A DNA stretch of 64,000 bases, from the NCBI GenBank assembly GCA_963838925.1, contig CAWISW010000001.1:160001-224000 (forward strand), written 5' to 3'. Each line of letters opens with the position of its first letter. Positions within the stretch are counted from its first letter, which is position 1. This DNA is from an uncultured Nitrososphaerota archaeon (lineage in GTDB: Archaea; Thermoproteota; Nitrososphaeria; Nitrososphaerales; Gagatemarchaeaceae). Below the pieces are notes generated by a model. The model was given only the letters and a program-made list of their open reading frames with translations. It made no database searches and was not told where the DNA came from. This document shows positions 1 to 64,000 of the stretch, one piece after another. The translations under genes and the position numbers were made by a program.

Positions 1-46
1 GGCCGGTCATCCAGAGCGTGAACCCCTCCTTCGTCTCACCCGTCAC
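1..46 (-). CDS. cysC: Adenylyl-sulfate kinase, N-terminus only (runs off window)
   Basis: GTG at 46 overlaps the AlkP stop (GTGA). Translates MTGETKEGFTLWMTG..., the typical lead-in to the CysC P-loop. Lies downstream of sat. Confidence 0.75.
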   Translation of the reverse strand, partial: MTGETKEGFTLWMTG

Positions 47-1449
47 CTCGCTTCGCTTCCGAGCGCGTCCTCTATCATCCTTCCACCAAAGCCCGCGCTC
101 TTTGCGTCGAGGCCGAGAAGGGTCAGGAGCGTCGGGGCCACGTCCTCGGCTCTCGCTCCCTTCACCTCGCGCCCCTCGAGGTCGCGCCCCGGCTCGCGCA
201 TCATGAATACCCCGTCCATCGAGTGCACCGAGTCGTCCGGTCCGGTGTCGTTCTCGGCGAGATAGAGCGAGTCGTGCCCGACGGTCCCTGCAGACCTCCA
301 GTCCAAATCGTCGAAATATACCATCAGGTCGGGCTTGTCCCCGACCGCCTTCCCGTACAGTCTTGCGGGCTCGGTGACCCAGTTCTTCATGGTCCTGCCT
401 GCGTCGTCCTTGATCTTCGAGATCCGCTCGGAGAGCCGCCTCTTCTCTGCCTCGAAGTCAGACGGGTCGACCACTCCCTGTGCCTCCCTGCCCTTCACGT
501 TGAAGAATATCCTGGCGTAGTAGCCTCCCCATCCCCAGGCCTTCGTCCTGCTCCAGTCTATCTCGGCCTTCTCCAACTCGGTGGGTTTCTCTGGTCTCTT
601 CTTGAACCTAAGGTACCCCTCCTGCTCCAACCACTGGTTCACACAGAAGCCTCCCTTCATAGCCTTCGAGCCGTGGTCAGAGACGATGAAGGTCGCGCAG
701 TCCTCGCCCAAGAAAGGCAGAAGCCTCCCGATGCGCCTGTCCACCATGGAGTAGTACTCGACGTCAATCCCTTCGTACTCATTTCCCTTTACGTATTTTG
801 GATGCTTCGGATCGAAGAACTTCCAAAAGGCATGGTGCAGCCTGTCGAACCCAATCTCATGCATCATGAAGAAGTCCCATGGCTTGGTCTTGGCCAGGTG
901 CTCTGCGACGTCGAACCGCTTCTCCGTCATCTCGAAGAGCTCCTTCTTCACCTCTGCTCTGTCTTCCGTCCTGAACGTCACGTCGAAGATGTACTTCCCT
1001 CCTGCCGCTTTGATTACCTCGTCCCTCATCTCATCAGGGTTGGTGAAGGGGCGGTCTGTTGAAGGGGTCAAGAAGCAGGACACCGTGCTGGCGTTCGTCA
1101 CATGCTTAACCGGGTAGCCAGGTGGGACGCCAATCACCACCGACCTCCTCCCCTTCTCTGAAAGAACTTCCCAGACGGTCTTGGCGCGGACATTCGCTGA
1201 GGTCACGATGTAGCCGTCGTTGTACGAAAAGCCTCTCCTGTGCTTGAAGCCGTAGATTCCGAGCTCGCCGGGGTTCTTCCCCGTCATCATCACCATCCAC
1301 GCGGGAACAGTGATGGGCGGGTCGCACGTCCTCAGCCTGCCGTGCAGCCCCTCGGCGTAGATCTTTCGGAAGTTCGGAAGCTTGTCGAGGAGCTTGTCAA
1401 AGAGCAGCTCCGGAAGGACCGAGTCCAGACCGAGGACAGCGACTTTCAA
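43..1449 (-). CDS. Alkaline-phosphatase superfamily (nucleotide pyrophosphatase/phosphodiesterase-like) protein
   Basis: Motifs LGLDS, PPITVPAW (Thr nucleophile), DRLHH and SDHG. Confidence 0.9.
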   Translation of the reverse strand: MKVAVLGLDSVLPELLFDKLLDKLPNFRKIYAEGLHGRLRTCDPPITVPAWMVMMTGKNPGELGIYGFKHRRGFSYNDGYIVTSANVRAKTVWEVLSEKGRRSVVIGVPPGYPVKHVTNASTVSCFLTPSTDRPFTNPDEMRDEVIKAAGGKYIFDVTFRTEDRAEVKKELFEMTEKRFDVAEHLAKTKPWDFFMMHEIGFDRLHHAFWKFFDPKHPKYVKGNEYEGIDVEYYSMVDRRIGRLLPFLGEDCATFIVSDHGSKAMKGGFCVNQWLEQEGYLRFKKRPEKPTELEKAEIDWSRTKAWGWGGYYARIFFNVKGREAQGVVDPSDFEAEKRRLSERISKIKDDAGRTMKNWVTEPARLYGKAVGDKPDLMVYFDDLDWRSAGTVGHDSLYLAENDTGPDDSVHSMDGVFMMREPGRDLEGREVKGARAEDVAPTLLTLLGLDAKSAGFGGRMIEDALGSEAR

Positions 1450-1459
1450 TCTCTCAGTC

Positions 1460-2599
1460 TCACTCCACGAACGGGTGGTCGAACTTCAGTATTGCCTGCG
1501 CCACCTCGGGCCTCATGAACTCCTTCGGGGGCACCTTCCGCTCCGAGAACATCTGCCTCAGCTTCGTACCGCTGAAACTGAGCCTGTCCTCTCCTCCATG
1601 GGGACAGGTCTTTTCGCTCGCTATCCCCTCGCACTTCTTGCAGTAATAGAACTCCCTGAAGAAGAAGGGGGTGATGCCTAGGTCAGGAAACTCCTTGAAT
1701 ACCTCCTGTGCAGCATAGGGCCCGTAGTAGCTTCCGACGCCGGCATGATCTCTTCCGATGCAGATGTGGGTGCACCCGAAGTTCTTCCTCATTATCGCGT
1801 GCATTATGGCCTCCTTCGGCCCCGCGTACTGCATCTCATAGTGGAGGGCGCTCATCACGACGCTTTTCCGGGGATAATAACCCCCCGTCAAAGCCTTGTA
1901 TGACGAGAGTATCACCTCGTCCCGAAAGTCCCCTGCCTTCTTTCTCCCGAGCACCGGATTGATGAAGAGGCCGTCGACCATCGAAAGGGCGGTCTTCTGA
2001 AGGTACTCGTGGTTGATGTGCGGCGCGTTCCGCGTCTGGAACGCCACGATCGTCCTCCATCCCTTCTCTGCGAAGAGGACCCTCGTCTCCCTCGGCATCA
2101 GGGTCATGTCGGCGAACTGGCCATAGTCAGGCCTGACCGCGACCTCCAGCTTCCCCGAGATCGCGGTTTCAGGAGCCGCGCACACCTTCGCCACGCCCGG
2201 GTGCGCCTCGTCCTCGGTGCCGTAGATCTTCTTGGCGTACTCGCGCTTCGATATCTTGAACGTCCCTTCGGGCTTCATTATAGCCACCGGGTTGGCGCTC
2301 TCGTCCACCAAGAGAAGGCTGCCTCCATCCCGAGTCGGACGGTCGGTCGTAAGCAGGAGAGGTATCGTCCAAGGGACGTCGCTCTCCAGCCTGTCCTGCT
2401 CGAGGATGTTGAGATAGTCGTTCTCTGACATGAATCCCTCGACCGGGCTGAAGACGCCGTTAGCAATGTTTGCCACCGTCAGGACGACTTCCCTTGAGAC
2501 GGTCAGGCGCTGTTCCTCGGTGAACTCGCTGAAGGCCTCGGGGTTGCTCGACGACTGCCTGATCTGGACCAGCCTGCCTCCGTGAGGCGTGTTTGACAT
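1460..2599 (-). CDS. sat: Sulfate adenylyltransferase
   Basis: Motifs PHGG, FQTRNAPHxxH, GRDHAG and CxxC...CPH. Confidence 0.97.
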   Translation of the reverse strand: MSNTPHGGRLVQIRQSSSNPEAFSEFTEEQRLTVSREVVLTVANIANGVFSPVEGFMSENDYLNILEQDRLESDVPWTIPLLLTTDRPTRDGGSLLLVDESANPVAIMKPEGTFKISKREYAKKIYGTEDEAHPGVAKVCAAPETAISGKLEVAVRPDYGQFADMTLMPRETRVLFAEKGWRTIVAFQTRNAPHINHEYLQKTALSMVDGLFINPVLGRKKAGDFRDEVILSSYKALTGGYYPRKSVVMSALHYEMQYAGPKEAIMHAIMRKNFGCTHICIGRDHAGVGSYYGPYAAQEVFKEFPDLGITPFFFREFYYCKKCEGIASEKTCPHGGEDRLSFSGTKLRQMFSERKVPPKEFMRPEVAQAILKFDHPFVE

Positions 2600-2609
2600 G
2601 CGCCTCTAC

Positions 2610-2828
2610 CTACAGGTACCCCAAGGCCTGGAGGCGCCTCTTGATCTCGACAAGGTCGGTGCTCGTGAAGGGCTCGGGAACGTCCTTCATCTCGTGCATC
2701 GCGACCACTTCTCTTAGGACATAGGTTACATAGTCTGAGACCGATTTGAAGCCGGTCTTCTTCGCAATCAGCTTCTCCAGCCTCTTGTGGAGCGTCAGCG
2801 GGATCGAGACGGACGTGTACTTCGTCAT
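2610..2828 (-). CDS. Ribbon-helix-helix (CopG-like) regulator with a C-terminal RLxALGYL tail
   Basis: N-terminal strand YTSVSIP, helix SVSDYV; heads the sat operon. Confidence 0.8.
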   Translation of the reverse strand: MTKYTSVSIPLTLHKRLEKLIAKKTGFKSVSDYVTYVLREVVAMHEMKDVPEPFTSTDLVEIKRRLQALGYL

Positions 2829-2887
2829 GCCTTGTCGCAGACCGGGTCTAATTACATATAATTATGCTTGATTGCCATCCATGACAG

Positions 2888-3994
2888 GTGGCGGCCTTCG
2901 ACCTTTCCCTGGGTGTCGTCGTCTTCTTCGTCCTCCTCTCACTGGGGGCGTCGGTGGTCAACGGAGGCCTCGGCTACGGTTACTCCTCCCTCTCGACGCC
3001 CCTCGCGATTCTCGTCTTCGCGAACAAGATACTCAACCCTGCCTACATCCTCCTGGAGGCAGGGATCAACACATTCATGCTATTCCTGTCCGGCAGGAGG
3101 AACATCACCGCAACATACAGGCGGACGATTCCAGTCATCCTCGCGCTGATCCCTGGCGTCATCGTCGGCAGCCTCATCCTCAACGACGTCGCCCCATTGT
3201 GGATACGCTTCACGGTCTACGTAGTGATCCTGCCCTTGATACTTCTCCAGGCGGCGGGATTCAGGCGACCGCTCGAGGGCGAAGCTCGCGCTGGCGTCCC
3301 GCTCGGGTTGAGCGTCGGCCTCCTCTACTCAATCACGACCATCTCCGGCCCTCCTATCGCCCTGTTCTGGAACAACCAGGGTCTGAAACAACAGGAGTTC
3401 AAGGCCGCCGTCGCCCAGGTACGCATCGCAGAGTCCTATCTGACGTGCGTCTCCTACTACCTTCTCGGACTCTTCACGGCTCAAAGCCTATCGATCTTCA
3501 AGGTCATCTCGCCTCCCGTCCTCCTCGGCATTCCCATCGGAATGTTCATCGTGAGCAAGGTGGCGGTCGAGACCTTCAGGAGGGTCTGCATGGCGTTCGA
3601 CGCGGGCATCGTCGGTTTCGGCCTGTCTGCGACCCTGCCGACGCTCTTCGGGATCAACCCTCTCCTGGGCGACCTCCTCTTCGCCGCGGTCCTGGCCCTC
3701 GACCTCGGCCTGCTCTACCGCTTCTTCAGGGGAAGATCAAGGGGCGTGGCGCCCGAGGCCAGTGCGATCGAAACTGGAAAGAGGATGGACGGGGGGACTG
3801 GCCCCCCACGAAGCTCTGGCGTCTGGGCTCAGGCCGTACGGAAGCTAGACTACGACCTCCTCGGCGCCTCCCCCGGATCGGCTCGGACGCCCCCAACACC
3901 GGGACGGGCCTGTGGGAATCAATCCGGCCGCAAGGACGTCGGCGTTCGGGGACTGTCGCGGACTACGGGAGCACGTCGAAGCCCGCCTGCTTGA
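2888..3994 (+). CDS. TauE/SafE family sulfite/sulfonate exporter; the last ~80 aa look like a non-conserved extension
   Basis: About 8 TM segments, motifs GGLGYG and SGPP; divergent from the sat operon. Confidence 0.85.
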   Translation: MAAFDLSLGVVVFFVLLSLGASVVNGGLGYGYSSLSTPLAILVFANKILNPAYILLEAGINTFMLFLSGRRNITATYRRTIPVILALIPGVIVGSLILNDVAPLWIRFTVYVVILPLILLQAAGFRRPLEGEARAGVPLGLSVGLLYSITTISGPPIALFWNNQGLKQQEFKAAVAQVRIAESYLTCVSYYLLGLFTAQSLSIFKVISPPVLLGIPIGMFIVSKVAVETFRRVCMAFDAGIVGFGLSATLPTLFGINPLLGDLLFAAVLALDLGLLYRFFRGRSRGVAPEASAIETGKRMDGGTGPPRSSGVWAQAVRKLDYDLLGASPGSARTPPTPGRACGNQSGRKDVGVRGLSRTTGARRSPPA

Positions 3995-4385
3995 AGTGGG
4001 GGTCGAACGCGAAAGCCTGGTGTATCCCCGAAGCTCGCATCGTCACGAAGGAAACGCAATCCGTGAGGCTCCAGGCCTTGTCCCTGCTCTGCTTGAACAG
4101 TTTGAAGGCCTCCGCGAAACCTTCCTTCCCGACATATTCCACGGCGAGTATCTTGGACGAGATGCATGCCTCGCCGAACTCGACGGCTTTACCGTGGCTG
4201 TGGGCGAGCATGATGAGGGTGATTGTCTCGTCAAGGACGTAGTCGGTCGTCACGAGCCGTTTGGTCTTAGACTCCTTCGACCCAAGAGTCTCCATCCAGG
4301 CGCGAGCCCTCTCGTGGAGATCGTCTTCCTGGTCATAGTATGCCTTGAAGGCTGATGAATCTACGAACACGCGAGAGCCCATCAA
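3963..4385 (-). CDS. VapC-type PIN-domain toxin
   Basis: PIN motifs VFVDSS, VLDE, SLTD and FDPHF. Confidence 0.92.
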   Translation of the reverse strand: MMGSRVFVDSSAFKAYYDQEDDLHERARAWMETLGSKESKTKRLVTTDYVLDETITLIMLAHSHGKAVEFGEACISSKILAVEYVGKEGFAEAFKLFKQSRDKAWSLTDCVSFVTMRASGIHQAFAFDPHFKQAGFDVLP

Positions 4386-4612
4386 GTGTAAAGGACCTCG
4401 TCGATCTCATCCGCCTTCACTTTCACCTTGAACCTGAAGGGCTTCAGCCTCACAAGCGGGTCGTCAGCGATGTTGCTCGAGGAGACCGCCCACTCGACAA
4501 TCGCGACCTTCGCCGCCTGTTTTATCGTCATCCCCTTCGACTTGGCGCTCGAGGCGAGCATGTCGTACTCCTTGCTCTCGAGCTCCGTCTGCACCACTTT
4601 CCTCTCCGCCAT
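4382..4612 (-). CDS. Putative RHH-like antitoxin
   Basis: 76-aa ORF from ATG 4612, overlapping the PIN start; palindrome ACATGTACATGT at 4622-4633 just upstream. Confidence 0.75.
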   Translation of the reverse strand: MAERKVVQTELESKEYDMLASSAKSKGMTIKQAAKVAIVEWAVSSSNIADDPLVRLKPFRFKVKVKADEIDEVLYT

Positions 4613-4673
4613 GCGTAATTTACATGTACATGTCGCATTTAAGGGTTGCATTCGCCTGGCGGCTCTGCGGACT

Positions 4674-6062
4674 CTACGACCTTCTCAGCGCTTCCACCGC
4701 GTTCATCCTCGACGCCCGCCACGCCGGAATGAGCCCGCCGAAGGTGCTGATGGCCACCGCCAGAAATATCGCGAGCAACAACAACTCGGGCGTGACCGCA
4801 GGCGTGATCGCCAGGGTCGACGAGGCCGACGACGCCGCCGGGCCAACGAAGGAGGGCCCCGCCCCTCCTCCGCCCGTCGCTCCGCGAGCCGCCGTTGCGG
4901 CGGACGTAACTCGGACGCCTCCGCCCCCTCCACCGCCCCCGCCGAAGCCTGGGACCCTCAGCGTACCGCTGAGCGCCCCTATCACGAGGAACGAGAGCAT
5001 GTATCCCGCCCCCGCGCCTATGAATCCGCCGATGAGGCCGGTCACGATCGCCTCGGCGATGAAGACGACCATTATCCCCCTGCTAGTGGAGCCGAGGGCC
5101 TTCAGGACGCCTATCTCCTTGGTCCGCTCGAGGACTGAGGTCAGCATCGTCGTCATTATCCCGATGAACGCCACGAGGACGGATGTCCCGGCGACCGCCT
5201 CGAGCAGGGTCGACGTCCCGGAGGTCACAGACTGGATCGAGGAGAGCAGGGAGCTTACCGATGTCGTCCTGATGTTGTTGCCGTAGGCCGCCGTAAGCTC
5301 GTTGGTCACCTCGGTGACCGCGCCTGGGCTCGTTGCGACCACCATTATGCCCGTGAAGGTCGTGCTCTTTAGAATCTGCTCACCCGAGGCGAGCGGGATG
5401 AAGACCGTGGTGTCTGGGGTGATCTCGAACCCCGACCCGTACGGGCCGAAGATGCCCGTGACGACGAACGAGTGCGCGGTGGAAGCTGACGAGCTCGAGC
5501 CGCCGAACGCGTTTGTCCCTACTCCAGCCCCGATGACGAACCCGGACGACCTGCCGACCCCTGAGACGGTGACCACTTGGTTGACCGTGAAGTTGCCGGC
5601 GCCCGAGACGTTCGGGTATGCGATGGAGTTGCCGATAGCCGCGCCCAAGGTGTCCGTGCTCGCGGGGGCCCCTCCCTGGGAGAGGGCGAGTTTGGGAAAG
5701 GCCGTGGCCAGCTGGGAGAAGTCGACGGCGACGATCGAGGCCCCTATCTTGGTGCTCCCGTCTGTGATCTGTCCGTTGAGCTGCTGGTAGGGGATGGCGC
5801 TGAGGACTCCGGTCATGTTCCCGATGGCCGACGCGTCTACCGCGGTCAGCGTCGTAGTCCGACCGACCGGCGCCACGTAGAGCGTGGTCGCCCCCAGAGA
5901 GGAGAACTGCGCGGCGCTCGCGTTGCTGTACCCTTGGGTCGCGCTTACGAGAGAGACTATGGTCGCGGGCCCGATGACGATGCCTAGTATCGTCAGGACG
6001 GCCCGAAGCTTGCGCTCTGTAAGCGCGCGCATCGCGTACTTTACGAGTCCGACAGGCCGCAT
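4674..6062 (-). CDS. ABC transporter permease, MacB/FtsX family
   Basis: N-terminal RKLRAVLTILGIVIG; motif ERTKEIGVLKALG; ends PAWRASRMNAVEALR. Confidence 0.95.
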   Translation of the reverse strand: MRPVGLVKYAMRALTERKLRAVLTILGIVIGPATIVSLVSATQGYSNASAAQFSSLGATTLYVAPVGRTTTLTAVDASAIGNMTGVLSAIPYQQLNGQITDGSTKIGASIVAVDFSQLATAFPKLALSQGGAPASTDTLGAAIGNSIAYPNVSGAGNFTVNQVVTVSGVGRSSGFVIGAGVGTNAFGGSSSSASTAHSFVVTGIFGPYGSGFEITPDTTVFIPLASGEQILKSTTFTGIMVVATSPGAVTEVTNELTAAYGNNIRTTSVSSLLSSIQSVTSGTSTLLEAVAGTSVLVAFIGIMTTMLTSVLERTKEIGVLKALGSTSRGIMVVFIAEAIVTGLIGGFIGAGAGYMLSFLVIGALSGTLRVPGFGGGGGGGGGVRVTSAATAARGATGGGGAGPSFVGPAASSASSTLAITPAVTPELLLLAIFLAVAISTFGGLIPAWRASRMNAVEALRRS

Positions 6063-6097
6063 CTAGCTGGGCACCCGCCTTCCGGCGTCGCTCTCGG

Positions 6098-8755
6098 TCA
6101 AATCACCGACTTCTCTTCGATGTCCTGTTGGGGCATGTTGGCGAACCTCTTCGACCGGTACCTCCTCATGAGGAAGCCCCCGACGACGATCGTTACGGCG
6201 ACGGCCGCGACCGCTCCATATGCGACGTAGGTCGTGTAGTCCACGCTCGTGGTAGTCTTCGTGGTCGTGACGGTTCCGCCGGCGCCGACGAGCTGGCTCG
6301 CAGTCTTCACCGTCGTTGGGACGGTGAAGGCAAAGACTTGGTTCGCGCTGAAGCCGTCCTTGTAATTCAATGTGAGCACGATGCTCGCGGAGGCGTTCGC
6401 GCCCGTCGAAGTGCGGCCTACGCCGAAGGTGCCTGCACCGCCTGGCACGAAGCTGCTGTTCCTCGAGAAGCTCCCCGTGAGCGTCCTGCTGGTGCTCACT
6501 GAGATGAAGGTGCTAGACGTGCTGGACGAGGCGGTCGTCGAAAATCCCGTCCCGTTCAGGCTGCTGGCCGCGGAGGTGGTGCTAGTGGTGGTCGTCGTGG
6601 AGGCCGTCGCGGCGATGTAGGGTATCGTGACGCTGAACGGGGCTGGCGTGTTGGGGTCGACCTCTCCTATGTAGACGGCCGTGCCCACGTTCGGCCCGAA
6701 AAGGCCGGTGAGAGAGGCGTAGTAGGCGGGAACTGTCCCTTCGTTGAGGATGGAGCCCGTCACCGTGAAGCCGGTGGTGGTCTGGGACACCAGAGTGTTC
6801 TGGAGGATCAGTATCACGGTGCCCTTGAGAGTGAACGAAAGCGGGAATGTCTGCGTGTGCGAGGCCCCGTTGGAGTCCGTGAAGGTCACCGTCAGCGTCC
6901 CGCTGTAGACGCCGATCGCCGCGCTAGGACCGCTGGTGAGGACCACGTCGAAGGTCGTGGCCTTGCCGGGGTCGAGCTGCGGTGCGGGGACGCTGGACCC
7001 CGTCGAGGCGACCACGATGGGCGAACCGACGTTAAGCGAGAAGGTCGGCGAATAGATCGAAGCGGTCCCCTGGTTGGTCAGCTGGAAGCCCGCGGGGTTC
7101 TGGGAACCCGCCGCCAAAGTGGAGTTCACCTGCACCACCGCGAGCGGGAAGCTAGCGGTCGTCGCAGGCGCCGCGATCGGAGGTGGGGAGAAGGAGGCGC
7201 TCTGAGTCAGCGTCACAGAGACTGACGTGATCCAAGAAAGCCCAAGAGAGAAGTTGTAGCTGCCTGGCTTCACACTGCTGGCAACGTCAAGGTTGAACGT
7301 GAGGCTGATGACTTGGTTTGCGGAGACGATAGCCGCAAAGGCAGTCGCCGTTGGGTGGCCGTTGAGGTCGGTTATTCCGGCTGGCATCGTGACGGTGCCC
7401 TTCAGGCTTGTGACTGATGTCGTCCCGAGATACTGCAGGGTGACGACTAGCGGACTGTTCTGTGTTCCGGGGAGGGGGGCGGTCGCGGTAGAGGACGTGC
7501 CCCAGGTCGCTCCTTCGACCAGGAACTGGGACTGCAGCGCGGGTATCGGGGGTGGGGTCAGGACCGCGGTCTGAGTGAGTCCGACCGACTGCGACGTGCT
7601 CCACTCAAGGTTCAGCGTGAAGTTGTAGCTCCCGGGCATCAACGAGCTCGCGAGGTTGACATAGAAAGTTAGCTGTATCGCCCCATACTGGTTCGTAGTC
7701 GCAGATGAGAAAGCGACTGCCGTGCTGCGTCCGTTTAGGTCGGTGATGCCCGCAGGCAACTGGACCGTCCCTTGGAAGCTCGTCACCGGGGTCGAGCCGA
7801 GATACTGCATGCTCACGACCAATGGCGTGTCTTGGGTTCCAGGGAGCGGTGAAGTCGTCGAACCCGCGCTCCCCCACTGGGATCCCTCGACCACGAACGA
7901 TGACGCGGGCTCGACCGTCGGAGAGGAGACCATGAAGCCGAGTGTCTGGGTGACGGTCTGGGTGTTCGAGTAGGCGTCGAGGTACTTCGCGGTCAAGGAC
8001 ATGGTTATCGCTGTCCCACTCAGTGAAGAAGGAACGAACAATTGCAGTACCTCCGTGGCGCTCCCTCCGGGTGCCAAGCCTGTCGTCATCGGCAATTGGT
8101 TCAGCAGAGTGACGCTCGAAGGCGCGCTAACTGTGGTCGAGACCGGACCCGAGGAAGCTGACCCTGAGTTGGAGATGGTGAGCGTCAAATTGTCCACCCC
8201 TCCAGCCGACAGGTGTGAAGACCCCGCTGCAAAGTTCAGTTGGACGGGACCGTAGAGCGCAATAGGTGCCGTGGCGAGCTCTGTTATTACGCTCGAGACC
8301 GAATTGTTGTCATACTGGATTACTACAGGAATGTAGTATGTAATGCCCGTAGTCGCACTCTGCTCCACGTTCATGTAAAATGTCTCTGTAAAGAGAGTGT
8401 TTGGGCTGACGTTCAGGGCGATGTTCTTGGGCTGCGTGACACCGTCTTGCCCAGTGAACGGAACAGGGTTCGAGGACGAAGCCAGGCTCAGCTCTATGCT
8501 CGCCTGGGGGGCGGTGCATGGCCCGGAGAAGAGCACAGTTATGGTAAGAGGCACGTTCTGGTCGCCGGGGTATACGCTCTGTGGAGACCCCGACACCCCC
8601 CAGATTGCTCCTATTACCGCGAATGGGTTGGTCTGGGACGTGCAAGAGGTGTCCGACGTAGAGCCACCGATTGCCGCAAATGCGGGGGATGCGTAGGCCG
8701 TCGCAGAAATGACCAGCAGGGCGAGCACGAAAGAGCCGGAGATGGGTTTCTTCAT
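6098..8755 (-). CDS. Secreted S-layer-like (COG1361-type) multi-beta-sandwich protein with C-terminal TM anchor
   Basis: Signal peptide; internal repeats (W-G...PLPGTQ..PLVV.(M/L)QYLG); Ser/Thr-rich; flanked by ABC genes. Confidence 0.8.
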   Translation of the reverse strand: MKKPISGSFVLALLVISATAYASPAFAAIGGSTSDTSCTSQTNPFAVIGAIWGVSGSPQSVYPGDQNVPLTITVLFSGPCTAPQASIELSLASSSNPVPFTGQDGVTQPKNIALNVSPNTLFTETFYMNVEQSATTGITYYIPVVIQYDNNSVSSVITELATAPIALYGPVQLNFAAGSSHLSAGGVDNLTLTISNSGSASSGPVSTTVSAPSSVTLLNQLPMTTGLAPGGSATEVLQLFVPSSLSGTAITMSLTAKYLDAYSNTQTVTQTLGFMVSSPTVEPASSFVVEGSQWGSAGSTTSPLPGTQDTPLVVSMQYLGSTPVTSFQGTVQLPAGITDLNGRSTAVAFSSATTNQYGAIQLTFYVNLASSLMPGSYNFTLNLEWSTSQSVGLTQTAVLTPPPIPALQSQFLVEGATWGTSSTATAPLPGTQNSPLVVTLQYLGTTSVTSLKGTVTMPAGITDLNGHPTATAFAAIVSANQVISLTFNLDVASSVKPGSYNFSLGLSWITSVSVTLTQSASFSPPPIAAPATTASFPLAVVQVNSTLAAGSQNPAGFQLTNQGTASIYSPTFSLNVGSPIVVASTGSSVPAPQLDPGKATTFDVVLTSGPSAAIGVYSGTLTVTFTDSNGASHTQTFPLSFTLKGTVILILQNTLVSQTTTGFTVTGSILNEGTVPAYYASLTGLFGPNVGTAVYIGEVDPNTPAPFSVTIPYIAATASTTTTTSTTSAASSLNGTGFSTTASSSTSSTFISVSTSRTLTGSFSRNSSFVPGGAGTFGVGRTSTGANASASIVLTLNYKDGFSANQVFAFTVPTTVKTASQLVGAGGTVTTTKTTTSVDYTTYVAYGAVAAVAVTIVVGGFLMRRYRSKRFANMPQQDIEEKSVI

Positions 8756-9499
8756 CTACTTCAGCTCGTTGTTCCTAATCTCCACGATAGAGCCGTCGCG
8801 TATCGATATCACCCGCTGCGCGTGGGCGGCGACCTCAGGGTTGTGCGTGATTATCACGAGCGTCTTCCCGAACTCCCGGTTAAGCTGCTTCATCAGTCCC
8901 ATCATCATCTCGGTGTTCCTCGTGTCGAGGTTCCCGGTGGGCTCGTCGGCGAGCACGATCTTCGGGTCGTTGGCAAGGGCGCGCGCGACGGCGACCCTCT
9001 GGCGTTCCCCTCCGCTGATGTTGTTCACGTTCTTGTCCGCCTTGTGCGCGATGCCGAGCCTCCCGAGGAGCGCTAGAGCGCGTTTCCTGCTGAAGGCAGG
9101 GTCTGCGCCGGCGATGAATAGGGGGAGCTCCACGTTCTCGACCACTGACATCCGCGAGAGGAGGTTGAAGTCTTGGAACACGAATCCGAGCTTCCTGCTC
9201 CTGACCAGGGCGAGTTCCTTGTTCCCCAGCTTCGAGATGTCTATGCCGTCGATGTAGACCTTCCCGGAGGTCGGCCGATCCAGCGCTCCCAGGATGTTGA
9301 GGAGGGTGGTCTTCCCGCACCCCGAGGGGCCGATTATCGCGATGAACTCGCCCTTGTCAATCGAAAAGTCCAAGCCCCGAAGCGCGAAGACCGCGTCCTC
9401 CCCTGTGCCGTACCTCTTCTTGAGGCCCGCGACCTTTATCGCGTGCTCCTCCACGGGCGGGGGGACGGGAACCTGGACTGCCGATGCGGAGGCGCTCAT
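8756..9499 (-). CDS. ABC transporter ATP-binding protein (LolD/MacB-like)
   Basis: Motifs GPSGCGKT, ISGGERQR and LADEPTGNLD. Confidence 0.97.
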   Translation of the reverse strand: MSASASAVQVPVPPPVEEHAIKVAGLKKRYGTGEDAVFALRGLDFSIDKGEFIAIIGPSGCGKTTLLNILGALDRPTSGKVYIDGIDISKLGNKELALVRSRKLGFVFQDFNLLSRMSVVENVELPLFIAGADPAFSRKRALALLGRLGIAHKADKNVNNISGGERQRVAVARALANDPKIVLADEPTGNLDTRNTEMMMGLMKQLNREFGKTLVIITHNPEVAAHAQRVISIRDGSIVEIRNNELK

Positions 9500-9822
9500 G
9501 GCTTCTTCTCCTCCGGTTTCGCGGCGGCCGGGGGCGGGGCGCTGGGGTTGAGGGCCTCGAGCTCGCTGTGGGCGGCCGACAGGCCTGGCACCGCGCCGAC
9601 GTCCGTGAAGAGAGAGAAGACCTCGAGGACCAGCCCCACGCCAATCAGCCCGATGCCGACGATGGACTCGTAGGTTGACGTGTTGTCCGTGCTTCCGAAG
9701 CTGTTCAGGAGGCTCGTGTTCGTCGATCCCGTCGTGACTACGCTGTATAGGTCGCTGGAGGGCAGCAACATCAGTAGGCCAGCAAGGATGAGGAGCGCGC
9801 TAAGGACTACCAACCGCCGCAA
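9496..9822 (-). CDS. Small two-TM membrane protein
   Basis: Two hydrophobic segments; stop overlaps the ABC ATPase start. Confidence 0.7.
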   Translation of the reverse strand: MRRLVVLSALLILAGLLMLLPSSDLYSVVTTGSTNTSLLNSFGSTDNTSTYESIVGIGLIGVGLVLEVFSLFTDVGAVPGLSAAHSELEALNPSAPPPAAAKPEEKKP

Positions 9823-10055
9823 ACGAATCAGACTCCAGCCCTTACGGTCGAGTTATAGCGGTTTTCCTGAATGGTTCCGGAATCCATACAGAATCTGCCC
9901 CGTCTCCTGACTTCCTCGTTCTTAACCGCTATGAATTACAAATAGAGTGGGCGTATTTGAGATAAAATGCAACTGCTGCTAACCTGCGGCGCCCGATGCA
10001 GATCGTCCGAACTACAGCATGATGCCCTTAAATCTATGATGCCGATGGTTGAAGA

Positions 10056-10310
10056 ATGGCAAAGATGGGCGACGTCGCCACAATCACGAGCAAGAGCATG
10101 GTGACCATACCCTCCAGAATAAGGAGAAAGTACGGTCTGCATCAAGGAAGCAAGGTGGCGTTTGTGGAGATTGAGGAAGGCATCTTTTTCGTTCCTGTAA
10201 ACACGCTTGGAGAATTGAGGGGCGCTGCGGGCACGGACTCCAGTCTCTTGTTCGAAGCGGTTAGAGAACTGGAGAGAGAACACAGAGAAGAAGCGCGAAA
10301 GGATGGATGA
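10056..10310 (+). CDS. AbrB/MazE/SpoVT-family antitoxin-like protein
   Basis: Pattern TITSKSMVTIPSRIRRKYGL..G.KV.F. Confidence 0.88.
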   Translation: MAKMGDVATITSKSMVTIPSRIRRKYGLHQGSKVAFVEIEEGIFFVPVNTLGELRGAAGTDSSLLFEAVRELEREHREEARKDG

Positions 10311-10502
10311 GAAGGTAGTGATTGTTTCAAAAGGCATTAATGACTGCTGACCTTTCCTGAGCTCATCTCGGCCTGAGCTAAGGATTGGACGCACCACCCA
10401 GGATTAGGGCTTTGGTTTCACTAGGAGGCAGGGTTGTGAGGTCGAGCCCCTCCTAAGTCGGCGATACCTTAAGAACCGAGGCGGCCGCCTTTCGACGCAG
10501 CA

Positions 10503-11546
10503 ATGAAGGTGGCGATCCTGACCAGGGACTACCCTCCGGCCATAGGCGGGATAGCCACGCACGTGGAGGGGCTCGTGGACGCCCTGAGGCGGATGGGCGT
10601 CGAGGCTGACCTCTACGTGGGCTCCAACGACGTCAAGACCCTCTTCCTCCCCTTCGACATCCCCGTCAAGGAGTACGACGTGGTCCACGTCCAGAGCCTC
10701 CCCTACGGCGCCTTCGTCTTCGGGGCGCCGCTCGTCGTCACAGTCCACTCCCCGGTCCTCGAGGAGTTCGCCCACTACAGGAACGCCTTGAAGGTGGCAT
10801 CCATCCCGGCCATCGCCCTTGAGAAGGTCTCCCTGTCCAGGGCCAGCGCTGTGCTCGCCGTGAGCGAGCAGAGCAGGGCCGACCTCGTCGAGAAGTACGG
10901 GCTGGAGGAGGGGAGAGTGGAGGTGATCGGGAACGGCGTGGACTGTGAGCGCTTCTCGGGGCGGAGGGATTCGGCGACCTCGTCATCTCTGAGGAAGGTG
11001 CTAGTGGTGTCGAGGCTGGAGCCGCGCAAGAACGTCAAGGAGGCGATTGAAGTGGTCGTCAAGCTTCCGAGGGGCAGCTGCCGCCTCGAGATCGCTGGGG
11101 ACGGTTCCGAGAAGTCTGCTCTGATGGAACTCACGAGGAGCTTGGGGGCCGAAGATGTCGTACACTTCCATGGACGAGTCAGCGCAAGCGCGCTCCCGGA
11201 GCTCTACGGGGACTCCTCTATCTTCCTAACCACGAGCAGCTCCGAGGGGTTCGGGCTCTCCTTGCTCGAGGCCATGTCCTCAGGCTTGGCTTGCGTGGCG
11301 TCGGACCTCCCAACCCATAGGGCGTTGATTGAGCACGGGGTCAGCGGCCTGATTTACTCTAGCAGAGCAGAGCTGGTCTCGTGTCTCGAGGAGATACTCT
11401 CGTCGCCGGAGAAAGCAGAAAGGCTCGGGGAGGCCGCGCGGCAGGTTGCTGGCGGCCACAGGTGGGAGAAGGTTGCCGAGAAAGTGGCCGGGGCGTACGA
11501 AAGCGTGGTTCGGAACTCGGCGAAATCCTCACTGCGAGTTAAATAG
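10503..11546 (+). CDS. Glycosyltransferase family 4
   Basis: Motifs YPPAIGG, SRLEPRKN and EGFGLSLLEAM. Confidence 0.95.
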   Translation: MKVAILTRDYPPAIGGIATHVEGLVDALRRMGVEADLYVGSNDVKTLFLPFDIPVKEYDVVHVQSLPYGAFVFGAPLVVTVHSPVLEEFAHYRNALKVASIPAIALEKVSLSRASAVLAVSEQSRADLVEKYGLEEGRVEVIGNGVDCERFSGRRDSATSSSLRKVLVVSRLEPRKNVKEAIEVVVKLPRGSCRLEIAGDGSEKSALMELTRSLGAEDVVHFHGRVSASALPELYGDSSIFLTTSSSEGFGLSLLEAMSSGLACVASDLPTHRALIEHGVSGLIYSSRAELVSCLEEILSSPEKAERLGEAARQVAGGHRWEKVAEKVAGAYESVVRNSAKSSLRVK

Positions 11547-11574
11547 GAACCAGAACTCTCTGGACCGCAGCGTC

Positions 11575-11754
11575 TTGCCTTCAAGAGCTTCAGAGAAGGC
11601 CCCCGAGTGGGTCGAAGCATACCTACTCCCTAGAATCGAATCTATCTTCCGCTCAATCCTGAAGCAGGAGCTTTCCCATCTTGAGAAGGCAATGAACGCG
11701 AGATTCGACGCGCTCGATAAGAAGCTAGGCGTCGAACTTGAGAAGCTTGAGTGA
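11575..11754 (+). CDS. Short coiled-coil protein or fragment, paralogous to 27248-27619
   Basis: In-frame TTG at 11575; EKAPEWVEAYLLPRI resembles EKVPGWLGRVLLPQI. Confidence 0.5.
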   Translation: MPSRASEKAPEWVEAYLLPRIESIFRSILKQELSHLEKAMNARFDALDKKLGVELEKLE

Positions 11755-11759
11755 AAAGA

Positions 11760-12152
11760 TCACCAGCGTATGACGCGGATGCCCTTCATCTCTGAGAAGT
11801 GCTCGTCTCTTGAAATCAGGGTCTCCCTGTTTTCAGCCACAATTCCCGCTATCAAGACGTCGAACTCGCCCGACAACTTACCCTTCCTCCTTAGGTCGGC
11901 ATAGATGTCCGCTCCAAGTGTGCAGCTCTCGTTGGTCAGCGGCAAGACCCTCAGCCCTTCGATTAGCGTTCTCACGCTCTCCGTGTTCCTTGCCGAATCC
12001 GATGAGATGAGCGCCCCCTTTAGGAGCTCGTACGCGGTGATCGCCGTTGTAGTCGGAATCCTCTTTTCATCCTCGAGGAGTCGCAGGACTTCTGCGGCCT
12101 TCCCATCTCCTCTGAGGAAACCTATTAGGAGGTCGGTGTCTAGGCAGACCAA
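11760..12152 (-). CDS. VapC-type PIN-domain toxin
   Basis: TTG start at 12152 gives MVCLDTD; motifs TAYEL, FDVLIAG and SRDEHF. Confidence 0.92.
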   Translation of the reverse strand: MVCLDTDLLIGFLRGDGKAAEVLRLLEDEKRIPTTTAITAYELLKGALISSDSARNTESVRTLIEGLRVLPLTNESCTLGADIYADLRRKGKLSGEFDVLIAGIVAENRETLISRDEHFSEMKGIRVIRW

Positions 12153-12153
12153 C

Positions 12154-12381
12154 TCAGAGCCGTAGCTCCCTGCCCTTCGTGTTCTCTCTTTCCGCCGCCA
12201 GCATCCGGCCAATACTCTCCAAGTCGTCTCCCGACCATGCCCCCTTCAGTGCAAGCAGCGAGGGCCCCCGCTTGTCCCCGGTGAGTCTCACCACAACATC
12301 GGAGAAGGACTCGCCCTCTCCCTTTCGCTGCTTCAGCCTCCGGTACGCATCCTCAGATAGTGATATCACCTTCGTCATCAT
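12154..12381 (-). CDS. Archaeal VapB-type antitoxin
   Basis: TKVISLSEDAYRRLK..K.EGESFSDVV; directly upstream of the PIN gene. Confidence 0.9.
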   Translation of the reverse strand: MMTKVISLSEDAYRRLKQRKGEGESFSDVVVRLTGDKRGPSLLALKGAWSGDDLESIGRMLAAERENTKGRELRL

Positions 12382-12512
12382 ATATGTGCATATGCATGCA
12401 CCTATAAAAGCGCAACGGCAGGCATCAATCTGATTGTGTTTCTAGTCGCTTGCTTGCGCTTTGTTCATGCTTTAATGGCCGGAGATGCGAAGGCCCTCAA
12501 GACCGAGGAAGA

Positions 12513-13541
12513 TTGCCAAAGACATTCCTTCTCTGCTGGGCTCCGTTCGGGTTCAGATTGGATGAACTCGCGCAAGTCGTGGGAGCCGAGCGCGCCAGCA
12601 TTACTGTGCTCTACGGCCCGCGCTACTTTGCCCCGATCCGTTACCTCGCGCTGTTCTTCCGGACGCTGGTTCTTCTAGCACAGAGGCGGCCTGACGTCGT
12701 CTACGCCCAGAACCCCCCTGTCTTCTGCCCTCTGACTTGCCTGCTCTATTGCCGCCTGACGGGCGCGAGGCTCGTGCTCGACCACCACTCGATATGGAGC
12801 GTCAAGACCCTGGGAGGGAGAAGCCCCCTCTCGCGCGGGATTGCCTTCCTCGAGCGCGTCGTCTCACGCGCCGCCGACGCCAACACGACCCCTCACAGCC
12901 TCTGGGCGCGGATGCTGGTGAAGATGGGGGCGAGGGACGTCCTGGTGTACCACGACTACGTCCCCAAGAACCAGCGCCGGCCTGACGAGGCGTTGAAGCG
13001 AGAGATGGCCGAGGGTCCCCTCCTCGCAATCGCGTCCCACGGGGGCCACCCCCTCGAGAGGCTGGAGGTCGAGGCAGCGGCTGTTGGAAAGGAGAGGGAG
13101 GACGGGGTCTCGCTCGTGATCAGCGGCCCAAAGGAGAAGCTGGAGAGGAGGTTCGCCTCGATGGCCCTGCCGCCAAACGTGAAGTACGCTGGGTTCCTCG
13201 ACAGGGAGGTGTACGAGTCGCTGAAGGCGTCCGCCGACTTCGCCCTCAACATCACCGACGAGCCGTACACGCTCTCCCACGTGCTCTTCGAGTTTGCCGC
13301 AAGCTCGCTCCCCATCGTCTCGTCGAGGCAGGAGGTCGTGGAGGAGCTCTTCGGCGACTCCCTCCTCTACGCGGACTCTACCGTCGAGGACGTAGCGGAG
13401 AAGGTCAGGCAGCTCTGCTCCGGGCCCGCTAGGGCGGAGTGGGCCGCGAGGGTGAGGCAGAAGCAGGACGAGCTGACGTCGTTGAACACGAAGGAGGTTT
13501 CCGAATTGAAGCGCCTTGTCTCGGGGAGTGAGCTGCAGTGA
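12513..13541 (+). CDS. Glycosyltransferase (GT4-like); start uncertain (12450 or 12513)
   Basis: RPDVVYAQNPP, LVLDHH and a GT-B C-terminal pattern. Confidence 0.85.
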   Translation: MPKTFLLCWAPFGFRLDELAQVVGAERASITVLYGPRYFAPIRYLALFFRTLVLLAQRRPDVVYAQNPPVFCPLTCLLYCRLTGARLVLDHHSIWSVKTLGGRSPLSRGIAFLERVVSRAADANTTPHSLWARMLVKMGARDVLVYHDYVPKNQRRPDEALKREMAEGPLLAIASHGGHPLERLEVEAAAVGKEREDGVSLVISGPKEKLERRFASMALPPNVKYAGFLDREVYESLKASADFALNITDEPYTLSHVLFEFAASSLPIVSSRQEVVEELFGDSLLYADSTVEDVAEKVRQLCSGPARAEWAARVRQKQDELTSLNTKEVSELKRLVSGSELQ

Positions 13542-13550
13542 TTCCGGTGC

Positions 13551-15050
13551 TTACGCGAAGCTCTCCTTGAGCGCCTTGAGTATGAACTCCCTGAGGGTCT
13601 TGTCGAGCGCGAGGACGAAAGCCCCGTACGCGCAGACCCCGACAGTGCTAACGACGACGAGCTCGAAGGCGAGGAAGAACGTGCCCCCGCCATAGACGAT
13701 GAAGCGCTGGAGCATGTAGAGCACGACGGCCATTATCGCCGCCCCCACCACGTACAGCTCTATCGAGCGGGGGATGACGAGCCTCCCAACCCTGCGGACG
13801 CGCCTCGCCTTCACGAGTATGAAGAAGGCGAACACGGACAACTGCGCTAACGCCCAGACGTCGAGCGTGGTGGCGATGGGGACGCTGTATGCGATCCCGC
13901 CCGCGACTGTGAGGAGCACCGCCCCGAGGTACACCGCTGTCAGGGCGATGTTCACCTTCGCGACGAACAGGATGCTGCTCTTGAGATAGTCGCTGAACTT
14001 CGCGTCCTCGTTCACGTCGACCCTGTCCTTCCCCAGGAGGATGGTGTCAAACACCGCGGAGACCGTGTTGACCAGCGCCGCAAGGGCAAGGACGCCCAGC
14101 GCTACGCTCGCGTCGAGGTACTCCGGGTTGAGTAGGTGGAGTATGGGAGCAGCAAGGACCGCGGCCCCCACCGCCATCGGGATCCCGAAGGCCAACGCGA
14201 GGTCGAGGGTCATCGCGGTCACCTCGTCGCTCCCGCCCTTGAGGAGGAGGGGATACATCGCGGAGGCGAGGTAGAACGAGTACCCGGCGAGTCCGGCGAC
14301 CGAGAACGCCGCCTGGTAGTGCCCGACGAGGACAGTGTCGCCCGCTGCGAGCGAGGCGATGTACGTGTCCGCGAGGCCGAGGTAGAGCGGGAGCGTGGTC
14401 AGCATCGGCAGCCAGGAGTGAGCCAGCCACTTCCTCCCCTGCTCGAGGCTGATGGGGCTGGAGGTCGCGTCGCCCGCTAGCGCTGCTGAGGCTATCGACT
14501 GGGCGAGGTTCGCCACCATGACCGCGAGTATCACTCCGTCTATCCCCACCTTGAACACTATCAGGAGCGGGTAGCCGACCGCGAGCTTGGCGACCTCGGA
14601 GAATATCACGGCGTAGCCCAGCACCACCGGCCTGTGGCCGGCGACCACCGAGTTCGCGGCCTGGTTGAAGTAGGCAACCGGCACCAGGAGCACCGCGAAG
14701 AGGAGCGTCGCGAGGTTGGCCGAGGGGATCCTCGACGCGCTGAAGTAGGAGAGCCCGAAGTAGATGGCCACGCCGAGCGCGCTGAGGGCGACGTTGAGGA
14801 CGAGGGCCGTCTTCCCGAGGAGCTTCCCGCGCGCGATGTCCCTCGTCGCCCAGAAGGCGGCCAGGCCGGCGGGATAGGCGGCGAACGCGATGATGTCGGT
14901 GATGACCTCGTAAAGCCCGAACTGCTGGACCGAGAGGGAGCGCGTCATCATCACGAGGAAGATCAGACCGGTGAAGATGCTCGCGATCCGGGCGCCGAAG
15001 ACGACCAACCCCGTCTTCCTAAGTGAGATTTGTGAGCTCAAGCCTTTCAC
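13551..15050 (-). CDS. Polysaccharide flippase (Wzx/MOP superfamily)
   Basis: About 14 TM segments; N-terminal TRSLSVQQFGLY pattern; glycosylation context. Confidence 0.85.
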   Translation of the reverse strand: MKGLSSQISLRKTGLVVFGARIASIFTGLIFLVMMTRSLSVQQFGLYEVITDIIAFAAYPAGLAAFWATRDIARGKLLGKTALVLNVALSALGVAIYFGLSYFSASRIPSANLATLLFAVLLVPVAYFNQAANSVVAGHRPVVLGYAVIFSEVAKLAVGYPLLIVFKVGIDGVILAVMVANLAQSIASAALAGDATSSPISLEQGRKWLAHSWLPMLTTLPLYLGLADTYIASLAAGDTVLVGHYQAAFSVAGLAGYSFYLASAMYPLLLKGGSDEVTAMTLDLALAFGIPMAVGAAVLAAPILHLLNPEYLDASVALGVLALAALVNTVSAVFDTILLGKDRVDVNEDAKFSDYLKSSILFVAKVNIALTAVYLGAVLLTVAGGIAYSVPIATTLDVWALAQLSVFAFFILVKARRVRRVGRLVIPRSIELYVVGAAIMAVVLYMLQRFIVYGGGTFFLAFELVVVSTVGVCAYGAFVLALDKTLREFILKALKESFA

Positions 15051-15087
15051 TGGATCCGAGAGTTCAGCCCTTGCTGGCGCAGGGCTT

Positions 15088-15336
15088 TCAGTCTTGCCTT
15101 GATGCTCGCGGCCTGTTTCCGACGCGAACTAGTGAGCCTGAATTGCCCCGCCTCATTCTCGCGATGGTCGCCTTAATCGACCGGCCTTCCTGGGGTGTCA
15201 GTGCCCCGGCCAAGTCGAGAATCGCAGTCCGCTGAATCATTCTCTCAATCAAATCGGTAAAGCTCTCTCCTGGCTTCTTTAGCGCCTCCAGTCTCCTGTA
15301 TGCTTCGTCTGAGATGGCAACGCTCTTAGTCCCCAT
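15088..15336 (-). CDS. Orphan VapB-type antitoxin
   Basis: TKSVAISDEAYRRLEALKKPGESFTD; paralog of 12154-12381; no toxin downstream. Confidence 0.82.
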   Translation of the reverse strand: MGTKSVAISDEAYRRLEALKKPGESFTDLIERMIQRTAILDLAGALTPQEGRSIKATIARMRRGNSGSLVRVGNRPRASRQD

Positions 15337-15408
15337 GGCCTCTTGCGCTTGCATCTACAGTCGGAATAAGGCTTCCCTTGACAGTTCAGCAGTTTTTATA
15401 TATGGCCT

Positions 15409-15431
15409 TGTCATACATAAATTGTATGACA
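15409..15431. promoter_or_regulatory. Inverted-repeat operator over the antitoxin start
   Basis: TGTCATACA-taaat-TGTATGACA, downstream of a TTTTTATATA box and overlapping ATG 15426. Confidence 0.7.
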
Positions 15432-15650
15432 GAGCTTGTCAGCGTGAGAGTGGACAAGGAAACGAAGGAGCTTATCAGCAAACTCGGAATCAATGTCAGT
15501 GAGACGGTGAGGAAAGCCCTCCAAGACGAGATTAAGAGGAGAAGGGAGGAAGAACTCTCTCAAGGCTTGAAGAAGGCAAAGCTGATTCTCAGCAAGGTCT
15601 CCGACCGGGATATCATCAGAGCGGTGAGAGAGACACGGGATCAAAGGTGA
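15426..15650 (+). CDS. Antitoxin (RHH-like VapB)
   Basis: VSVRVDKETKE...GINVSETVRKAL; GTGA overlap with the PIN gene. Confidence 0.85.
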   Translation: MTELVSVRVDKETKELISKLGINVSETVRKALQDEIKRRREEELSQGLKKAKLILSKVSDRDIIRAVRETRDQR

Positions 15651-16063
15651 GCGATTCTACCGAATGCCTGCTGGACGCCAGTTCTCTCATGCTGATGATG
15701 AAGAATTTGGGAGGCGAGCTTGTTCCCAAATTGGGAAGCTTCAGCATTCTCGACCTGACGATGTACGAGATGGGGAACATCCTCTGGAAGGAGGGCTACC
15801 TCTCAAAAAGTCTTACGAGGGAGGAGCTCGCGAGCCTCGCGTCGACTACTGAGCAGATTCTGACTCTGGTCGAACGAGTCTCGATGAGTCCTGGGGACAT
15901 CGGCAAGACCTTGGAGCTCGCTGAAGACGAGGGCTTGACCTTCTACGACGCCAGCTACCTGCGGGCCGCAATCGATCAAGAGGTCTCCCTGGTAACCGAA
16001 GATGCAAAACTGCGGCGGGCCGCGCAGAAACATGTCACAGTAAAAACCGCAGCCGAACTCTAG
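15647..16063 (+). CDS. VapC-type PIN-domain toxin
   Basis: Motifs LLDASS, YEMGN, TFYDASY and VTED. Confidence 0.92.
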   Translation: MSDSTECLLDASSLMLMMKNLGGELVPKLGSFSILDLTMYEMGNILWKEGYLSKSLTREELASLASTTEQILTLVERVSMSPGDIGKTLELAEDEGLTFYDASYLRAAIDQEVSLVTEDAKLRRAAQKHVTVKTAAEL

Positions 16064-16130
16064 GAGAATTCGGCGCTCATGCTCCTGAACGAGATAATTA
16101 AGGGGACTTGGCTGGGAGCCAACAAGGAGA

Positions 16131-17114
16131 GTGCATGAACGTCTCATGAAGATGAAACTCGTCTCCACCGCATTCTTCTCGATCACCGTCGTGCTCTCCC
16201 GCGTTTTCCCGACTGCAGGGTTCCTGCTGGCCGTCTTCTTCGGAGCAGCCTTCTGCGCATACGGAATAGCCCGAAGCTTTGCCAAACGCCTTGACCCCTT
16301 TAACGACGTCCCTAACGCCCTCCGAGTCTTCCTAGCATCCTTTGGTGGCTTTCTAGTCACCTTGACGCCGGCCTTCGTCTTCCCGTCGGCTGGTATTCTC
16401 TTGCTGGTCGGCGCGCTTTTCCTCAACGACGAGTTCCAGCGGAGGGCCCTATATGCGGTGAGGACGGGGAGGAAGGGCGGCTCAATCGCCCTCCTCGGGA
16501 TCGACGGGAGCGGCAAGTCGTCGCACTCGAGGGTCACGGGGAGGTGGCTCGAGGACCGAGGGTACCGGTGCACGGTCATGCCCTTCCACAGGTACCTCTT
16601 CGTGGAGCGCCTCGCCGCGATATCGTCTGCTGTGGGCGGCGGGGGAGGCGGCGGAGAAAAGTTCCAGTTCAAACGGGGCGGCAACCCTCTCAGGCCGGTA
16701 GCCTCGCTCCTCGACAACCTCCTGCTCCAGCTCTCGAGCTCGGTGGGTTGCAGGGTCGAGGGAAGGGTCGTGATCTACGACAGGTTCATCTGGAGCACCT
16801 ACGTCAAGTACAAGGCCTTGGGCTATCCGGTCAAGCCGATCTCCGGGCTCTACCTCGCGCCCAGGCCGACCTTCGCGCTGGTGCTCAACGTCCCTGTGGA
16901 CAAGTCGCTGCATGTCATCGACCAAAGGGTGTCCCACATTCACTACCCACGGGAGGTCCTCGAGTCCGAGAGGGAGCAGTACCTCGAGATCGCTAGGAAG
17001 AACGGCTATCCTGTAATCGATGCGACGGCCGCTTTCGAGGACGTGCAGGGCAGGATAGAGTCGCATCTCGGCGCCCTCTTCCCGCCGGTGGGTCGAGGAG
17101 CAAAGGCGAATTGA
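16131..17114 (+). CDS. Membrane-anchored thymidylate-kinase-like P-loop kinase
   Basis: N-terminal TM hairpins, then GIDGSGKS and YDRF. Confidence 0.8.
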   Translation: MHERLMKMKLVSTAFFSITVVLSRVFPTAGFLLAVFFGAAFCAYGIARSFAKRLDPFNDVPNALRVFLASFGGFLVTLTPAFVFPSAGILLLVGALFLNDEFQRRALYAVRTGRKGGSIALLGIDGSGKSSHSRVTGRWLEDRGYRCTVMPFHRYLFVERLAAISSAVGGGGGGGEKFQFKRGGNPLRPVASLLDNLLLQLSSSVGCRVEGRVVIYDRFIWSTYVKYKALGYPVKPISGLYLAPRPTFALVLNVPVDKSLHVIDQRVSHIHYPREVLESEREQYLEIARKNGYPVIDATAAFEDVQGRIESHLGALFPPVGRGAKAN

Positions 17115-18358
17115 CCCTCAGGGAGTCGGCATACTCGGCGTTCTTTCTCGAGGGAAGCCTCGGCCTCCCGTCGGGCTCTCTACGCCCCGAGGATGTCCCG
17201 GCAGGCCTCGTCGAAGAGCTTTCGTCGGTGCTCCGCGGCACACCCCCGAAGGACGCGGCCACGCCTTCGCTCGACGCCCACGTGATGAGCTTCCTTGCGT
17301 CGCTCGAGCGGTCTGCTATCAAAGAGAACGGCTTCTTCGTCCGAAAGGCCAGATGGCCAGACGCCGCCCCCCTAGCCGTCTGCCTCACCCACGACGTGGA
17401 CAACATCGAGCGTCCTAGAGAGCACATCCTGAAGGTGAAGGAACGCTTCAGCAGGGCTGACCTTGCGAAGTGGAAGAAGGGCCTTGTCTCGCTCTACTAC
17501 AACCTCGAGCTCATCGGCGAAAAGGAGGGCGCCGAGGGCTTCCGCTCGAGCTTCTACCTCATGTCCGCGAACTACCCCCTCGAAAAGGTGAGGGCGACCT
17601 CCCGGAGGCTCCACGACAAGGGATGGGAGGTCGGGCTCCACGGGGACTTTGGGACGCACGACTCCGCGACCGAGATGAACGAGGCGGTACAGCGCCTGAA
17701 GTCAGGCATCGGGATACGCCCCCGAGGGCTGAGGGAGCACTACCTCAGGTTCGACTTTGCAAAGTCCTGGGAGGTCATGGAGGGCGCGGGCTTCGACTAC
17801 GACACCACCGTGGGGAACACCGACAGGCTCGGGTTCAAGCTAGGACTCGCCACGCCATTCCACCCGCCCGACGGAGGGTGGAGGCCGATGAGGCTGCTCG
17901 AGCTCCCCCTGTCCCTGATGGACACGACCCTCTGGGGATACCTCAAGAAGAGCGAGAGTGAGGGTCTCCAGGACGTGATGAGGTCGATGGCCATGGTGGA
18001 GCAGGTCGAGGGCCTGTTCACGCTTCTCTGGCACCAAGAGTCCGTGAGGATGAGGGGCGGGAGGATCTACTGGAAGATTCTGAAGGAGATTAGAGGACGG
18101 AAGAACGTGTTCGTCGGCAGCGGCGCGGACATCGCGAAGTGGTGGCGAGCCCGCGAGGTGCCGCTCAAAGTGGCCGGGAGCGGCAGGCTGATTACCCTTG
18201 GCGGGCGCCCACCAAAAGGCTTGACGCTCATCCTCAAGACGAAAGCCGGAGCGAAGGTGAAGGTTGCCGGAGGGTCGGTGAGCAAGGAGGGTGCAGGGAA
18301 GCTCCTCGTCAGGCCGTCAGGCCCCGCGTTCAAGATGGAGATGTCAGGGGGCGCTTGA
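17111..18358 (+). CDS. Polysaccharide deacetylase family protein
   Basis: Motifs LTHDVD, EVGLHG, REHYLRF, YDTT and LLWH. Confidence 0.88.
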   Translation: MTLRESAYSAFFLEGSLGLPSGSLRPEDVPAGLVEELSSVLRGTPPKDAATPSLDAHVMSFLASLERSAIKENGFFVRKARWPDAAPLAVCLTHDVDNIERPREHILKVKERFSRADLAKWKKGLVSLYYNLELIGEKEGAEGFRSSFYLMSANYPLEKVRATSRRLHDKGWEVGLHGDFGTHDSATEMNEAVQRLKSGIGIRPRGLREHYLRFDFAKSWEVMEGAGFDYDTTVGNTDRLGFKLGLATPFHPPDGGWRPMRLLELPLSLMDTTLWGYLKKSESEGLQDVMRSMAMVEQVEGLFTLLWHQESVRMRGGRIYWKILKEIRGRKNVFVGSGADIAKWWRAREVPLKVAGSGRLITLGGRPPKGLTLILKTKAGAKVKVAGGSVSKEGAGKLLVRPSGPAFKMEMSGGA

Positions 18359-18359
18359 G

Positions 18360-19451
18360 CTGAAGCCGACGCGCGTCCTCGTCACGGGGTCAGGCGGCCT
18401 CGCCGGCGTCAACTTCGTCCGCGCCCTGCGCGCCTCCTCCAGGGAGTATTACATCGTCGGGACGGACTTCAACAAGTACCACCTCCTCTATCCGGATGTA
18501 GACGCGAGGTACCTCACGCCCCGGCACAGCGACACGTCGTTCGTCAAGCGCGTCGCGGAGATAGCGAAGAAGGAGAGGGCGGACTTCCTCCATCCGCAGC
18601 CTTCCAGCGAGGCCTACGTCATCTCGGGCGCCAGGGAAAGAATACCGTGCAAGGTCTTCCTGCCGCCCGCCTCCGTCATGCGCGTCGGACAAGACAAGCT
18701 CCTCTCAGAGAGGAGGCTCAAAGCTGATGGCATCCCAGTAGCAAAGACGTTCCCAATCAGGGCAAAGACCGACATCGGCAAGGCCTTCGCCAAGCTCGGC
18801 CAGCCCCTCTGGGCCCGGGCGAGGCACGGGGCGGGAGGCAGGCTGAGCCTGCTCTGCGAGGACCCCCGCGAGGCGGCCCTCTGGATCGAGCTCTGGGTGA
18901 AGAGGGGCGGAGTCGGATATAGCGAGTTCATCTTGCAGGAGTACCTCCCGGGGAGGAACATCGCGTGGGACAGCATCTGGAAGGACGGGAAGCTCGTCAC
19001 CTCCTACTGCCGAGAGAGGCTCGAGTACCCCTTCAAGCACATCTCGCCCTCCGGAATAACCGGGACTCCCTCTGTCTCGAGGACCATCCGGTACCCGCGG
19101 CTCAACGACGTCGGGCAGCGCGCGGTGAAGGCCATCGACCCCAGGCCCCACGGAGCATACTCGGTGGACGTCAAGGAGTCTGCGAGCGGGAGCCCCTGCA
19201 TCACCGAGGTCGACTCGGGCAAGTTCCACTCGACGATGCCCCTCTGGGGGTACATCGCCGTGAAGCACCTGGGCCTTCCGGAGTACGCCAACCTCGCTGA
19301 CCTCTACGTCAGGCTGGGCATGGGCGAGGACGTGCGCGAGTTGCCCCCGAAGACCGACCTCCTCCCGGAGGGGTACTACCTCCTCAGGGACATGGACGTC
19401 GGCGCGTACCTTTGGAGGGAGGACGACGGGTCGAAAGTGAAGGTGCTCTAG
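18360..19451 (+). CDS. ATP-grasp ligase (carbamoyl-phosphate-synthase-like); start uncertain (18291 GTG or 18360 CTG)
   Basis: Motifs VLVTGSGG, QDK, QEYLPG and ITEVD. Confidence 0.82.
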   Translation: MKPTRVLVTGSGGLAGVNFVRALRASSREYYIVGTDFNKYHLLYPDVDARYLTPRHSDTSFVKRVAEIAKKERADFLHPQPSSEAYVISGARERIPCKVFLPPASVMRVGQDKLLSERRLKADGIPVAKTFPIRAKTDIGKAFAKLGQPLWARARHGAGGRLSLLCEDPREAALWIELWVKRGGVGYSEFILQEYLPGRNIAWDSIWKDGKLVTSYCRERLEYPFKHISPSGITGTPSVSRTIRYPRLNDVGQRAVKAIDPRPHGAYSVDVKESASGSPCITEVDSGKFHSTMPLWGYIAVKHLGLPEYANLADLYVRLGMGEDVRELPPKTDLLPEGYYLLRDMDVGAYLWREDDGSKVKVL

Positions 19452-19455
19452 GCCG

Positions 19456-20058
19456 GTGGCCGGCTCGAGCGCCAGATACTGCGTCCTCGACATGGACGGC
19501 ACCCTCATCTCGCTCCCAGTCGAGTGGGACAAGGTGAGGGCCGACCTGCAGAGGCTCACGGGCACCTCGCTCCAGTTCAACCCGTTCTTCCTCGACGTGC
19601 AGACCATCATCGCGAAGGCCCCGCTGCTGCTCGGCCCGATGATGAGGACTATCGACGAATACGAGTCTCGGGCGGTCCCGGAAGCAAAGCTCGAGGAGGG
19701 CGCGCTCGACGCCCTCTCCGGCCTCTCGGGGCGCATGAAGCTCTCCCTGGTCACGATGCAAGGAAGGGCTGCGTGCTACATGATACTCGAGCGGCTGAAG
19801 ATCGGGAAGTTCTTCGCCTCGGTCTTCACGCGCGAGGACTCGATGGACAGGACGGCCCAACTGAAGATGGCGCTGGGCAGCCTCGACGCGAAGGAGGCCG
19901 AGACGATATTCGTGGGAGACAGGATCAACGACCTGAACGCGGCGCGCGCGGCTGGGGTGAGGTTCGTGATGATCCGCAAGAGGCCCGACAGCCCGCCAGC
20001 GGACGAGCTCTACAGGAGCGTCGCCGAGTTCTCTAGGTCCCCTTGGGTAACGGGTTGA
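19456..20058 (+). CDS. HAD-family hydrolase
   Basis: Motifs DMDGTL and VGDRINDL. Confidence 0.9.
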   Translation: MAGSSARYCVLDMDGTLISLPVEWDKVRADLQRLTGTSLQFNPFFLDVQTIIAKAPLLLGPMMRTIDEYESRAVPEAKLEEGALDALSGLSGRMKLSLVTMQGRAACYMILERLKIGKFFASVFTREDSMDRTAQLKMALGSLDAKEAETIFVGDRINDLNAARAAGVRFVMIRKRPDSPPADELYRSVAEFSRSPWVTG

Positions 20059-20851
20059 GCAACTTCATGATGCGCTCTTGGATCGTGGCGTTGCAGGAGG
20101 CGACCACGTTGAACTTCTCCTCGAGCGAGACCCTCGTGTTGACCGGCTTCCCCTGCGGGTCCGACATGACCGCGCCAGCCTCCTTCGCTATTAGGTAGCC
20201 CGCCGCGAAGTCGACCACCCTCATCCTGTCGCGGATGTCGACGAAGGCGTCCAGCTTACCATCCGCGAGGAACGCTAGCTCGAGCGCGTTCGCGCCCAGG
20301 TGCGCGGGCTTCCTGACGGCTGCGATGAGGGGGACCAGCCTCTCGACTGTCGCGCGCGGCGCCTTCGACATGTCTATCCCAACGCACGACTCCTGGAGCT
20401 TCTTGGCCTTCGAGGTGTGGACGGGCGTCCCGTCCCTCTCCGCCCCGCGCCCCCTCTCCGCGTAGTACGCCTCCTCGCTGATGAGGTTGCGCACCATCCC
20501 GTGCTTTGCGTCCTCGAGGGAAGGCCCGTCGAGGACCGCAATCGACGTGCAATAGAACGGGAGCCCCCTCGCGTAGTTCCCGGAGCCGTCTATCGGGTCG
20601 ATCACCACGGTCCACGCGGCGGCGCTCGGCCCGACCACCCCCGCCTCCTCCGTGACGAACCTGACGTCGCTCACCTGGCCTCTCACTATGTCCATGATGC
20701 TCTTCTCGGCGTCGGCGTCCACCTTCATGGTGATGTCCCCTCCCGCGCCCTGGCCCTGCGCCTCTAGGCCGCTCAGCCTCCCCTTGAGGTTGTCCGAGAC
20801 GCTCTGGACCTGCTCGCCGGCCTCCTTCAGGATCGACTCCCAGTTTACCAT
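20033..20851 (-). CDS. Inositol monophosphatase / FBPase (SuhB family)
   Basis: Motifs EE, DPIDGS and DFAAG. Confidence 0.93.
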   Translation of the reverse strand: MVNWESILKEAGEQVQSVSDNLKGRLSGLEAQGQGAGGDITMKVDADAEKSIMDIVRGQVSDVRFVTEEAGVVGPSAAAWTVVIDPIDGSGNYARGLPFYCTSIAVLDGPSLEDAKHGMVRNLISEEAYYAERGRGAERDGTPVHTSKAKKLQESCVGIDMSKAPRATVERLVPLIAAVRKPAHLGANALELAFLADGKLDAFVDIRDRMRVVDFAAGYLIAKEAGAVMSDPQGKPVNTRVSLEEKFNVVASCNATIQERIMKLLNPLPKGT

Positions 20852-20991
20852 GATTCGCTATCGCAAGTCGGCGACCCGGGTGAGCATTTTACTGTTCTCC
20901 TCGGCGGACGAGTCCGTTCTCAGACCTGAGAATCGAGTGGTTGCCTAAATGCCTAAAGGAGACGGGTTTTCCTTGGGATTGTGTAAGCGGA

Positions 20992-21819
20992 ATGGCGCAG
21001 GACCCGGCCCCCGCTGCGGACGACGCCCCCGGAAAGAGCCCGATTGCGGGCCCGAAAGAGATCTTCACGGGCATAAGCAAGCCCGGCCACAGGCTGTTCC
21101 AACTTGCGTTCACAGCCGACATCCTGAACTCGCCCCTGCAAAAGCTCTGGGAAGTGCTGAGGACGCGCGACATCATCATGCTCAGCTCCACTATGTCCTC
21201 CACCGACGGAAGGCAAAGCAGGTGGAGCGTCTTCCTCGACTGCGAGGACTACGGGGTCACCATCGAAGGGCTCAGGCACATGCTCGAGGGCCTCAAGGTC
21301 TTCGGCGACCTCGAGATCGCGGGAGGAGGGTCATTCATCGTCGACGAGCTGTTCTTCCCCGTTACCGAGTCCCTAGGGGACAGGACGATGCTCATCAGCC
21401 AGGAGGCCTTGCAGAGCATGATCACCGCCATGGGCGAGCAGTTCGGCACCGGCGGGAGCCTGATCTCCTACCAAGAGGGCGTCGCCCTCGGGTCCAGATG
21501 GGTGGCGCAGCTCAAGTCGACCGTCAAGGGCGACCTGCGGGTCTTCATCACCGAAGCGGTCAAGCTCTACGGCGCGGTCGGGATAGGACGCGCCGAGTTC
21601 GTCACCGCGGACTTCGACTCCCTCCACTTTGTGCTCAGGATGCACCACAACATAGAGTGCGAAGGGAAGAAGAGCAGCAAGCCGAACAGCCAGTGGATCA
21701 GGGGGCATCTCGTCGGGGCCGCGGTCGCCACTCTCAACGTAAGGCTCGTCTGCACCGAGACCAAGTGCATGTCGATGGGCGACACCTACTGCGAGTTCGA
21801 CCTCGTAAAGCAAGAGTGA
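20992..21819 (+). CDS. ACT-like plus V4R (4-vinyl reductase) domain protein
   Basis: C-terminal EC...RG...ETKC...GD.YCEF. Confidence 0.85.
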   Translation: MAQDPAPAADDAPGKSPIAGPKEIFTGISKPGHRLFQLAFTADILNSPLQKLWEVLRTRDIIMLSSTMSSTDGRQSRWSVFLDCEDYGVTIEGLRHMLEGLKVFGDLEIAGGGSFIVDELFFPVTESLGDRTMLISQEALQSMITAMGEQFGTGGSLISYQEGVALGSRWVAQLKSTVKGDLRVFITEAVKLYGAVGIGRAEFVTADFDSLHFVLRMHHNIECEGKKSSKPNSQWIRGHLVGAAVATLNVRLVCTETKCMSMGDTYCEFDLVKQE

Positions 21820-21831
21820 GCTTCGTCGGGC

Positions 21832-22452
21832 TCAGGGAAACGCGAAGAACAGCCCTGGCTGGAATATCAGGAGGTAGGCGACGTAGAGGACAAAGCCCGC
21901 CGCGATGTAGGTGACCTGGGGGACGCCGTACTGCACCTCGACCATAGTCTTCGCGTCCTCGGGCCCGGCAGTGGCGTGCTCCTCCGCGAGCTCCCTAGAG
22001 ACGTTCACGTCGTTGGTTATCTCTCGGCGCTCGCCGTTCACGACCAGCGCCTTTGGGATCCACTTCGCCTGCGTGCGGAACTCATCGAGGGTGACTAGGT
22101 GCGACTTCCTGGCCGTACCTGTGAGGTAGAGGTAGGCTATGTGGGCGATGGCGACGACGCCCGTGCCGAGGAGGACCGGGATCGGAGCATAGGGGGTGGG
22201 GTCGGCGGCCACCAGAGCCAGCGCTATCGCGTCCGCCTGGCCTATGAAGCCGAACCACGTGAACGCGAACGCTATCACGCCAATCAGCGTGATCCTCGCG
22301 ACGAGCAAGAAGTCCATGGAGGGAAGGAAGGCCACCGCGAGGACCGCCGCAATTATCCCTGGGATCCAGTAGAAGTCTGAGACCAGCCGCTCGCGGGCGT
22401 CCTGGTAGCCGGCTAGGAGGAACGACGCCAGCATCAGCAGCTGGAAGTACAC
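21832..22452 (-). CDS. Class III signal (prepilin) peptidase, A24 family
   Basis: Aspartate motifs QDARERLVSD and GQAD; multi-TM; adjacent to the pilus locus. Confidence 0.75.
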   Translation of the reverse strand: MYFQLLMLASFLLAGYQDARERLVSDFYWIPGIIAAVLAVAFLPSMDFLLVARITLIGVIAFAFTWFGFIGQADAIALALVAADPTPYAPIPVLLGTGVVAIAHIAYLYLTGTARKSHLVTLDEFRTQAKWIPKALVVNGERREITNDVNVSRELAEEHATAGPEDAKTMVEVQYGVPQVTYIAAGFVLYVAYLLIFQPGLFFAFP

Positions 22453-22494
22453 GCCGCGCGGAGAGCCTGTTGCCGTTTTTAAGCACGGTCATCG

Positions 22495-24120
22495 TTGGTG
22501 GAGGTGGAAAGGATCTCGTCCGACGCGGTCGTTCGGGGGATGGCAGCCGTCTGCCCTCTTCCCTCGGCGGCGTCACGGCTCGAGCGGAGGATGGTCCCGA
22601 TGCTCTCCTCTGCGAGCCTCTTCATCTCCCCCCGGGTCTACTCTCGGTTCGTCGTCTCGATGATCCTCCTTCCCGTCCTGCCGGAGGCAACCGCGCTCCT
22701 TCTCCTCCCGCTCCAGCAAGCGCTCCTCATCGTGGGGTCGCTCGCCGCCTTGCAGGCCATGCCGATGGTGGTGCTGGTCTCGCGCGCAAACTCGAGGAGG
22801 AGAGCTGCGGACGCTGAGCTCCCGTTCTTCCTCATGGCCCTCTCGGTCTTCGTCCACGAAGCTAACCCCACCATCCAGGAGGGGTTCAAGCGCATCTCCG
22901 CCATCGGGCCGCGGGTCTTCCCCGCGTTCGCGAAGGAAGCCGAGATCCTCGTCAGGGACGACGCTTTCGTCCCGGGGTCCCCGATGGGCGTAGCTGAGAA
23001 GGCGTTCGCGGGACACCCGAGCGCGAGGGTAAGGGGATTCGTCCAGGGGTTCCTGAAGACGCTCTCCACCGGAAAGGAGGTCTCCGAGTTCGTCCGTCAG
23101 GAGACCGCCTTCCAGACACAGAAGCTCGAGCAGTCCTGGGCAGCTTTCAGCGTGTCCGTGGGGTCGCTGGCTGAGGTCACATTCATCCTCCTGGCACTCT
23201 TCCCGGTGGGACTCCAGATGGTCGGAGCGACGGTCTCCGGTTTCACCTCCTCCCCCCTCTTCCTCGCCTCCTTCGCGCTGTTGGTGGTGACGGCCATCGT
23301 CTTCATCGTCCTAGCTGACTCCATGCAGCCAGTGGTCTACGACCTCCCCCCGCCGGCCCTCTGGCTGGGCGTCTCGATCGGCGGATGGGTGTTGTCCACC
23401 GCGGCGTTCCAGGCAGGGCTCCTGGGCTCGCGCGAGTACATCCTCGTCCCCCTCTGCGTCTCCGCGCTCGGATTCTACGAGACGAGGAAGCACTACTCCA
23501 GGATCAGAAAGGGCGAGGAGGAGGTCGGGGCGATGCTCCACGACCTCGCGGAAGAGAGCAAGGCAGGAGTGAGCCTCCCAGAGGCTCTGTCGAAGCTCAG
23601 CGCACAGGCCGACTCGTTCCCCTCGATAGGGGACCAAGTGCTCTCGTTCTACCAAGCCACGAGGATGGGGCTCACGCCCGTGGAGGCCCAGCGCAGGGTC
23701 TCCCACCCCTCGTGGCTCGTCAGGCTCGGTTTCGGGATCCTCTCGGTCGCTTTCGAGACCGGCGCGGGATTTGAGCACCTTGAGGATCTCTCCTCCCTGT
23801 TCAGGCGCGTCGCGGACGCGCGAAAGAGCGTGACCCAGTCGATGATCCCGTTCATGCTCATCGGCGCCATAGTCCCCGTCATCTCCGTGGCGGCCATCAC
23901 ATTCCTCGCGGGGTTCGCCCAGCAGAGCGTCCCCATCGGGCTCCCCGTCTTCGCCGTCCAGACTTCCCAGGCGTCGCTGATAGTCTCGGTCTCGACCGTC
24001 TCGGTGCTCACCGGGCTCCTCCTGTCGAAGCTCCTCACGCAGACCGTGAGACACCAGCTAGCGCTCCCCATCCTCATGGCCTCGACCCTGGTCTCGCTCC
24101 TCGCCTTCGGGGTCGCGTAA
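22495..24120 (+). CDS. Type IV pilus platform protein (TadC/ArlJ, T2SSF)
   Basis: Two T2SSF-like halves (ELPFFL...; LAEESKAGVSLPEAL); multi-TM. Confidence 0.82.
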   Translation: MVEVERISSDAVVRGMAAVCPLPSAASRLERRMVPMLSSASLFISPRVYSRFVVSMILLPVLPEATALLLLPLQQALLIVGSLAALQAMPMVVLVSRANSRRRAADAELPFFLMALSVFVHEANPTIQEGFKRISAIGPRVFPAFAKEAEILVRDDAFVPGSPMGVAEKAFAGHPSARVRGFVQGFLKTLSTGKEVSEFVRQETAFQTQKLEQSWAAFSVSVGSLAEVTFILLALFPVGLQMVGATVSGFTSSPLFLASFALLVVTAIVFIVLADSMQPVVYDLPPPALWLGVSIGGWVLSTAAFQAGLLGSREYILVPLCVSALGFYETRKHYSRIRKGEEEVGAMLHDLAEESKAGVSLPEALSKLSAQADSFPSIGDQVLSFYQATRMGLTPVEAQRRVSHPSWLVRLGFGILSVAFETGAGFEHLEDLSSLFRRVADARKSVTQSMIPFMLIGAIVPVISVAAITFLAGFAQQSVPIGLPVFAVQTSQASLIVSVSTVSVLTGLLLSKLLTQTVRHQLALPILMASTLVSLLAFGVA

Positions 24121-24152
24121 GGCGCGGTGGGCGATTAAATATCGCCCGCGCC
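24121..24152 (+). promoter_or_regulatory. Pilin promoter: TATA box embedded in an inverted repeat
   Basis: GGCGCggtGGGCGAT-TAAAT-ATCGCCC-GCGCC; TATA about 21 nt before ATG 24163. Confidence 0.65.
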
Positions 24153-24162
24153 TTCAACGCCG

Positions 24163-24624
24163 ATGAAGTTCCAGCACGCAGCCAATAGGGGCAGGGCGGC
24201 GATCAGCCCGTTCCTCGCGACAGTGATCCTCGTGGTCATCACGCTCATGATCGGCGGGATACTCTACTCTTCGTTCAGGCAGCTCATAGTGGCGCAGGTG
24301 AAGAACCCGTCCGTCACGCTCCTGGACACGAACGTCTCCCCTGACGGCGAGACGATGACTCTGGACGTGAAGAACGACGGCAACGTCCCGGTCGCCCTGC
24401 AGGCGATAGACGTCAGCTACGGAGCGTCTTCTGACACGTTCAAGGAAAGCGGGACCGGCGCGAACATCACGCTGCTGTCGACTTCGTCGGGCAGCGCGAC
24501 CCTCCAGCCCGGCGACACGCTGACCGCGAAGGTCAAGACCAACTTCCAGGTTCCTGCGTTCGCGACGTTCACCGTCACGGTGGTCGGCGACCAGGTAGCG
24601 AAGGCGTTCAACATCCAGGCCTGA
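24163..24624 (+). CDS. Archaeal type IV pilin
   Basis: Class III signal RGRAA|ISPFLATVILVVIT. Confidence 0.88.
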   Translation: MKFQHAANRGRAAISPFLATVILVVITLMIGGILYSSFRQLIVAQVKNPSVTLLDTNVSPDGETMTLDVKNDGNVPVALQAIDVSYGASSDTFKESGTGANITLLSTSSGSATLQPGDTLTAKVKTNFQVPAFATFTVTVVGDQVAKAFNIQA

Positions 24625-24631
24625 GCGGCGG

Positions 24632-25270
24632 TTGAAGAGCCGCAAAGCGGTCGCCCAGTACGAGGCCACGGTGGTGCTCGTGGTGGTCTCGCTCTCGCTC
24701 GCCTCCGTGGTCTACTCCGGCCTCAGGAAAGAGTCCAGCCTCACTCCGCAGCCCGTCTTTGTGAGCGGCGAGACGCAGGTGGGAGGCAGCCCGGAGATAG
24801 TGCGGGTGGAGGTCAACGCATCCATGGTCACCGACGTCTCCTCGCTCAGCCTTGACGAGGCGAGCTCCGACGCCGGCGTAATAGGGTTCGACGGCTCTGC
24901 CTACTCCACCTCCCCAACGCTCTGCGCCGCTGGCAAGACGACGCTCTTCTCTGTCCTAGCGGAACAGTCGGGCGTCCTGCAGGTTTCGACCAACGGGCGG
25001 GCCTGGGTCGACGGTACTTGGGGAGGCTCGGTCAGCGTCTCGCCTGGATGGCAGGAGGTCATGATCCAGGGAGGGAGCTCGTGCGCGGTGACGCTCCCGG
25101 GCGGACAGACGGTCCCCGCGAACTGGACGCCGTCCTCTCCAATCGTCTCATCGATCCCGGCCATGGGCGGAACCTCGGGCACAAGCTTCGTCTTCTACGT
25201 CCCTTGCGACGGGAGCTCCCATCGTCTCCTCATCACGTCTAGCGGAGGGTTCGACGACGTCTCGATTTGA
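24632..25270 (+). CDS. Pilin-like protein
   Basis: Class III-like signal RKA|VAQYEATVVLVVV. Confidence 0.7.
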   Translation: MKSRKAVAQYEATVVLVVVSLSLASVVYSGLRKESSLTPQPVFVSGETQVGGSPEIVRVEVNASMVTDVSSLSLDEASSDAGVIGFDGSAYSTSPTLCAAGKTTLFSVLAEQSGVLQVSTNGRAWVDGTWGGSVSVSPGWQEVMIQGGSSCAVTLPGGQTVPANWTPSSPIVSSIPAMGGTSGTSFVFYVPCDGSSHRLLITSSGGFDDVSI

Positions 25271-25286
25271 GAAAAGGAGGGCGGGA

Positions 25287-25673
25287 GTGAGCGAGGTCGT
25301 CTCCTCGCTCGCGGTGCTCATGATCACCATCGCGCTCCTGGGCGGGATAGGGGCGGTCGCGCTGGGGTCGGTGAGGGGCTCCGGGAGCCTCCTTTCCTCG
25401 AGCGCCCAAGGAGCGGCGAGGGAGGACGGGCTGCTCCTGGCGCTCGTCTCGGTCCAGTCGAACTCGAGCGGCTCCTTCGCGTGGGTGTACGACTATGGGT
25501 GGGTGCAGGGGGCGCTCTCCGCCACGTACCTCAACGGCGGGCTCGTGAAGTGGTCCTCGAGCTGCGGCGGCGTGCTGCAACCCGGGAAGGTGTGCGCCGT
25601 CTCCGTCCCGCCCGGGTCGCACGGCGAGGTGAGTATGGTCTTTGGAACGAAGAGCCTGGACTACTCGGTTTAG
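25287..25673 (+). CDS. Pilin-like protein; true start probably upstream (about 25254-25257)
   Basis: In-frame upstream codons give EKRRAG|VSEVVSSLAVLMI. Confidence 0.75.
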   Translation: MSEVVSSLAVLMITIALLGGIGAVALGSVRGSGSLLSSSAQGAAREDGLLLALVSVQSNSSGSFAWVYDYGWVQGALSATYLNGGLVKWSSSCGGVLQPGKVCAVSVPPGSHGEVSMVFGTKSLDYSV

Positions 25674-25686
25674 CGGCCTCGCCAAG

Positions 25687-27216
25687 ATGGCGGGCGGGAG
25701 TGCGAGCAAGCCCCGTCTCGCCACCCCCGGCCTCCAGGCGATTCCCTTCGAGCCTCCGCACGGGGGCAGGCTCGTCGAGAACTACGTAGTGGAGTACGAG
25801 CTCCGCTCCTCCGGAGGGGCGCCCTACAGGTCGAGCTTCGCCGTCTACGTCTACGACGACCGCGGGAAAGGGCTCTATCTCGTCAAGGAACCGTACCTGA
25901 GGCCTGAGGTCGCCGGGACTGTGGCGGAGGCGATTTCCTCGCTCTCGACGTGGCTCGCGCCGTCGCCCGTCATCTCCGTCGACCCGCTCGGCTACCTCTT
26001 CGCCGAGCTGCGGAGGGCGGGATACATGGAGGGGCGCTCACCCGAGCAGCAGGAGGAGGCGAAGGCAGTGACCCACTACCTCATGCGCGAGATCCTGGGC
26101 TACTCGCTCGTCGACCCACTGCTGAGGGACCCGGAGCTCGAGGACGTCTCTTGCGAGGGGTCCGGCCGGCCGGTGAAGGTCTGGCACAAGCGCTACAACT
26201 CAAACGGGTGGCTGGAGAGCAACGTCGCCTTCCGCGAGCAGGACGAGCTCGACAGCGTGGTAGCCCGGCTCGTCCAGCGCTCCAACCGCTCCCTCTCAGT
26301 CTCCACACCGGTGGTCGACTGCGTCCTCCCCGAGGGGTACAGGCTCGCCGCGACGTGGGGGAAGGAGGTGACGTCGCTGGGGAGCTCCTTCAGCATCAGG
26401 AAGCTCCGCGCCACACCCTACACGGTCTCAGAGCTGATCCGGGCGGGGACCCTCGACTCGGGCCTCGCGGCCTACCTCTGGCTCCTCCTCGAGATGAAGG
26501 GGTTCGTGATCATCGCGGGCGTCACGGCCTCCGGAAAGACCACCCTGCTCAACGCGGTCGCGACCGTGTTGAACCCGAATTGGAAGGTGCTGTCGATCGA
26601 GGACACCCGCGAGATCACCCTCCCCCAGGGCGGGTGGAAGCCGCTTCACACGCGGTACGCCCACGGCAGCGTGGGCGGCGACGTCACCCTCTTCGACCTC
26701 GTGAAGCTCAGCCTTAGGGAGAGGCCTGACTTCGTGGTGCTTGGCGAGTCGAGGGGGGAGGAGGTGCAGGCGCTCTTCCAGACCGCGGCGACCGGGACGG
26801 GATGCCTCACAACGTTCCACGCCTCCAACCCGGAGGGCCTCACCACCAGGCTCACGCAGCCCCCGCTCTCAGTGGCGCAGAGCTCGCTTGGCCTGATTGA
26901 CGCGGTGGTGTTCATGGTGAGGGGGCAGGGAGGGCACAGGTTCGTCCAGAGCGTGGTCGAGCCCACGGGCGATGGTCCGAGCCGCACGTGGAACGCCGTC
27001 TTCACCCGAGAGGGAAGCGAGGGCGTGGAGCGCGAGGGCTCCTCGAGCCTGGGCAAGAGGGGGCAGGGCTTCGGGCACTCCGCGAAGAGAATCTCAGCGG
27101 AGCTGGACAGAAGGACTGCCTTCCTCGACGCCCTGGTTGGGAGGGGCGTGTCAGACTACGAGACTTTGGCCAAGGAGCTCAGGTCTTTCTATGCGAACTC
27201 GGCGTTGACCTTCTGA
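25687..27216 (+). CDS. Type II/IV secretion ATPase (ArlI/VirB11 family)
   Basis: Motifs GVTASGKTT, IEDTRE, RPDFVVLGESRG and TTFHA. Confidence 0.95.
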   Translation: MAGGSASKPRLATPGLQAIPFEPPHGGRLVENYVVEYELRSSGGAPYRSSFAVYVYDDRGKGLYLVKEPYLRPEVAGTVAEAISSLSTWLAPSPVISVDPLGYLFAELRRAGYMEGRSPEQQEEAKAVTHYLMREILGYSLVDPLLRDPELEDVSCEGSGRPVKVWHKRYNSNGWLESNVAFREQDELDSVVARLVQRSNRSLSVSTPVVDCVLPEGYRLAATWGKEVTSLGSSFSIRKLRATPYTVSELIRAGTLDSGLAAYLWLLLEMKGFVIIAGVTASGKTTLLNAVATVLNPNWKVLSIEDTREITLPQGGWKPLHTRYAHGSVGGDVTLFDLVKLSLRERPDFVVLGESRGEEVQALFQTAATGTGCLTTFHASNPEGLTTRLTQPPLSVAQSSLGLIDAVVFMVRGQGGHRFVQSVVEPTGDGPSRTWNAVFTREGSEGVEREGSSSLGKRGQGFGHSAKRISAELDRRTAFLDALVGRGVSDYETLAKELRSFYANSALTF

Positions 27217-27247
27217 AAGTCTTGACCTAACACGCGATTCTGTAGAG

Positions 27248-27619
27248 CTAGGCCTTGGCGCTCAGTTCCTTGAGCTGCGTCTCTACCACAGCGAGTCGCT
27301 GAGTCATGTCAAGACGCTTGTCGAGGTCGTCAATCTTCGACCCTAACCGCTTGTCGACTTCGTCGATCTTGGACTCGAGCCGCCTCTCGACTCCGTCGAT
27401 TTTCTCCCCAAGCGCTTCTATCCTCCCGGAAAGCTTCTCATCAAGACCAACAGTTTTCGCGCCAAGCCCATCCATCCGGGTCGAGAGTTTGTCGTCGAGC
27501 CCGCCTATCTTTGCGTCGAGTCCGTCGATTCTGGCGTGCACCACTTTGATCTCCCGCTTTAGCTCGCTTATCTGAGGCAAGAGCACCCTCCCCAACCAAC
27601 CAGGGACCTTCTCGGCCAT
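27248..27619 (-). CDS. Repetitive coiled-coil protein
   Basis: 7/11-residue repeats (RIDGLDAKIGGLDDKLST...); own TATA box at about 27648-27655. Confidence 0.75.
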   Translation of the reverse strand: MAEKVPGWLGRVLLPQISELKREIKVVHARIDGLDAKIGGLDDKLSTRMDGLGAKTVGLDEKLSGRIEALGEKIDGVERRLESKIDEVDKRLGSKIDDLDKRLDMTQRLAVVETQLKELSAKA

Positions 27620-27696
27620 CTCGGGTCGGTGGATTTTCGACCAGGTGATATTTAACCACCAACGAGAACCAATGCTCCGACCCTAAAACGAGTCGT

Positions 27697-29385
27697 CTAC
27701 GCCGGGTCTGCCCTGACCTTCTGGCTCTCGTAGATCTCCTTCACCCTTTCGAGGTTGTCGATGTCGGACGCCTGCTTGTCGTCCCGTATCCGCTTGATGC
27801 GCGGGAACCTCAGGGCGTAGCCGCTGTCGTGCCTCTCGCTCTTCTGGATGCTGTCGAAGGCGACCTCCAGAACTATCTCGGGCCTCACCGCCATCCTGTA
27901 CCCCACCTCGCCCACCGCGAGCCTCTTGATGCGGACCATCATCTCGTCGATCTCCTTGTCCGTGAGCCCCGAGTAGGCCTTGCCGATCACCTTCAGCTTA
28001 TCGCCGTCCCTGACCGCGAAGGTGTAGTCGCTGATCTTCCCAGCCCTCTTACCGTGCCCGAACTCTGCGGCGACCATCACCAGGTCGAGGGTGTCGAGCT
28101 CCTCCTTGAGCTTGGCCCAGTACCTCCCCCGCCTCCCAGGCGTGTAAGGGCTCTCCGGGTCCTTCAGGACGAGCCCCTCGTAGCCGAGCGACCTGCTCTC
28201 CCTAAAGAACGCCCCTATCTCCGACGCCGTCCTCACCGTCTTGGAGTCAGCCCTTCTGATCTCGGTCCCCTCGAGCAGCCCCCACAGGATGGCGCGCCTC
28301 GCGCGGAATGCCTCCCTGTGGACCGGGCTCCCGTCGAGGTAGAGTATGTCGAAGCAGAAGTAGCGTATAGGCGCGATCCTCTTCGACTCCTCGACGTCGG
28401 CCCGCCTGAGCCTCCGCTGGATGAGCTGGAAGGAGAGCGGGCCCTCGCCCTCCCTGAACGCGACTATCTCCCCGTCTAGGACGACGTCGTGCGGGATCTT
28501 CTCCGCGGCCGCCACGACCTCGGGGAAGCTCGCGGTCATCTCCTCCAGCCTGCGGGAGAATATCTTGACCTGCCCGCCGAGCTTGTGCACCTGCGCGCGG
28601 ACGCCGTCGTACTTGTACTCCGCGAAGAGCTCCCTGCCCTCGAAGTAGTCCGAGATCTCTTCGGCCGAGGACATCGGCTCGGCGAGCATAAAGTTAGTGG
28701 GGCGCATCGGCTCGATCCTCACCTCAGCCAGCCTGCCGCCCTTGGCCTCGCGGGCCAGGAGCCCGACGTCCCCCAGCATGAGGTAGGCCTCCTTGACCCT
28801 CTCCCTCCCGATGTCCTTCCCGAAGGCCTCCGCAACGGCCTCTTCGACGAGGCCCTCGACGAGCCCTATCCTCATCTCCTTGCTCAGGATCTTGACGATG
28901 TACTTCGCCTCCAGCTCGCTCTCGCCCCTGTGAAGGAGGGACTTCACGAGCTCCTTCTTGAGCCCGGCCGACCCCTTGCCCTGGGCTTCCGTGATCTTCT
29001 CGAAGATCGAGGCGACGTCGAGGATGGCGAGCGCGTCCTCCGCCCCTTCGAAGAGCGTCGCCTCCCTCCTCCGGCCGATGAACTCCGCGACCGACTCGCT
29101 GAGGTCGCCGTGCTTTAGGTAGCTCTTGCTCAGCTCCTCCTGTGTCACGCCGGTGAGGTCGCGAAGCACCCCGATCAGCGCGGAGTACCCCACCTGCGTC
29201 TCGTCGACGCTCCCCTTTCGCGTCGACCTACCAACGGCGAAGCGCGCCGCGTACTCCACCTCGTCCTCCCCCTTCAAGCGCCCGAGCAACCCCGCCAGGA
29301 TGGCGACCTTCTCGTTCTTGCCCTTGGCGAGCCGCACCTTCTCCAGCGTCTTCGCGAGCTCGCGGAACGGGGTGCCCAAATTCAA
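27697..29385 (-). CDS. lig: ATP-dependent DNA ligase
   Basis: Motifs EYKYDGVR, EGLVLK and LRFPRIKRIRDDK. Confidence 0.97.
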   Translation of the reverse strand: MNLGTPFRELAKTLEKVRLAKGKNEKVAILAGLLGRLKGEDEVEYAARFAVGRSTRKGSVDETQVGYSALIGVLRDLTGVTQEELSKSYLKHGDLSESVAEFIGRRREATLFEGAEDALAILDVASIFEKITEAQGKGSAGLKKELVKSLLHRGESELEAKYIVKILSKEMRIGLVEGLVEEAVAEAFGKDIGRERVKEAYLMLGDVGLLAREAKGGRLAEVRIEPMRPTNFMLAEPMSSAEEISDYFEGRELFAEYKYDGVRAQVHKLGGQVKIFSRRLEEMTASFPEVVAAAEKIPHDVVLDGEIVAFREGEGPLSFQLIQRRLRRADVEESKRIAPIRYFCFDILYLDGSPVHREAFRARRAILWGLLEGTEIRRADSKTVRTASEIGAFFRESRSLGYEGLVLKDPESPYTPGRRGRYWAKLKEELDTLDLVMVAAEFGHGKRAGKISDYTFAVRDGDKLKVIGKAYSGLTDKEIDEMMVRIKRLAVGEVGYRMAVRPEIVLEVAFDSIQKSERHDSGYALRFPRIKRIRDDKQASDIDNLERVKEIYESQKVRADPA

Positions 29386-29442
29386 AGGTCGCGAAGACCC
29401 GGAACATATGGGCGCTTATATGGAAATGCTAATTCTAGCCCT

Positions 29443-30690
29443 GTGACCCGGGTCCTAAAAGGAATCAAACAGGCATTCCGACCCACCGTTCAAACTCTCC
29501 GGCTCATGGAGGACTTTCGGCAGATGGTCAATGACTGCATACGAATCGGGTTAGAATTTGAAAGAACATCAGCGGACCATCAGACTCCCTCGATGAAAAA
29601 ACTCTCGTCTCTTTCGTACAGGCAAATTCGGAGCCGGTATGGCGGATACTCCAGTTACGCCTCATGCGCCTCCTCAATGGCAGCCGGAATCCTGGCCTCT
29701 CGAAAGAAGTCAATCAGGAGAGGATTCCCAACCTCAAGTCCCTATGTCAAGAGGCCTCTGCTCGTTTCGTGTTTCGGCTTCAAGGTGGAGGGTCAAGCTC
29801 TCACCTTTCATATTGGTTCCGACAAATTTGAATCGATACCTTTGAACCCGTATACGATTTCAGCGGTATCCGACCCATCAATAAAGATCCGTTCCTTCAC
29901 CTTGACACTCGAGTCTCTTTGCCTTACGATTGCCAAGGAGAGCAGCGAAGTCCCCCCCGTAGATTTCACCGATTTCGTCGGAATCGATCGAAACCTTCGC
30001 AACGTGACGGTCGGGAATCATAGGAGGGCGATTCGATACGAGATGGGAACTGTCGTCGAGATCATGGAAAACACACGAGCGATAATTCGCTCCTTCAGAC
30101 GAAACGATGCGAGGATAGGACGACAAATTCGCTCCAAGTTCGGCAGGCGGAGGACCAACCGGGTGAAGCAGTTCTTGCACCTCATCTCAAGAAGGATTGT
30201 CGAATCAGCCAGCGCGCGAAGAGAGGCGATCGTCTTCGAGGATTTGAGAGGAATCAGAGGACTCTACTCGAAGAGGAACCCTCGAGGGAGACGATACAGG
30301 GCCGAAATGAATTCGTGGCCCTACGGCGAACTGAAGAGGCAGATAGAGTACAAGGCTGCGTGGGCGGGTATTCCGACCTTTACTCTTTCGAGAATGGAGA
30401 CGAGAGGCACGACAGTGGATTGTCCGCGATGCGGGGAGAGACTCCAAGCGGCAAGACGCGGTGATTGCAATCACTATCGGCAGTTGTGGTGTCGTGTCTG
30501 TGGGCGGTGGAGAGACCGTGATCTGGTTGCGGTCATGAATATCTCCCAGAGGGGGCGGTTGAGGTTCGACCGCTCAAAGGAGCAAGGCGAGGCAAGTGAA
30601 GCAATGAAGCGGAATGCGGAACTCGAAGGAGAGCCGCTAATCCTCCGAGTCGATGCCTCGAAACTGCGTCTCCCCCGGGAGACTATGTAG
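29443..30690 (+). mobile_element. tnpB: TnpB (IS200/IS605-family RNA-guided nuclease), intact, no tnpA
   Basis: RuvC motifs GIDRN / VFEDL / DRDLVA; Zn ribbon CPRC...CRVC; lower GC. Confidence 0.9.
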
Positions 30691-31189
30691 AACCGAGCTG
30701 CTGCGCCATGAGGTAGGCCGACTCCCCGTCCTTGTAGTATCCCTGCATCGTGCCGGTGACCTGGAAGTTGAGCTTCCTGTAGAGCTTCACGGCGTCGTCG
30801 TTGGTGACCCTCACCTCCAGGAAGACCTCCTTGCACCCTCCTTTCCTCATCTCGTCCATCGCCCGCTGGATGAGGGTGGTGCCCACGCCCTTCCCCCTGT
30901 GAGCCTCCATGGTGGCTATGGAGATTATGTGCCCCTTCCTCGCGAGCCCGAACCGCTTCATCACCGAGAGGCCGTACTCTATCCTGCACATGATGTAGCT
31001 CACGACCTCGCCCCCTAGCTCGGCGACGATGAACGTGTTCGGGAACTCGTTGAGAATCTCGTAGTAGAAGTAGTCCGAGTAGTGCTCCGGGAGGGTCGCC
31101 CCGTTGACGCTGATGACGCTCGGCACGTCCGACGCCTCGGCGTATCGAATGGTATAGTCCCCCGACCTGCCGAGGATAGACTTCTGCAT
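30683..31189 (-). CDS. N-terminal acetyltransferase (Ard1/RimI family)
   Basis: LPEHYS, GHIISIA, RGKGVG, LEVRVTN and YYKDGE. Confidence 0.93.
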   Translation of the reverse strand: MQKSILGRSGDYTIRYAEASDVPSVISVNGATLPEHYSDYFYYEILNEFPNTFIVAELGGEVVSYIMCRIEYGLSVMKRFGLARKGHIISIATMEAHRGKGVGTTLIQRAMDEMRKGGCKEVFLEVRVTNDDAVKLYRKLNFQVTGTMQGYYKDGESAYLMAQQLGST

Positions 31190-31288
31190 CCGCGTCTTCG
31201 AGCGGGGTCGGCCCGCTAAATAAACGTGGCCGATTTGCCGTTCACTAACGTTTAATGCCGTTGGTTTCCCGAGACTTCTGGAGCACCA

Positions 31289-32440
31289 TTGTCGGCGATC
31301 AACACCGATGTCGACTCCGCGGTGAGGTCGCTCTTCTCGGTGAAAGACTACTTCGTGGCCGAGGAGGGGGCCGCGGAGTACAAGGTGGTCTTCGACCAGG
31401 CGTCGGGCGCGAACTTCCTGAAGCTCCTCGAGACGCTGAAGAAGCCCGACTACTCGGCGCAGCTCTACGGCGACGCGGAGAACGCCACATTGGTGGTCAC
31501 CAAGAACCCCCCGCCTCCGCCCCCGGTGCTCAAGCTCAGGCTCAGCGCGCCGGCCTTTCTCTTCCTCCTGACGATTCTCTCCGTCCTGGTCACGGCCTAC
31601 GTCGTCGCTGTCATCTTCCCGAAGGTCGCGCCCGGGGGGTCCTCCGTCGAGATGGGCGTCGGCTTCGTGGGGGCGCTCGTGGCGGTCTTCGGCGTCCGCT
31701 ATGCCGCACAGAGATACGCGGCGAGGCGAGGGAGCTTCACCTTCCTCTCCTACTACCTGCCGAACATCCCGATCTTCATCGCCCTCCCGACCATGTACTT
31801 CCTTCCCACCTTCGGGTCGGTCAGCTTTCCGGGGACCCCTCCCGCTAACAGGAACAAGCTCTTCGACTTTTACCTCATCGGCGCGCTGGCCATGGTCGTT
31901 GTCGCGCTCGCCGTCTCCTTCCTTGGCGCCGGCACTTCGGTCATCCTGACGCAGGCCCAGTACGCCTCGATCTCCGCTGGCAACCAGACCGCCACGATAC
32001 AGACCAACCCGAGCCTCATCCAGGCGGGGGTGCTGTCGCTGTCACAGAGCCTGGGGCTGCTGGGGCAGGTGCCGACGGGCGGGACGCTCATCTTCTCACC
32101 CGTCGAGATAGCCGCATGGCTGGGACTGCTCCTTGCTTTCTTCAACCTGATGCCGGCCGCGCTCTTCGACGGCGGGAGGATGGCGCGCCTCGCGCTGGGG
32201 GACAGATGGAGCAGGGCGACCACCATCGTCGTGGGGCTGTTCCTCCTGGCGACCGACATGCCAGACTACTGGGTCGTCTTCCTCCTGGTCTTCCTGATGG
32301 CGGCCTTCCCCGTACAGGGGGAGACCCTCGACTCGATCTCCGGCCTGTCAAAGTCAAGGAGGGCAGTCTTCGTCGTCGCTATCGTGGTCGGGCTCCTGTG
32401 CGTCCCCGTCCCGCAGAGCTTCGTTACCTTCCCGCTCTAG
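31289..32440 (+). CDS. Site-2 protease (M50) homolog lacking HExxH
   Basis: PTFG and NLMPAALFDGG present; the HExxH position reads RYAAQ. Confidence 0.8.
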   Translation: MSAINTDVDSAVRSLFSVKDYFVAEEGAAEYKVVFDQASGANFLKLLETLKKPDYSAQLYGDAENATLVVTKNPPPPPPVLKLRLSAPAFLFLLTILSVLVTAYVVAVIFPKVAPGGSSVEMGVGFVGALVAVFGVRYAAQRYAARRGSFTFLSYYLPNIPIFIALPTMYFLPTFGSVSFPGTPPANRNKLFDFYLIGALAMVVVALAVSFLGAGTSVILTQAQYASISAGNQTATIQTNPSLIQAGVLSLSQSLGLLGQVPTGGTLIFSPVEIAAWLGLLLAFFNLMPAALFDGGRMARLALGDRWSRATTIVVGLFLLATDMPDYWVVFLLVFLMAAFPVQGETLDSISGLSKSRRAVFVVAIVVGLLCVPVPQSFVTFPL

Positions 32441-33540
32441 GGGAGGACCGTCTCGCTCGCGCGGGTGACTATGTTGAGCTTCGCCCCCCTGCCAACCGAG
32501 GAGAACACCTTCGCCAGGGCCTCCCCGGAGCCGCGCGCGGTCCTGAACCTCAGCTTCCCGCCGGCGTAGAGCTCTGGGAGGGAGGACAGCAGGGTGACGG
32601 AGTACCTCTCCTTGAGCTCGGTGACGTACGAGATCTCTTCGAGCCCCTCTACATAGGTGCCCTTCCTCAGGAAGCTCTCCGTCATCCGCCCGGTGAGGTA
32701 CATCTGGAGCGCCTCCGAGCCGACGCCGTCCCTGCACTCCGCGACGAGGACGATCTCCCCGCCCTTCCTCACCCCCTTGAGGGCGCCAAGGGCGAGCCTG
32801 ATGGCGTGAGACAGTGTGTCGTCATATCCCCTTCCGCCCGCCCCGACCACCAGGCCCTTCGCCTGGGGGACCTCTGCGGTGAGGTAGTGCGCCCGTGCCT
32901 GCTTGACCGAGTCGCCCTCTACGATCGAGTAGGGCTCCCCTCCGCGCGTGATGATCGTGGCGTAGTCGACGTTCTGGATGGCGTCAGCCTCCTGCCTGAC
33001 CGCGGTGTAGCTCGGCGCACCCTCGCGGAGAGGCTGTGGGACGTCGCCGTCCCGCTTCCTGTACGCGAGCCTCCTGGCGCCCGCGATGCAGCCCAATGCG
33101 AGGGCTATCGGCGCGTCGACGAACCCGAACAACGGGTCGGGCTCCCCGGTCGAGATCGCGAACTTCCTTCCGGGCCCGGCGATGTCCTGGGAGATCTTCC
33201 CTCCCTTCTCCTCGGACCCGGACGCCGGCTCTCCAGGCGGGCGAAGCCTCTCGACGGCGTCCTTGAGCTCAGGAATCGCGGCCTCGACCTTCCTTGGGTT
33301 GGACGACACGAACTTCAGGCCGTCCTTCGGGACCTTGGCGAGCAAGGCCTTCACGGCCTTGAGCGTGGCCGGCTTTGTGTCGCAGATGAACACGTGCTCC
33401 ACGCCCTTCACCCTCTCAGCGAGCGGGACGACTATCTCGTCGACGTGGGACTCGGGCTTTGGGTCGATGGTCTCCCCGAGGTTCTCCTGCATGAGGGTGA
33501 CGAGCGACTCGACGTCGCCATAGGGGACCCAGATTTCCAT
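32437..33540 (-). CDS. Lactate-racemase (LarA)-fold-like protein, divergent
   Basis: N-terminal WVPYG; GGRGYD.TL; LVAECRDGVGS. Confidence 0.65.
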   Translation of the reverse strand: MEIWVPYGDVESLVTLMQENLGETIDPKPESHVDEIVVPLAERVKGVEHVFICDTKPATLKAVKALLAKVPKDGLKFVSSNPRKVEAAIPELKDAVERLRPPGEPASGSEEKGGKISQDIAGPGRKFAISTGEPDPLFGFVDAPIALALGCIAGARRLAYRKRDGDVPQPLREGAPSYTAVRQEADAIQNVDYATIITRGGEPYSIVEGDSVKQARAHYLTAEVPQAKGLVVGAGGRGYDDTLSHAIRLALGALKGVRKGGEIVLVAECRDGVGSEALQMYLTGRMTESFLRKGTYVEGLEEISYVTELKERYSVTLLSSLPELYAGGKLRFRTARGSGEALAKVFSSVGRGAKLNIVTRASETVLP

Positions 33541-33643
33541 GACGCGCTTCTATCGCGTGAGCCACGCTCGCCGCGTCTATCAAGCTTTAGTCCCCGGCGA
33601 GGGTTCAGCCACCTTTTAGTATCGCCTCCGGAGACCTCGCTCC

Positions 33644-34270
33644 ATGGTGTGGAAGCGCAGGAAGGAACTCCTCGAAGAGCTGGCGATGGTCCTGGTCAAG
33701 GTCAAGGCCATCCAGTTCGGGACGTTCACCCTCGCCAGCGGCAAGATCAGTTCCTACTACATCGACCTCCGCACCATACCGAGCTACCCCGGCGCCTACA
33801 AGACGCTCACGAACGTCTACGGCGAGTTCCTGAGGCACGAGTTCAAGGAGACGAGCTACGACGCGATAGCGGGAATCCCGACCGCAGGTCTAACTCTCTC
33901 CTCGCCGATCGCGCTCATGCTCGAGAAGCCGATGATCTACGTGAGGAAGGACGAGAAGGACCACGGCAGGGGCAAGCTCGTCGAGGGAGTGACGAGGCCC
34001 GGGTGGAAGGTCCTGGTCATCGACGACGTAATCACGACGGGCGGCTCCATACTCTCTGCCATCGAGGCCATCAGGGCAGAGGGCTGCGACGTGGAGAGCG
34101 CATCTGTGGTCATAGACAGGCTCGAAGGCGGCACGTCCGCGTTGAAGAAGCAGGGCGTGAAGCTCCATGCCATGACCGACATACTGGAGCTGGTGAAGAT
34201 ACTCAGGGCGAAGGCCCTCTTGTCTTCCGAGGAGGCCAACGCGGTCTCCTCGCAGGTCAACAGGCGCTGA
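33644..34270 (+). CDS. pyrE: Orotate phosphoribosyltransferase
   Basis: FTLASG..S.YYIDLR, RK..KDHG and IDDVITTGGS. Confidence 0.96.
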   Translation: MVWKRRKELLEELAMVLVKVKAIQFGTFTLASGKISSYYIDLRTIPSYPGAYKTLTNVYGEFLRHEFKETSYDAIAGIPTAGLTLSSPIALMLEKPMIYVRKDEKDHGRGKLVEGVTRPGWKVLVIDDVITTGGSILSAIEAIRAEGCDVESASVVIDRLEGGTSALKKQGVKLHAMTDILELVKILRAKALLSSEEANAVSSQVNRR

Positions 34271-34370
34271 GGCACTAGTGGGCCGTAGGGTCCTTCTCCT
34301 CTAGAAGGAGATGAGGCGCGCAAGTTATATTCGCTGGGTGAGATGGGTTGAAAGCGGGGAGCCATAGCCT

Positions 34371-34703
34371 TTGTCAGAATCGCACGGTGGAACCGGAAGC
34401 AAGCCTCAGGAAGTGCCGCATGGGCAAGGAGGACTAAGGTCCTCTCCCCGACGCCTGCTGCTTATCGCGGTCGTAATGGTTGGATTCGCGCTGCTGACGT
34501 GGGGTCCCGCTCTGTTCTCGAGGGGAGCGACGACTTTGGCCAGCACCTCGCTTAACTTCCCGGAGATATTCATCCCGGTGTGGCTCACGCTCACCATCGC
34601 CACAGTAATCGTTAGCATGTGGTTCGCGAAGCGCCTCATTGAGGCGGAGAAGTATCGGGACCACGAGACGGCGCCTCAGGGAGCGCCGGCCCACTCCCAC
34701 TAG
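34371..34703 (+). CDS. Hypothetical two-TM membrane protein
   Basis: Two hydrophobic helices; 3' end overlaps the convergent signal peptidase. Confidence 0.55.
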   Translation: MSESHGGTGSKPQEVPHGQGGLRSSPRRLLLIAVVMVGFALLTWGPALFSRGATTLASTSLNFPEIFIPVWLTLTIATVIVSMWFAKRLIEAEKYRDHETAPQGAPAHSH

Positions 34704-35268
34704 GGGATTCTGCAGCTCTAGCAGCCTCCGCGTTCCTTTGCTGGGCCGTGTCCTTCGAAGGCCGAAGCTCGGCTAAGAACACGAACAGCAGGATCAGCCC
34801 CACCAGGGCGTAGTTCCACGGATAGGGGACGAGCATTGAGATCAGCCCGAGGTAGGGGACCGCCAGGACCACGACCCCCTTCACGCACTCCGGCGGGACG
34901 GGGGGCCACTCGTAGGGCTCGTCCGGGTGGGGGTTGGTCGCCCTGTCGTCTCCCTGCGTTATCAGTCCGGAGCTGGTCACGTTGACGACCCGGTGCACTA
35001 TCGTCAAGCCCCCGGGATTGGGGCAGGTGCCGTATTGAGTGGGCTGCTGGTAGATTATCACCTGGCCGACGTGGATGCTGCTGAAGGGCACCGTCTGGGT
35101 CACCACGAGGTCGCCTATCTCGAGCGTCGGGACCATGCTCTTGCTCACGACCACGTAGACGGGGGACGAGCCCAGCGCGCTCCCGACCGCCAACTGCGCC
35201 CCGATGACGATGATGACGACGATGAGGACGTAGCTGAGCCCCCTGCTCACGCTCTTGGAGAGTTGCAC
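34636..35268 (-). CDS. Signal peptidase I (archaeal/SEC11 type)
   Basis: Motifs SKSMVPT..GD, IVHRV and TQGD. Confidence 0.93.
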   Translation of the reverse strand: MQLSKSVSRGLSYVLIVVIIVIGAQLAVGSALGSSPVYVVVSKSMVPTLEIGDLVVTQTVPFSSIHVGQVIIYQQPTQYGTCPNPGGLTIVHRVVNVTSSGLITQGDDRATNPHPDEPYEWPPVPPECVKGVVVLAVPYLGLISMLVPYPWNYALVGLILLFVFLAELRPSKDTAQQRNAEAARAAESPSGSGPALPEAPSRGPDTSPPQ

Positions 35269-35359
35269 GGTCTTTCTTGGGGCGTCCTCCTGAGATTGTT
35301 AAGGATTCCCGATTTCTAGCCGCAAGTCTTTAGAAGGGTAGGGGGCTGCTCGCGCTTCC

Positions 35360-35665
35360 ATGAGGCTCCTGGCCCTCGTCGAAGTCCTAGTGGTGAACGT
35401 GGTCCTCATCGCCCTGCTTATCTGGATAACTGGGGACTACAGCTACAGGGCCGCCTACTGGGGGCCTGAGGGCTTCACCCCGAACATGGTCAGGTACCCT
35501 CTGTTCTACATCACCTCGGCGGTCAGGGGCACCACTCACATCTCGGGCCTCTTCACGGTGGACTGGGAGCAAGTCGTCCTGCTGGTCCTGGTCGTGACCG
35601 ACGGAGTCTACGCGTGGTCTGCGCTCAAGGGAAGCCGGAGGCAGGTGCAACCTCAAGCGCCCTGA
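35360..35665 (+). CDS. Hypothetical membrane protein
   Basis: Two hydrophobic segments; host-like codon usage. Confidence 0.65.
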   Translation: MRLLALVEVLVVNVVLIALLIWITGDYSYRAAYWGPEGFTPNMVRYPLFYITSAVRGTTHISGLFTVDWEQVVLLVLVVTDGVYAWSALKGSRRQVQPQAP

Positions 35666-35746
35666 GGCTCGCTACTCTCGATATCCACACGGGACTTCTT
35701 CGTAACGGTTATATACGCGATAAAGCCAATTTGGCTTGCAACTCGT

Positions 35747-38260
35747 ATGGCAATCAAGAACTACGTAGCCATCTCTATAGCTCTCCTGTTCGTGTTCTCG
35801 GCGGTCCCGACGGTCTACGGCGCGACCAGCGGGATACTCTCCCCCGCCCAGGCCGACTTGCACGGCCCGCGCGTCAACAAGGTGCTCTTCACGGTCATCT
35901 CATCGGACTCGACCCTTTACAACTCCCTTGCGGCGGGCACGGTCCAAGGGGCGGAATGGACGTTCACCACCGGGAGCTTCACCTCCGCACAGGCTAACAC
36001 TAACCTCGGTGCCAACTCCTCGCTCGGATACACCTTCGACGGAGTCGGCTTCAACATGCTGAGGCCAGTGACGAACACCACTGCCTTCCGCAGGGCGATG
36101 GCGTATCTTACCGATTACAGCTTCCTCGAGAGCACGGTGCTCTCCGGAGTGGCGGGAGCCGCACAGCCCGACCTCTTCCCCTGCCTAGCGTACCCGACCG
36201 CCTGCAGCACCTCGATAGCGACCTATCCGCTCTCGATGACCAACGCGGTGAAGCAGCTAAAGCTCGCGGGATTGAAGGAGGGCAACTCGACGGACGTTGC
36301 CTTGAGCGCCATCACATGGCTGTACAACGGGCAGCCCTTCACGCCCAAGTTCATCTACAGGAGCGACGACCCGCTCAGGACCGGAGTCGCAACCTCGCTC
36401 ATCAGCAACGCAAAGGCGATCGGGCTTCAGTTCAACGCGGTAGGGATCGCAGGATCGGCTGCCGGAGGGGACATCTACTCGCCGTCGGCGTCAGCAGCGA
36501 TCAAGACGGGAGTATACAACCCCGCCACGGGCCTAAACTCGCCCCCGGTGTTCAACTACACCGCTGCGTCAACCAGTGACACTTGGGACATGTACACGTT
36601 CGGGTGGATCACGAGCGCAGACTACAACTGGGCGTTCTCCTTCTTCAACACCCAGAACGTAGCGACGTCATTGAACTTCCTCAACTACTACAACCAGACC
36701 ATGGACAAGGACACCAACGCGATGCAGTACGCAACCAGCATCACAGCGGCTCAAGCAGCGGCGCAGAAGGTCGACCAGGACGCCGCGAGCAGCCTCCCGT
36801 ACCTGATGTCCTTCTACCAGAACACGTTGTGGGCTAACTACGTCAACGGATGGACGGGATACGTGAACGTGCCCGCATACGGGCCGGACGCGATAGTCGG
36901 GATATACTACACACTACTGAACGTCCACCCCACAAATGACGCCAACGGTGGGACCTTCAACTACGCAATCCACGAGCCGGCAGACGCGGGAGGAATGAAC
37001 CCGCTCTACAACACGAACTGGCAGTGGCAGGCTGACATCTGGAGCGAAATATATGACACTCCTCTAGCGACGCCACCAGCCCAGACTAACGTGGCGCTCG
37101 CCTACATCAACTGGATGACCACGAGCTACAGCGTCGCGGCCTTCAGCGGAAAGACAGGGACGACCTCAGGCTGGTTCCAGATGCAGGGCAACCAGGGCGT
37201 GGCCAACAACATCGTCTCGGGCGACGTCATCACCTTGAACTTCGACAAGAACATCACTTGGTCAGACAACGTGCCGCTGACCGCCGCCGACTACAACTTC
37301 TCGCTGTACGCGCAGGGCGTCTCAGCACCGCCGACCCTCCCCGACCTGGCGACGCCAGTCTCAGGGACTCTTAGCGGCCCCTCGGGGCTCTGGGCGACCT
37401 ACATCCCACCGAGCAACCCGTACCAGATACAGATCTACGTCAACAGCTCATCGGTCTGGAACATCCCATCCACGATCGTCCCAGTGATGCCTTGGCACAT
37501 CTTCAAGTACTTCAACCCGGACAAGATCGCAACGGCCACTGGCGCGATGGACACGACTATGCCGTACGCAGCTGCCACTGCCAACTCGCAGTGCAGCACC
37601 CCCTGCTCGTTCCTTGGAAAGACCGCAGCCCCGACATGGCTGCAGTACCTGCCCAACCTTGCTGTCGGCTCAGGACCGTTCTGGCTGAGGGCGTTCTCAG
37701 GCACGACCGGAGCGGGAGAGCTCGACAAGAACGTGAACTACTTCAGATCGGCCTGGAAGGCTGAGGCGACGAGCGTGGCCTCGGGAGCTACTTACAACCT
37801 AGCCACGACCATCAACGAGACGATCTACAACGCGGGCACCTCCACGATGGGCAGCGTCCCAGCAGGGCAGACCGGAGCCGTCCCGATCACCAACGCGACG
37901 GGATCGGTGACCGTCATCTCGCCCAGCGGTAGCACGGTGGCGACCATACCCCTCACCGGAGGGACCAACGGGGCGTACACCAGCGCCATCCCGACGACCG
38001 GATGGGCAGCAGGGACATACGAGCTCTGGACGAACGCCACGTTCACGTTCCTTGGCTTGCCCCGCGTATGGACTCAGGCGACCGGGATAACGGTCCCCGC
38101 CTCGAGCACGACCGGTTCGAGCAGCAGCACGAGCTCGACCTCGAGCAGCTCGACGACCACAGCAGCGTCCTCCAGCAACACGACCTACTACATCCTTGCA
38201 GCGGTTGCAGTGATCGTGATCGTCATAATCGCTGCGGCGTTCACGCGACGCAAGCGCTAA
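35747..38260 (+). CDS. Peptide/oligosaccharide ABC substrate-binding protein (family 5)
   Basis: Signal peptide; FRRAMAY; WSDNVPLTAAD; Ser/Thr linker and C-terminal TM. Confidence 0.9.
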   Translation: MAIKNYVAISIALLFVFSAVPTVYGATSGILSPAQADLHGPRVNKVLFTVISSDSTLYNSLAAGTVQGAEWTFTTGSFTSAQANTNLGANSSLGYTFDGVGFNMLRPVTNTTAFRRAMAYLTDYSFLESTVLSGVAGAAQPDLFPCLAYPTACSTSIATYPLSMTNAVKQLKLAGLKEGNSTDVALSAITWLYNGQPFTPKFIYRSDDPLRTGVATSLISNAKAIGLQFNAVGIAGSAAGGDIYSPSASAAIKTGVYNPATGLNSPPVFNYTAASTSDTWDMYTFGWITSADYNWAFSFFNTQNVATSLNFLNYYNQTMDKDTNAMQYATSITAAQAAAQKVDQDAASSLPYLMSFYQNTLWANYVNGWTGYVNVPAYGPDAIVGIYYTLLNVHPTNDANGGTFNYAIHEPADAGGMNPLYNTNWQWQADIWSEIYDTPLATPPAQTNVALAYINWMTTSYSVAAFSGKTGTTSGWFQMQGNQGVANNIVSGDVITLNFDKNITWSDNVPLTAADYNFSLYAQGVSAPPTLPDLATPVSGTLSGPSGLWATYIPPSNPYQIQIYVNSSSVWNIPSTIVPVMPWHIFKYFNPDKIATATGAMDTTMPYAAATANSQCSTPCSFLGKTAAPTWLQYLPNLAVGSGPFWLRAFSGTTGAGELDKNVNYFRSAWKAEATSVASGATYNLATTINETIYNAGTSTMGSVPAGQTGAVPITNATGSVTVISPSGSTVATIPLTGGTNGAYTSAIPTTGWAAGTYELWTNATFTFLGLPRVWTQATGITVPASSTTGSSSSTSSTSSSSTTTAASSSNTTYYILAAVAVIVIVIIAAAFTRRKR

Positions 38261-38298
38261 GCGCCCCTGGCCCTCATTTGAAAAGGGCCGCCGGCGCT
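38261..38298 (+). terminator. Intercistronic stem-loop after the binding-protein gene
   Basis: GCGCC..GGCCCT...AGGGCC..GGCGC followed by a pyrimidine/T-rich tract. Confidence 0.4.
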
Positions 38299-38342
38299 CC
38301 CCTTCCTCATTTTATATATCCCGTGAGGGGCGATGATATCGA

Positions 38343-39374
38343 ATGGGACTAGGAAGGTACGTCGCTCGGAGGGGCGTCAACCTCGTGCTCCTCCTCGTCG
38401 TCATAGTCGCCTTCAACTTCGTCCTCTTCCAGATCGTCCCGTTCACGGTCTCCTGCCCGGGGATTAGCTACAACCAGTGCGCCCAGCTCCTCTACGTCCC
38501 TCCCGCGCCCGCGAAGGGAGGGAACGCCTCCGCGATAATAGAGCACGAAAGGGCGCAGGTCATGGCCCAGTTCGGCTTCAACCAGCCCCTCACCACACGG
38601 TTCTACCTGTATTTCGTCAACATGTTCACGGGCCACTACGGGTTCAACATCGGGGGGCTCCTCGGAGGGCCCGTCTGGCAGACCGTGACGGAGCGCGTCC
38701 CCTACACGCTCCTGCTCCTAGGGTCCGCGACCATCGCCGCCTACATCATAGGGATCGGCGTCGGCGTCCTCGCGGCGGCGAAGCGGGGGAAGGTCTTCGA
38801 CATCGGGTCGCTCGCGACCTTCCTCTTCATCAACTCCCTGCCGGTCTTCTTCGTCGGGGGCATCCTGATCATCCTCCAGATACTGCTGGTGAACAAGGCC
38901 TACGTCAACCTCGGGACCCTCACCCTCACGACGTACGGCCTGAACTCGATCCTCCCCACGCTGAGGGCCATGTGGCTGCCCTTCCTGACCCTCACGCTCG
39001 TCAGCATCGGGGGGGTCTACCTCACCATGCGCGCGACCATGCTCGACGTCCTGGGCGAGGACTACATCGTCATGGCGAGGGCGAAGGGGCTCGACGAGAA
39101 CACCGTGCTCTACAAGCACGCCTTCAGGAACGCGGTCATCCCGATAGCCACCCTCTTCGCGCTCTCGATAGGGTTCATCCTGGGCGGGGCGCTGATCACC
39201 GAGACCGTCTTCGACTGGCCGGGGCTGGGCCTCGCGATCTATGTCGCTGTGGTGACGAACGACTTTCCGCTCGAGCAGGCGATGTTCTTCATCATCGCAG
39301 TCACGGTCCTGATCGCGAACTTCGTGGTCGACATCGCATACGGGTTCCTGGACCCGAGGATCAAGACGGGATAA
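38343..39374 (+). CDS. Opp/Dpp ABC permease B
   Basis: EDYIVMARAKGL, ITETVFDWPGLG and DPRI. Confidence 0.95.
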   Translation: MGLGRYVARRGVNLVLLLVVIVAFNFVLFQIVPFTVSCPGISYNQCAQLLYVPPAPAKGGNASAIIEHERAQVMAQFGFNQPLTTRFYLYFVNMFTGHYGFNIGGLLGGPVWQTVTERVPYTLLLLGSATIAAYIIGIGVGVLAAAKRGKVFDIGSLATFLFINSLPVFFVGGILIILQILLVNKAYVNLGTLTLTTYGLNSILPTLRAMWLPFLTLTLVSIGGVYLTMRATMLDVLGEDYIVMARAKGLDENTVLYKHAFRNAVIPIATLFALSIGFILGGALITETVFDWPGLGLAIYVAVVTNDFPLEQAMFFIIAVTVLIANFVVDIAYGFLDPRIKTG

Positions 39375-39401
39375 ACAGGGGGACAGGGGTGATGAGCGTC
39401 G

Positions 39402-41006
39402 ATAGCCAGCGATAACGAGCGCCCTCGCAGGAGGCGCGGGCAGGGGGGTTTCGTCCAGGGGGCCAAGAGGAACGCCAGGCTCTTCGTAAAGTCAAAGATA
39501 GGCGTCGTGGGGCTGGCAATAATCATCTTCTTCGTGCTTCTGGCGGTCTTCGCCCCCTTCCTCACGCAGAACAACCCCGTCTTCAGCTACAACGTCTCTT
39601 CGCCGTACTCCGTCCCCCAGTGGGCGACCATCTTCCCCCGGTACAGTGACCTGGCCGTCACGTCCTATCCTGTCGACGCCAACTCCTTCGTGACACAGAG
39701 CGACGTCGCGGCATGGAAGTACTCCGGGGTAGGCTACACCGTCGCTGCCGCGCCGTCGGAGGAGCCTCCCGGGAACCTGACAAAGTACACGGGAAGCCTG
39801 TTCGTGAACGCCTCTGCCCCGTCGACGGTCCTGGGCGCGGCGACCAACCCATACCTCCCCGACGGGCAGACGGTCTTCTCGATGTCACAGACCTTCCAGT
39901 ACACCACCAAGCCTCCGACGAACTTCGTCATCAGCGCGTATGTCGACCCCGTCGTCCTCAGGAACGTCTCCTCGGTGTACGTGAACTTCATGATCCAGAG
40001 CCCTACCAAGAACTACTCCCTCAGCTCGATAGGCTCGTACGCGCTCCGCACCGAGGTCCAGATAGCTCCCCAGCAGGCCAACGTCTGGAAGAACGTGACC
40101 ATCCCCAGCGGCCTCCTGCCTCTATCGGGGCTCCCAGGCTTCGGAGGCTCGTCCAACGCGGCGCAGGCGATCTTCAGTCAGCCTGGGAACTACACGTTCA
40201 CGATGCAGCTCCAGGTGGTCCCCTCGGGGGCGGCGGTCCAGACGTCGTTCTACGTGACGGGGGTCACTTTCCACATCCTCGGGAAGGCGTACGGGATCCT
40301 GGGGACGGACATCTACGGGAGGGACCTGTGGTCACAGTTCGTCTACGGCTCAAGGATCTCCTTGCTCATCGGCGTCCTCTCAGCGGTGGGGGCGGTGGGC
40401 ATCGGGACGCTGCTCGGGCTCGTCTCCGGCTACCTCGGGGGAGGGGCAGACGAGGTCATAGGGAGAGTGACCGACTTCGTCCTCGTCCTGCCATTCCTTC
40501 CCCTCGCGATCGTGCTCGTCTCCCTCTTGGGGCAGAACCCCGTCCTCTACCAGAACATCTACTACTGGGTGATAGCACTCTTCGTCGTGCTCTCGTGGCC
40601 GGGCATAACCAGGATCATACGGGGGCAGGTGCTGACCGTGAAGGAGAGGCAGTACGTGGAGGCCTCCCGCGCGCTGGGGGGCGGCCCGCTGCACATCATC
40701 AGAAAGCACATCCTCCCCAACGTCATGGGGCTGGTCTACTCGCAGACCGCGCTGAACGTCTCAGGCTTCATCATCCTCGAGGCTGCGCTGGACTTCCTCG
40801 CGGTCGGGATCCATCCCATCGGCACCATAACCTGGGGCCTCACGCTGACGAACGCCCTCTCGGACGCGCTCACCAACTCGACGGTCGACTACGCCTGGTG
40901 GTGGTTCCTTCCGCCGGGCTTCGCGATCGCGGCCCTGTCACTGGCGTTCGTCCTGGTCGGCTTCGCCCTCGACAGGATATTCAACCCGAGGCTCCGGGCG
41001 AGGTGA
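39402..41006 (+). CDS. Opp/Dpp ABC permease C with a large extracytoplasmic insert; start uncertain (ATA 39402 or GTG 39507)
   Basis: LGTDIYGRD, YVEASRALG, HILPN and NPRLR. Confidence 0.92.
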   Translation: MASDNERPRRRRGQGGFVQGAKRNARLFVKSKIGVVGLAIIIFFVLLAVFAPFLTQNNPVFSYNVSSPYSVPQWATIFPRYSDLAVTSYPVDANSFVTQSDVAAWKYSGVGYTVAAAPSEEPPGNLTKYTGSLFVNASAPSTVLGAATNPYLPDGQTVFSMSQTFQYTTKPPTNFVISAYVDPVVLRNVSSVYVNFMIQSPTKNYSLSSIGSYALRTEVQIAPQQANVWKNVTIPSGLLPLSGLPGFGGSSNAAQAIFSQPGNYTFTMQLQVVPSGAAVQTSFYVTGVTFHILGKAYGILGTDIYGRDLWSQFVYGSRISLLIGVLSAVGAVGIGTLLGLVSGYLGGGADEVIGRVTDFVLVLPFLPLAIVLVSLLGQNPVLYQNIYYWVIALFVVLSWPGITRIIRGQVLTVKERQYVEASRALGGGPLHIIRKHILPNVMGLVYSQTALNVSGFIILEAALDFLAVGIHPIGTITWGLTLTNALSDALTNSTVDYAWWWFLPPGFAIAALSLAFVLVGFALDRIFNPRLRAR

Positions 41007-41017
41007 TCGAGTAGGAC

Positions 41018-42055
41018 ATGGCGACGACGAACTTCGGCAAGCTTGGCGAGAGCGTCCTCGAGGTCTCCGACCTCAAGATGTACTACACCACGTCCGCGGG
41101 CGAGGTCAAGGCGGTCGACGGCCTCAACTTCTCGGTGAAGCGCGGCCAGGTGCTCGGCGTCGTGGGCGAGAGCGGCTGCGGCAAGTCTAGCCTCGCGCTC
41201 ACGATAATGAAGCTCCTGCCCTCGAACTCGAAGATAGTCTCGGGGAAGATACTCGTGAAGGGCACCGACGTGGTCCCCATGCCCGACTCCGAGGTCAGGA
41301 AGAAGATCAGGTGGAGCCAGGTCGCCATGATACCCCAGGGCGCCATGAACTCGCTCAACCCGATATTCAGGGTGGGTGACCAGATCTCAGAGGCCATCCT
41401 GGCCCACAGCTCGGTCTCCAAGGGCGAGGCTCACAAGAAGGCGGTCGAGCTCCTCTCGCTCGTCGGCATCGACCCCTCGAGGGCGAACAACTACCCGCAC
41501 GAGTTCAGCGGGGGCATGAAGCAGCGGGCGATGATAGCGATGTCCCTCGCCCTCGACCCGACCCTCCTCATCGCCGACGAGCCCACGACCGCGCTGGACG
41601 TGATAGTCCAGGCAGGGATCGTCAAGCTCCTCCTCGACGTCAGGGAGAAGCTCGGCGTCGCGATAATCCTGATCACGCACGACCTCGCCCTGGTCGCGCA
41701 GATGAGCGAGGAGGTCGCCATAATGTACGCAGGGAAGTTCACCGAGTTCGGGAGGAGCATAGACGTGTACCACAACGCGCTGCACCCGTACACCATCGGG
41801 CTCCTGCACGCGTTCGCGGACATCAGGAAGCCCAAGGAGAAGCTCACCTCTATACCCGGCTCGCCACCCGACCTCGTAACCCCTCCCAGCGGGTGCAGGT
41901 TCCGCACCAGGTGCGCATACTCCCAAGACCTGTGCGCGAGCAGGGAGCCCCTCCTCGAGGAGGCCATCCCCGGGCACTTCGTCGCGTGCCACTATTGGAA
42001 GGACATCAAGGACGGGCGCGCACAATCCCACGAGCTGCGGGGGTCGCCCCTTTGA
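41018..42055 (+). CDS. Opp/Dpp ABC ATPase D
   Basis: GESGCGKS, FSGGMKQR and C-terminal GCRF..RC. Confidence 0.96.
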   Translation: MATTNFGKLGESVLEVSDLKMYYTTSAGEVKAVDGLNFSVKRGQVLGVVGESGCGKSSLALTIMKLLPSNSKIVSGKILVKGTDVVPMPDSEVRKKIRWSQVAMIPQGAMNSLNPIFRVGDQISEAILAHSSVSKGEAHKKAVELLSLVGIDPSRANNYPHEFSGGMKQRAMIAMSLALDPTLLIADEPTTALDVIVQAGIVKLLLDVREKLGVAIILITHDLALVAQMSEEVAIMYAGKFTEFGRSIDVYHNALHPYTIGLLHAFADIRKPKEKLTSIPGSPPDLVTPPSGCRFRTRCAYSQDLCASREPLLEEAIPGHFVACHYWKDIKDGRAQSHELRGSPL

Positions 42056-42075
42056 CCGGGGGAGGATGGACGGCC

Positions 42076-43113
42076 GTGAAGGGCGGGGACGACGTGCTGC
42101 TCGACGTCGAGCACCTAGTGAAGTTCTTCCAGGTGAGGCGGAGCTTCTCCGAGTCCCTCCGGGGTGGCAAGGCCCCCGTCGTACACGCGGTCGACGGCGT
42201 GAGCTTCTCCGTGAGGAAGGGGAGGATCATGGGCCTTGCAGGCGAGAGCGGGTCCGGCAAGACCACCGTCATACGCCTCCTGCTGAAGCTCACGGAGCCT
42301 ACTTCTGGCTCCGTCTTCTTCAAGGGGGTAGACCTCTCCAAGGCGACGAAGAAGGAGATGAAGAAGTTCAGGCCCAAGCTCCAGGTAGTCTTCCAAGACC
42401 CCTACGAGTCCGTGAACCCTCGCATGAACGTCTTCGACATCGTCTCCGAGGGACTGTTCGTCAACGACCTCGTCTCGTCGCGCGAGGAGGCCGAGAAGAA
42501 GGTCATCCAGGCGCTCGGGGACGTGCAGATCGTCCCGCCCGAGGAGTATCTCTTCCGCTACCCACACGAGCTCTCAGGGGGGCAACGCCAGAGGGTCGCC
42601 ATCGCGAGGGCGCTCGTCCTTGACCCGGAGATCATCCTCGCCGACGAGCCGGTCTCGATGCTCGACGTCTCCATCCGGGCGGAGGTCATCAACGTCCTCC
42701 TGGCGATAAGGGAGAAGCGTGGCATCTCGATACTGATGGTCACCCACGACCTCGCCCTCGCGAAGGACATCGTCGACGACCTCGCCATAATGTACCTCGG
42801 AAAGATAGTCGAGAGCGGGCTCGCAGAGGCGGTCGTGGGAGAGTCCTACCACCCATACACCCAGGCGCTGATAGCGGCCGTCCCAGTCCCGGACCCGGGA
42901 GGCCCCCAGATCAAGGTCCTCGCGACCGGCGAGATACCCACCAACATCTCGCCTCCGAGCGGCTGCCGGTTTCACACGCGCTGCCGCTTCGCGCAGCAGG
43001 TGTGTACGGATACCGAGCCGCCCCTCGCCGAGGTGACCCCCGGACACCTGGTCGCATGCCACTTTTGGGAGCTCGCCCGCAAGACGTTCCAGGACGAGTA
43101 CTCTTCGAGGTGA
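42076..43113 (+). CDS. Opp/Dpp ABC ATPase F
   Basis: GESGSGKT and LSGGQRQR; GTG 42076 preceded by GGAGGA. Confidence 0.96.
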   Translation: MKGGDDVLLDVEHLVKFFQVRRSFSESLRGGKAPVVHAVDGVSFSVRKGRIMGLAGESGSGKTTVIRLLLKLTEPTSGSVFFKGVDLSKATKKEMKKFRPKLQVVFQDPYESVNPRMNVFDIVSEGLFVNDLVSSREEAEKKVIQALGDVQIVPPEEYLFRYPHELSGGQRQRVAIARALVLDPEIILADEPVSMLDVSIRAEVINVLLAIREKRGISILMVTHDLALAKDIVDDLAIMYLGKIVESGLAEAVVGESYHPYTQALIAAVPVPDPGGPQIKVLATGEIPTNISPPSGCRFHTRCRFAQQVCTDTEPPLAEVTPGHLVACHFWELARKTFQDEYSSR

Positions 43114-43940
43114 GGGTACGGACGAGACCCCTTCGCGCCCGAAATGGGGCGGTAGCTGCCCTGGCGATCGCCGCGCTGCTGGTCACCTCCTTCACCCCTC
43201 GCGACGCGTGGGCGAGGACGGTCGGAGTCCAGGCGAACGACTCGCTCGTCTTCGACTACACCGTCTTCACGACCTACGCGACCCCCAACGGGAACCAGAG
43301 CTCGACGCAGAACAACCAGCTGGGCCTCACGGTGCTCTGGACCGACACGACCAAGCCCCAGGGGGTGGTCGCGTACTCCGAGACGATCACCGAGGTCAAC
43401 GGCACACAGGTGAGTGCGCCGACTGCGGCGCAGAACACCACCACGATCCTCGACCCCTACGACAACGACACGTACCTCGGGAACATAGGCTTCTACCCCT
43501 TCACCTACACCGACCTCAAGCCGGGCTCCGCAAACGACCTCAGCGTGTCCCTCGCCGTAGCGGGGACGCCGAGCGGGACGCTCACCGGGGTGCAGGAGGT
43601 CAACGCCACGGTCGGCAGGGAGTCTGGCCTCATCAGCGTGAACTTCACGATCTTCGCGACGGGGTCCGAGCCACCGTCCCAGACGGTGCTCCTATACAAC
43701 GACACCACGGGAGTGCTCACCCAGGGGATAACGTACACCCACTTCTTCAACGTGGAGAAGAACTTCATCTACAAGCTGGTGAGCTTCGGGCATGCGCCCA
43801 CCGGGATCTTCAACCCAAACGTCCAGATACTGATAGTCGCTGCAGTGATAGTCGTGGCAGCGGTGGCGACCGTATGGAGGGTCACATCCGCGCGGGAGAA
43901 GGGGAAGTTCTCGAAGGCGAGGAAGAAGATGGGAAGATGA
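43110..43940 (+). CDS. Secreted protein with C-terminal TM anchor
   Basis: GTGA overlap; signal peptide; Thr/Asn-rich body; TM and basic tail. Confidence 0.75.
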   Translation: MRVRTRPLRARNGAVAALAIAALLVTSFTPRDAWARTVGVQANDSLVFDYTVFTTYATPNGNQSSTQNNQLGLTVLWTDTTKPQGVVAYSETITEVNGTQVSAPTAAQNTTTILDPYDNDTYLGNIGFYPFTYTDLKPGSANDLSVSLAVAGTPSGTLTGVQEVNATVGRESGLISVNFTIFATGSEPPSQTVLLYNDTTGVLTQGITYTHFFNVEKNFIYKLVSFGHAPTGIFNPNVQILIVAAVIVVAAVATVWRVTSAREKGKFSKARKKMGR

Positions 43941-43971
43941 GCGCGGGCGCCGGAGGAGCGAGGTAACAGGC

Positions 43972-44493
43972 ATGTTCCCGAGCGTACCCGGGAGGAAGAG
44001 GGCCAGGCCCTCGCTCCCGAGCGTGGGGCTCTCCCTCGTCATCGCGGTCGCGGCGCTCTACCTTGTGGTGTACCTGTTCGAGGGGTCCGCCTACGTGCCG
44101 ATCTCAGTCGCCCTCCTCATGGCGGCGGGGGTCTACCTCTACCGGTCTAGGAGGCTCAGGAAGCGGCTCCCTTCGCCCCACGGCGACGCCCTGCCGGAGA
44201 CGATAGGGGCAAGGCACATGGCCAGGACGGGGCTCCTGATGGTCGTGGGCGGGCTCGCCTTCGTCGTGCTTCCGCTCGCATCGGTCTTCTTCCTTCCCAT
44301 ACTCTTCTTCATACTCTACCTCGCGCTTCCATTGGGGATCTCGCTCGCCGAGGTGCTCCAGTTCGCGTGGATATCGCGCATCGAGGCAAAGGCTGGGGCC
44401 GAGGTCTACTCAATCACGGAGGAGACCGAGCTCGAAGGCAAGCCAGCGCTCGTAAAGACGACGGTGCTCATCCCCCGGGACGCACCGAGTTGA
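43972..44493 (+). CDS. Hypothetical four-TM membrane protein
   Basis: Four hydrophobic segments; operonic spacing. Confidence 0.7.
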   Translation: MFPSVPGRKRARPSLPSVGLSLVIAVAALYLVVYLFEGSAYVPISVALLMAAGVYLYRSRRLRKRLPSPHGDALPETIGARHMARTGLLMVVGGLAFVVLPLASVFFLPILFFILYLALPLGISLAEVLQFAWISRIEAKAGAEVYSITEETELEGKPALVKTTVLIPRDAPS

Positions 44494-45188
44494 GAGCGAA
44501 GACCCCGAGAGCGAAGGTCGCCGCAAAGGCGAAACTCCGCACAGGGGCGGCTAAAGGGCGCCGTCGCATCCCTCGCGCGATGAAGGTCCGCACCCTCGAC
44601 GTCCCGCTCCCCTCCGTAGAGACGCTAGAGGCGCGCCTCGCTGCGAGGCTCGGGTCGAAGAGCGCGGCAGAGCGCGCGATCCTCCAGGTCGCCGGGGAGC
44701 TGGGAATCCCCGAGGGCGCGCCCCGTAGTGTCTCGGCGGCCCTAGCCCTGACAAAGATGGGGGACGACCCGGGCCGGATCGCGAGCTCCCTTGAATGGAG
44801 CGAGTTCGAGCAATACTGCGCGATGGCGGTCTCCGCGGCGGGCTACACCGTCCGGAGGAACGTGCGCATGCTGAAGCCCACTCGCCAGATCGACATAGTC
44901 GCGGAGTCGCCTTCCCTTGTGCTCTCGATCGACTGCAAGCACTGGAAGAGGAGCGGGGGTGCCGGGCTCCTCGCCGCGCCAGCGGCCGCGCAGCTCGAGA
45001 GGACGAGGATGTTCGCGAAGGCCATGAGGCCGGGCGAAGAGAGGCCTCTCCTGCCCGTGCTTCTCACTCTGTTGGACAACCGGGTGCGACTGTTGGGCGG
45101 CGTGCCCGTCGTCCCGCTCCAGGCCCTAAGGGAGTTCCTCGCCTCGGTGAGCAGGTTCGATGATGGCCTGGCCTTCGTCACCGCCTAG
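44490..45188 (+). CDS. PD-(D/E)xK nuclease, Mrr-catalytic-like
   Basis: WSEFE...QIDIVA...IDCKHW. Confidence 0.8.
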   Translation: MRAKTPRAKVAAKAKLRTGAAKGRRRIPRAMKVRTLDVPLPSVETLEARLAARLGSKSAAERAILQVAGELGIPEGAPRSVSAALALTKMGDDPGRIASSLEWSEFEQYCAMAVSAAGYTVRRNVRMLKPTRQIDIVAESPSLVLSIDCKHWKRSGGAGLLAAPAAAQLERTRMFAKAMRPGEERPLLPVLLTLLDNRVRLLGGVPVVPLQALREFLASVSRFDDGLAFVTA

Positions 45189-45339
45189 CCAGAGGAGTTG
45201 TCTTGGCGTCTCAGTCAAATGCCTTCAGGTCATATGGTGTATCCGTAACTCTGTTACTTCATAGACGCCGTTGCTTTAGAGATGCCCGAGGGTATTAAAG
45301 ATAGGCAGCCCGTCGTCCGGTTCCTCGGTCCTGACAACA

Positions 45340-45915
45340 TTGGTGCTTCACACAGGGAAGAAGGCGATAAGGGCGCTGGGCGTCGCCGAGAGCTTCCGCC
45401 CTTCGGCGAGCAAGTCCACCCTCGCTGGAGTGGTGATGCGGACGGACCTCGTGGTGGACGGGTTCGCCTTCGGCGCCGTGACCGTGGGTGGGAACGACGC
45501 GACGGCCGCCGTCCTGAGGCTCTACCGGCGGCTGAAGCGCGACGACGTCAACCTGATCATCCTGTCGGGCTGCATAATCAGCCGCTACAACATCATCGAC
45601 GTGGACGAGCTGGCGCGCCGCTCTGGGCTCCCAGTGATATGCCTCACGTACAACGAGTCGAGGGGCATAGAGGGCGCGATCAGGGCTCACTTCGACGACC
45701 CGGAGGACAGGATCGAGAGATACAGGAGGCTAGGGAAGCGTTCCACCATCACGCTGCGCACGGGCTACAGGGCTTACGTCAGAAGCGCGCACATAACGGA
45801 GGAGGACGCGAAGACCGTGCTCGACTCCTTCACGCTCCAGGGAGGCTTCCCCGAGCCGGTGAGGCTCGCGAAGCTCCTCGCCAGGTCGGCGTCGAGCCTG
45901 AAGCTGAAGGCCTAG
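45340..45915 (+). CDS. DUF99 family (endonuclease V-like) protein
   Basis: GVAESF, GGNDAT, YNIID and PEPVRLA. Confidence 0.88.
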   Translation: MVLHTGKKAIRALGVAESFRPSASKSTLAGVVMRTDLVVDGFAFGAVTVGGNDATAAVLRLYRRLKRDDVNLIILSGCIISRYNIIDVDELARRSGLPVICLTYNESRGIEGAIRAHFDDPEDRIERYRRLGKRSTITLRTGYRAYVRSAHITEEDAKTVLDSFTLQGGFPEPVRLAKLLARSASSLKLKA

Positions 45916-46775
45916 CCTGCCTTTACTATTATCGTGCCCTTCATCCAGCCGTGAAGGCTGCAGATGTAGTGGTACGTCCCGGGGACTGTCAGTGTCTGAG
46001 TGAAGGTCCCGTTCGGCGCGATGATGTCGGAGTTGGAGGTCCCCGCCCCGCTCGGCACCGTCGTGAATGTCACGGTGTGCGCTGCGACGTCGTCGTTCGT
46101 CCAGACTATCGTGTTGTTGACTCCCACCACGACCGTCGCGTTGTCCGGCCCGAACCCGGGCGACGTCTGGTCGGCCGATGCCCCCTTCAGGATCGATACC
46201 GCGAACCCGTGCGCCGGGAAGGCGCTGCTCTGGGTCGCGGCATTGCTGGTAGACGAGGAGGACGCAGAGGACGAGCTCCCGCTGCTACCGGACCCCGCAA
46301 GCACGATTATCTTGCCCACCATGGTCGTCGGGTGGACGACGCAGTAGTAGGCGTACGTGCCAGGAGAGGTCAGGGTGAATGGTCCCTTGGTGGTCCCGAA
46401 GCCTATCACTCCCGTGTCGAACGGGCAAGGCAGTCCGGACTGCGCGCACGTGTCGGCGGTCAAAGAGTGAAAGACGCCCCCGCTCTGGGAGTCGTTGTTG
46501 AGCACCTGGAACGTGTTGTTCACGCCTATCACGAGCGTGACCACGTCCGGGGAGTAGGCCGTCGTCGTCAGAGTCGCGGCCCCGGGGTTGATGGCGATCG
46601 TGATGCAGCTTGGAGGCGCGCAGCCCGACGCTCCAGATGAGGTCGACGAAGTGCTCGTGCTGCACGATGACGAGGTGCAGTAGACGAACTGGTAGTATCC
46701 CACGGAGGTCACAGCAATCACTATTATCACCGCTATTGCCAAGGCGACGCCGACCGAACCCTTCGGCTGACTCAT
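45912..46775 (-). CDS. Membrane-anchored two-domain blue copper (cupredoxin) protein
   Basis: Two type-1 Cu sites: H...CVVHPTTM and H...CSLHGWM. Confidence 0.92.
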   Translation of the reverse strand: MSQPKGSVGVALAIAVIIVIAVTSVGYYQFVYCTSSSCSTSTSSTSSGASGCAPPSCITIAINPGAATLTTTAYSPDVVTLVIGVNNTFQVLNNDSQSGGVFHSLTADTCAQSGLPCPFDTGVIGFGTTKGPFTLTSPGTYAYYCVVHPTTMVGKIIVLAGSGSSGSSSSASSSSTSNAATQSSAFPAHGFAVSILKGASADQTSPGFGPDNATVVVGVNNTIVWTNDDVAAHTVTFTTVPSGAGTSNSDIIAPNGTFTQTLTVPGTYHYICSLHGWMKGTIIVKAG

Positions 46776-46979
46776 TGCTTGATGCAGGTGTCGCGAATCG
46801 AGGGGTAATAAAATTTTAACGGGCGCTGTAAGCTTAAAAACGGCATTCGAGTGTGGTTCAACCCGGCAGCAATAGTATTGTTAGCTATGACGACGAATGA
46901 CGTAGCTGGCGTGAAAGGGCCCGGTTCCACTATCGGGGCGAGCGGGTGGGCACCAACGTTCTCGAGGGTTGCGATCTAG

Positions 46980-47789
46980 ATGTCAGAGAAGCTCACTAAC
47001 AGCACCGCGCCGCCCGCGCCCCCTGCCCCCCCGCCGCGTCCAGCAGCCTCGCCCCCGAAGCAGAGCAGGAGGAGGTTCCTCACCCTGTTCGCAGTCGTCG
47101 GGGGACTATTGACGCTCGTCCCATGGGTGCCGAACCTCGGCAACTACCTCTCGGCGTCAGTCAGCGGCGCGTCTTCCCTCTCGAAGAACGCTACCATTGT
47201 TCTAGACAACAACACCTCGGAGAACAAGAACGCGGCAGGGAAGACGGTCAACGTCAACGACCTCACGACCTTCCCCCCGAACAGCCATTGGGTCATGACC
47301 TACCCGTCCTCGGGAGACCCCAACCTCGACGGGCAGAACCCCAACACGTTCGTAAAGTTCGAGCTGATCAGGCTGCCCTCGGAGCTGGGCGGCGCCAACA
47401 AGGACGCGAGCGCCTTCGTCGCGTTCAGCAAGGTGTGCGTCCACCTCTGGTGCAGCCCCAACTACAACCCCACGCAGTGCTCGGACGCCAACGAGAACGG
47501 CTACTCCTCCGCTGCAGGATGCGCCACCCACGAGCTCTACGAGTGCCCGTGCCACGGGAGCGGGTACTCTGTCGGAGCGGATGGCAAGGCGGTAGGGGTC
47601 GCCACGCTCGGCCCTGCCTCGGTGCAGCCAGCCCCGACCAACGCGATCCCGCTCCTCACGCTAGCGACGGACTCCTCGGGCAACCTCCAGGTCGTCCCCC
47701 CGGTCTGGGACGTGGACCACAACGGAGTCATCGGATACGGGAGGGTCACAGGGAACGGCGCGTTCGTCGGAGGGTACAACCCTCAGTAG
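46980..47789 (+). CDS. Rieske [2Fe-2S] subunit of a bc-type complex
   Basis: Tat motif SRRRFL; CVHLWC and CPCHGS. Confidence 0.95.
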   Translation: MSEKLTNSTAPPAPPAPPPRPAASPPKQSRRRFLTLFAVVGGLLTLVPWVPNLGNYLSASVSGASSLSKNATIVLDNNTSENKNAAGKTVNVNDLTTFPPNSHWVMTYPSSGDPNLDGQNPNTFVKFELIRLPSELGGANKDASAFVAFSKVCVHLWCSPNYNPTQCSDANENGYSSAAGCATHELYECPCHGSGYSVGADGKAVGVATLGPASVQPAPTNAIPLLTLATDSSGNLQVVPPVWDVDHNGVIGYGRVTGNGAFVGGYNPQ

Positions 47790-47801
47790 AATTGGTGATT
47801 T

Positions 47802-49430
47802 GTGAGCTTGTCATCCTCTGACTCTGGCGACGGCAGCAAGCCCGAAGAGCAGAAGAAGCCCTCGATGCCGCCGCCTCCGCCCAGACCGGGCTCGGTTGGC
47901 ACCGCCGGCTCCCCTGCCGCCCCAGGCTCGACGGGGACGAGCGCCGTGCCGCCCGCTCCCAGGCCTGGCGTGCCGATGGCCCCGACTCCGCCGCGCCCGG
48001 CCGGAGCCGCCCCCATGGCGCCGATGGCTCCCAGAGCCCCAAGCGCGCCCTCTGCCGCAGCAAAGCCTCCAGCGCCCCCTCCTAACATGATAGTCAAGCT
48101 CTGGAACTTCATCGTCGGCAGGTTCGAGAGGACTGTCTTCTTCGGACTGAAGTTCACCTTCCCCAAGAAGTTCGTGAGCCCGCTGGGCTTCCTCGGCGTA
48201 CTCACGGGGATGGTCTTCCTGCTGCTGGGCATAACCGGCGGCCTCCTCATGATCTACTATGAGCCCACCCTTCCGGGGTGCGGCAACTTCTCGTGCGCGT
48301 TCACCAGCGTCGCGAACATCACCAACACGGTCCCCTACGGCTGGTTCCTGAGGGACATCCACTACACGGCGTCGAACGCGATGGTCCTCCTGGCGGCCCT
48401 ACACCTCTACTATCAGTACTTCAGCGGGAGGTTCAAGATCAAGAACGAGGTCATCTGGGTGACGGGGATGATCTTCGGCCTCATCACAGTCCTCGAGGCC
48501 TTCACAGGGTACGACATCATCTTCAACCAGAGGGCGGGCCTCGCTATAGAGATAGGTGCTTCCCTGGCCAATTCGTCCCCCTCGATCGGGCCTGTCACTG
48601 GATCGGCGATCCGACTCGCGACCTTCGGGTCCGGGTTCAGCGACTTCATCCTGCGCCTCTTCGCGGCCCACGTCTTCATCCTCCCCATGTTCATGCTCCT
48701 CCTCACATTCTTCCACTTCCCGCGCTACCTCGTCTTCGACCTCCCGGTCGTCGCGTCGGTGATGGGCGGCATATTCGTCATCGGCTCGCTGTTCCCTGTC
48801 CAGCTCGGCACCGCCTACAGCCCGGGCAACGGGCAGCTCACCATCCCAGAGTGGTACCTGACCAGCCTCTACGCCCTCCTCCGCACGGAACTTGACAAGT
48901 TCACGATGGCGGGACTGATCCCCGTCCTCATGCTGCTTATGTTCGCCGTGGTGCCCTTCGTGGACACCTCGAAGAAGATGTCGTGGAAGGAGAGGCCCTT
49001 CTTCGCCGCGCTAGGCATCACCAGCATCGGGCAGGTGCTCGTGACCACCTCCTGGGGCGCGTACGTCAACCCGGACACCTCGCTGAGCACGCTCGCGCGG
49101 CTCTACGTCAATCCGACGGAATACTTCGGCTCCATGCTCATCCTGACGGCCGTCTGCTTCGGCCTCACCTACTCCGTGATCAACTTCCTCAACGCCAAGG
49201 AGAAGGTCAGGAAGGCGCTGAACCCGACCTCGCTCTCCTTCCTCTCCAGGGAGTGGCTCACCGCGATACTCTTCCTGCTCATCGCCGTCCAGGTGATCAT
49301 GAACATCTTCGCCGTCCAAGCGGTCGGGGCTGGGTTCAACAGCATCGCCCTCTTCGAGCTGGGAGTGATCTTCATCACCTTCTCGGTGATAGTCCACCTC
49401 TACAGATACAGCCAGCAGCTGCCGTTTTGA
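47802..49430 (+). CDS. Cytochrome b subunit of a bc-type complex
   Basis: Four heme-ligating His; PEWY motif; Pro-rich N-terminus. Confidence 0.95.
   Translation: MSLSSSDSGDGSKPEEQKKPSMPPPPPRPGSVGTAGSPAAPGSTGTSAVPPAPRPGVPMAPTPPRPAGAAPMAPMAPRAPSAPSAAAKPPAPPPNMIVKLWNFIVGRFERTVFFGLKFTFPKKFVSPLGFLGVLTGMVFLLLGITGGLLMIYYEPTLPGCGNFSCAFTSVANITNTVPYGWFLRDIHYTASNAMVLLAALHLYYQYFSGRFKIKNEVIWVTGMIFGLITVLEAFTGYDIIFNQRAGLAIEIGASLANSSPSIGPVTGSAIRLATFGSGFSDFILRLFAAHVFILPMFMLLLTFFHFPRYLVFDLPVVASVMGGIFVIGSLFPVQLGTAYSPGNGQLTIPEWYLTSLYALLRTELDKFTMAGLIPVLMLLMFAVVPFVDTSKKMSWKERPFFAALGITSIGQVLVTTSWGAYVNPDTSLSTLARLYVNPTEYFGSMLILTAVCFGLTYSVINFLNAKEKVRKALNPTSLSFLSREWLTAILFLLIAVQVIMNIFAVQAVGAGFNSIALFELGVIFITFSVIVHLYRYSQQLPF
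49415..49426 (+). repeat. 12-bp direct repeat GCAGCTGCCGTT, copy 1
   Basis: Identical to 50703-50714; brackets the tnpB element. Confidence 0.85.
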
Positions 49431-50702
49431 ACTGCCCGCTAGCGCAGCAGGCTTCCTGCTTCAATGAGCAAATATGCTTGTCCTGTGGTGCCTGACAAGT
49501 AGGGATCCGCCCTCAGCACGGGCTCGTTCCAAACCCTTAGCGAGAATATTCCTCGCCGCGTTCACGTCTCTGTCGATTGCAAGACCGCAGTGTTCGCAAT
49601 TGTGCACTCGTTGACTGAGTGTCTTGTGAGCCATTTCCCCGCAACTAGAACATTTCTGCGAAGTGCCGCTTGGGTCGACGAGAATGACCCGTCCTCCACG
49701 CCTTTCCGCCTTTGAAGCGGTCAAGTCGCGGAGCATTCCCCAACCGGACTCCATTATTGCTCTAGCGAGATTAGGATTCCTAACCATTCGGCGAATTTTC
49801 AGATTCTCGAAAACAATCGTGTGGTTGTTTCTCGTCAGTTCATCCGACAGTTTCTCAAGGAAGTCTTTCCTTTGCCGTCGCAAGGTTCTCCATGCCTTGG
49901 AGAGAAGAGTCCTCGTCTTCTCTCGGTTTCTCGAACCGCGATTCTTGCGAGATAAGCGACGTTGCAAGTGAAGGATCCTGTTTGCCGAAGTCTGAAGACA
50001 AGAAGGTTGTTGAACCGAGGTTCCGTTGCTCAGAGTAGCTAGGTTCGAGATTCCGAGGTCGACGCCTATTGCTCCCTCGCCGCACGGCCTTCTGATTGGG
50101 GATTCTTTCACGAGAACCGCAATAAACCACTGGTCGATGTCCCGAATGATGGTTGCCCTCTTGAGGCTGCCCCCGATAGCGCAACACGGTCTGACTTTGA
50201 TTCTGCCGATCTTGCTCAGAATGACATGATTGTGCTCCAGCTTGAAACCCATCTGTGGGTAGGTGAAAGAGTTGTAACGCGCTTTCCTCTTGAATTTGGG
50301 GTGTTTGATTAGGCCACAATGGAATGACATGAACACTCTCCAGCCTCCAAACGACATCCTGCAAGACCTGAGCGTATACTTGTTTGAGGAACTTGTTGCT
50401 CTCCTTACGGATTGGAAGAGATCTCTTTTGCTCGAAGTAACTAGAGTGGGTGGTTATTCTGTCTGAAAGTAAGTCGTTGTAGAGGCGGCGACATGTTTCA
50501 ACGGTCTCCTCAAGGGTTCTCTGTTGCACTTCGTTCGGGTATAGCCGAAACATGAAGGTTAGCGTAGCGACTCATTCTCCGCCGAATCTAGTTGGGGAGC
50601 ATAGGATGCAAACGAATGCGGGTCGACGGTTCTTGTTGTCTTTAGTAGAGGAGTCGTGTTGTTAGAACTCGAATTAGGATATAAGCGCCCATCCGCGCCA
50701 CG
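49427..50702 (-). mobile_element. tnpA-less IS605-family (IS1341-like) element
   Basis: Right end ...GAAGC-hairpin-AGTTCAA on the minus strand; lower GC; bounded by 12-bp repeats. Confidence 0.8.
49461..50553 (-). pseudogene. tnpB: Frameshifted TnpB
   Basis: FRLYP N-terminus in one frame; GVDLG, VFENL, CSSC..CEHC and DRDVN in another; shift near 50335. Confidence 0.88.
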
Positions 50703-50714
50703 GCAGCTGCCGTT
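50703..50714 (+). repeat. 12-bp direct repeat GCAGCTGCCGTT, copy 2
   Basis: Followed by CTAG; overlaps the 14-bp palindrome ACGGCAGCTGCCGT (50700-50713). Confidence 0.85.
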
Positions 50715-51525
50715 CTAGGGCGACTCTAGGTCGGCGCAGAGCTCAAAGTACCTCGGCCCTATGGCCCTCACGCGCCTTACCGCCCCGACGGAGAGCCCCT
50801 GGGCGATCGTGCCGAGTTCCTTCCTGAGGTTGCTCTCGGACTCGGCCTCGTCCCTCCCGGTCATGTGCCTATAGTAGTGGACGACGCCCTTCGGGGCCAG
50901 CATCGAGAGGGCCGCCGGGAGGAAGAGGTTCGATTGCGACGGGTGGGGCATGAGGATTCTGTCGAATGGCCCCTCGCCCTCTAGCTCCTCGGGGAGGAGC
51001 ATGGCGTCGCCCTCTATCATCTCGATCCTGTCCTCGACCTTGTTCAGCTTGTTGTTCTCAAGGTGGTACCTGAACGCGGCGTCGTTGAGCTCGCAGCTCC
51101 AGACCCTCGTCTTCTTCGCTATGAGTATGGAGTAGGGCCCCACGCCAGCGAACATGTTCAGGACCTTCTCGCCCGCCGCGACCTTCCCGGCTATCCGCAG
51201 CCTCTCAGTCGAGAGGCGGGGGGAGAAGTAGCAGGTCTCGACGTCGAGCTTCAGCCTGAGCCCGTTCTCCTTGTGGAGAGTGGTGGTGCGCTCCTCCCCG
51301 CCCAGGTGGCGGAGCTTGCGAAGGCGGAAGTCGCCCTCGATGCCGCCCTCCTGGCCGTAGACGCACTTCACGCTCTTCATCTCCGAGAGGATCGCCTCCG
51401 CGAGCGCCCCCTCGCTCCCCCCGGCGCCGGGGCGGAGCTTGACTATCGCGATGTCCCCTATCACGTCGATGCCGCTCTCGAAGGACGAGAGCTCGCCCCA
51501 CTTTGAGAGCTTCGAGCAAGCTCAC
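50715..51525 (-). CDS. Trm5/Tyw2 (Met-10-like) tRNA methyltransferase; apparent frameshift near the N-terminus
   Basis: IGDIAIV, HKENG, YFSPRLSTER and NMFAGVGP; long ORF is 50715-51464. Confidence 0.88.
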
Positions 51526-51547
51526 CCAGGCGCTGACAGAGGAGACG

Positions 51548-53374
51548 TCATGCCTCCTGCTCCTCTTCCTCCCCTTCCTGTGGCTGGCCGGGCCTCGCCG
51601 CGTAGTAGTACTGGCCCTTCTCCTTCTGCTCCCTGTCGCGCTTGCTCTCAGGCTTGTTCACCCTGGGCCTGCCGCTCTTCACGTCCCTGCGGTACGTCAG
51701 CCCTATCTCCCCGAGGAACGTGTTCATCCCCTCCTCCTTCCCGAGAGGAGCGGTCGCCGACCCGCTCCGACCCGGCTCCCCCGTGAAGACCATCATCCTG
51801 TCCGAGATGAGGTCTAGAAGCTGGATGTCGTGGTCGATTATCAGCGCGCTCTTCCCCCTCGCCTTCACCAGCCTTCCCATCGCCTTGGCGATCACGAACC
51901 TGTCCTCGACGTCCACGAAGGCGGACGGCTCGTCCAGTGCGTAGAGGTCGGCCTGGGCGGCGAACGTCGAGACTATGGCCAGCTTCTGGAGCTCCCCGCC
52001 GCTGAGGTCCGCCACGTTCCTGGGGAGGAGCTTCTCGATCTTCAGGGGGCCCGCGAGATACGCCTGGAGGTTGGCGTCGTCGAACCCCTTCCCAACCTTC
52101 TCGCCGATGAACTCGAGGACCGTCCCTGGGTAGTCCGCCTTCAGGTACTGGGGCTTCAGCGCGATCTTCGCGCCCACGCTCACCTCCCCGGAGTCCGGCT
52201 TCTCCTCTCCAGCGAGCATCCGGAGGAACGTCGTCTTTCCGAGCGCGTTCGCCCCGATGGCCCCGAAGATGGTCCCCGCAGTCATCTGGCCGGCGCTCAC
52301 CTCGAGCGAGAATCCGGGGAACGCCTTCTTCAGCGAGCCGTAGCTAGCGATGACCTCCTCGGATTGCTGGGTCTCGACGCTTGTCGTGACGTCGAAGGTG
52401 ACGCTCTTGTCCCTGAAGCGCGTGTTCTCAAGCGGGAGGAATCCGTCGAGGAGCGCGTTGATGCCGCTCCGGGAAGGGTAGAGCGACGAGACGATGCCGT
52501 AGACGCCCGGCTCCCCGTAGACTATCTGGACGTAGTCGGACGCATAGTCGAGGAACGTGATGTCGTGCTCGACGAGGAGGACGTACCTGCCCTTCTCGGC
52601 GATCGACCGGATGAGCTTGGAGACAGCCAGCCTCTGGTAGACGTCGTTGTAAGACGAGGGCTCGTCAAAGAGGTACATGTCTGCCTCCTTGAGCGAGGCG
52701 ACCGCCACCGCCACCCTCTGGAGCTCCCCGCCGCTCAGCTCGCCCACGTTCTTCCCGAGCGCCTCCCCAAGGCCGAGCGTCTCGACGACGCTCTCCATCT
52801 CGCCCGTCTCGTTCATCTTGGAGAGGAGGGACGAGACGTCCTTCTTCCACACCTCTGGGAGCTTGTAGACGGCCTGGGGCTTGAGCGAGATCTTCACCTC
52901 GCCGCTCTCGACCCTCTCGAAGTGCTCCTTGAGCTCCTTCCCGCTGAGGTAGTCGAGTATCAGCCTCCACGAGGCCGTGTGCTCGTAGTCGCCCAGGTTG
53001 GGGATGAGCTGGCCCGACAGGATCTGGAGGGCGGTGGACTTGCCAGTACCGTTCCTCCCCACGAGCCCCACCACGTGCCCCTTCCTCGGGGTCGGGAGGC
53101 GATAGAGGCGGAATGTGTTCACGCCGTACTGGTGTATCTTGTCCTCTTGCAGCTCCTCGCTCAGGTTCAGGATGGTTATCGCCTCGAACGGGCATACCTT
53201 CACGCATATCCCGCAGCCTATGCAGAGCTGCTCCGAGATGACCGCCAGCTTCTCCTCGCCGAGGACTATGCACTCGTCTCCGTTGATATTGACGGGGCAG
53301 TCCTTGATGCACTCTAGCCCGCACTTGTCAGAGTGACAAAGATTCTCGTCGAGACCGGCTACCCTGTGAACCAT
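51548..53374 (-). CDS. Ribosome recycling ATPase ABCE1/Rli1
   Basis: N-terminal 2x[4Fe-4S] Cys motifs; two ABC domains; TYRRD..SGRPRVNK. Confidence 0.97.
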   Translation of the reverse strand: MVHRVAGLDENLCHSDKCGLECIKDCPVNINGDECIVLGEEKLAVISEQLCIGCGICVKVCPFEAITILNLSEELQEDKIHQYGVNTFRLYRLPTPRKGHVVGLVGRNGTGKSTALQILSGQLIPNLGDYEHTASWRLILDYLSGKELKEHFERVESGEVKISLKPQAVYKLPEVWKKDVSSLLSKMNETGEMESVVETLGLGEALGKNVGELSGGELQRVAVAVASLKEADMYLFDEPSSYNDVYQRLAVSKLIRSIAEKGRYVLLVEHDITFLDYASDYVQIVYGEPGVYGIVSSLYPSRSGINALLDGFLPLENTRFRDKSVTFDVTTSVETQQSEEVIASYGSLKKAFPGFSLEVSAGQMTAGTIFGAIGANALGKTTFLRMLAGEEKPDSGEVSVGAKIALKPQYLKADYPGTVLEFIGEKVGKGFDDANLQAYLAGPLKIEKLLPRNVADLSGGELQKLAIVSTFAAQADLYALDEPSAFVDVEDRFVIAKAMGRLVKARGKSALIIDHDIQLLDLISDRMMVFTGEPGRSGSATAPLGKEEGMNTFLGEIGLTYRRDVKSGRPRVNKPESKRDREQKEKGQYYYAARPGQPQEGEEEEQEA

Positions 53375-53395
53375 CGGCGAAGAAACAGGACCGCG

Positions 53396-54007
53396 CTACG
53401 GGCTGTCTTTCAATCTTGCGGCGATCGGGCAGAAGCTGTGGATCTTTGGGTCGGTCCCCAGCCCGAGCGACTCGTATGAGTACTTCTTCCGCGTCTCCCT
53501 CCAGACCGCCTCCTCGGATGGCTCGCCGTTGAGGTGCATCATCTCGTGCTCCTCTATTATCGGGCGCAGCCTGCACGCGGAGCACATCTGCTTGACGAAC
53601 GCCAGGCCGTGCGTGGTGGAGTTGTAGAGGATCACGACGCCCGTTCCCCCGATGAGCCAGACCATCGCGAGCGCCGCGTATATGCCGAAAGCCGAGTTGA
53701 GAAGGTACGATATGGCCCCCGTCGCGCAGATTAGCGACGCTCCGAGCAGCTTTCCCTCAGCGCCGCGAGGGAACGAGAAGCCTATCGCCCTCCTCGGCAG
53801 CGAGGAGACGAGAAGCGGGGGGAGCAGGAGCCTCAGGAGCTTCGATAGAGGTAGGACGACTATTCCGTCGCTCGACGCTACGGGCGCAGGAATCCGAAAG
53901 GCGTTCGCGAGGTAGGATGGGGCGCCGGTCTCACTCTTGGCGCTGTGGCTGCCAGCAACCCCCTTCGGCCCCTTGCCTTCCGTGTTCTCCATGGAGTCCT
54001 CTGTCAT
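53396..54007 (-). CDS. Hypothetical membrane protein with CxxC and HExxH
   Basis: TM hairpin, then CSAC...EHEMMH. Confidence 0.65.
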   Translation of the reverse strand: MTEDSMENTEGKGPKGVAGSHSAKSETGAPSYLANAFRIPAPVASSDGIVVLPLSKLLRLLLPPLLVSSLPRRAIGFSFPRGAEGKLLGASLICATGAISYLLNSAFGIYAALAMVWLIGGTGVVILYNSTTHGLAFVKQMCSACRLRPIIEEHEMMHLNGEPSEEAVWRETRKKYSYESLGLGTDPKIHSFCPIAARLKDSP

Positions 54008-54025
54008 TTTACGCTCACCGTCGAA

Positions 54026-54868
54026 CTATTTATGCGTGCTAGTGAAGGTCTCGGAAATCTTCCTGAGCCTGGAAGTGATTTTCGACTCGAATCTCTTGAA
54101 CTCCTGCGTCCGGTTCGGAGTGAAGTCCAGGGAGAGAGGCGAGCTGGAGATCGCCTTTAGCTTGTGAACCGCGTAAGCGTCGGAGTCCTTCCTGAAACTC
54201 GGCATCCTCGAGCCCCAGAGCCAGTAGTAAGGCCGCCCGCGCGGGTCCTCGCGCTCCACCACGGAGTCCCTCCACTTCCTCGTCTCAACTGAAGTTATCT
54301 TGACCCGGGTGCGCCAGCTCGTCCCCCAGGGGAAGTTGACGTTGAGCATGTCCGCTCCCTTCGGCATCCCGTGCTCGAGAACCTCCTGCAGGATCTCTGC
54401 GGCTATCTTCGCCGGGATCGCAAAGCGCGGGTCCTTCCTCCCGTGGACTATCGTCTTGCCCTGAGGGATCTCCATCGAGAACGCGATTGCCGGGATCCCC
54501 AGGAGGGCTGCAGAGAGGGCAGCCGCTACCGTTCCGGATGCGAATATGTCTTGGATTGTAAGGTTCTCGCCCTTGTTGATCCCCGAGACCACCGCGTCCG
54601 GCCTTCTCGGGAGGATGCTGTGTATCCCGATCATCGTCGAGTCGGCCGGGCTCCCAGAGATGGCGTAGCACACCCGGTGCCCCACGTGCACCTTGGTCAC
54701 GCGGAGAGGCCTGTGGAACGTGAGGCTCATGCCTGCCGCGCTCTGCTCTCCCTCGGGAGCGATTATCATGACGCTCCCGAGCGTCGAAGCAGCGTCAGCG
54801 AGCGCGATTATACCCGGGCTGGTCACCCCGTCGTCGTTGGTGACCATGATGAGAAGGTCTTCGTCCAA
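54026..54868 (-). CDS. surE: 5'/3'-nucleotidase SurE
   Basis: VTNDDG, SGIN.G.N, SGTV and DPRGRPYYW. Confidence 0.97.
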   Translation of the reverse strand: MDEDLLIMVTNDDGVTSPGIIALADAASTLGSVMIIAPEGEQSAAGMSLTFHRPLRVTKVHVGHRVCYAISGSPADSTMIGIHSILPRRPDAVVSGINKGENLTIQDIFASGTVAAALSAALLGIPAIAFSMEIPQGKTIVHGRKDPRFAIPAKIAAEILQEVLEHGMPKGADMLNVNFPWGTSWRTRVKITSVETRKWRDSVVEREDPRGRPYYWLWGSRMPSFRKDSDAYAVHKLKAISSSPLSLDFTPNRTQEFKRFESKITSRLRKISETFTSTHK

Positions 54869-55007
54869 TCGTGGGCCCTCTACCTCTCAGACGAGATAAG
54901 GTGTGCGCTCCTCCGGTGGGAACGACAAGCGACTTTTCGCAAATGGAAACTGCGATATCGTCTAAAAGGAATCCACAAGGCTAATAAGGGATACAGGGGA
55001 GTCAGCG

Positions 55008-57203
55008 TTGTCTGAAAGTGATCGAGGAATGAGTCAGCAGCAAGTACAGCTCAAGGTATTGGAGGCGTACACGAGGGACGTCGGTCGAGGAGTGGCCAGG
55101 ATTGACTACGACGCGATGGACGCGCTCGACGCCTCCACTGGCGACGTCATCGAAATCAGAGGGAAGAGGCGCACAGTCGCAAAGTGCTTACCTCTCTACC
55201 CTTCAGACGAAGGCAGGGGGATAGTCAGGATCGACGGCCTCATCCGCAACAACGCCGGAGTGGCCATCGGAGACATGGTCATAGTCCGCAAGGTCAAGGC
55301 GCCGCCGGCGGAGAAGGTCGTGGTCGCCCCGCTCGAGGCGGTGCCGCCCATCGACGAGAGGTACCTTGCTGACACGCTCGAGAGCGTCCCTGTCACAAAG
55401 GGCGACAACGTAATGATACCATACTTCGGAGGAAGGCTGACGTTCCAGGTGATGGGCGTCACCCCCGCGGCTGAGGCTGCGCTCATCACCCAGAGGACCG
55501 TATTCGTCATCTCCGAGAAGGGAGAGGCCCTCCGCGGAGTCCCGCAGGTAACCTACGAGGACATCGGCGGCCTAAAGGACGAGATCCAAAAGGTCCGCGA
55601 GATGATCGAGCTGCCCCTCCGCCACCCTGAGATATTCGAGAAGCTCGGAGTCGAGGCGCCCAAGGGAGTGCTCCTGTACGGGCCTCCCGGCACCGGAAAG
55701 ACCCTCCTCGCAAAGGCGGTCGCGACGGAGAGCAACGCCCACTTCATCCCGATCTCCGGGCCCGAGATCATGAGCAAGTTCTACGGAGAGTCCGAGGCGA
55801 GGCTCCGCGAGATCTTCAAGGAGGCCAAGGAGAAGGCGCCGACAATCATATTCATCGACGAGATAGACTCGATCGCCCCCAAGAGGGAGGAGGTCACAGG
55901 AGAGGTGGAGCGCAGGGTCGTCAGCCAGCTCCTCTCGCTCATGGACGGCCTCGAGGCCAGGGGCAAGGTCATCGTCATCGCGGCCACCAACAGGCCCAAC
56001 GCCATCGACCCGGCCCTGAGGAGGCCAGGACGCTTCGACCGCGAGATAGAGATCAAGGTCCCAGACAAGAAGGGCAGGTACGAGATCCTCCAGATCCATA
56101 CGAGGCACATGCCTCTCACGCCCGACGTGGACCTCGAGAAGCTGGCGGCAGTCACCCACGGCTTCGTGGGCGCCGACGCGGAGTACCTCTGCAAGGAGGC
56201 CGCGATGAAGACCCTCCGCAGGATGCTCCCAGAGCTGAAGCTCGAGGAGGAGAGGCTCAGCCCGGAGATCCTTGACAAGCTCATAGTGACCATGGCGGAC
56301 TTCGAGGGCGCGCTGAAGGACGTGATGCCCTCGGCGATGCGCGAGGTCTACCTCGAGACGCCCGACGTAAAGTGGGCGGACCTCGGAGGGCTCGACGGCG
56401 TCAAGAGGGAGCTCCAGGAGGCGGTCGAATGGCCCCTGAAGTTCTCCGACCTTTACGCCGCCATAGGCTACAACATGCCAAAGGGCATCCTCCTCTACGG
56501 CGCGTCGGGCACGGGCAAGACCATGCTCGCAAAGGCAGTCGCGACCGAGAGCGAGGCCAACTTCATCAGCGTGAGGGGCCCGGAGCTCCTCAGCAAGTGG
56601 GTGGGCGAGTCCGAGCGCGGCGTGAGGGAGGTCTTCAGGAGGGCGCGCCAGGCCGCACCTTGCATCATCTTCTTCGACGAGATCGACGCCCTCGCGCCGA
56701 CCAGAGGCATGGGAGGCGACAGCATGGTCACCGAGAGGGTGGTAAGCCAGCTCCTCACCGAGCTCGACGGCATCCAGCAGCTGAACGGCGTGGTCGTCTT
56801 GGCTGCAACCAACAGGATAGACATGGTCGACCCGGCGCTCGTCAGGCCAGGCAGGTTCGACAAGGTCATCCCCATACCGATGCCCGACAAGGAGTCCAGG
56901 GAGAAGATACTCGAGATCAACATGGAGGGCAAGCAGATGGCGCCGGAGGTTAGGAAGGACATGAAGGCGCTCGTCGACATGACCGAAGGGTTCAGCGGAG
57001 CCGACGTCGCGGCCCTCGTCAACACAGCGGTCTCCATGGTGCTCCAAGAGTACGTCGCGAAGTATCCAAAGCCAGAGGACGCGAAGAAGCACCTGGACGA
57101 GGCCATCGTGACCTTCGAGCACTTCAAGGACGCGGTGAAGAAGGTGCGCTCCTCAAGGGAGAGCAAGCCGATGGAGAAGGTCGCGGTCCCCTACTACCGC
57201 TAG
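55008..57203 (+). CDS. Cdc48/VCP AAA+ ATPase
   Basis: N-domain; two AAA modules; C-terminal PYYR. Confidence 0.98.
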
Positions 57204-57276
57204 TCGCGGGGTAGGGCAACAATCTCTTTTAATCGTCGCAAGCTCCGGGTACGCAACGCAGTAGTGTAAACTCGAA

Positions 57277-58902
57277 TTGTCTTCGCAGGATGCCAAGGTG
57301 ATAGGGAGGGGAACGTGGCTCGACAGGGTCGCGAGCCAGCTCCTCGAGAGGGAAAGGTCGCTCGGCAGGAGCACATCCCTCCTGAGGGTCGAGAGCGGTC
57401 TTGGCGCCTCGGGCATCCCGCACATCGGGAGCGTGGGCGACGCGATAAGGAGCTACGGCATCAAGCTCGCGCTCGAGTCGCTGGGATACAAATCGGAGCT
57501 CATAGCATACTCAGACGACCTAGACGGCCTCAGGAAGGTCCCGGCGGGCTTCCCCGACTCACTGAAGGAGTACATCGCGCAGCCGGTCACTCGAATCCCT
57601 GACCCCTTCGGCTGCCACGATTCCTATGGCGCCCACATGGGGAGCCTCCTGAAAGAAGCGCTGGACGACCTGGACATCCCCTACACGTTCAAGAGCGGAG
57701 CCGAGGTCTACAAGAGCGGCCTCCTCAACCCTCAGATCAAGAAGATTCTCGACAGCGCGGCCTTGGTGGGCCGGATGATCAAGGAGCTGACGGGCCAGGA
57801 GAAGTACGAGACCGTCCTCCCATACACGCCCATCTGCCAGAACTGCGGGCGCCTCTACACCACCATCGTCTCCTCCTACGACCCGGTCGCGCTGACCGTC
57901 CACTACAAGTGCGACAGCGCGGAGGTCGGTCACAGCATCGTCAAGGGCTGCGGCTTCGAGGGAGACAGGAAGGTGACCGAGGGAGAGGGAAAGCTGATCT
58001 GGAAGAGCGAGTTCGCCGCGAGGTGGGCTGCGCTCGACATCAGGTTCGAGGCCTACGGCAAGGACATCGCGGAGTCGGTGAAGATAAACGACTGGATAAG
58101 CGAGAACGTCCTCGCGCACCCGCCGCCGTACCACGCGAGGTACGAGATGTTCGAGGACAAGAGCGGGAGGAAGGTGAGCAAGTCCGTGGGGAACGTCATC
58201 ACGATACACGACTGGCTGACCTACGCCTCCCCGGAGAGCGTCAGGCTCCTCATGTTCAAGCGCATCGTCGGGGCGAGGAGCATCTCGGTCGACGACGTCC
58301 CCGTCTACATGGACGAGTTCGACGAGCTCGAGGAGAACTACTTCTCGAAGAAGAAGGACCCGAACGCGATGAAGGACGCGAGGCTACGCGGGCTCTACGA
58401 GTACACTATGCTCCTCCGAATGCCGGGAAAGCCCAGCTTCCACGTCCCGTATCGCCTACTCGCGGAGCTATCGAACGCGGCCCCTGAGGGCTCGCTGGAG
58501 GAGTACGTCGCGAAGCGGCTGACGACCTACGGGATGCTGAAGGAGGCCCCGAGCGCGCAGCTCCAGACCAGGATAAGATGGGCCGCGGCATGGGCCAAGC
58601 GCGGAGGGGCTGGCTCGCTAGACGTGGCCGTCCCCGAGCTCTCGGAGAAGCAGGCCAAGGCCGTGATGGAGTTCTCCACCGCAATAAGGGAGGCGAAGAC
58701 CGCCGACGACGTCCAGGGGGCGGCCTTCAACGCCATCAGGGCGAACGGCCTGCAAGCGGGCGAGTTCTTCCCCGCGGTGTACGGCCTGCTGCTGGGTGCC
58801 GAGAAGGGGCCGAGGCTCGGCCCCTACGTGATGGACTCTGGCCCCCAGACGGTCGCGGAGAAGCTCGAAAAACTCGCCTCTTCCGCTGGAAGACATAACT
58901 AA
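57277..58902 (+). CDS. lysS: Lysine--tRNA ligase, class I
   Basis: SGIPHIG, KVSKS and GPRLG. Confidence 0.96.
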   Translation: MSSQDAKVIGRGTWLDRVASQLLERERSLGRSTSLLRVESGLGASGIPHIGSVGDAIRSYGIKLALESLGYKSELIAYSDDLDGLRKVPAGFPDSLKEYIAQPVTRIPDPFGCHDSYGAHMGSLLKEALDDLDIPYTFKSGAEVYKSGLLNPQIKKILDSAALVGRMIKELTGQEKYETVLPYTPICQNCGRLYTTIVSSYDPVALTVHYKCDSAEVGHSIVKGCGFEGDRKVTEGEGKLIWKSEFAARWAALDIRFEAYGKDIAESVKINDWISENVLAHPPPYHARYEMFEDKSGRKVSKSVGNVITIHDWLTYASPESVRLLMFKRIVGARSISVDDVPVYMDEFDELEENYFSKKKDPNAMKDARLRGLYEYTMLLRMPGKPSFHVPYRLLAELSNAAPEGSLEEYVAKRLTTYGMLKEAPSAQLQTRIRWAAAWAKRGGAGSLDVAVPELSEKQAKAVMEFSTAIREAKTADDVQGAAFNAIRANGLQAGEFFPAVYGLLLGAEKGPRLGPYVMDSGPQTVAEKLEKLASSAGRHN

Positions 58903-59013
58903 AGCCTTCTAACCGTTGAATTTCTTGCTACTCTGCGGATACCCAACCAAAGACTTGCCTCAAAGCATGTGGGCGAATTAATATGAAATTGGGCTCTCCA
59001 TCTTCGAATCCCC

Positions 59014-59895
59014 TTGCGACGGGATCGATGGACTGCACCTGGGGAAACGAGTGGCCGCGATCCAACGTGGCCGATTGACCGCCTATCGTCATTTGTGTAC
59101 TTGATTGGAGTGTTCTTGAAGGGAGACGGGTCTGTCTTCAGGTTCACGACGCGCAAGCAGCTAAAGTCCGGCAGGATTGTCGAGTATCGTAGCTATGCTC
59201 TCCAGCTGCAAGTCTCCTCACTCAGTTTTGCAAAATTCTTCAACCTAAAGTGCTCCCAAGTCTTGCAAAGGCCCTTAGTCAGCGTTCGCGGACGCGACAA
59301 GAAGGGAATGTTTTTCGTAACACATCGCAATCAGGATTTTGGCAGGTGGTGGGTCGGCCAGACTTTGGACTCTCTAAGACCCTTCATCGAAGCATTCCCG
59401 CGCGAGTATCTTCGTGGTAGGTTCGACAGCGAAGCAAACGTCAACGGCTACGCTGTCACAATGTACGGCGCGGAGGGTCATCGAGAGGTGATGGAGTTCG
59501 ACAGAGACTTGTGCGCCAAACTGGGAATGCGTGTTGGCAACCTCCATGTCTATTGCAAGAAGGGAACACGTACCTACATTGAGGGACGTTTGGTCATAAC
59601 TACCATGGACAAGCTCCGATTTGGCGTGAACGCCAAGGACTTTCTAAGAATCATCGGTGGTCTGGCAGTGAGTGAGCGAGATGAACGTCTGAGGGCCATG
59701 ATAAAGGGCCGAGCCTGGACTCCGTGGTCAAGGGAAGTAAGGGCACGGTCGGTCGACCTATTTCGACAAGGCCTAAATCCAAAGCAGATATCAGTAAAGC
59801 TGAGGTCAGACCTTGCGGTCGACGTCCCTCCGATCACAATATACTTTTGGGTGAGGCGAGGGACAAGGTCATGGTCTGATTTCAGCCAAGTCTGA
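59014..59895 (+). CDS. Free-standing LAGLIDADG endonuclease-like protein with C-terminal HTH
   Basis: YLIGVFLKGDG and YLRGRFDSEA; C-terminal ..KQIS....TIYFWV; lower GC. Confidence 0.78.
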   Translation: MRRDRWTAPGETSGRDPTWPIDRLSSFVYLIGVFLKGDGSVFRFTTRKQLKSGRIVEYRSYALQLQVSSLSFAKFFNLKCSQVLQRPLVSVRGRDKKGMFFVTHRNQDFGRWWVGQTLDSLRPFIEAFPREYLRGRFDSEANVNGYAVTMYGAEGHREVMEFDRDLCAKLGMRVGNLHVYCKKGTRTYIEGRLVITTMDKLRFGVNAKDFLRIIGGLAVSERDERLRAMIKGRAWTPWSREVRARSVDLFRQGLNPKQISVKLRSDLAVDVPPITIYFWVRRGTRSWSDFSQV

Positions 59896-59975
59896 TGATT
59901 GAAGTTGCTCGATTCTGCGTTCTCTTGAGGTCCCGCACTTTCATTTTTAATACCCAAGCAAACCTGGCCTCGCTG

Positions 59976-60070
59976 GGGCCCGTAGCCTAGTATGGATCAG
60001 GGCGTCAGCCTGCGATCAGTCCTGGCCGAGAGCTGGAGATCGAGAGTTCAAATCTCTCCTGGGCCCGCCA
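59976..60070 (+). tRNA. tRNA-Arg(GCG) with a ~15-nt intron (about 60016-60030) and encoded CCA
   Basis: Acceptor GGGCCCG; D arm GCCT..GGGC; anticodon arm TCAGC-CT-GCG; T arm GAGAG-TTCAAAT-CTCTC; relaxed BHB; TTTTTAATA promoter upstream. Confidence 0.9.
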
Positions 60071-61140
60071 ACTTTTCACGCTCGACTAGTCTGCGAAGAG
60101 CCGAATTCCTGCCTGGGCCCGCTTAAATTATTGAGCGAATCCCGAAATGCGATAGGGCGACGCCTTCCCTGGAAGAAGCAACGCAATTCATAAATCAGCG
60201 ACTGCGCCGAACGTGCCGAAGAGCATGTCAGTGGACTCCACGACCTGGGTCAAAGTGGAGTGGTAAGGTACGGGAGCAGCACGGGGCATATTCGCCTTCA
60301 TCGTGATAATGGCGATGGCTGCCTCAGTCCTTTACTTCTATACTCAGCAGCAGAACTTCGCGTTCAACAATGCGCCGACCAGCAGCACGTCTTTGTCCCA
60401 ACTGAATTGCCCGTATGGATCCTATCAACTCAATGATTCCTGTATGGCAATTGGCGGGACCACCACGGTCAGGCCGTCGCCACCTGCGACAATCGGTAAC
60501 TCGGGCGGCGGTCAGAACCCAGGTAGCGCAGGTTGCTTTGGCTGTGTTACCATCACAGACATTAGCTCAAACGTAGTCAACTCAAGAATGAACTCAGTCT
60601 GCGACATCCCGAGCTGGAATTGGGGATCGCTGGGCATGGTAATCGGACCGAATGTCCAAGGCAGCGGCAGAACCTTTAGAGTTCAATTCACCATCAGCGC
60701 TGCGTCCGGAACCGCATGCCAGAATGCAGACGACGTCTACAACGTCTATCTAGAGAATTCCAATAACATCCCCGTCTACATTCTGTCTGTGTCACCGAGC
60801 TTGCCCTATAACGTATTGACCGGAACAAGCCAGGTCTTCACGGTAACCTTCCAAGCACTCGACGGCAGCTACTACAACGGTGCACTAGTACTGACGATTC
60901 AAATTGAAGGCAACTAGTTATCAAAACCCGACCCTCGATGCGAAGACGAGAGAATGTCGTCGAGCAAGTCATTCATCCGTCAGGAATAAGGACGGGCCTT
61001 CTGTTGACCCGTCCATCGAGGGGAATCAAGTCTTCGGTCTGCCCGCATGCGGGAAGGACACGCGCTGGACTGTTCCTCTGCAAAGGGGGTCTACACAGGG
61101 TTCGCTCAAAGATATCAAGCGCATCTCTCAGGGCCCGCCA
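60071..61140. mobile_element. ~1.07-kb tRNA-integrated island remnant (no integrase)
   Basis: tRNA 3' end repeated at 61123-61140 (ATCTCTCAGGGCCCGCCA); lower GC inside. Confidence 0.7.
60303..60917 (+). CDS. Secreted Cys/Asn-rich hypothetical protein; N-terminus possibly disrupted
   Basis: Hydrophobic N-terminus; paired cysteines; beta-rich C-terminus. Confidence 0.65.
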   Translation: MIMAMAASVLYFYTQQQNFAFNNAPTSSTSLSQLNCPYGSYQLNDSCMAIGGTTTVRPSPPATIGNSGGGQNPGSAGCFGCVTITDISSNVVNSRMNSVCDIPSWNWGSLGMVIGPNVQGSGRTFRVQFTISAASGTACQNADDVYNVYLENSNNIPVYILSVSPSLPYNVLTGTSQVFTVTFQALDGSYYNGALVLTIQIEGN

Positions 61141-61217
61141 CCTCTCTCCAAGCCAAATCAAAGTCAATAAATAGCCGGAGGGGTCCCTCACGAACGTTGG
61201 AACTGGTCTGCTGCTCC

Positions 61218-61430
61218 ATGCCGTGCGACGACGATTGCGTCCAGCTGACCGACCGCGAGTCGTCGGTCTGCAAGGTGATATGCGAATCGCAGGAGCCGAT
61301 TTCGTTCAGCAAGATCAAGGAGCGCACCGACCTGCATCAGGAGGTCGTGTCCCGCGTCGTACACAGGCTAGTGGTCCACGGCCTGGTCGAGAAGACCGCC
61401 GGCGGGTACGCCGGCAACTGCAGTCAATAA
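61218..61430 (+). CDS. Small Cys-containing winged-helix regulator
   Basis: MPCDDDC...ISFSKIKERTDLHQEVVSR.V.RL...GLVEK; upstream of MIP/arsC. Confidence 0.72.
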   Translation: MPCDDDCVQLTDRESSVCKVICESQEPISFSKIKERTDLHQEVVSRVVHRLVVHGLVEKTAGGYAGNCSQ

Positions 61431-61456
61431 TTACCCCCTCCCGAGCGCTCTAGCCG

Positions 61457-62179
61457 ATGGCACTAGCTCTTTCAGGACCGAGGAGGCTCGGTCTGCCCGG
61501 TTCCGTGAAAGAGTGCCTCTCAGAGCTACTCGGCACCTACTTCCTCGTTCTCATCGGGTCCGCCTCGGTCGTGACGGTGTCCCTCTTCCCCTTTCTCACC
61601 TCAGTCGAGGCATTGGCGTTGGTCGCATTGGTCTTCGGCTCCACCGTGGCGACGATAATCGTCGTGCTAGGCAGGCACTCTGGCGCCCACATCAACCCCG
61701 CGATCAGCGTCGCGAGCGCGGTCGCTGACACTTCAAAGCGACGCTCGCTGGCTCCCTACGTCGCATTCCAGGTCGCAGGCGCTCTCTTCGCGGGGCTGAG
61801 CCTGAAGCTGTTGTTCGGCGGCCTCGCTCCCAACATGTACCTCGGCTCCACCAAGCTAGGCGCGGGCGTGTCTCCAATCGAAGGGATCGCGCTTGAGATG
61901 CTCGGGACCTTCGTGCTCGCGATCTCGGCGCTGTCGGCGTCGTCGTTCTTCACCCACCCGGTGAAGCAGGCCGCTCTTGTCGGGACGACGCTCTTCGCCC
62001 TCATATTGGTCTTCGGGCCGCTGACCGGCGCGTCCTTCAACCCTTCGAGGAGCATCGGGCCCTCGGTCTTCTCAGGCTACCTCGCCAACCAGGCGGTCTA
62101 CTGGATCGGGCCCCTGCTGGGCGCCATCTTGGCCGGCTCGCTGTTCGCACTGGTGAAGAGACCCCATGGTCGGAGATAG
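61457..62179 (+). CDS. MIP/aquaporin family channel
   Basis: SGAHINPA and GASFNPSRS. Confidence 0.95.
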   Translation: MALALSGPRRLGLPGSVKECLSELLGTYFLVLIGSASVVTVSLFPFLTSVEALALVALVFGSTVATIIVVLGRHSGAHINPAISVASAVADTSKRRSLAPYVAFQVAGALFAGLSLKLLFGGLAPNMYLGSTKLGAGVSPIEGIALEMLGTFVLAISALSASSFFTHPVKQAALVGTTLFALILVFGPLTGASFNPSRSIGPSVFSGYLANQAVYWIGPLLGAILAGSLFALVKRPHGRR

Positions 62180-62579
62180 GGCCTCCCTTCTTTTCGTCTG
62201 CGTCGAGAACGCGGGCCGCAGCCAGATGGCAGAGGCGTTCGCGAGGAAGCTCGGCGCGAAGGCATCGAGCGCCGGAACCGTCCCCTCTTCGAGGGTCAAC
62301 CCCGTCGTGGTGGAGGCGATGAAGGAGAAGGGGATCGACCTCTCGTCGAACAAGCCCAGGATGCTCACCAGCGAGATGATCGACCGGGCGAGCGTGGTCG
62401 TTACGATGGGCTGCTCGGTGGAGGACGTCTGCCCCAGGCCGATGCTGGCCAAGATGCAGAAGAAGCTCGTGGACTGGCACATCGACGACCCGAAGGGGAA
62501 GCCTGTGGCCGAGGTCAGGGAGATAAGGGACGAGATAGAGCAGAAGGTAAGGGCGCTGCTGGCTAGCGCCCCTAACTAG
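62166..62579 (+). CDS. arsC: Arsenate reductase (LMW-PTP fold)
   Basis: CVENAGRSQMAE; TMGC.....CP; DDP. Confidence 0.9.
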   Translation: MVGDRASLLFVCVENAGRSQMAEAFARKLGAKASSAGTVPSSRVNPVVVEAMKEKGIDLSSNKPRMLTSEMIDRASVVVTMGCSVEDVCPRPMLAKMQKKLVDWHIDDPKGKPVAEVREIRDEIEQKVRALLASAPN

Positions 62580-63546
62580 GCCCCTGGCCGAGCCTTCGAA
62601 GGATGAGCAACGCCCTGTACGTTATCATCTTGCTCGGGCGACCCGGCTTCTCCAGCCCGAAGGGGGTGGGCGCCTGCTTGACGTGCTTGGAGTACCACTC
62701 GGCCGTCCCTCCTTCGAGGTCGGGGTGCACCGCGTCCAGGTTCCACCTGCCGTCGGCGCGCATCTTCGACTTGAGCACGGCTATCGCTCCCGTCAGCCTC
62801 TCGTCGTCGCCGTAGCCCAGCGCGGTCATGAAGTCCAGCCCCACCAGCAGGTCGTAGTAGTAGTGCACCGGGTAGTGGAACCTGTACCAAGGCTCGTAGC
62901 GCGCCCCCTGCTGGTCCATCGACTTTCTGAGATAGAACTCGGCCCCCTTCTCTACCGCGATCTTGATCGCCTTCGTCCAGGACCGCCTTGGGAGCGCCGC
63001 GAACGCGCTCATGCCCTCCCAGGAGTCCAGGTTCCCCCCCGACCCGAAGCACGACCATCCTCCGTTGCCGGCTTGGTTCAGAACGAGCCACTCGAAGGCG
63101 CTCTTCACCTTCGGGTCGTCTGCGTAACCGAACTTCACGAGCGCCCTCGCCGTGTTCCCGGCGATGCAGAGGTGGCTGGACTTTGATCCGTCGGAGCCGA
63201 ACCCTCCGTCGGCCTTGGAGAACCTGTCCCTCCACAGCTCGCACGCCCTTCGGATTCGGGGGTCACCTTCCTTCGTAAGCCCGAGGTCAGACAGGATCAG
63301 CAGCATCCAGTTCGTCGAAAGGTACTTCGGGCGGTAGAGGTTCTCCTCGTGTACCCACCATCCGCCGGGCTTCTGCTTGGCTAGTATGTCGGCTGCCCAC
63401 CCTTCCTGGCCTATCCTCTTCTTCGCCGCCTCGACCTCGGGGTCCTTCTCAGGCCTTCCAAGGATCTGCGTCAGCGTGAGGTATCTCATGGAGGGCTCCT
63501 GCTCCTCGAGGAGCCACTCAATCGCGCCTTGCTTCGCCTTGACCAT
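62572..63546 (-). CDS. Prenyltransferase/squalene-cyclase-like (alpha/alpha barrel) repeat protein
   Basis: QW-type repeats Q.PGGWW, Q..NGGW and DGRW. Confidence 0.75.
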   Translation of the reverse strand: MVKAKQGAIEWLLEEQEPSMRYLTLTQILGRPEKDPEVEAAKKRIGQEGWAADILAKQKPGGWWVHEENLYRPKYLSTNWMLLILSDLGLTKEGDPRIRRACELWRDRFSKADGGFGSDGSKSSHLCIAGNTARALVKFGYADDPKVKSAFEWLVLNQAGNGGWSCFGSGGNLDSWEGMSAFAALPRRSWTKAIKIAVEKGAEFYLRKSMDQQGARYEPWYRFHYPVHYYYDLLVGLDFMTALGYGDDERLTGAIAVLKSKMRADGRWNLDAVHPDLEGGTAEWYSKHVKQAPTPFGLEKPGRPSKMITYRALLILRRLGQGPS

Positions 63547-63551
63547 TCAGC

Positions 63552-64000
63552 CTAGCGCCTCGTCTCGACTTGCGTCCGACCGGCGGCTTCGCTCCCACCA
63601 GAGCCCCTGCGCTCGTCTCTGAGCGAACAACTCTGGTGGAGCCTGGAGAGCGTCGAGTACGCGAACGCAACGGCGCCCGCTCCTCCTGGCACGGCCTCCA
63701 CCATCCGCGAAGCAACACGGCCCCCTGGGGAGAGCAGGCGCGTCAGGGGCAGCAGCGCCTCGGAGCCGCTCAAGACGTCCGCCGCGCTCGTCGCGCTTCG
63801 AGCCGGACGTATCAGGTGGAAGGAAGCGTAGCGCAGCGCTGGTTTGACGCTCGCCAACAGCCCCGAGCCCTCCGCAGCCTCTATCGAGACGAACCTTATC
63901 GTCCTATCCGGGTCGAGAAGGTGCACGGCTGCCTTGAAGCTAGAGCAGGGCCCGCACTTGTCGTCGAAAGCGAGGATGACCTGGGGTGCCCTTGAGGCCA
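63552..64000 (-). CDS. DUF393/DCC-family thiol-disulfide oxidoreductase; start just outside the window
   Basis: Frame is open to the window edge and reads ...AFDDKCGPC (DxxCxxC). Confidence 0.75.
   Translation of the reverse strand, partial: ASRAPQVILAFDDKCGPCSSFKAAVHLLDPDRTIRFVSIEAAEGSGLLASVKPALRYASFHLIRPARSATSAADVLSGSEALLPLTRLLSPGGRVASRMVEAVPGGAGAVAFAYSTLSRLHQSCSLRDERRGSGGSEAAGRTQVETRR

Follow-up and report, generated by a model that had tools for sequence, protein, structure and literature searches.

A TGGGCG element at the BRE position: a predicted core-promoter class of pilin, tnpB and LAGLIDADG genes in a genus of soil archaea

Why should a pilin gene and three nuclease genes carry the same short word, TGGGCG, just upstream of a TATA box? 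The question is raised by a window of 64,000 nt of archaeal DNA (the whole stretch analyzed here), for which an earlier note had proposed that an alternative TFB or an activator reads the motif in a DNA-damage or cell-contact regulon, and that selfish nucleases have adopted it so as to fire when pili mediate DNA exchange. We find this interpretation partly supported: the motif is non-random, stands in the BRE position and is common to pilin and selfish nuclease genes, whereas an alternative TFB as its reader is not supported and the regulon is a hypothesis. TGGGCG-N-TTAAAT/TTATAT is probably a core-promoter module, as predicted from sequence comparison, and marks a small, distinct promoter class in a genus of high-GC Nitrososphaeria-like soil archaea (61% G+C in the source genome), mobile nuclease genes included.

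Motif sites in the window

The four sites given in the earlier note (pilin, tnpB1, tnpB2 and LAGLIDADG) are real, with letters and coordinates as described there. The pilin site reads GGCGCGGTGGGCGATTAAATAT in full (24121-24142, plus strand); in its promoter, TGGGCG-A-TTAAATAT (24128..24142), the TATA box begins 28 nt ahead of the start codon (ATG at 24163). The gene itself (24163..24624, plus strand, 153 aa) is type IV pilin-like with an N-terminus resembling a class III signal peptide. It is called a pilin because of weak Pilin_N matches (16.2 bits here and 15-17 bits in 7 of the 11 orthologs, all under the 25.2-bit cut-off) and because of its operon context: a T2SSF-like gene upstream (22495-24120, 30.6 bits) and a T2SSE ATPase downstream (25642-27216, 100 bits), both above cut-off.

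Upstream of tnpB1 the full site is CATATGGGCGCTTATATGGAAAT (29405-29427, plus strand), with TGGGCG-C-TTATATGG at 29409..29423; the start codon, a GTG at 29443, follows 27 nt after the TATA start. The frame of tnpB1 is intact (29443..30690, plus strand, 415 aa; Pfam Cas12f1-like_TNB at 48.6 bits, above cut-off). Compared with relatives the gene is an insertion: empty sites are seen in two genomes (G012 and G003), the right junction lies at about 30700, and an orthologous insertion in a third genome (G009) has the same promoter arrangement. The motif of tnpB2, ATGGGCGCTTATAT (50679..50692, minus strand), is a 14-mer identical to 29408-29421 of tnpB1; the ORF begins 131 nt downstream of it, at 50553. 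Here the gene (49461..50553, minus strand) is frameshifted or a pseudogene, with two overlapping frames: the N-terminal one (49855-50553) matches HTH_OrfB_IS605 (33.9 bits) and the C-terminal one (49461-50357) matches OrfB_IS605 and Cas12f1-like_TNB (84.3 and 81.8 bits, above gathering score).

The fourth site, CATGTGGGCGAATTAATATGAAAT (58966-58989, plus strand), holds a variant, TGGGCG-AA-TTAATATG (58970..58986), 35 nt ahead of the start codon, a TTG at 59014; the box of this variant is TTAATA, so it falls outside the strict pattern TGGGCG-N1-2-TTAWAT. The gene that follows (59014..59895, plus strand) encodes 293 aa with a C-terminal helical (HTH-like) domain. Pfam gave only a LAGLIDADG_3 match below the 22.5-bit cut-off (E=0.15, 12.8 bits), and a profile search of PDB sequences with this protein returned no LAGLIDADG match. 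Its AF2 model (pLDDT 87.3) has PI-PfuI and I-DmoI as top Foldseek matches (E ~1e-7, probability 1.0, TMt ~0.7), besides WhiA, and the GDGS and FD motifs are invariant in a 15-sequence alignment. The modelled structure is thus a two-domain LAGLIDADG fold and the protein a predicted endonuclease. The gene is sporadic among relatives (of 22 genomes of the genus, 1 has a close ortholog), and the ortholog in G006 carries TGGGCGCTTAAAT 39 nt before its start.

The window has three matches to the strict pattern, where none is expected and each of 100 shuffles gave 0. A near-match, TTGGTGG-TTAAAT (27650..27662, minus strand), stands 36 nt ahead of the start codon (ATG) of a coiled-coil gene (27248-27619, 123 aa) and is possibly a degenerate member of the class. 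The earlier note also listed a weaker copy near 9948. Its TGGGCG is indeed present (9948-9953, plus strand) but runs directly into TATTTG (9948..9959), a poor TATA box, and no ORF lies at the class-typical 27-28 nt; we therefore did not count it as a member. An AbrB-like ORF at 10058 has a separate TTAAAT of its own at about 10028.

Geometry, conservation and carrier genes

The spacing between TGGGCG and the TATA box is strongly constrained. Counting T[AT]5 boxes downstream of the hexamer in the source genome, we found 1, 9 and 4 cases at 0, 1 and 2 nt and 0-2 for each larger spacing up to 29 nt. The peak at 1-2 nt is seen in one orientation only, and six control hexamers (the reverse complement among them) give flat counts. 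The motif is thus non-random, its spacing and orientation are fixed, and it occupies the BRE position, as the earlier note had inferred. The spacer is one base long in 52 of 59 sites (the base being C in 48% of sites). Of these 52, 76% have a T at TATA+18; among 142 general promoters the share is 23%. The start codon follows the TATA start by 27-28 nt in pilin orthologs; most tnpB genes and other members have 26-31 nt. In archaeal core promoters an A/T-rich TATA box lies about 24-30 nt ahead of the transcription start. The distances fit leaderless transcripts, and at 27-28 nt the mRNAs would be leaderless or near-leaderless. The proposed module would consist of a purine, TGGGCG at the BRE position, one spacer base (rarely two) and a consensus TATA box, and would end with a conserved T 18 nt and the start codon 27-28 nt past the TATA start.

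Enrichment within the source genome is modest: TGGGCG occurs 0-2 nt from TTWAWW eight times against 1.25 expected (Poisson 4.8e-5), which is not significant once corrected for 4096 hexamers, and the strict pattern has 5 matches in the whole 1.84 Mb. Comparison across genomes gives strong evidence. Among 41 related genomes, 24 contain a total of 60 strict matches, against 3 for a reversed control pattern; in the same-genus genomes (source genome included) the counts are 53 against 1. A genome scan for motifs before tnpB, as proposed in the earlier note, found the motif at 3 of 8 tnpB loci versus 2 of ~1760 other genes (Fisher 6e-7), and at all eight loci a TATA-like box is preceded by a hexamer that agrees with TGGGCG in 4 or more of its 6 bases.

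The pilin promoter provides the clearest footprint. The 14-mer TGGGCGATTAAATA is invariant in nine genomes, 27-28 nt before the start codon, and both of its flanks diverge (upstream stop codon to motif, and TATA to ATG). Two more distant genomes have the variants TTGGCG and GGGGCG in the same place.

The 60 sites were chosen by the pattern itself, so they tell which genes carry the motif rather than what fraction of each gene family does, and many are orthologs or related transposon copies and hence not independent. Twenty of them stand before tnpB genes, of which 11 are full length, 8 are frameshifted or truncated and one is cut by a contig end; nine precede pilin genes. Three are located in a KaiC leader. 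Two sites each belong to LAGLIDADG-like, MBL and MetW genes, and one each to a Fic gene and a Zn-ribbon ORF. Eight more stand before ORFs without a Pfam match, and 12 have no convincing gene (7 of these outside the genus). That pilin and selfish nuclease genes have the motif in common, as first noticed in the window, thus holds among the relatives as well. In the source genome the RecA-superfamily members are KaiC-like and Rad51-like, both above Pfam cut-offs. Another member is, by our own reading of the sequence, a PD-(D/E)xK-like nuclease; it has no Pfam match above threshold.

Most genes of this genome use other promoters. General TATA boxes are preceded by A-rich sequence at -6 to -4, with GACAAA, ACAAAA and TGCAAG as enriched hexamers, and G at -3 and -2 is fairly common (28-35%). 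With G at -6 to -4 and C at -3, TGGGCG departs from a purine- or A-rich BRE consensus. The earlier note had reported the motif missing from tRNA promoters; we found it in 0 of 22, and it is missing as well from rRNA and most gene promoters. In all of these the BRE is either A-rich or of the GCAAG type (the 16S gene has GTGCAAGG-TTTATAT), and we rejected TGGGCG as a general promoter type. At least five of six positions of TGGGCG are matched before 8 of 384 native promoter TATA boxes, against 2.6 expected, and 0 of 200 column shuffles reached 8. Within the window, a 91-nt tRNA (59976..60066, plus strand; Rfam RF00005, 40.8 bits) has its own TTTTTAATA promoter without TGGGCG. It is long enough for an intron; ARAGORN found no tRNA at this position.

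What may read the element

Since the element is one non-palindromic hexamer whose distance to TATA is fixed, its reader probably belongs to the basal machinery (a TFB or a TFB-positioning factor) and is not a classical dimeric regulator. The module would drive transcription as part of the core promoter. The host would use it for its major pilin gene and a few others; tnpB genes of several clades carry it within their left ends, and free-standing LAGLIDADG genes carry it too. Mobile nuclease genes would in this way bring along a compact promoter that works in the host at any landing site.

The source genome encodes one TBP and four TFBs. The recognition helix, TEVT[LIV]RNR, is common to all four paralogs, and none of them could be linked to the motif. 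None of the TFBs is genus-specific: all four paralog types are spread through the order, and the most divergent one is conserved across the whole of it.

One helix in all TFBs leaves room for another reader. A separate sequence-specific regulator (a repressor on the BRE or a TFB-recruiting activator) might bind TGGGCG, and the class would be a true regulon, which could be one of stress or DNA exchange. The class is small and conserved on the pilin gene, its RecA-superfamily and nuclease-like members in the source genome agree with such a role, and Sulfolobus offers a precedent: its UV-inducible promoters, among them the ones that serve the ups pili, require a non-palindromic hexanucleotide (PMC5817253). 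Nonetheless we consider such a regulator unlikely. One non-palindromic 6-bp word, rigidly spaced one base from TATA, resembles a core element more than the site of a dimeric regulator, and members such as MetW methyltransferase, Fic and secreted proteins have no evident link to DNA exchange. The WhiA-like LAGLIDADG-HTH protein of the window is too sporadic to be the factor.

A further possibility is a second BRE-coded class (TGGGCG, TATA and the -10 T), read by a dedicated general-factor configuration (a particular TFB among the four, or a factor that recruits TFB), that controls surface pili and into which RNA-guided TnpB nucleases and LAGLIDADG endonucleases have plugged themselves. We consider this quite unlikely; if true, the nucleases would be expressed in step with the pili, and possibly with the exchange of DNA from cell to cell.

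The large share of tnpB genes among the sites calls for another reading, namely that the motif is the inherited left end of an IS200/IS605-type element (a TnpA site or a promoter borne by the element), with the matches at pilin and LAGLIDADG genes due to chance or to old solo ends. In one tnpB subfamily it indeed forms part of a more extended conserved left end, GGCTCTGGTAACTCTTCGG-N4-6-TGGGCG, so that part of the tnpB signal reflects descent and not independent selection, and GGCGCGG directly upstream of the motif is common to the tnpB2 and pilin sites of this genome. Against this, the pilin 14-mer is kept at its fixed distance from the ATG in nine genomes in which the flanks, GGCGCGG included, are not, and the invariance of TGGGCGATTAAATA in otherwise diverged promoters shows that the motif is more than a transposon end. 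MBL, KaiC, MetW, Fic and LAGLIDADG genes also have the motif at promoter distance, and no match to a Y1 transposase that could need such a site (PF01797) was found in the source genome at 87% completeness. The motif is moreover found in TnpB clades with unrelated N-termini: it precedes HTH_OrfB-type TnpBs (tnpB2 and the loci L041 and L049) as well as the tnpB1 type, whose aligned proteins are only 32-54% identical to tnpB1. The tnpB carriers thus belong to at least two distant clades and have more than one origin. Taken together, we regard the inherited left end as improbable.

Relatives of tnpB1 in other lineages point the same way as the core-promoter reading. In ammonia oxidisers and Bathyarchaeota other conserved sequences stand before the TATA boxes of such genes (exact TGGGCG in 1 of 79 loci), which fits mobile genes that use a host-lineage-specific element. 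The closest relatives have degenerate forms such as GTGGGTCG, GTTGGTCA and CATGGCTGC, so the exact hexamer may be one point in a G-rich continuum.

Finally, a chance or compositional pairing of a G+C-rich hexamer with a common TATA box in a 61% G+C genome, or simply the strongest form of an ordinary BRE, would agree with a single-genome enrichment that loses significance on correction and with the G at -3 and -2 of general promoters, but is contradicted by the counts over 41 genomes, the pilin footprint, the spacing peak that control hexamers do not show and the A-rich or GCAAG BREs of tRNA and rRNA promoters, and has a negligible probability in our opinion.

Comparison with known systems

IS200/IS605-family left ends resemble the element in that it precedes tnpB and forms, in one subfamily, part of such a conserved end. 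A sequence of that kind would be expected at transposon ends only, with a related copy or hairpin at the right end and a Y1 TnpA to read it, whereas the motif also stands at pilin and other conserved host genes in a genome where no TnpA was found (87% complete), and same-type TnpB relatives in other lineages carry different sequences at this place.

The eukaryotic TFIIB recognition element BREu (SSRCGCC) is likewise a G/C-rich word directly upstream of TATA, and GGGCGC matches SSRCGC if shifted one base toward TATA. The BREu-contacting residues V283 and R286 of human TFIIB would, as we presume from alignment by eye, correspond to the V and the first R of the archaeal TEVT.RNR helix. Nonetheless the register is off by one base, and the spacer base is C in only 48% of the sites.

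Promoter classes based on TFB paralogs are described for haloarchaea (multiple TFBs and TBPs) and for TFB3 of Sulfolobus (PMC2396416, PMC6101591, PMC6101594, as far as their accessible text goes). Four TFBs and one TBP would allow such classes here too, but no paralog is tied to the motif, with identical recognition helices and all types order-wide.

The UV-inducible hexanucleotide of Sulfolobus, 5'-A(N)TTTC-3', is found at -44 to -39, upstream of the BRE, in the promoters of ups pili, tfb3 and others, with reporter-gene proof and UV induction (PMC5817253). Both are non-palindromic 6-bp cis elements of a pilus operon and other promoters that are conserved between species. They differ in sequence and in position, TGGGCG as a predicted promoter element lying at the BRE itself, and the portion of PMC5817253 at hand reports no mobile nuclease carriers for the Sulfolobus element.

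The archaeal core promoter of BRE and TATA is similar in several respects: the element is directly upstream of TATA in a fixed orientation, TATA lies ~27-28 nt before start codons that may be leaderless, and the conserved -10-like base downstream is comparable to the promoter proximal element (PMC5316973; PMC5817253, both in excerpt). In the same excerpts the BRE has A at -3 and A/G at -6 in Sulfolobus (PMC5817253) and is A-rich in Thermococcus (PMC5316973). Against these A- or purine-rich BREs the element described here is G-rich, has C at -3 and serves a small set of genes only.

The TGGGCG element among the promoters of the source genome

The four sequences in which the earlier note had read TGGGCG with a TATA box are all present at exactly the positions it gave. 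The element itself stands before the pilin gene (24128..24142, +), tnpB1 (29409..29423, +), tnpB2 (50679..50692, -) and a LAGLIDADG gene (58970..58986, +). The 14-mer ATGGGCGCTTATAT is indeed identical before tnpB1 (29408-29421, +) and tnpB2 (50679-50692, -). A further site near 9948 was dropped as a member of the TGGGCG class. The strict pattern TGGGCG-N1-2-TTAWAT has three matches in the window and none in each of 100 dinucleotide-preserving shuffles; at the LAGLIDADG gene the hexamer is followed by a two-base spacer and a TTAATA box. Another G-rich word ahead of a consensus TTAAAT, CTGGGCCCGCTTAAATTA, is seen at 60111-60129 (+), with no ORF within promoter distance (the next called gene begins at 60303).

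The source genome has three contigs, 1.84 Mb in all at 61% G+C, and the window corresponds to C1:160001-224000. Its genes were called with a home-made codon-usage ORF caller, which misses foreign genes such as tnpB and takes the longest ORFs as starts, so that the general-promoter logos are approximate. Upstream of the called genes the hexamers TTAAAT, TAAATA, TTTATA and TTATAT are enriched, with general TATA boxes some 30-35 nt ahead of the longest-ORF starts and A enriched at -6 to -4. Words such as GACAAA, ACAAAA and TGCAAG are over-represented directly before TATA-like boxes, and TGGGCG is the sole G+C-rich word near the top of this ranking: before TTWAWW it occurs 8 times against 1.25 expected (P = 4.8e-5, a value that alone fails correction for 4096 words). 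Five or more of its six positions are matched in 8 of the 384 native genes with a promoter-position TATA, where 2.6 are expected, and none of 200 column shuffles of these promoters attained 8. As the earlier note held, TGGGCG is absent from tRNA promoters (0/22 tRNAs found with ARAGORN, all with A-rich BREs, the TFB recognition elements directly upstream of TATA). The 16S promoter reads GTGCAAGG-TTTATAT, and the promoter of the window tRNA at 59976-60066 (+), TTTTTAATA, is likewise without it. The TGGGCG element is not the ordinary promoter type of this genome.

The spacing to the TATA box is narrow. When the gap between TGGGCG and the T[AT]5 that follows is counted in the source genome, it is 0, 1 and 2 nt in 1, 9 and 4 cases, with 0-2 cases at each larger distance up to 29 nt. 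Profiles for the controls (reverse complement, reversed word and four other G+C-rich hexamers) are flat.

Geometry and carriers in related genomes

The comparison took in 41 genomes, namely the source and others from its genus (22), family (2) and order (16). The element is confirmed to be much broader than the window. The strict pattern has 60 matches spread over 24 genomes against 3 for the pattern read backwards; within the genus, source included, the figures are 53 against 1, and outside it 7 against 2. Site statistics come from 59 of the 60, the remaining one lying too close to a contig end. The base preceding the hexamer is A in 51% and G in 36%, the spacer has one base in 52 sites and two in 7, and the spacer base is C (48%), A (30%) or G (19%). 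A T stands 18 nt past the TATA start in 76% of one-base-spacer sites, against 23% of 142 general promoters; pilin, tnpB and MetW promoters have it, as do several members unrelated to these. The distance from TATA start to start codon is 27-28 nt for each of the 11 pilin genes and, for most non-pilin members, 26-31 nt, which would fit leaderless transcripts. Longer leaders are seen for tnpB2 (131 nt), for the tnpB2 paralog at C1:359660 (about 53 nt) and for the KaiC gene (143 nt).

All 60 sites were fetched and their downstream reading frames inspected; as the loci were picked by the pattern itself, and many are orthologs, the following counts show carriers and not a rate per family. A tnpB gene follows at 20 sites (11 full length, 8 frameshifted or truncated, 1 at a contig end), identified by Pfam for 9 of the 11 full-length copies and by tblastn for the relatives' 7 broken copies and the contig-end copy. 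Pilin orthologs follow at 9 sites, KaiC-like genes with a conserved leader at 3, and LAGLIDADG-like genes, metallo-beta-lactamase-fold genes (with a two-base spacer) and MetW methyltransferases at 2 each. Single sites precede a Fic gene and a Zn-ribbon ORF (a frameshifted ortholog of source-genome C2:432906-433544), 8 precede ORFs without Pfam match, and 12, including the 7 outside the genus, have no convincing gene downstream.

In the source genome the 440-aa metallo-beta-lactamase-fold gene (C1:241725-243047, -) has TGGGCCAC-TTAAAT upstream, and the same gene in two relatives (loci L005 and L035) has TGGGCGAC-TTAAAT; the class thus seems to have a conserved host member in this promoter, whose spacer has two bases. 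At C2:601770-601920 (-) lies the TGGGCG promoter of the KaiC-like gene with the leader of some 143 nt that comes after it, pieces of which (e.g. GGTCATGCTCTGTAACC) recur in two relatives (L015, L039). This leader may be a small RNA, or it may serve as a regulatory 5' UTR.

The pilin-like gene (24163-24624) is flanked by a T2SSF-like gene on one side and a T2SSE ATPase on the other, and has a weak Pilin_N match (16 bits, under the cut-off), as have 7 of its 11 orthologs. When the stretch from the T2SSF stop to the pilin ATG is aligned for nine genomes, TGGGCGATTAAATA stands out as an unbroken invariant block, with flanks that vary freely over 5-8 bases before and about 20 after. Two more distant genomes, reached via other loci, have TTGGCG-A-TTAAATAT and GGGGCG-A-TTAAATAT at the pilin position, likewise 27 nt before the ATG. 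Of all the evidence, this pilin footprint speaks most strongly for selection on the hexamer in a host gene, with no transposon needed to account for it. In the window the pilin motif also lies inside a near-perfect inverted repeat (24121-24152), GGCGCGG(T)GGGCGAT-TAAAT-ATCGCCCGCGCC. Its inner arm (ATCGCC/ATCGCT) is found in 4 of the 9 aligned genomes, source included; the palindrome (GGCGCGGTGGGCGAT/ATCGCCCGCGCC) was ruled out as a required feature of the site because the outer arms do not recur in orthologs.

Promoters of the tnpB and LAGLIDADG genes

Within the window, tnpB1 (29443-30690, 415 aa) has a Cas12f1-like_TNB match, and tnpB2 is split in two overlapping frames, one with HTH_OrfB_IS605 and the other with OrfB_IS605 plus TNB. 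No Y1 transposase was found in the source genome (87% complete). The strict motif stands at 3 of its 8 tnpB loci, whereas of the roughly 1760 other genes 2 have it (Fisher P = 6e-7). A fourth locus has TGGGCG-CG-TTTATA, and the remaining four have AAGGGCG, TAGGCG, TGTGCG or AGGGTG ahead of a TATA-like box. Two TnpB types carry the motif upstream: the HTH_OrfB type (tnpB2 and loci L041 and L049) and the tnpB1 type, whose aligned members have only 32-54% identity to tnpB1. In one subfamily (three source-genome copies, two in another same-genus genome) the hexamer is preceded at 4-6 nt by a conserved block, GGCTCTGGTAACTCTTCGG, which places the motif within the left end of that element.

Before the source-genome tnpB at C1:349427, C1:361389 and C2:423569 a second TATA-like box (ATATAAAAG, TATATAGGA, TTATAGTAG) is observed about 22-25 nt upstream of the conserved GGCTCTGGTAAC block in the left end of this tnpB subfamily; it may mark an additional start site within that end. 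Of the four TFB genes, two directly adjoin same-subfamily tnpB loci (C1:347066-349403, C2:422355-425233), in one case downstream with the strand shared, in the other divergently.

As an insertion, the tnpB1 element is polymorphic (window 29376-30700; loci L137, L138 and L139); one relative shares it. Two relatives (G012, G003) have the empty site, where some 70 nt separate the DNA ligase gene from the GNAT gene, and this fixes the right junction at about 30700. The empty sites have TATAT 39-40 nt from the ligase codons, matching the window TATA position, and the TATA box at 29416 is either ancestral ligase-promoter DNA or transposon DNA. Where the insertion is present, the ligase gene begins with TTGAAT in place of ATGAAA. 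In the source genome the GNAT gene (30683-31189) is without its native stop codon and extends 3 codons into the element.

Among 79 tnpB1-type loci from named genomes the pre-TATA sequence is lineage-specific, with exact TGGGCG in one. High-GC Nitrososphaeria-like MAGs have degenerate G-rich words (GTGGGTCG, GTTGGTCA, CATGGCTGC, TAGGCCC), low-GC ammonia oxidisers ATAACC-N6-TTAT, and Bathyarchaeota CCTCTCTGAC-TTATAC. TTGGCG and GGGGCG at pilin, set beside TAGGCCC and TTGGTCC at tnpB in other lineages, hint that the variants at the two promoters may shift in step from lineage to lineage.

The protein at 59014-59895 has no Pfam match above threshold. Its model (15 homologs, pLDDT 87.3) resembles two LAGLIDADG endonucleases, PI-PfuI and I-DmoI, and has a full-length match to WhiA as well; by these matches the predicted structure is a LAGLIDADG fold plus a C-terminal helical domain. 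A close ortholog (60% identity), with TGGGCGCTTAAAT upstream, occurs in 1 of 22 same-genus genomes, a sporadic spread that would agree with a mobile gene. In more remote paralogs from other genomes a G-rich variant often stands ahead of the TATA box (GTGGGCGG-TTATTA, GTGGGCCG-TTATTA, AGTGGCCG-TTAAAT, GTCGGCGG-TTAAAT), and a second LAGLIDADG-like gene of the source genome (C3, 256 aa) has TGGGCG-C-TTTAAT. The window tRNA at 59976-60066 (+), found by Rfam and missed by ARAGORN, starts 80 nt downstream of the LAGLIDADG gene and, at 91 nt, is long enough for an intron. A LAGLIDADG-like ORF (L178) comes after an apparent tRNA 5' half, and at C1:284837-285233 in the source genome a LAGLIDADG fragment lies near a tRNA read by ARAGORN with a 4-base anticodon.

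Candidate readers and known systems

The single non-palindromic hexamer, the rigid TATA spacing and the class-specific base near -10 would suit a core-promoter signature better than a classical operator. The central idea of the earlier note, that selfish nucleases adopted a BRE-position element, is supported; the regulon it adds (DNA damage, cell contact, coupling to DNA exchange) and an alternative TFB as reader are hypothetical. The description that fits best is a G-rich element in the BRE position, specific to the lineage, which would define a small class of promoters; the pilin gene uses it, and tnpB and LAGLIDADG genes carry it.

Archaea with several TFB paralogs are suspected of sorting promoters into classes, and the source genome encodes one TBP and four TFBs (C3:299717-300658, C1:347066-348013, C3:462264-463121, C2:424289-425233). 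All four TFBs end in the same helix, TEVT[LIV]RNR, and the most divergent paralog is conserved throughout the order (61-95% identity); neither recognition-helix sequence nor phyletic distribution singles out a reader among them. The WhiA-like LAGLIDADG-HTH protein was ruled out as reader: the motif is kept at every pilin gene whereas a close ortholog of this protein occurs in just 1 of 22 same-genus genomes.

With its 6-bp G-rich BRE-position word and its clean pilin footprint, the TGGGCG element is a compact, testable class candidate. Transposase-less tnpB elements and homing-endonuclease-like genes would obtain host expression by carrying the promoter word of the host lineage; relatives of the same tnpB element elsewhere carry other words. 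This bears on the persistence of TnpB/omega-RNA systems and on the use of such promoters for expressing tools in uncultured archaeal groups.

Sequence-defined archaeal promoter classes are, to our knowledge, rare beyond haloarchaea and Sulfolobus. In the accessible parts of the literature searched (the hexamer with archaea and promoter, TnpB promoters in archaea, Thaumarchaeota promoters) the element is not described and no such class was met for Nitrososphaeria; the hexamer-with-promoter matches, among those listed, were of an unrelated primer type only. The GGGCGC of the element resembles the eukaryotic BREu, with the register off by one base. In Sulfolobus, promoters induced by UV, among them those of the ups pili, require the hexanucleotide A(N)TTTC at -44..-39, whose reader is reported to be unknown (PMC5817253). 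This hexanucleotide is the closest documented analogue of the TGGGCG element.

Follow-up and report, generated by a model that had tools for sequence, protein, structure and literature searches.

A solo tnpB element in a 64-kb window of DNA from an uncultured Nitrososphaerota archaeon (the window being the whole stretch analysed, 64,000 nucleotides) carries at the tip of its left end (LE) a 12-nt copy of the host sequence that adjoins its right end (RE), and a sister element at the same site in a second species carries a 10-nt copy of its own host's variant. The copy directly follows the TAM, at the position taken in empty alleles by the start of the predicted target. We tentatively favor the explanation that the copy arose incidentally during RNA-guided break repair (homing), the TAM-side stub of the target having been kept. 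The genome that holds the element in the window (locus L022) is designated G000, and the second species, with the sister element, G012.

The 12-mer GCAGCTGCCGTT occurs at 49415-49426 and 50703-50714 and, with both strands searched, nowhere else in the window. Its expected count is 0.01 per window, and two copies were reached by none of 100 dinucleotide shuffles. The left copy (plus strand, 49415..49426) comprises the final 12 nt of host DNA before the element's RE; read on the minus strand, the same 12 nt begin the RE flank (AACGGCAGCTGCTGGC at L022), where the omega-RNA guide and target are expected. It closes the cytochrome b gene, a plus-strand ORF at 47802..49430 with Pfam domains Cytochrome_B, Cytochrom_B_N_2 and Cytochrom_B_C, and reads CAG CTG CCG TTT TGA in the frame of that gene, the last codon and TGA (49425-49430, with the stop itself at 49428-49430) being completed by the terminal bases of the tnpB element. 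The right copy (plus strand, 50703..50714) forms the initial 12 nt of the LE, with the TAM on one side and the remaining LE on the other (LE start AACGGCAGCTGCCGTG at L022), and in the same frame reads CAG CTG CCG TTC TAG. The CTAG at 50715..50718 is the minus-strand TAM of the element and, in empty alleles, also the cytochrome b stop. A trm5/TYW2-type methyltransferase gene (minus-strand ORF at 50715..51464, Pfam TRM5-TYW2_MTfase) is convergent with cytochrome b and has its stop at 50715-50717, and this CTAG is therefore shared. A perfect 14-bp palindrome, ACGGCAGCTGCCGT, at 50700..50713 is made up of 11 nt of the repeat and 3 element bases. As single-stranded DNA it gives a 5-bp stem, but shuffled sequences fold just as well as the 53-nt piece (z -0.21). 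The repeat, the palindrome, the element-supplied TGA and the CTAG common to the trm5 stop were all part of the original prediction, and each is borne out by the sequence and its ORFs. Contigs from public sequencing runs cover the left junction (49347-49497) with 0 differences, and the region of the tnpB frameshift described below is also covered, without gaps. These contigs, possibly from the same sample as the window assembly, are short and of low depth in all three runs; among the contigs listed none bridges 50639-50722, and none spans the element with this strain's own sequence.

The element is an IS1341-type (solo tnpB) member of the IS200/IS605 family with canonical boundaries at 49427..50714 (minus strand), assigned from its family-conserved RE end, from the insertion rule given by empty alleles, and from a drop in GC content, about 0.46-0.55 within the element vs 0.59-0.66 outside. 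Its RE terminus, ...GGGCAGTTCAA, ends at 49427, and its LE begins at 50714, immediately adjoining the TAM CTAG; with the repeat copy at the LE left out, the span is 49427-50702, or 1276 nt. It is present as a single copy in its own genome. The tnpB gene (49461..50553, minus strand) contains one frameshift near 50330-50345 that divides it between ORFs 49855-50553 and 49461-50357, and the run contigs have the same letters there. The two pieces match Pfam models HTH_OrfB_IS605 (PF12323, 2.1e-8), OrfB_IS605 (PF01385, 5.8e-23) and Cas12f1-like_TNB (PF07282, 6.3e-24). Read by eye, the translation of 49461-50357 includes GVDLG, VFENL and DRDVNAARN, which we take to be the RuvC catalytic D/E/D, and CSSCG..CEHCG, a CxxC..CxxC motif; these columns are invariant in the family alignment. 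The tnpB gene of the sister element in G012 is intact and encodes 368 aa.

A conserved, structured, omega-RNA-like region lies at the RE (49427..49586, minus strand), overlapping the 3' end of tnpB. An alignment of 12 family members gives 22 predicted pairs, nine of them with pair-keeping changes on both sides. A conserved RE structure with compensatory pairs is as expected of an omega RNA, whose guide is predicted, on the basis of published TnpB biology, to extend into the right flank. An Rfam scan of 49300-50800 found no RE family match and returned one chance-level hit (sX5, E 0.78). The LE (ACGGC/GCCGT and GCGC/GCGC) and the RE both allow hairpins to be drawn, the pieces holding them having z of -0.21 and -0.49; all three LE and RE hairpin DNA pieces folded (z -0.21, -1.10 and -0.49) are no better than shuffles. 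No terminal inverted repeats were found at the element ends, and among element ORFs of at least 60 aa there is no transposase or recombinase other than tnpB, the Pfam scan covering the two tnpB pieces. The Y1 transposase TnpA (PF01797) has no match in G000 (87% complete) or in G012, and across the genus one genome of 23 had a match, in a search that, as a control, was positive in 6 of 14 known genomes.

The predicted empty allele, in which cytochrome b and trm5 are joined across one copy of the repeat, is found in five relatives as ...CAGCTNCCNTTCTAG, with the two stops overlapping in CTAG. A sixth, on a contig in a metagenome run and the only one in the runs, has a different variant (CTCCCC) and so belongs to another strain or species; the run contigs show no homing event. 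Across the seven species with this gene order, the cytochrome b/trm5 site is occupied in two and empty in five. All six empty alleles read YTAR followed by the cytochrome b-end sequence. Empty alleles at four sites fix the insertion rule of the family as TAM YTAR / LE ... RE TTCA(A/C) / flank, the TAM being CTAG here and CTAA/CTAG, TTAG and CTAG at the three other sites. At 4/4 of these sites a YTAR at the shared stops of two convergent genes precedes the element, and at 4/4 the RE bases TTCA(A/C) read TGA on the opposite strand. The RE TTCAA of the element in the window supplies a TGA in place of the lost cytochrome b stop. With an antisense TGA in the right terminus, both host genes remain intact, and the cytochrome b C-terminus of the occupied allele, LYRYSQQLPF, is that of the empty allele L007. 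The original prediction inferred a special route of insertion that left the protein unchanged. The protein is indeed the same, but canonical insertion after CTAG gives CCG TT/T TGA, so rebuilding the stop needs neither the repeat nor a special route, and the TTCA(A/C) RE rebuilds it alike at three other sites, all without a long repeat. The repeat itself is, as had been argued, a genuine duplication, and not one to be expected from canonical TnpA transposition.

The sister element in G012 occupies the same site with its own 10-nt repeat, both copies of which carry that host's variant. The repeats of G000 and G012 differ at three positions (AACGGCAGCTGC vs AAGGCAAGCT..), and in each species the differences are identical in both copies, which rules out that two old copies drifted independently. 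The two elements are sister lineages (bootstrap 96%) on long branches (0.42 and 0.34). A host tree of five linked genes places G000 with G017, a species with an empty allele, at a weakly supporting 78%, and there the occupied species are non-sister. Co-transfer of flanks between G000 and G012 was considered and rejected: their 300-nt flanks score 84% and 78%, and those of G000 and G017 88% and 79%, so that the occupied pair is no more alike than G000 and an empty-allele species.

Flush identity between the start of the LE and the RE flank runs to 12 nt in G000 and 10 nt in G012, while the seven other elements with mapped ends give 5, 2, 2, 2, 2, 1 and 0. When 43 elements were compared in this way the next best value after 12 and 10 was 5; control pairs reached at least 5 in 16 of 1806 cases and at most 6 in all 1806. 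A survey independent of element boundaries, which took the longest string common to the 370 nt upstream and the 270 nt downstream of tnpB, was applied to 12 close family members, and only G000 (12) and G012 (10) stood out. We fetched 67 further loci and excluded 13 with short flanks or partial genes; the remaining 54 show the control distribution except for palindromes shared between the ends (15 at L140, 13 at L110, and 11 at L134 and L152). The duplications that the original prediction anticipated in other solo tnpB elements are thus represented by the 10 nt of the sister element and by nothing else, a result close to none at all. Further occupied alleles were sought with a degenerate RE/cytochrome b junction pattern, which had 0 matches in a genome contig collection and 0 in a metagenome contig collection and, with up to 2 mismatches, retrieved G000 and G012 only from 97 genomes of the family. 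The G012 TnpB protein found one distant locus among metagenome contigs, at 41% identity.

Sequences at the LE were also compared among relatives. LE tips are hypervariable in this element family. The left end of L041 fits the commoner host variant CCGAAG (4/6 empty alleles) better than it fits its own flank. Read post hoc, the G000 repeat possibly reaches 16 nt if a 2-nt insertion is allowed (CG, then TGGC). We considered whether the 12-mer is a motif borne by the LE itself, with counterparts in L026 (AACGGAAGCTGG), L038 (AAGGCAAGC) and L024 (AACGAAGGCTGG), and dropped this candidate as not significant: the best match of the 12-mer in 13 other LEs, 10/12, is reached by 242 of 2000 shuffled queries, and the 16-mer and G012 versions of the query are matched by 1252-1491 of 2000 shuffles.

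By the known logic of TnpB, the right flank would act as the omega-RNA guide, and the copied piece would therefore be the TAM-proximal "seed" of the element's own target. That the guide also matches the element's other flank had been foreseen, and it is predicted to do so directly after the TAM. We propose that the copy was made, and then refreshed, through RNA-guided break repair and not through pasting by TnpA. TnpB would cut the empty site far from the TAM, leaving the first 10-20 nt of the target on the TAM-side end. This tail would be kept, and joined to or paired with the LE instead of being trimmed to the TAM, as the other end copied the element from an occupied allele, and the first target bases would then stand on both sides of the element. 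Once there, the copy would make the TAM-side end homologous to the donor up to its tip, and each homing would rewrite the copy from the recipient; such rewriting would explain why, in two species, both copies carry the host-specific variant. The junction at the LE would now present the TAM, a guide match of 12 nt (or 10 nt) and then mismatches, a site that by analogy with published TnpBs would probably be bound but poorly cut.

Homing repair draws support from the empty alleles, the geometry common to all four sites with empty alleles, the flush identities of 12 and 10 nt, the sister relation of the two elements, the co-varying copies, the lack of TnpA matches in G000 and G012, the conserved RE structure, and the published findings on ISDge10 and Dra2 TnpB. 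The variable repeat length (12, 10, 5) and the LE variant of L041 also fit repair junctions better than they fit a fixed staggered cut. Against homing repair, occupied alleles are few (2/97 family genomes), and the repeat ends at 10-12 nt, short of the cut positions of ISDra2 TnpB, which lie about 15-21 nt from the TAM. The tnpB gene is broken in G000, so nothing can refresh the copy there now. Lineages that keep to one site in several species without a long repeat (L028/L040/L048 and L024/L026) persist, and the process is therefore at best occasional. It is conceivable, though doubtful, that the LE copy is a natural homing footprint and may also be a working part, its TAM and seed being bound uncut by the element's own nuclease in self-regulation or self-marking.

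The same co-variation could have arisen without repeated homing if the LE copy is a selected partial self-target, which we regard as unlikely. The copy would have arisen once, by whatever route, and been kept equal to the guide because TnpB with its omega RNA would bind the TAM and 10-12-nt seed at its own LE uncut; such binding could repress transcription from the tnpB promoter immediately downstream, or stop read-through coming from trm5, and synonymous changes at the end of cytochrome b would alter the guide, with compensatory changes in the LE copy to follow. Three positions do co-vary in both copies across two sister elements that have diverged deeply; the copy directly adjoins the TAM and stops at 10-12 nt, within the range where other TnpBs bind but cut poorly; and a TATA-like TTATAT or TTAAATA, picked out by eye as a candidate promoter, lies 14-20 nt past the copy. 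However, the two lineages amount to one comparison, seven family members with mapped ends have no such site, and the G000 copy is still perfect although tnpB is a pseudogene there. The original prediction proposed a true target-site duplication. Independent insertions in the two species, through a staggered break or a recombinase or transposase acting in trans, would then have been followed by fill-in of 10-12 bp. Such events would account for the host-specific variants; both occupied alleles have flush direct host repeats, the empty ones have a single copy, and no TnpA was found in G000 or G012. But the length is inconstant, 12 nt in one occupied allele and 10 nt in the other, at odds with a fixed staggered cut; the element lacks terminal inverted repeats and encodes no further transposase or recombinase; its RE is the exact TnpA-type terminus of the family and its site the exact family TAM, as at three duplication-free sites; and two independent hits at one site would be unlikely without long-range specificity. 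We consider this explanation rather improbable.

Aberrant cleavage by TnpA would yield the observed layout exactly, flush ends included, if excision took place at a pseudo-site 10-12 nt past the RE, the circle was cut at the true TTCAA so that flank bases moved to the LE tip, and the element then re-entered the same site on another chromosome copy. The hypervariable LE tips of the family, matched in haloarchaeal IS605-type elements (PMC3119063), agree with this. Nonetheless it is very unlikely, since ..GCTGC/ and ..AAGCT/, where the pseudo-sites would lie, are unlike TTCAA or YTAR, a return to the same TAM among thousands per genome would be improbable, neither genome has a TnpA match, and the donor would lose 12 nt of cytochrome b. 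Chance, or an old inert duplication without any ongoing process, is hardly credible. In its favor, the palindrome GCAGCTGC lies in host sequence, and the piece with the repeat-based LE hairpin folds no better than shuffles; against this stand the shuffle result for the window (0.01 expected, two copies in 0/100), the second species with its own 10-nt flush repeat and the same three differences in both copies, and controls that never exceed 6 in 1806 flush pairs.

The element resembles the IS1341 group of IS200/IS605 in the HTH_OrfB_IS605, OrfB_IS605 and TNB domains of its TnpB, in its lack of terminal inverted repeats, in strand-specific insertion directly 3' of a 4-nt motif, and in a conserved structured 3' region at the RE. 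Related copies are highly diverged and low in number, as has been reported for haloarchaea (PMC3119063). By definition, members of the IS200/IS605 family do not duplicate their target (PMC13565253, PMC3119063). The element departs from the group in the 12 nt of right flank repeated at its LE tip, 10 nt in its sister and 0-5 nt in relatives, and in the failure to find, in G000 or G012, the Y1 TnpA expected in cis or in trans.

Transposon-encoded nucleases are reported to use guide RNAs to selfishly bias inheritance (bioRxiv 10.1101/2023.03.14.532601). The present element would conform to TnpB/omega-RNA homing, its guide corresponding to the right flank and its target, the TAM plus right flank, to the empty site. 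Under the canonical model, immunity of the occupied allele comes from the LE, which interrupts the target right after the TAM, whereas here the first 10-12 target bases still follow the TAM in the occupied allele. For ISDge10 TnpB, a 10-nt guide is reported to engage DNA without breaks, with indels dropping from 14 nt downward (PMC13507860). For Dra2, a further study gives about 12-16 bp of heteroduplex for efficient cleavage and binding that survives mismatches past position ~8, and an intermediate R-loop of Dra2 and Ymu1 that represents binding of a partial match (bioRxiv 10.64898/2026.01.09.698545). The TAM-adjacent match of 10-12 nt, then mismatches, resembles short-guide binding without cleavage as presented in those studies. 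Unlike the published partial-match cases, which involve engineered guides or exapted immobile systems, the predicted partial target here would occur naturally, within the end of the mobile element itself. Further cases of short-guide or partial-match binding include the nuclease-dead TnpB-like repressors (TldR), autorepression of Cas9 by tracr-L, and CreA/CreT.

Homing endonuclease genes pass through a cycle of invasion, decay, precise loss and reinvasion. The tnpB element is like them in patchy presence at a single conserved site (occupied in 2 of 7 species, empty in 5), in having one decayed copy (G000) and one intact copy (G012), and in leaving the host gene functional; it is unlike them in the predicted RNA-guided recognition of its site and in being an intergenic transposon relative, not an intron or intein. 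Flush direct host repeats with a single copy in the empty allele are also a feature of DDE-type insertion sequences, from which the element differs in having no terminal inverted repeats, no DDE transposase and a repeat length of 12 vs 10. It differs from integrase-type elements with att core repeats in that no tyrosine or serine recombinase gene was found within it, tnpB being the only Pfam-matched gene in the element.

TnpB elements, from which Cas12 descends, serve as small genome editors, but their natural behaviour is known from a few bacterial models. The archaeal solo tnpB family described here targets the 4-nt overlap of convergent stops, where an antisense TGA makes insertion close to harmless (4/4 mapped sites). 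One lineage has at its LE a seed copy of its own target that tracks the host sequence in two species, an arrangement not predicted by canonical single-strand transposition; it points to break-repair re-insertion or to a selected self-target. Persistence in a genus where TnpA was found in 1 of 23 genomes bears on how tnpB-only elements move. If the copy is indeed a homing footprint, flush repeats between the LE and the right flank could reveal past homing events from genomes, and the hypervariable left tips of IS605-type elements would be explained.

The solo tnpB element, of the IS1341 type within IS200/IS605, lies on the minus strand between genes for cytochrome b and a trm5/TYW2-type protein. 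As the original prediction had it, two copies of the 12-mer GCAGCTGCCGTT stand at 49415-49426 and 50703-50714 with tnpB between them, and a perfect 14-bp palindrome occupies 50700-50713. No third copy is found on either strand of the 64-kb window, where the expected count of this 12-mer is 0.01 and two copies arose in 0 of 100 dinucleotide shuffles. The 1276 nt that separate the copies have a GC content of about 0.46-0.55, versus 0.59-0.66 outside. One frameshift splits the tnpB gene into two minus-strand ORFs (49855-50553 and 49461-50357), and the pieces match the Pfam families HTH_OrfB_IS605, OrfB_IS605, and Cas12f1-like TNB. The host genome (G000; 1.84 Mb) has just this one copy of the element. 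The plus-strand cytochrome b gene (47802-49430) ends CCG TTT TGA across the left boundary, and the minus-strand trm5/TYW2-type gene (50715-51464) ends at the CTAG beyond the right repeat copy, with an ABCE1-like gene (51548-53374) downstream of it. Cytochrome b, whose N-terminus is long, low in complexity, and rich in Pro and Ala, closes a gene block (45912-49430) that consists of a minus-strand cupredoxin gene followed by plus-strand Rieske and cytochrome b genes. Six relatives keep this gene order.

By the end rules of the family, the element spans 49427-50714. The left end (LE) then opens with the 12 nt of the right repeat copy, and the flank of the right end (RE) with those of the left copy. 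Going by published work on TnpB, the omega RNA, which is its guide RNA, would take its guide from the right flank, and the target would consist of that flank together with the TAM, the short motif directly before the LE. The RE is conserved as GGG(T/C)AGTTCA(C/A) in 12 close relatives, and family comparison of its terminal 160 nt supports a conserved fold in which 9 pairs are kept through changes on both sides; no Rfam family matches this structured region. Three more insertion sites were mapped through empty alleles of other species (loci L028/L040/L048, L024/L026, and L041/L027). At all four mapped sites, the LE begins immediately 3' of YTAR (CTAG, CTAA, or TTAG), the host site consists of two convergent genes with stop codons overlapping by 4 nt (CTAG, CTAA, or TTAA), the TCA of the RE terminus TTCA(A/C) gives the opposite-strand gene an in-frame TGA, and both host proteins retain their length. 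The evidence comes from window positions 49427-49431 and 50715-50718, from L028, L026, and L041, and from the empty alleles L066, L079, L083, and L159. Because the TGA is supplied at every mapped site, rebuilding of the stop codon is a property of the family. Canonical insertion after CTAG suffices, even with no repeat, to give CCG TT/T TGA in cytochrome b (the slash marks the boundary); there is therefore no need for the proposed link of the repeat to stop-codon preservation.

Of the other 22 genomes in the genus, 13 contain relatives of this tnpB, which often occupy orthologous sites and are deeply diverged. LE tips are unrelated in sequence between elements at orthologous sites (L028/L048; L041/L027). 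At the site shared by L026 (genome G018) and L024 (G022), the LE of L026 carries about 128 extra nt, alignment query positions 706-833, between the TAM and the common LE sequence. In locus L068 (G002), at the L028 site, about 100 nt of GC-rich sequence separate the convergent genes; other species lack this sequence. The "empty" L041-site allele L158 (G020) has 24 extra nt, GAAAACGAACCGAGGCTTAG, between CTAG and the usual CCGAAGACGG; this stretch ends in a second TAM-like TTAG, and is possibly an element footprint or a minimal remnant.

The cytochrome b/trm5 locus was searched in 40 relatives, and both flanks were found together in six genomes of the genus. Five of these (G017, G020, G006, G014, and G009) carry the empty allele that had been predicted, with a single repeat copy each; they read CAR CAR CTN (C/G)CN TTC TAG/TAA, and the end of trm5 follows immediately. 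In one (L007), the stop codons overlap and the cytochrome b C-terminus is LYRYSQQLPF, the same as in the window. One contig in a soil-metagenome run adds a sixth; this empty allele has the variant CTCCCC. The remaining genomes of the genus are not scorable at the junction, having just one flank matched or a different neighbour (G018 and G008). In the G009 locus (L057), the cytochrome b match falls into two pieces that overlap (residues 24-425 and 413-542); the gene may carry a frameshift or indel.

In genome G012 the same position is occupied by a related element whose tnpB is intact (368 aa). Its right junction is GGGCTGTTCAA/AAGGCAAGCTGCTGG, its left junction is CCCTAG/AAGGCAAGCTAGCC, and its flush repeat, the stretch of LE start identical to the RE flank, is 10 nt long. 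Among 97 family genomes and two public collections, no further occupied allele was found. A phylogeny of 30 TnpB genes from the genus pairs the G000 element with that of G012 as sister lineages (96% support), both on long branches (0.42 and 0.34). A host tree from five linked proteins joins G000 to the empty G017, at a weak 78% support, and places G012 elsewhere, so that occupancy does not look monophyletic. The repeats of the two occupied species differ at three positions (AACGGCAGCTGC versus AAGGCAAGCT; in cytochrome b codons, CTG CCG versus CTT GCC), and within each species both copies show the identical variant. Comparison of the empty alleles reveals free variation between species at these positions. 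Since the same three changes occur in both copies in each species, it is excluded that the copies were made once in an ancestor and then left alone. The co-variation requires independent origin in each lineage, occasional rewriting from the host, or selection for a guide match.

Flush identity is 12 nt in G000, 10 in G012, and 5 in L041, and 2, 2, 2, 2, 1, and 0 in the other six mapped elements. A wider test, in which YTAR had to precede bases matching the start of the element's own flank, covered 43 elements with a recognisable RE, some fetched twice. Behind the 12 and 10, the highest score was 5, shared by L041 (retrieved a second time as L109), L030, and L120; of 1806 permuted pairs, 16 scored at least 5. 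The LE of L041 (CCGAAG) agrees less well with the element's own flank (CCGAAA) than with the host variant found in four of six empty alleles. That LE (about 1120-1155 of the oriented locus) opens with the 7 nt CCGAAGC, and 19 nt on it has their reverse complement, GCTTCGG; in L041, as in the window (ACGGC..GCCGT), the copy of the target start can be drawn as the 5' strand of a hairpin at the element's end. A boundary-free search for direct repeats between the two sides of the element found nothing above control in 10 other close relatives, and nothing in 54 more distant loci except palindromes common to both ends, a trait that part of a review describes for the IS605 type (PMC3119063). A survey of solo tnpB elements for flanking repeats of 10-15 bp had been proposed; beyond the window element, only the G012 sister has such a repeat among the loci compared, end palindromes aside. 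Strings resembling AACGG.AGC in the LEs of several relatives are at chance level, the best match being reached by 242 of 2000 shuffled queries.

We tentatively favour an origin of the repeat in break repair tied to RNA-guided homing. The cut by TnpB would fall far from the TAM, so that, once an empty site is cut, the DNA end on the TAM side would retain the first target bases. Were this tail joined or paired to the LE instead of trimmed, those bases would come to lie on both sides. An existing copy would then offer homology to the TAM-side end, so every event would take the recipient's own variant. Such repair would explain why the repeat starts flush with the TAM, varies in length (12, 10, and 5), and carries the variant of each host, and also why LE tips are hypervariable. 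However, no homing event was seen, the G000 tnpB is broken, no long repeat is present in other lineages that keep to one site, and 10-12 nt is less than the ISDra2 cut distance of 15-21 nt.

A selected self-target, with TnpB binding the LE copy without cutting it, seems rather unlikely. In its favour, portions of two reports indicate that 10-nt matches are bound without cutting (PMC13507860) and that efficient cutting takes about 12-16 bp (bioRxiv 10.64898/2026.01.09.698545). True target duplication by another route we consider improbable: the repeats are unequal in length, inverted repeats or another transposase are lacking, and the TAM and right terminus are canonical. It is very doubtful that aberrant TnpA cleavage captured the flank, since the supposed pseudo-sites are unlike cleavage motifs and Y1 TnpA (PF01797) is found in only one of 23 genomes of the genus (G002), neither G000 nor G012. 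That the identity is mere chance is highly improbable.

Sections of two reviews state that IS200/IS605 elements make no target duplication (PMC13565253; PMC3119063), whereas the window element has a 12-nt and its G012 sister a 10-nt flush repeat. The repeat is a real, rare exception to this rule. To judge from sequence comparison, it appears to reproduce, right beside the TAM, the target seed of the element itself, and it co-varies with the host in two species.
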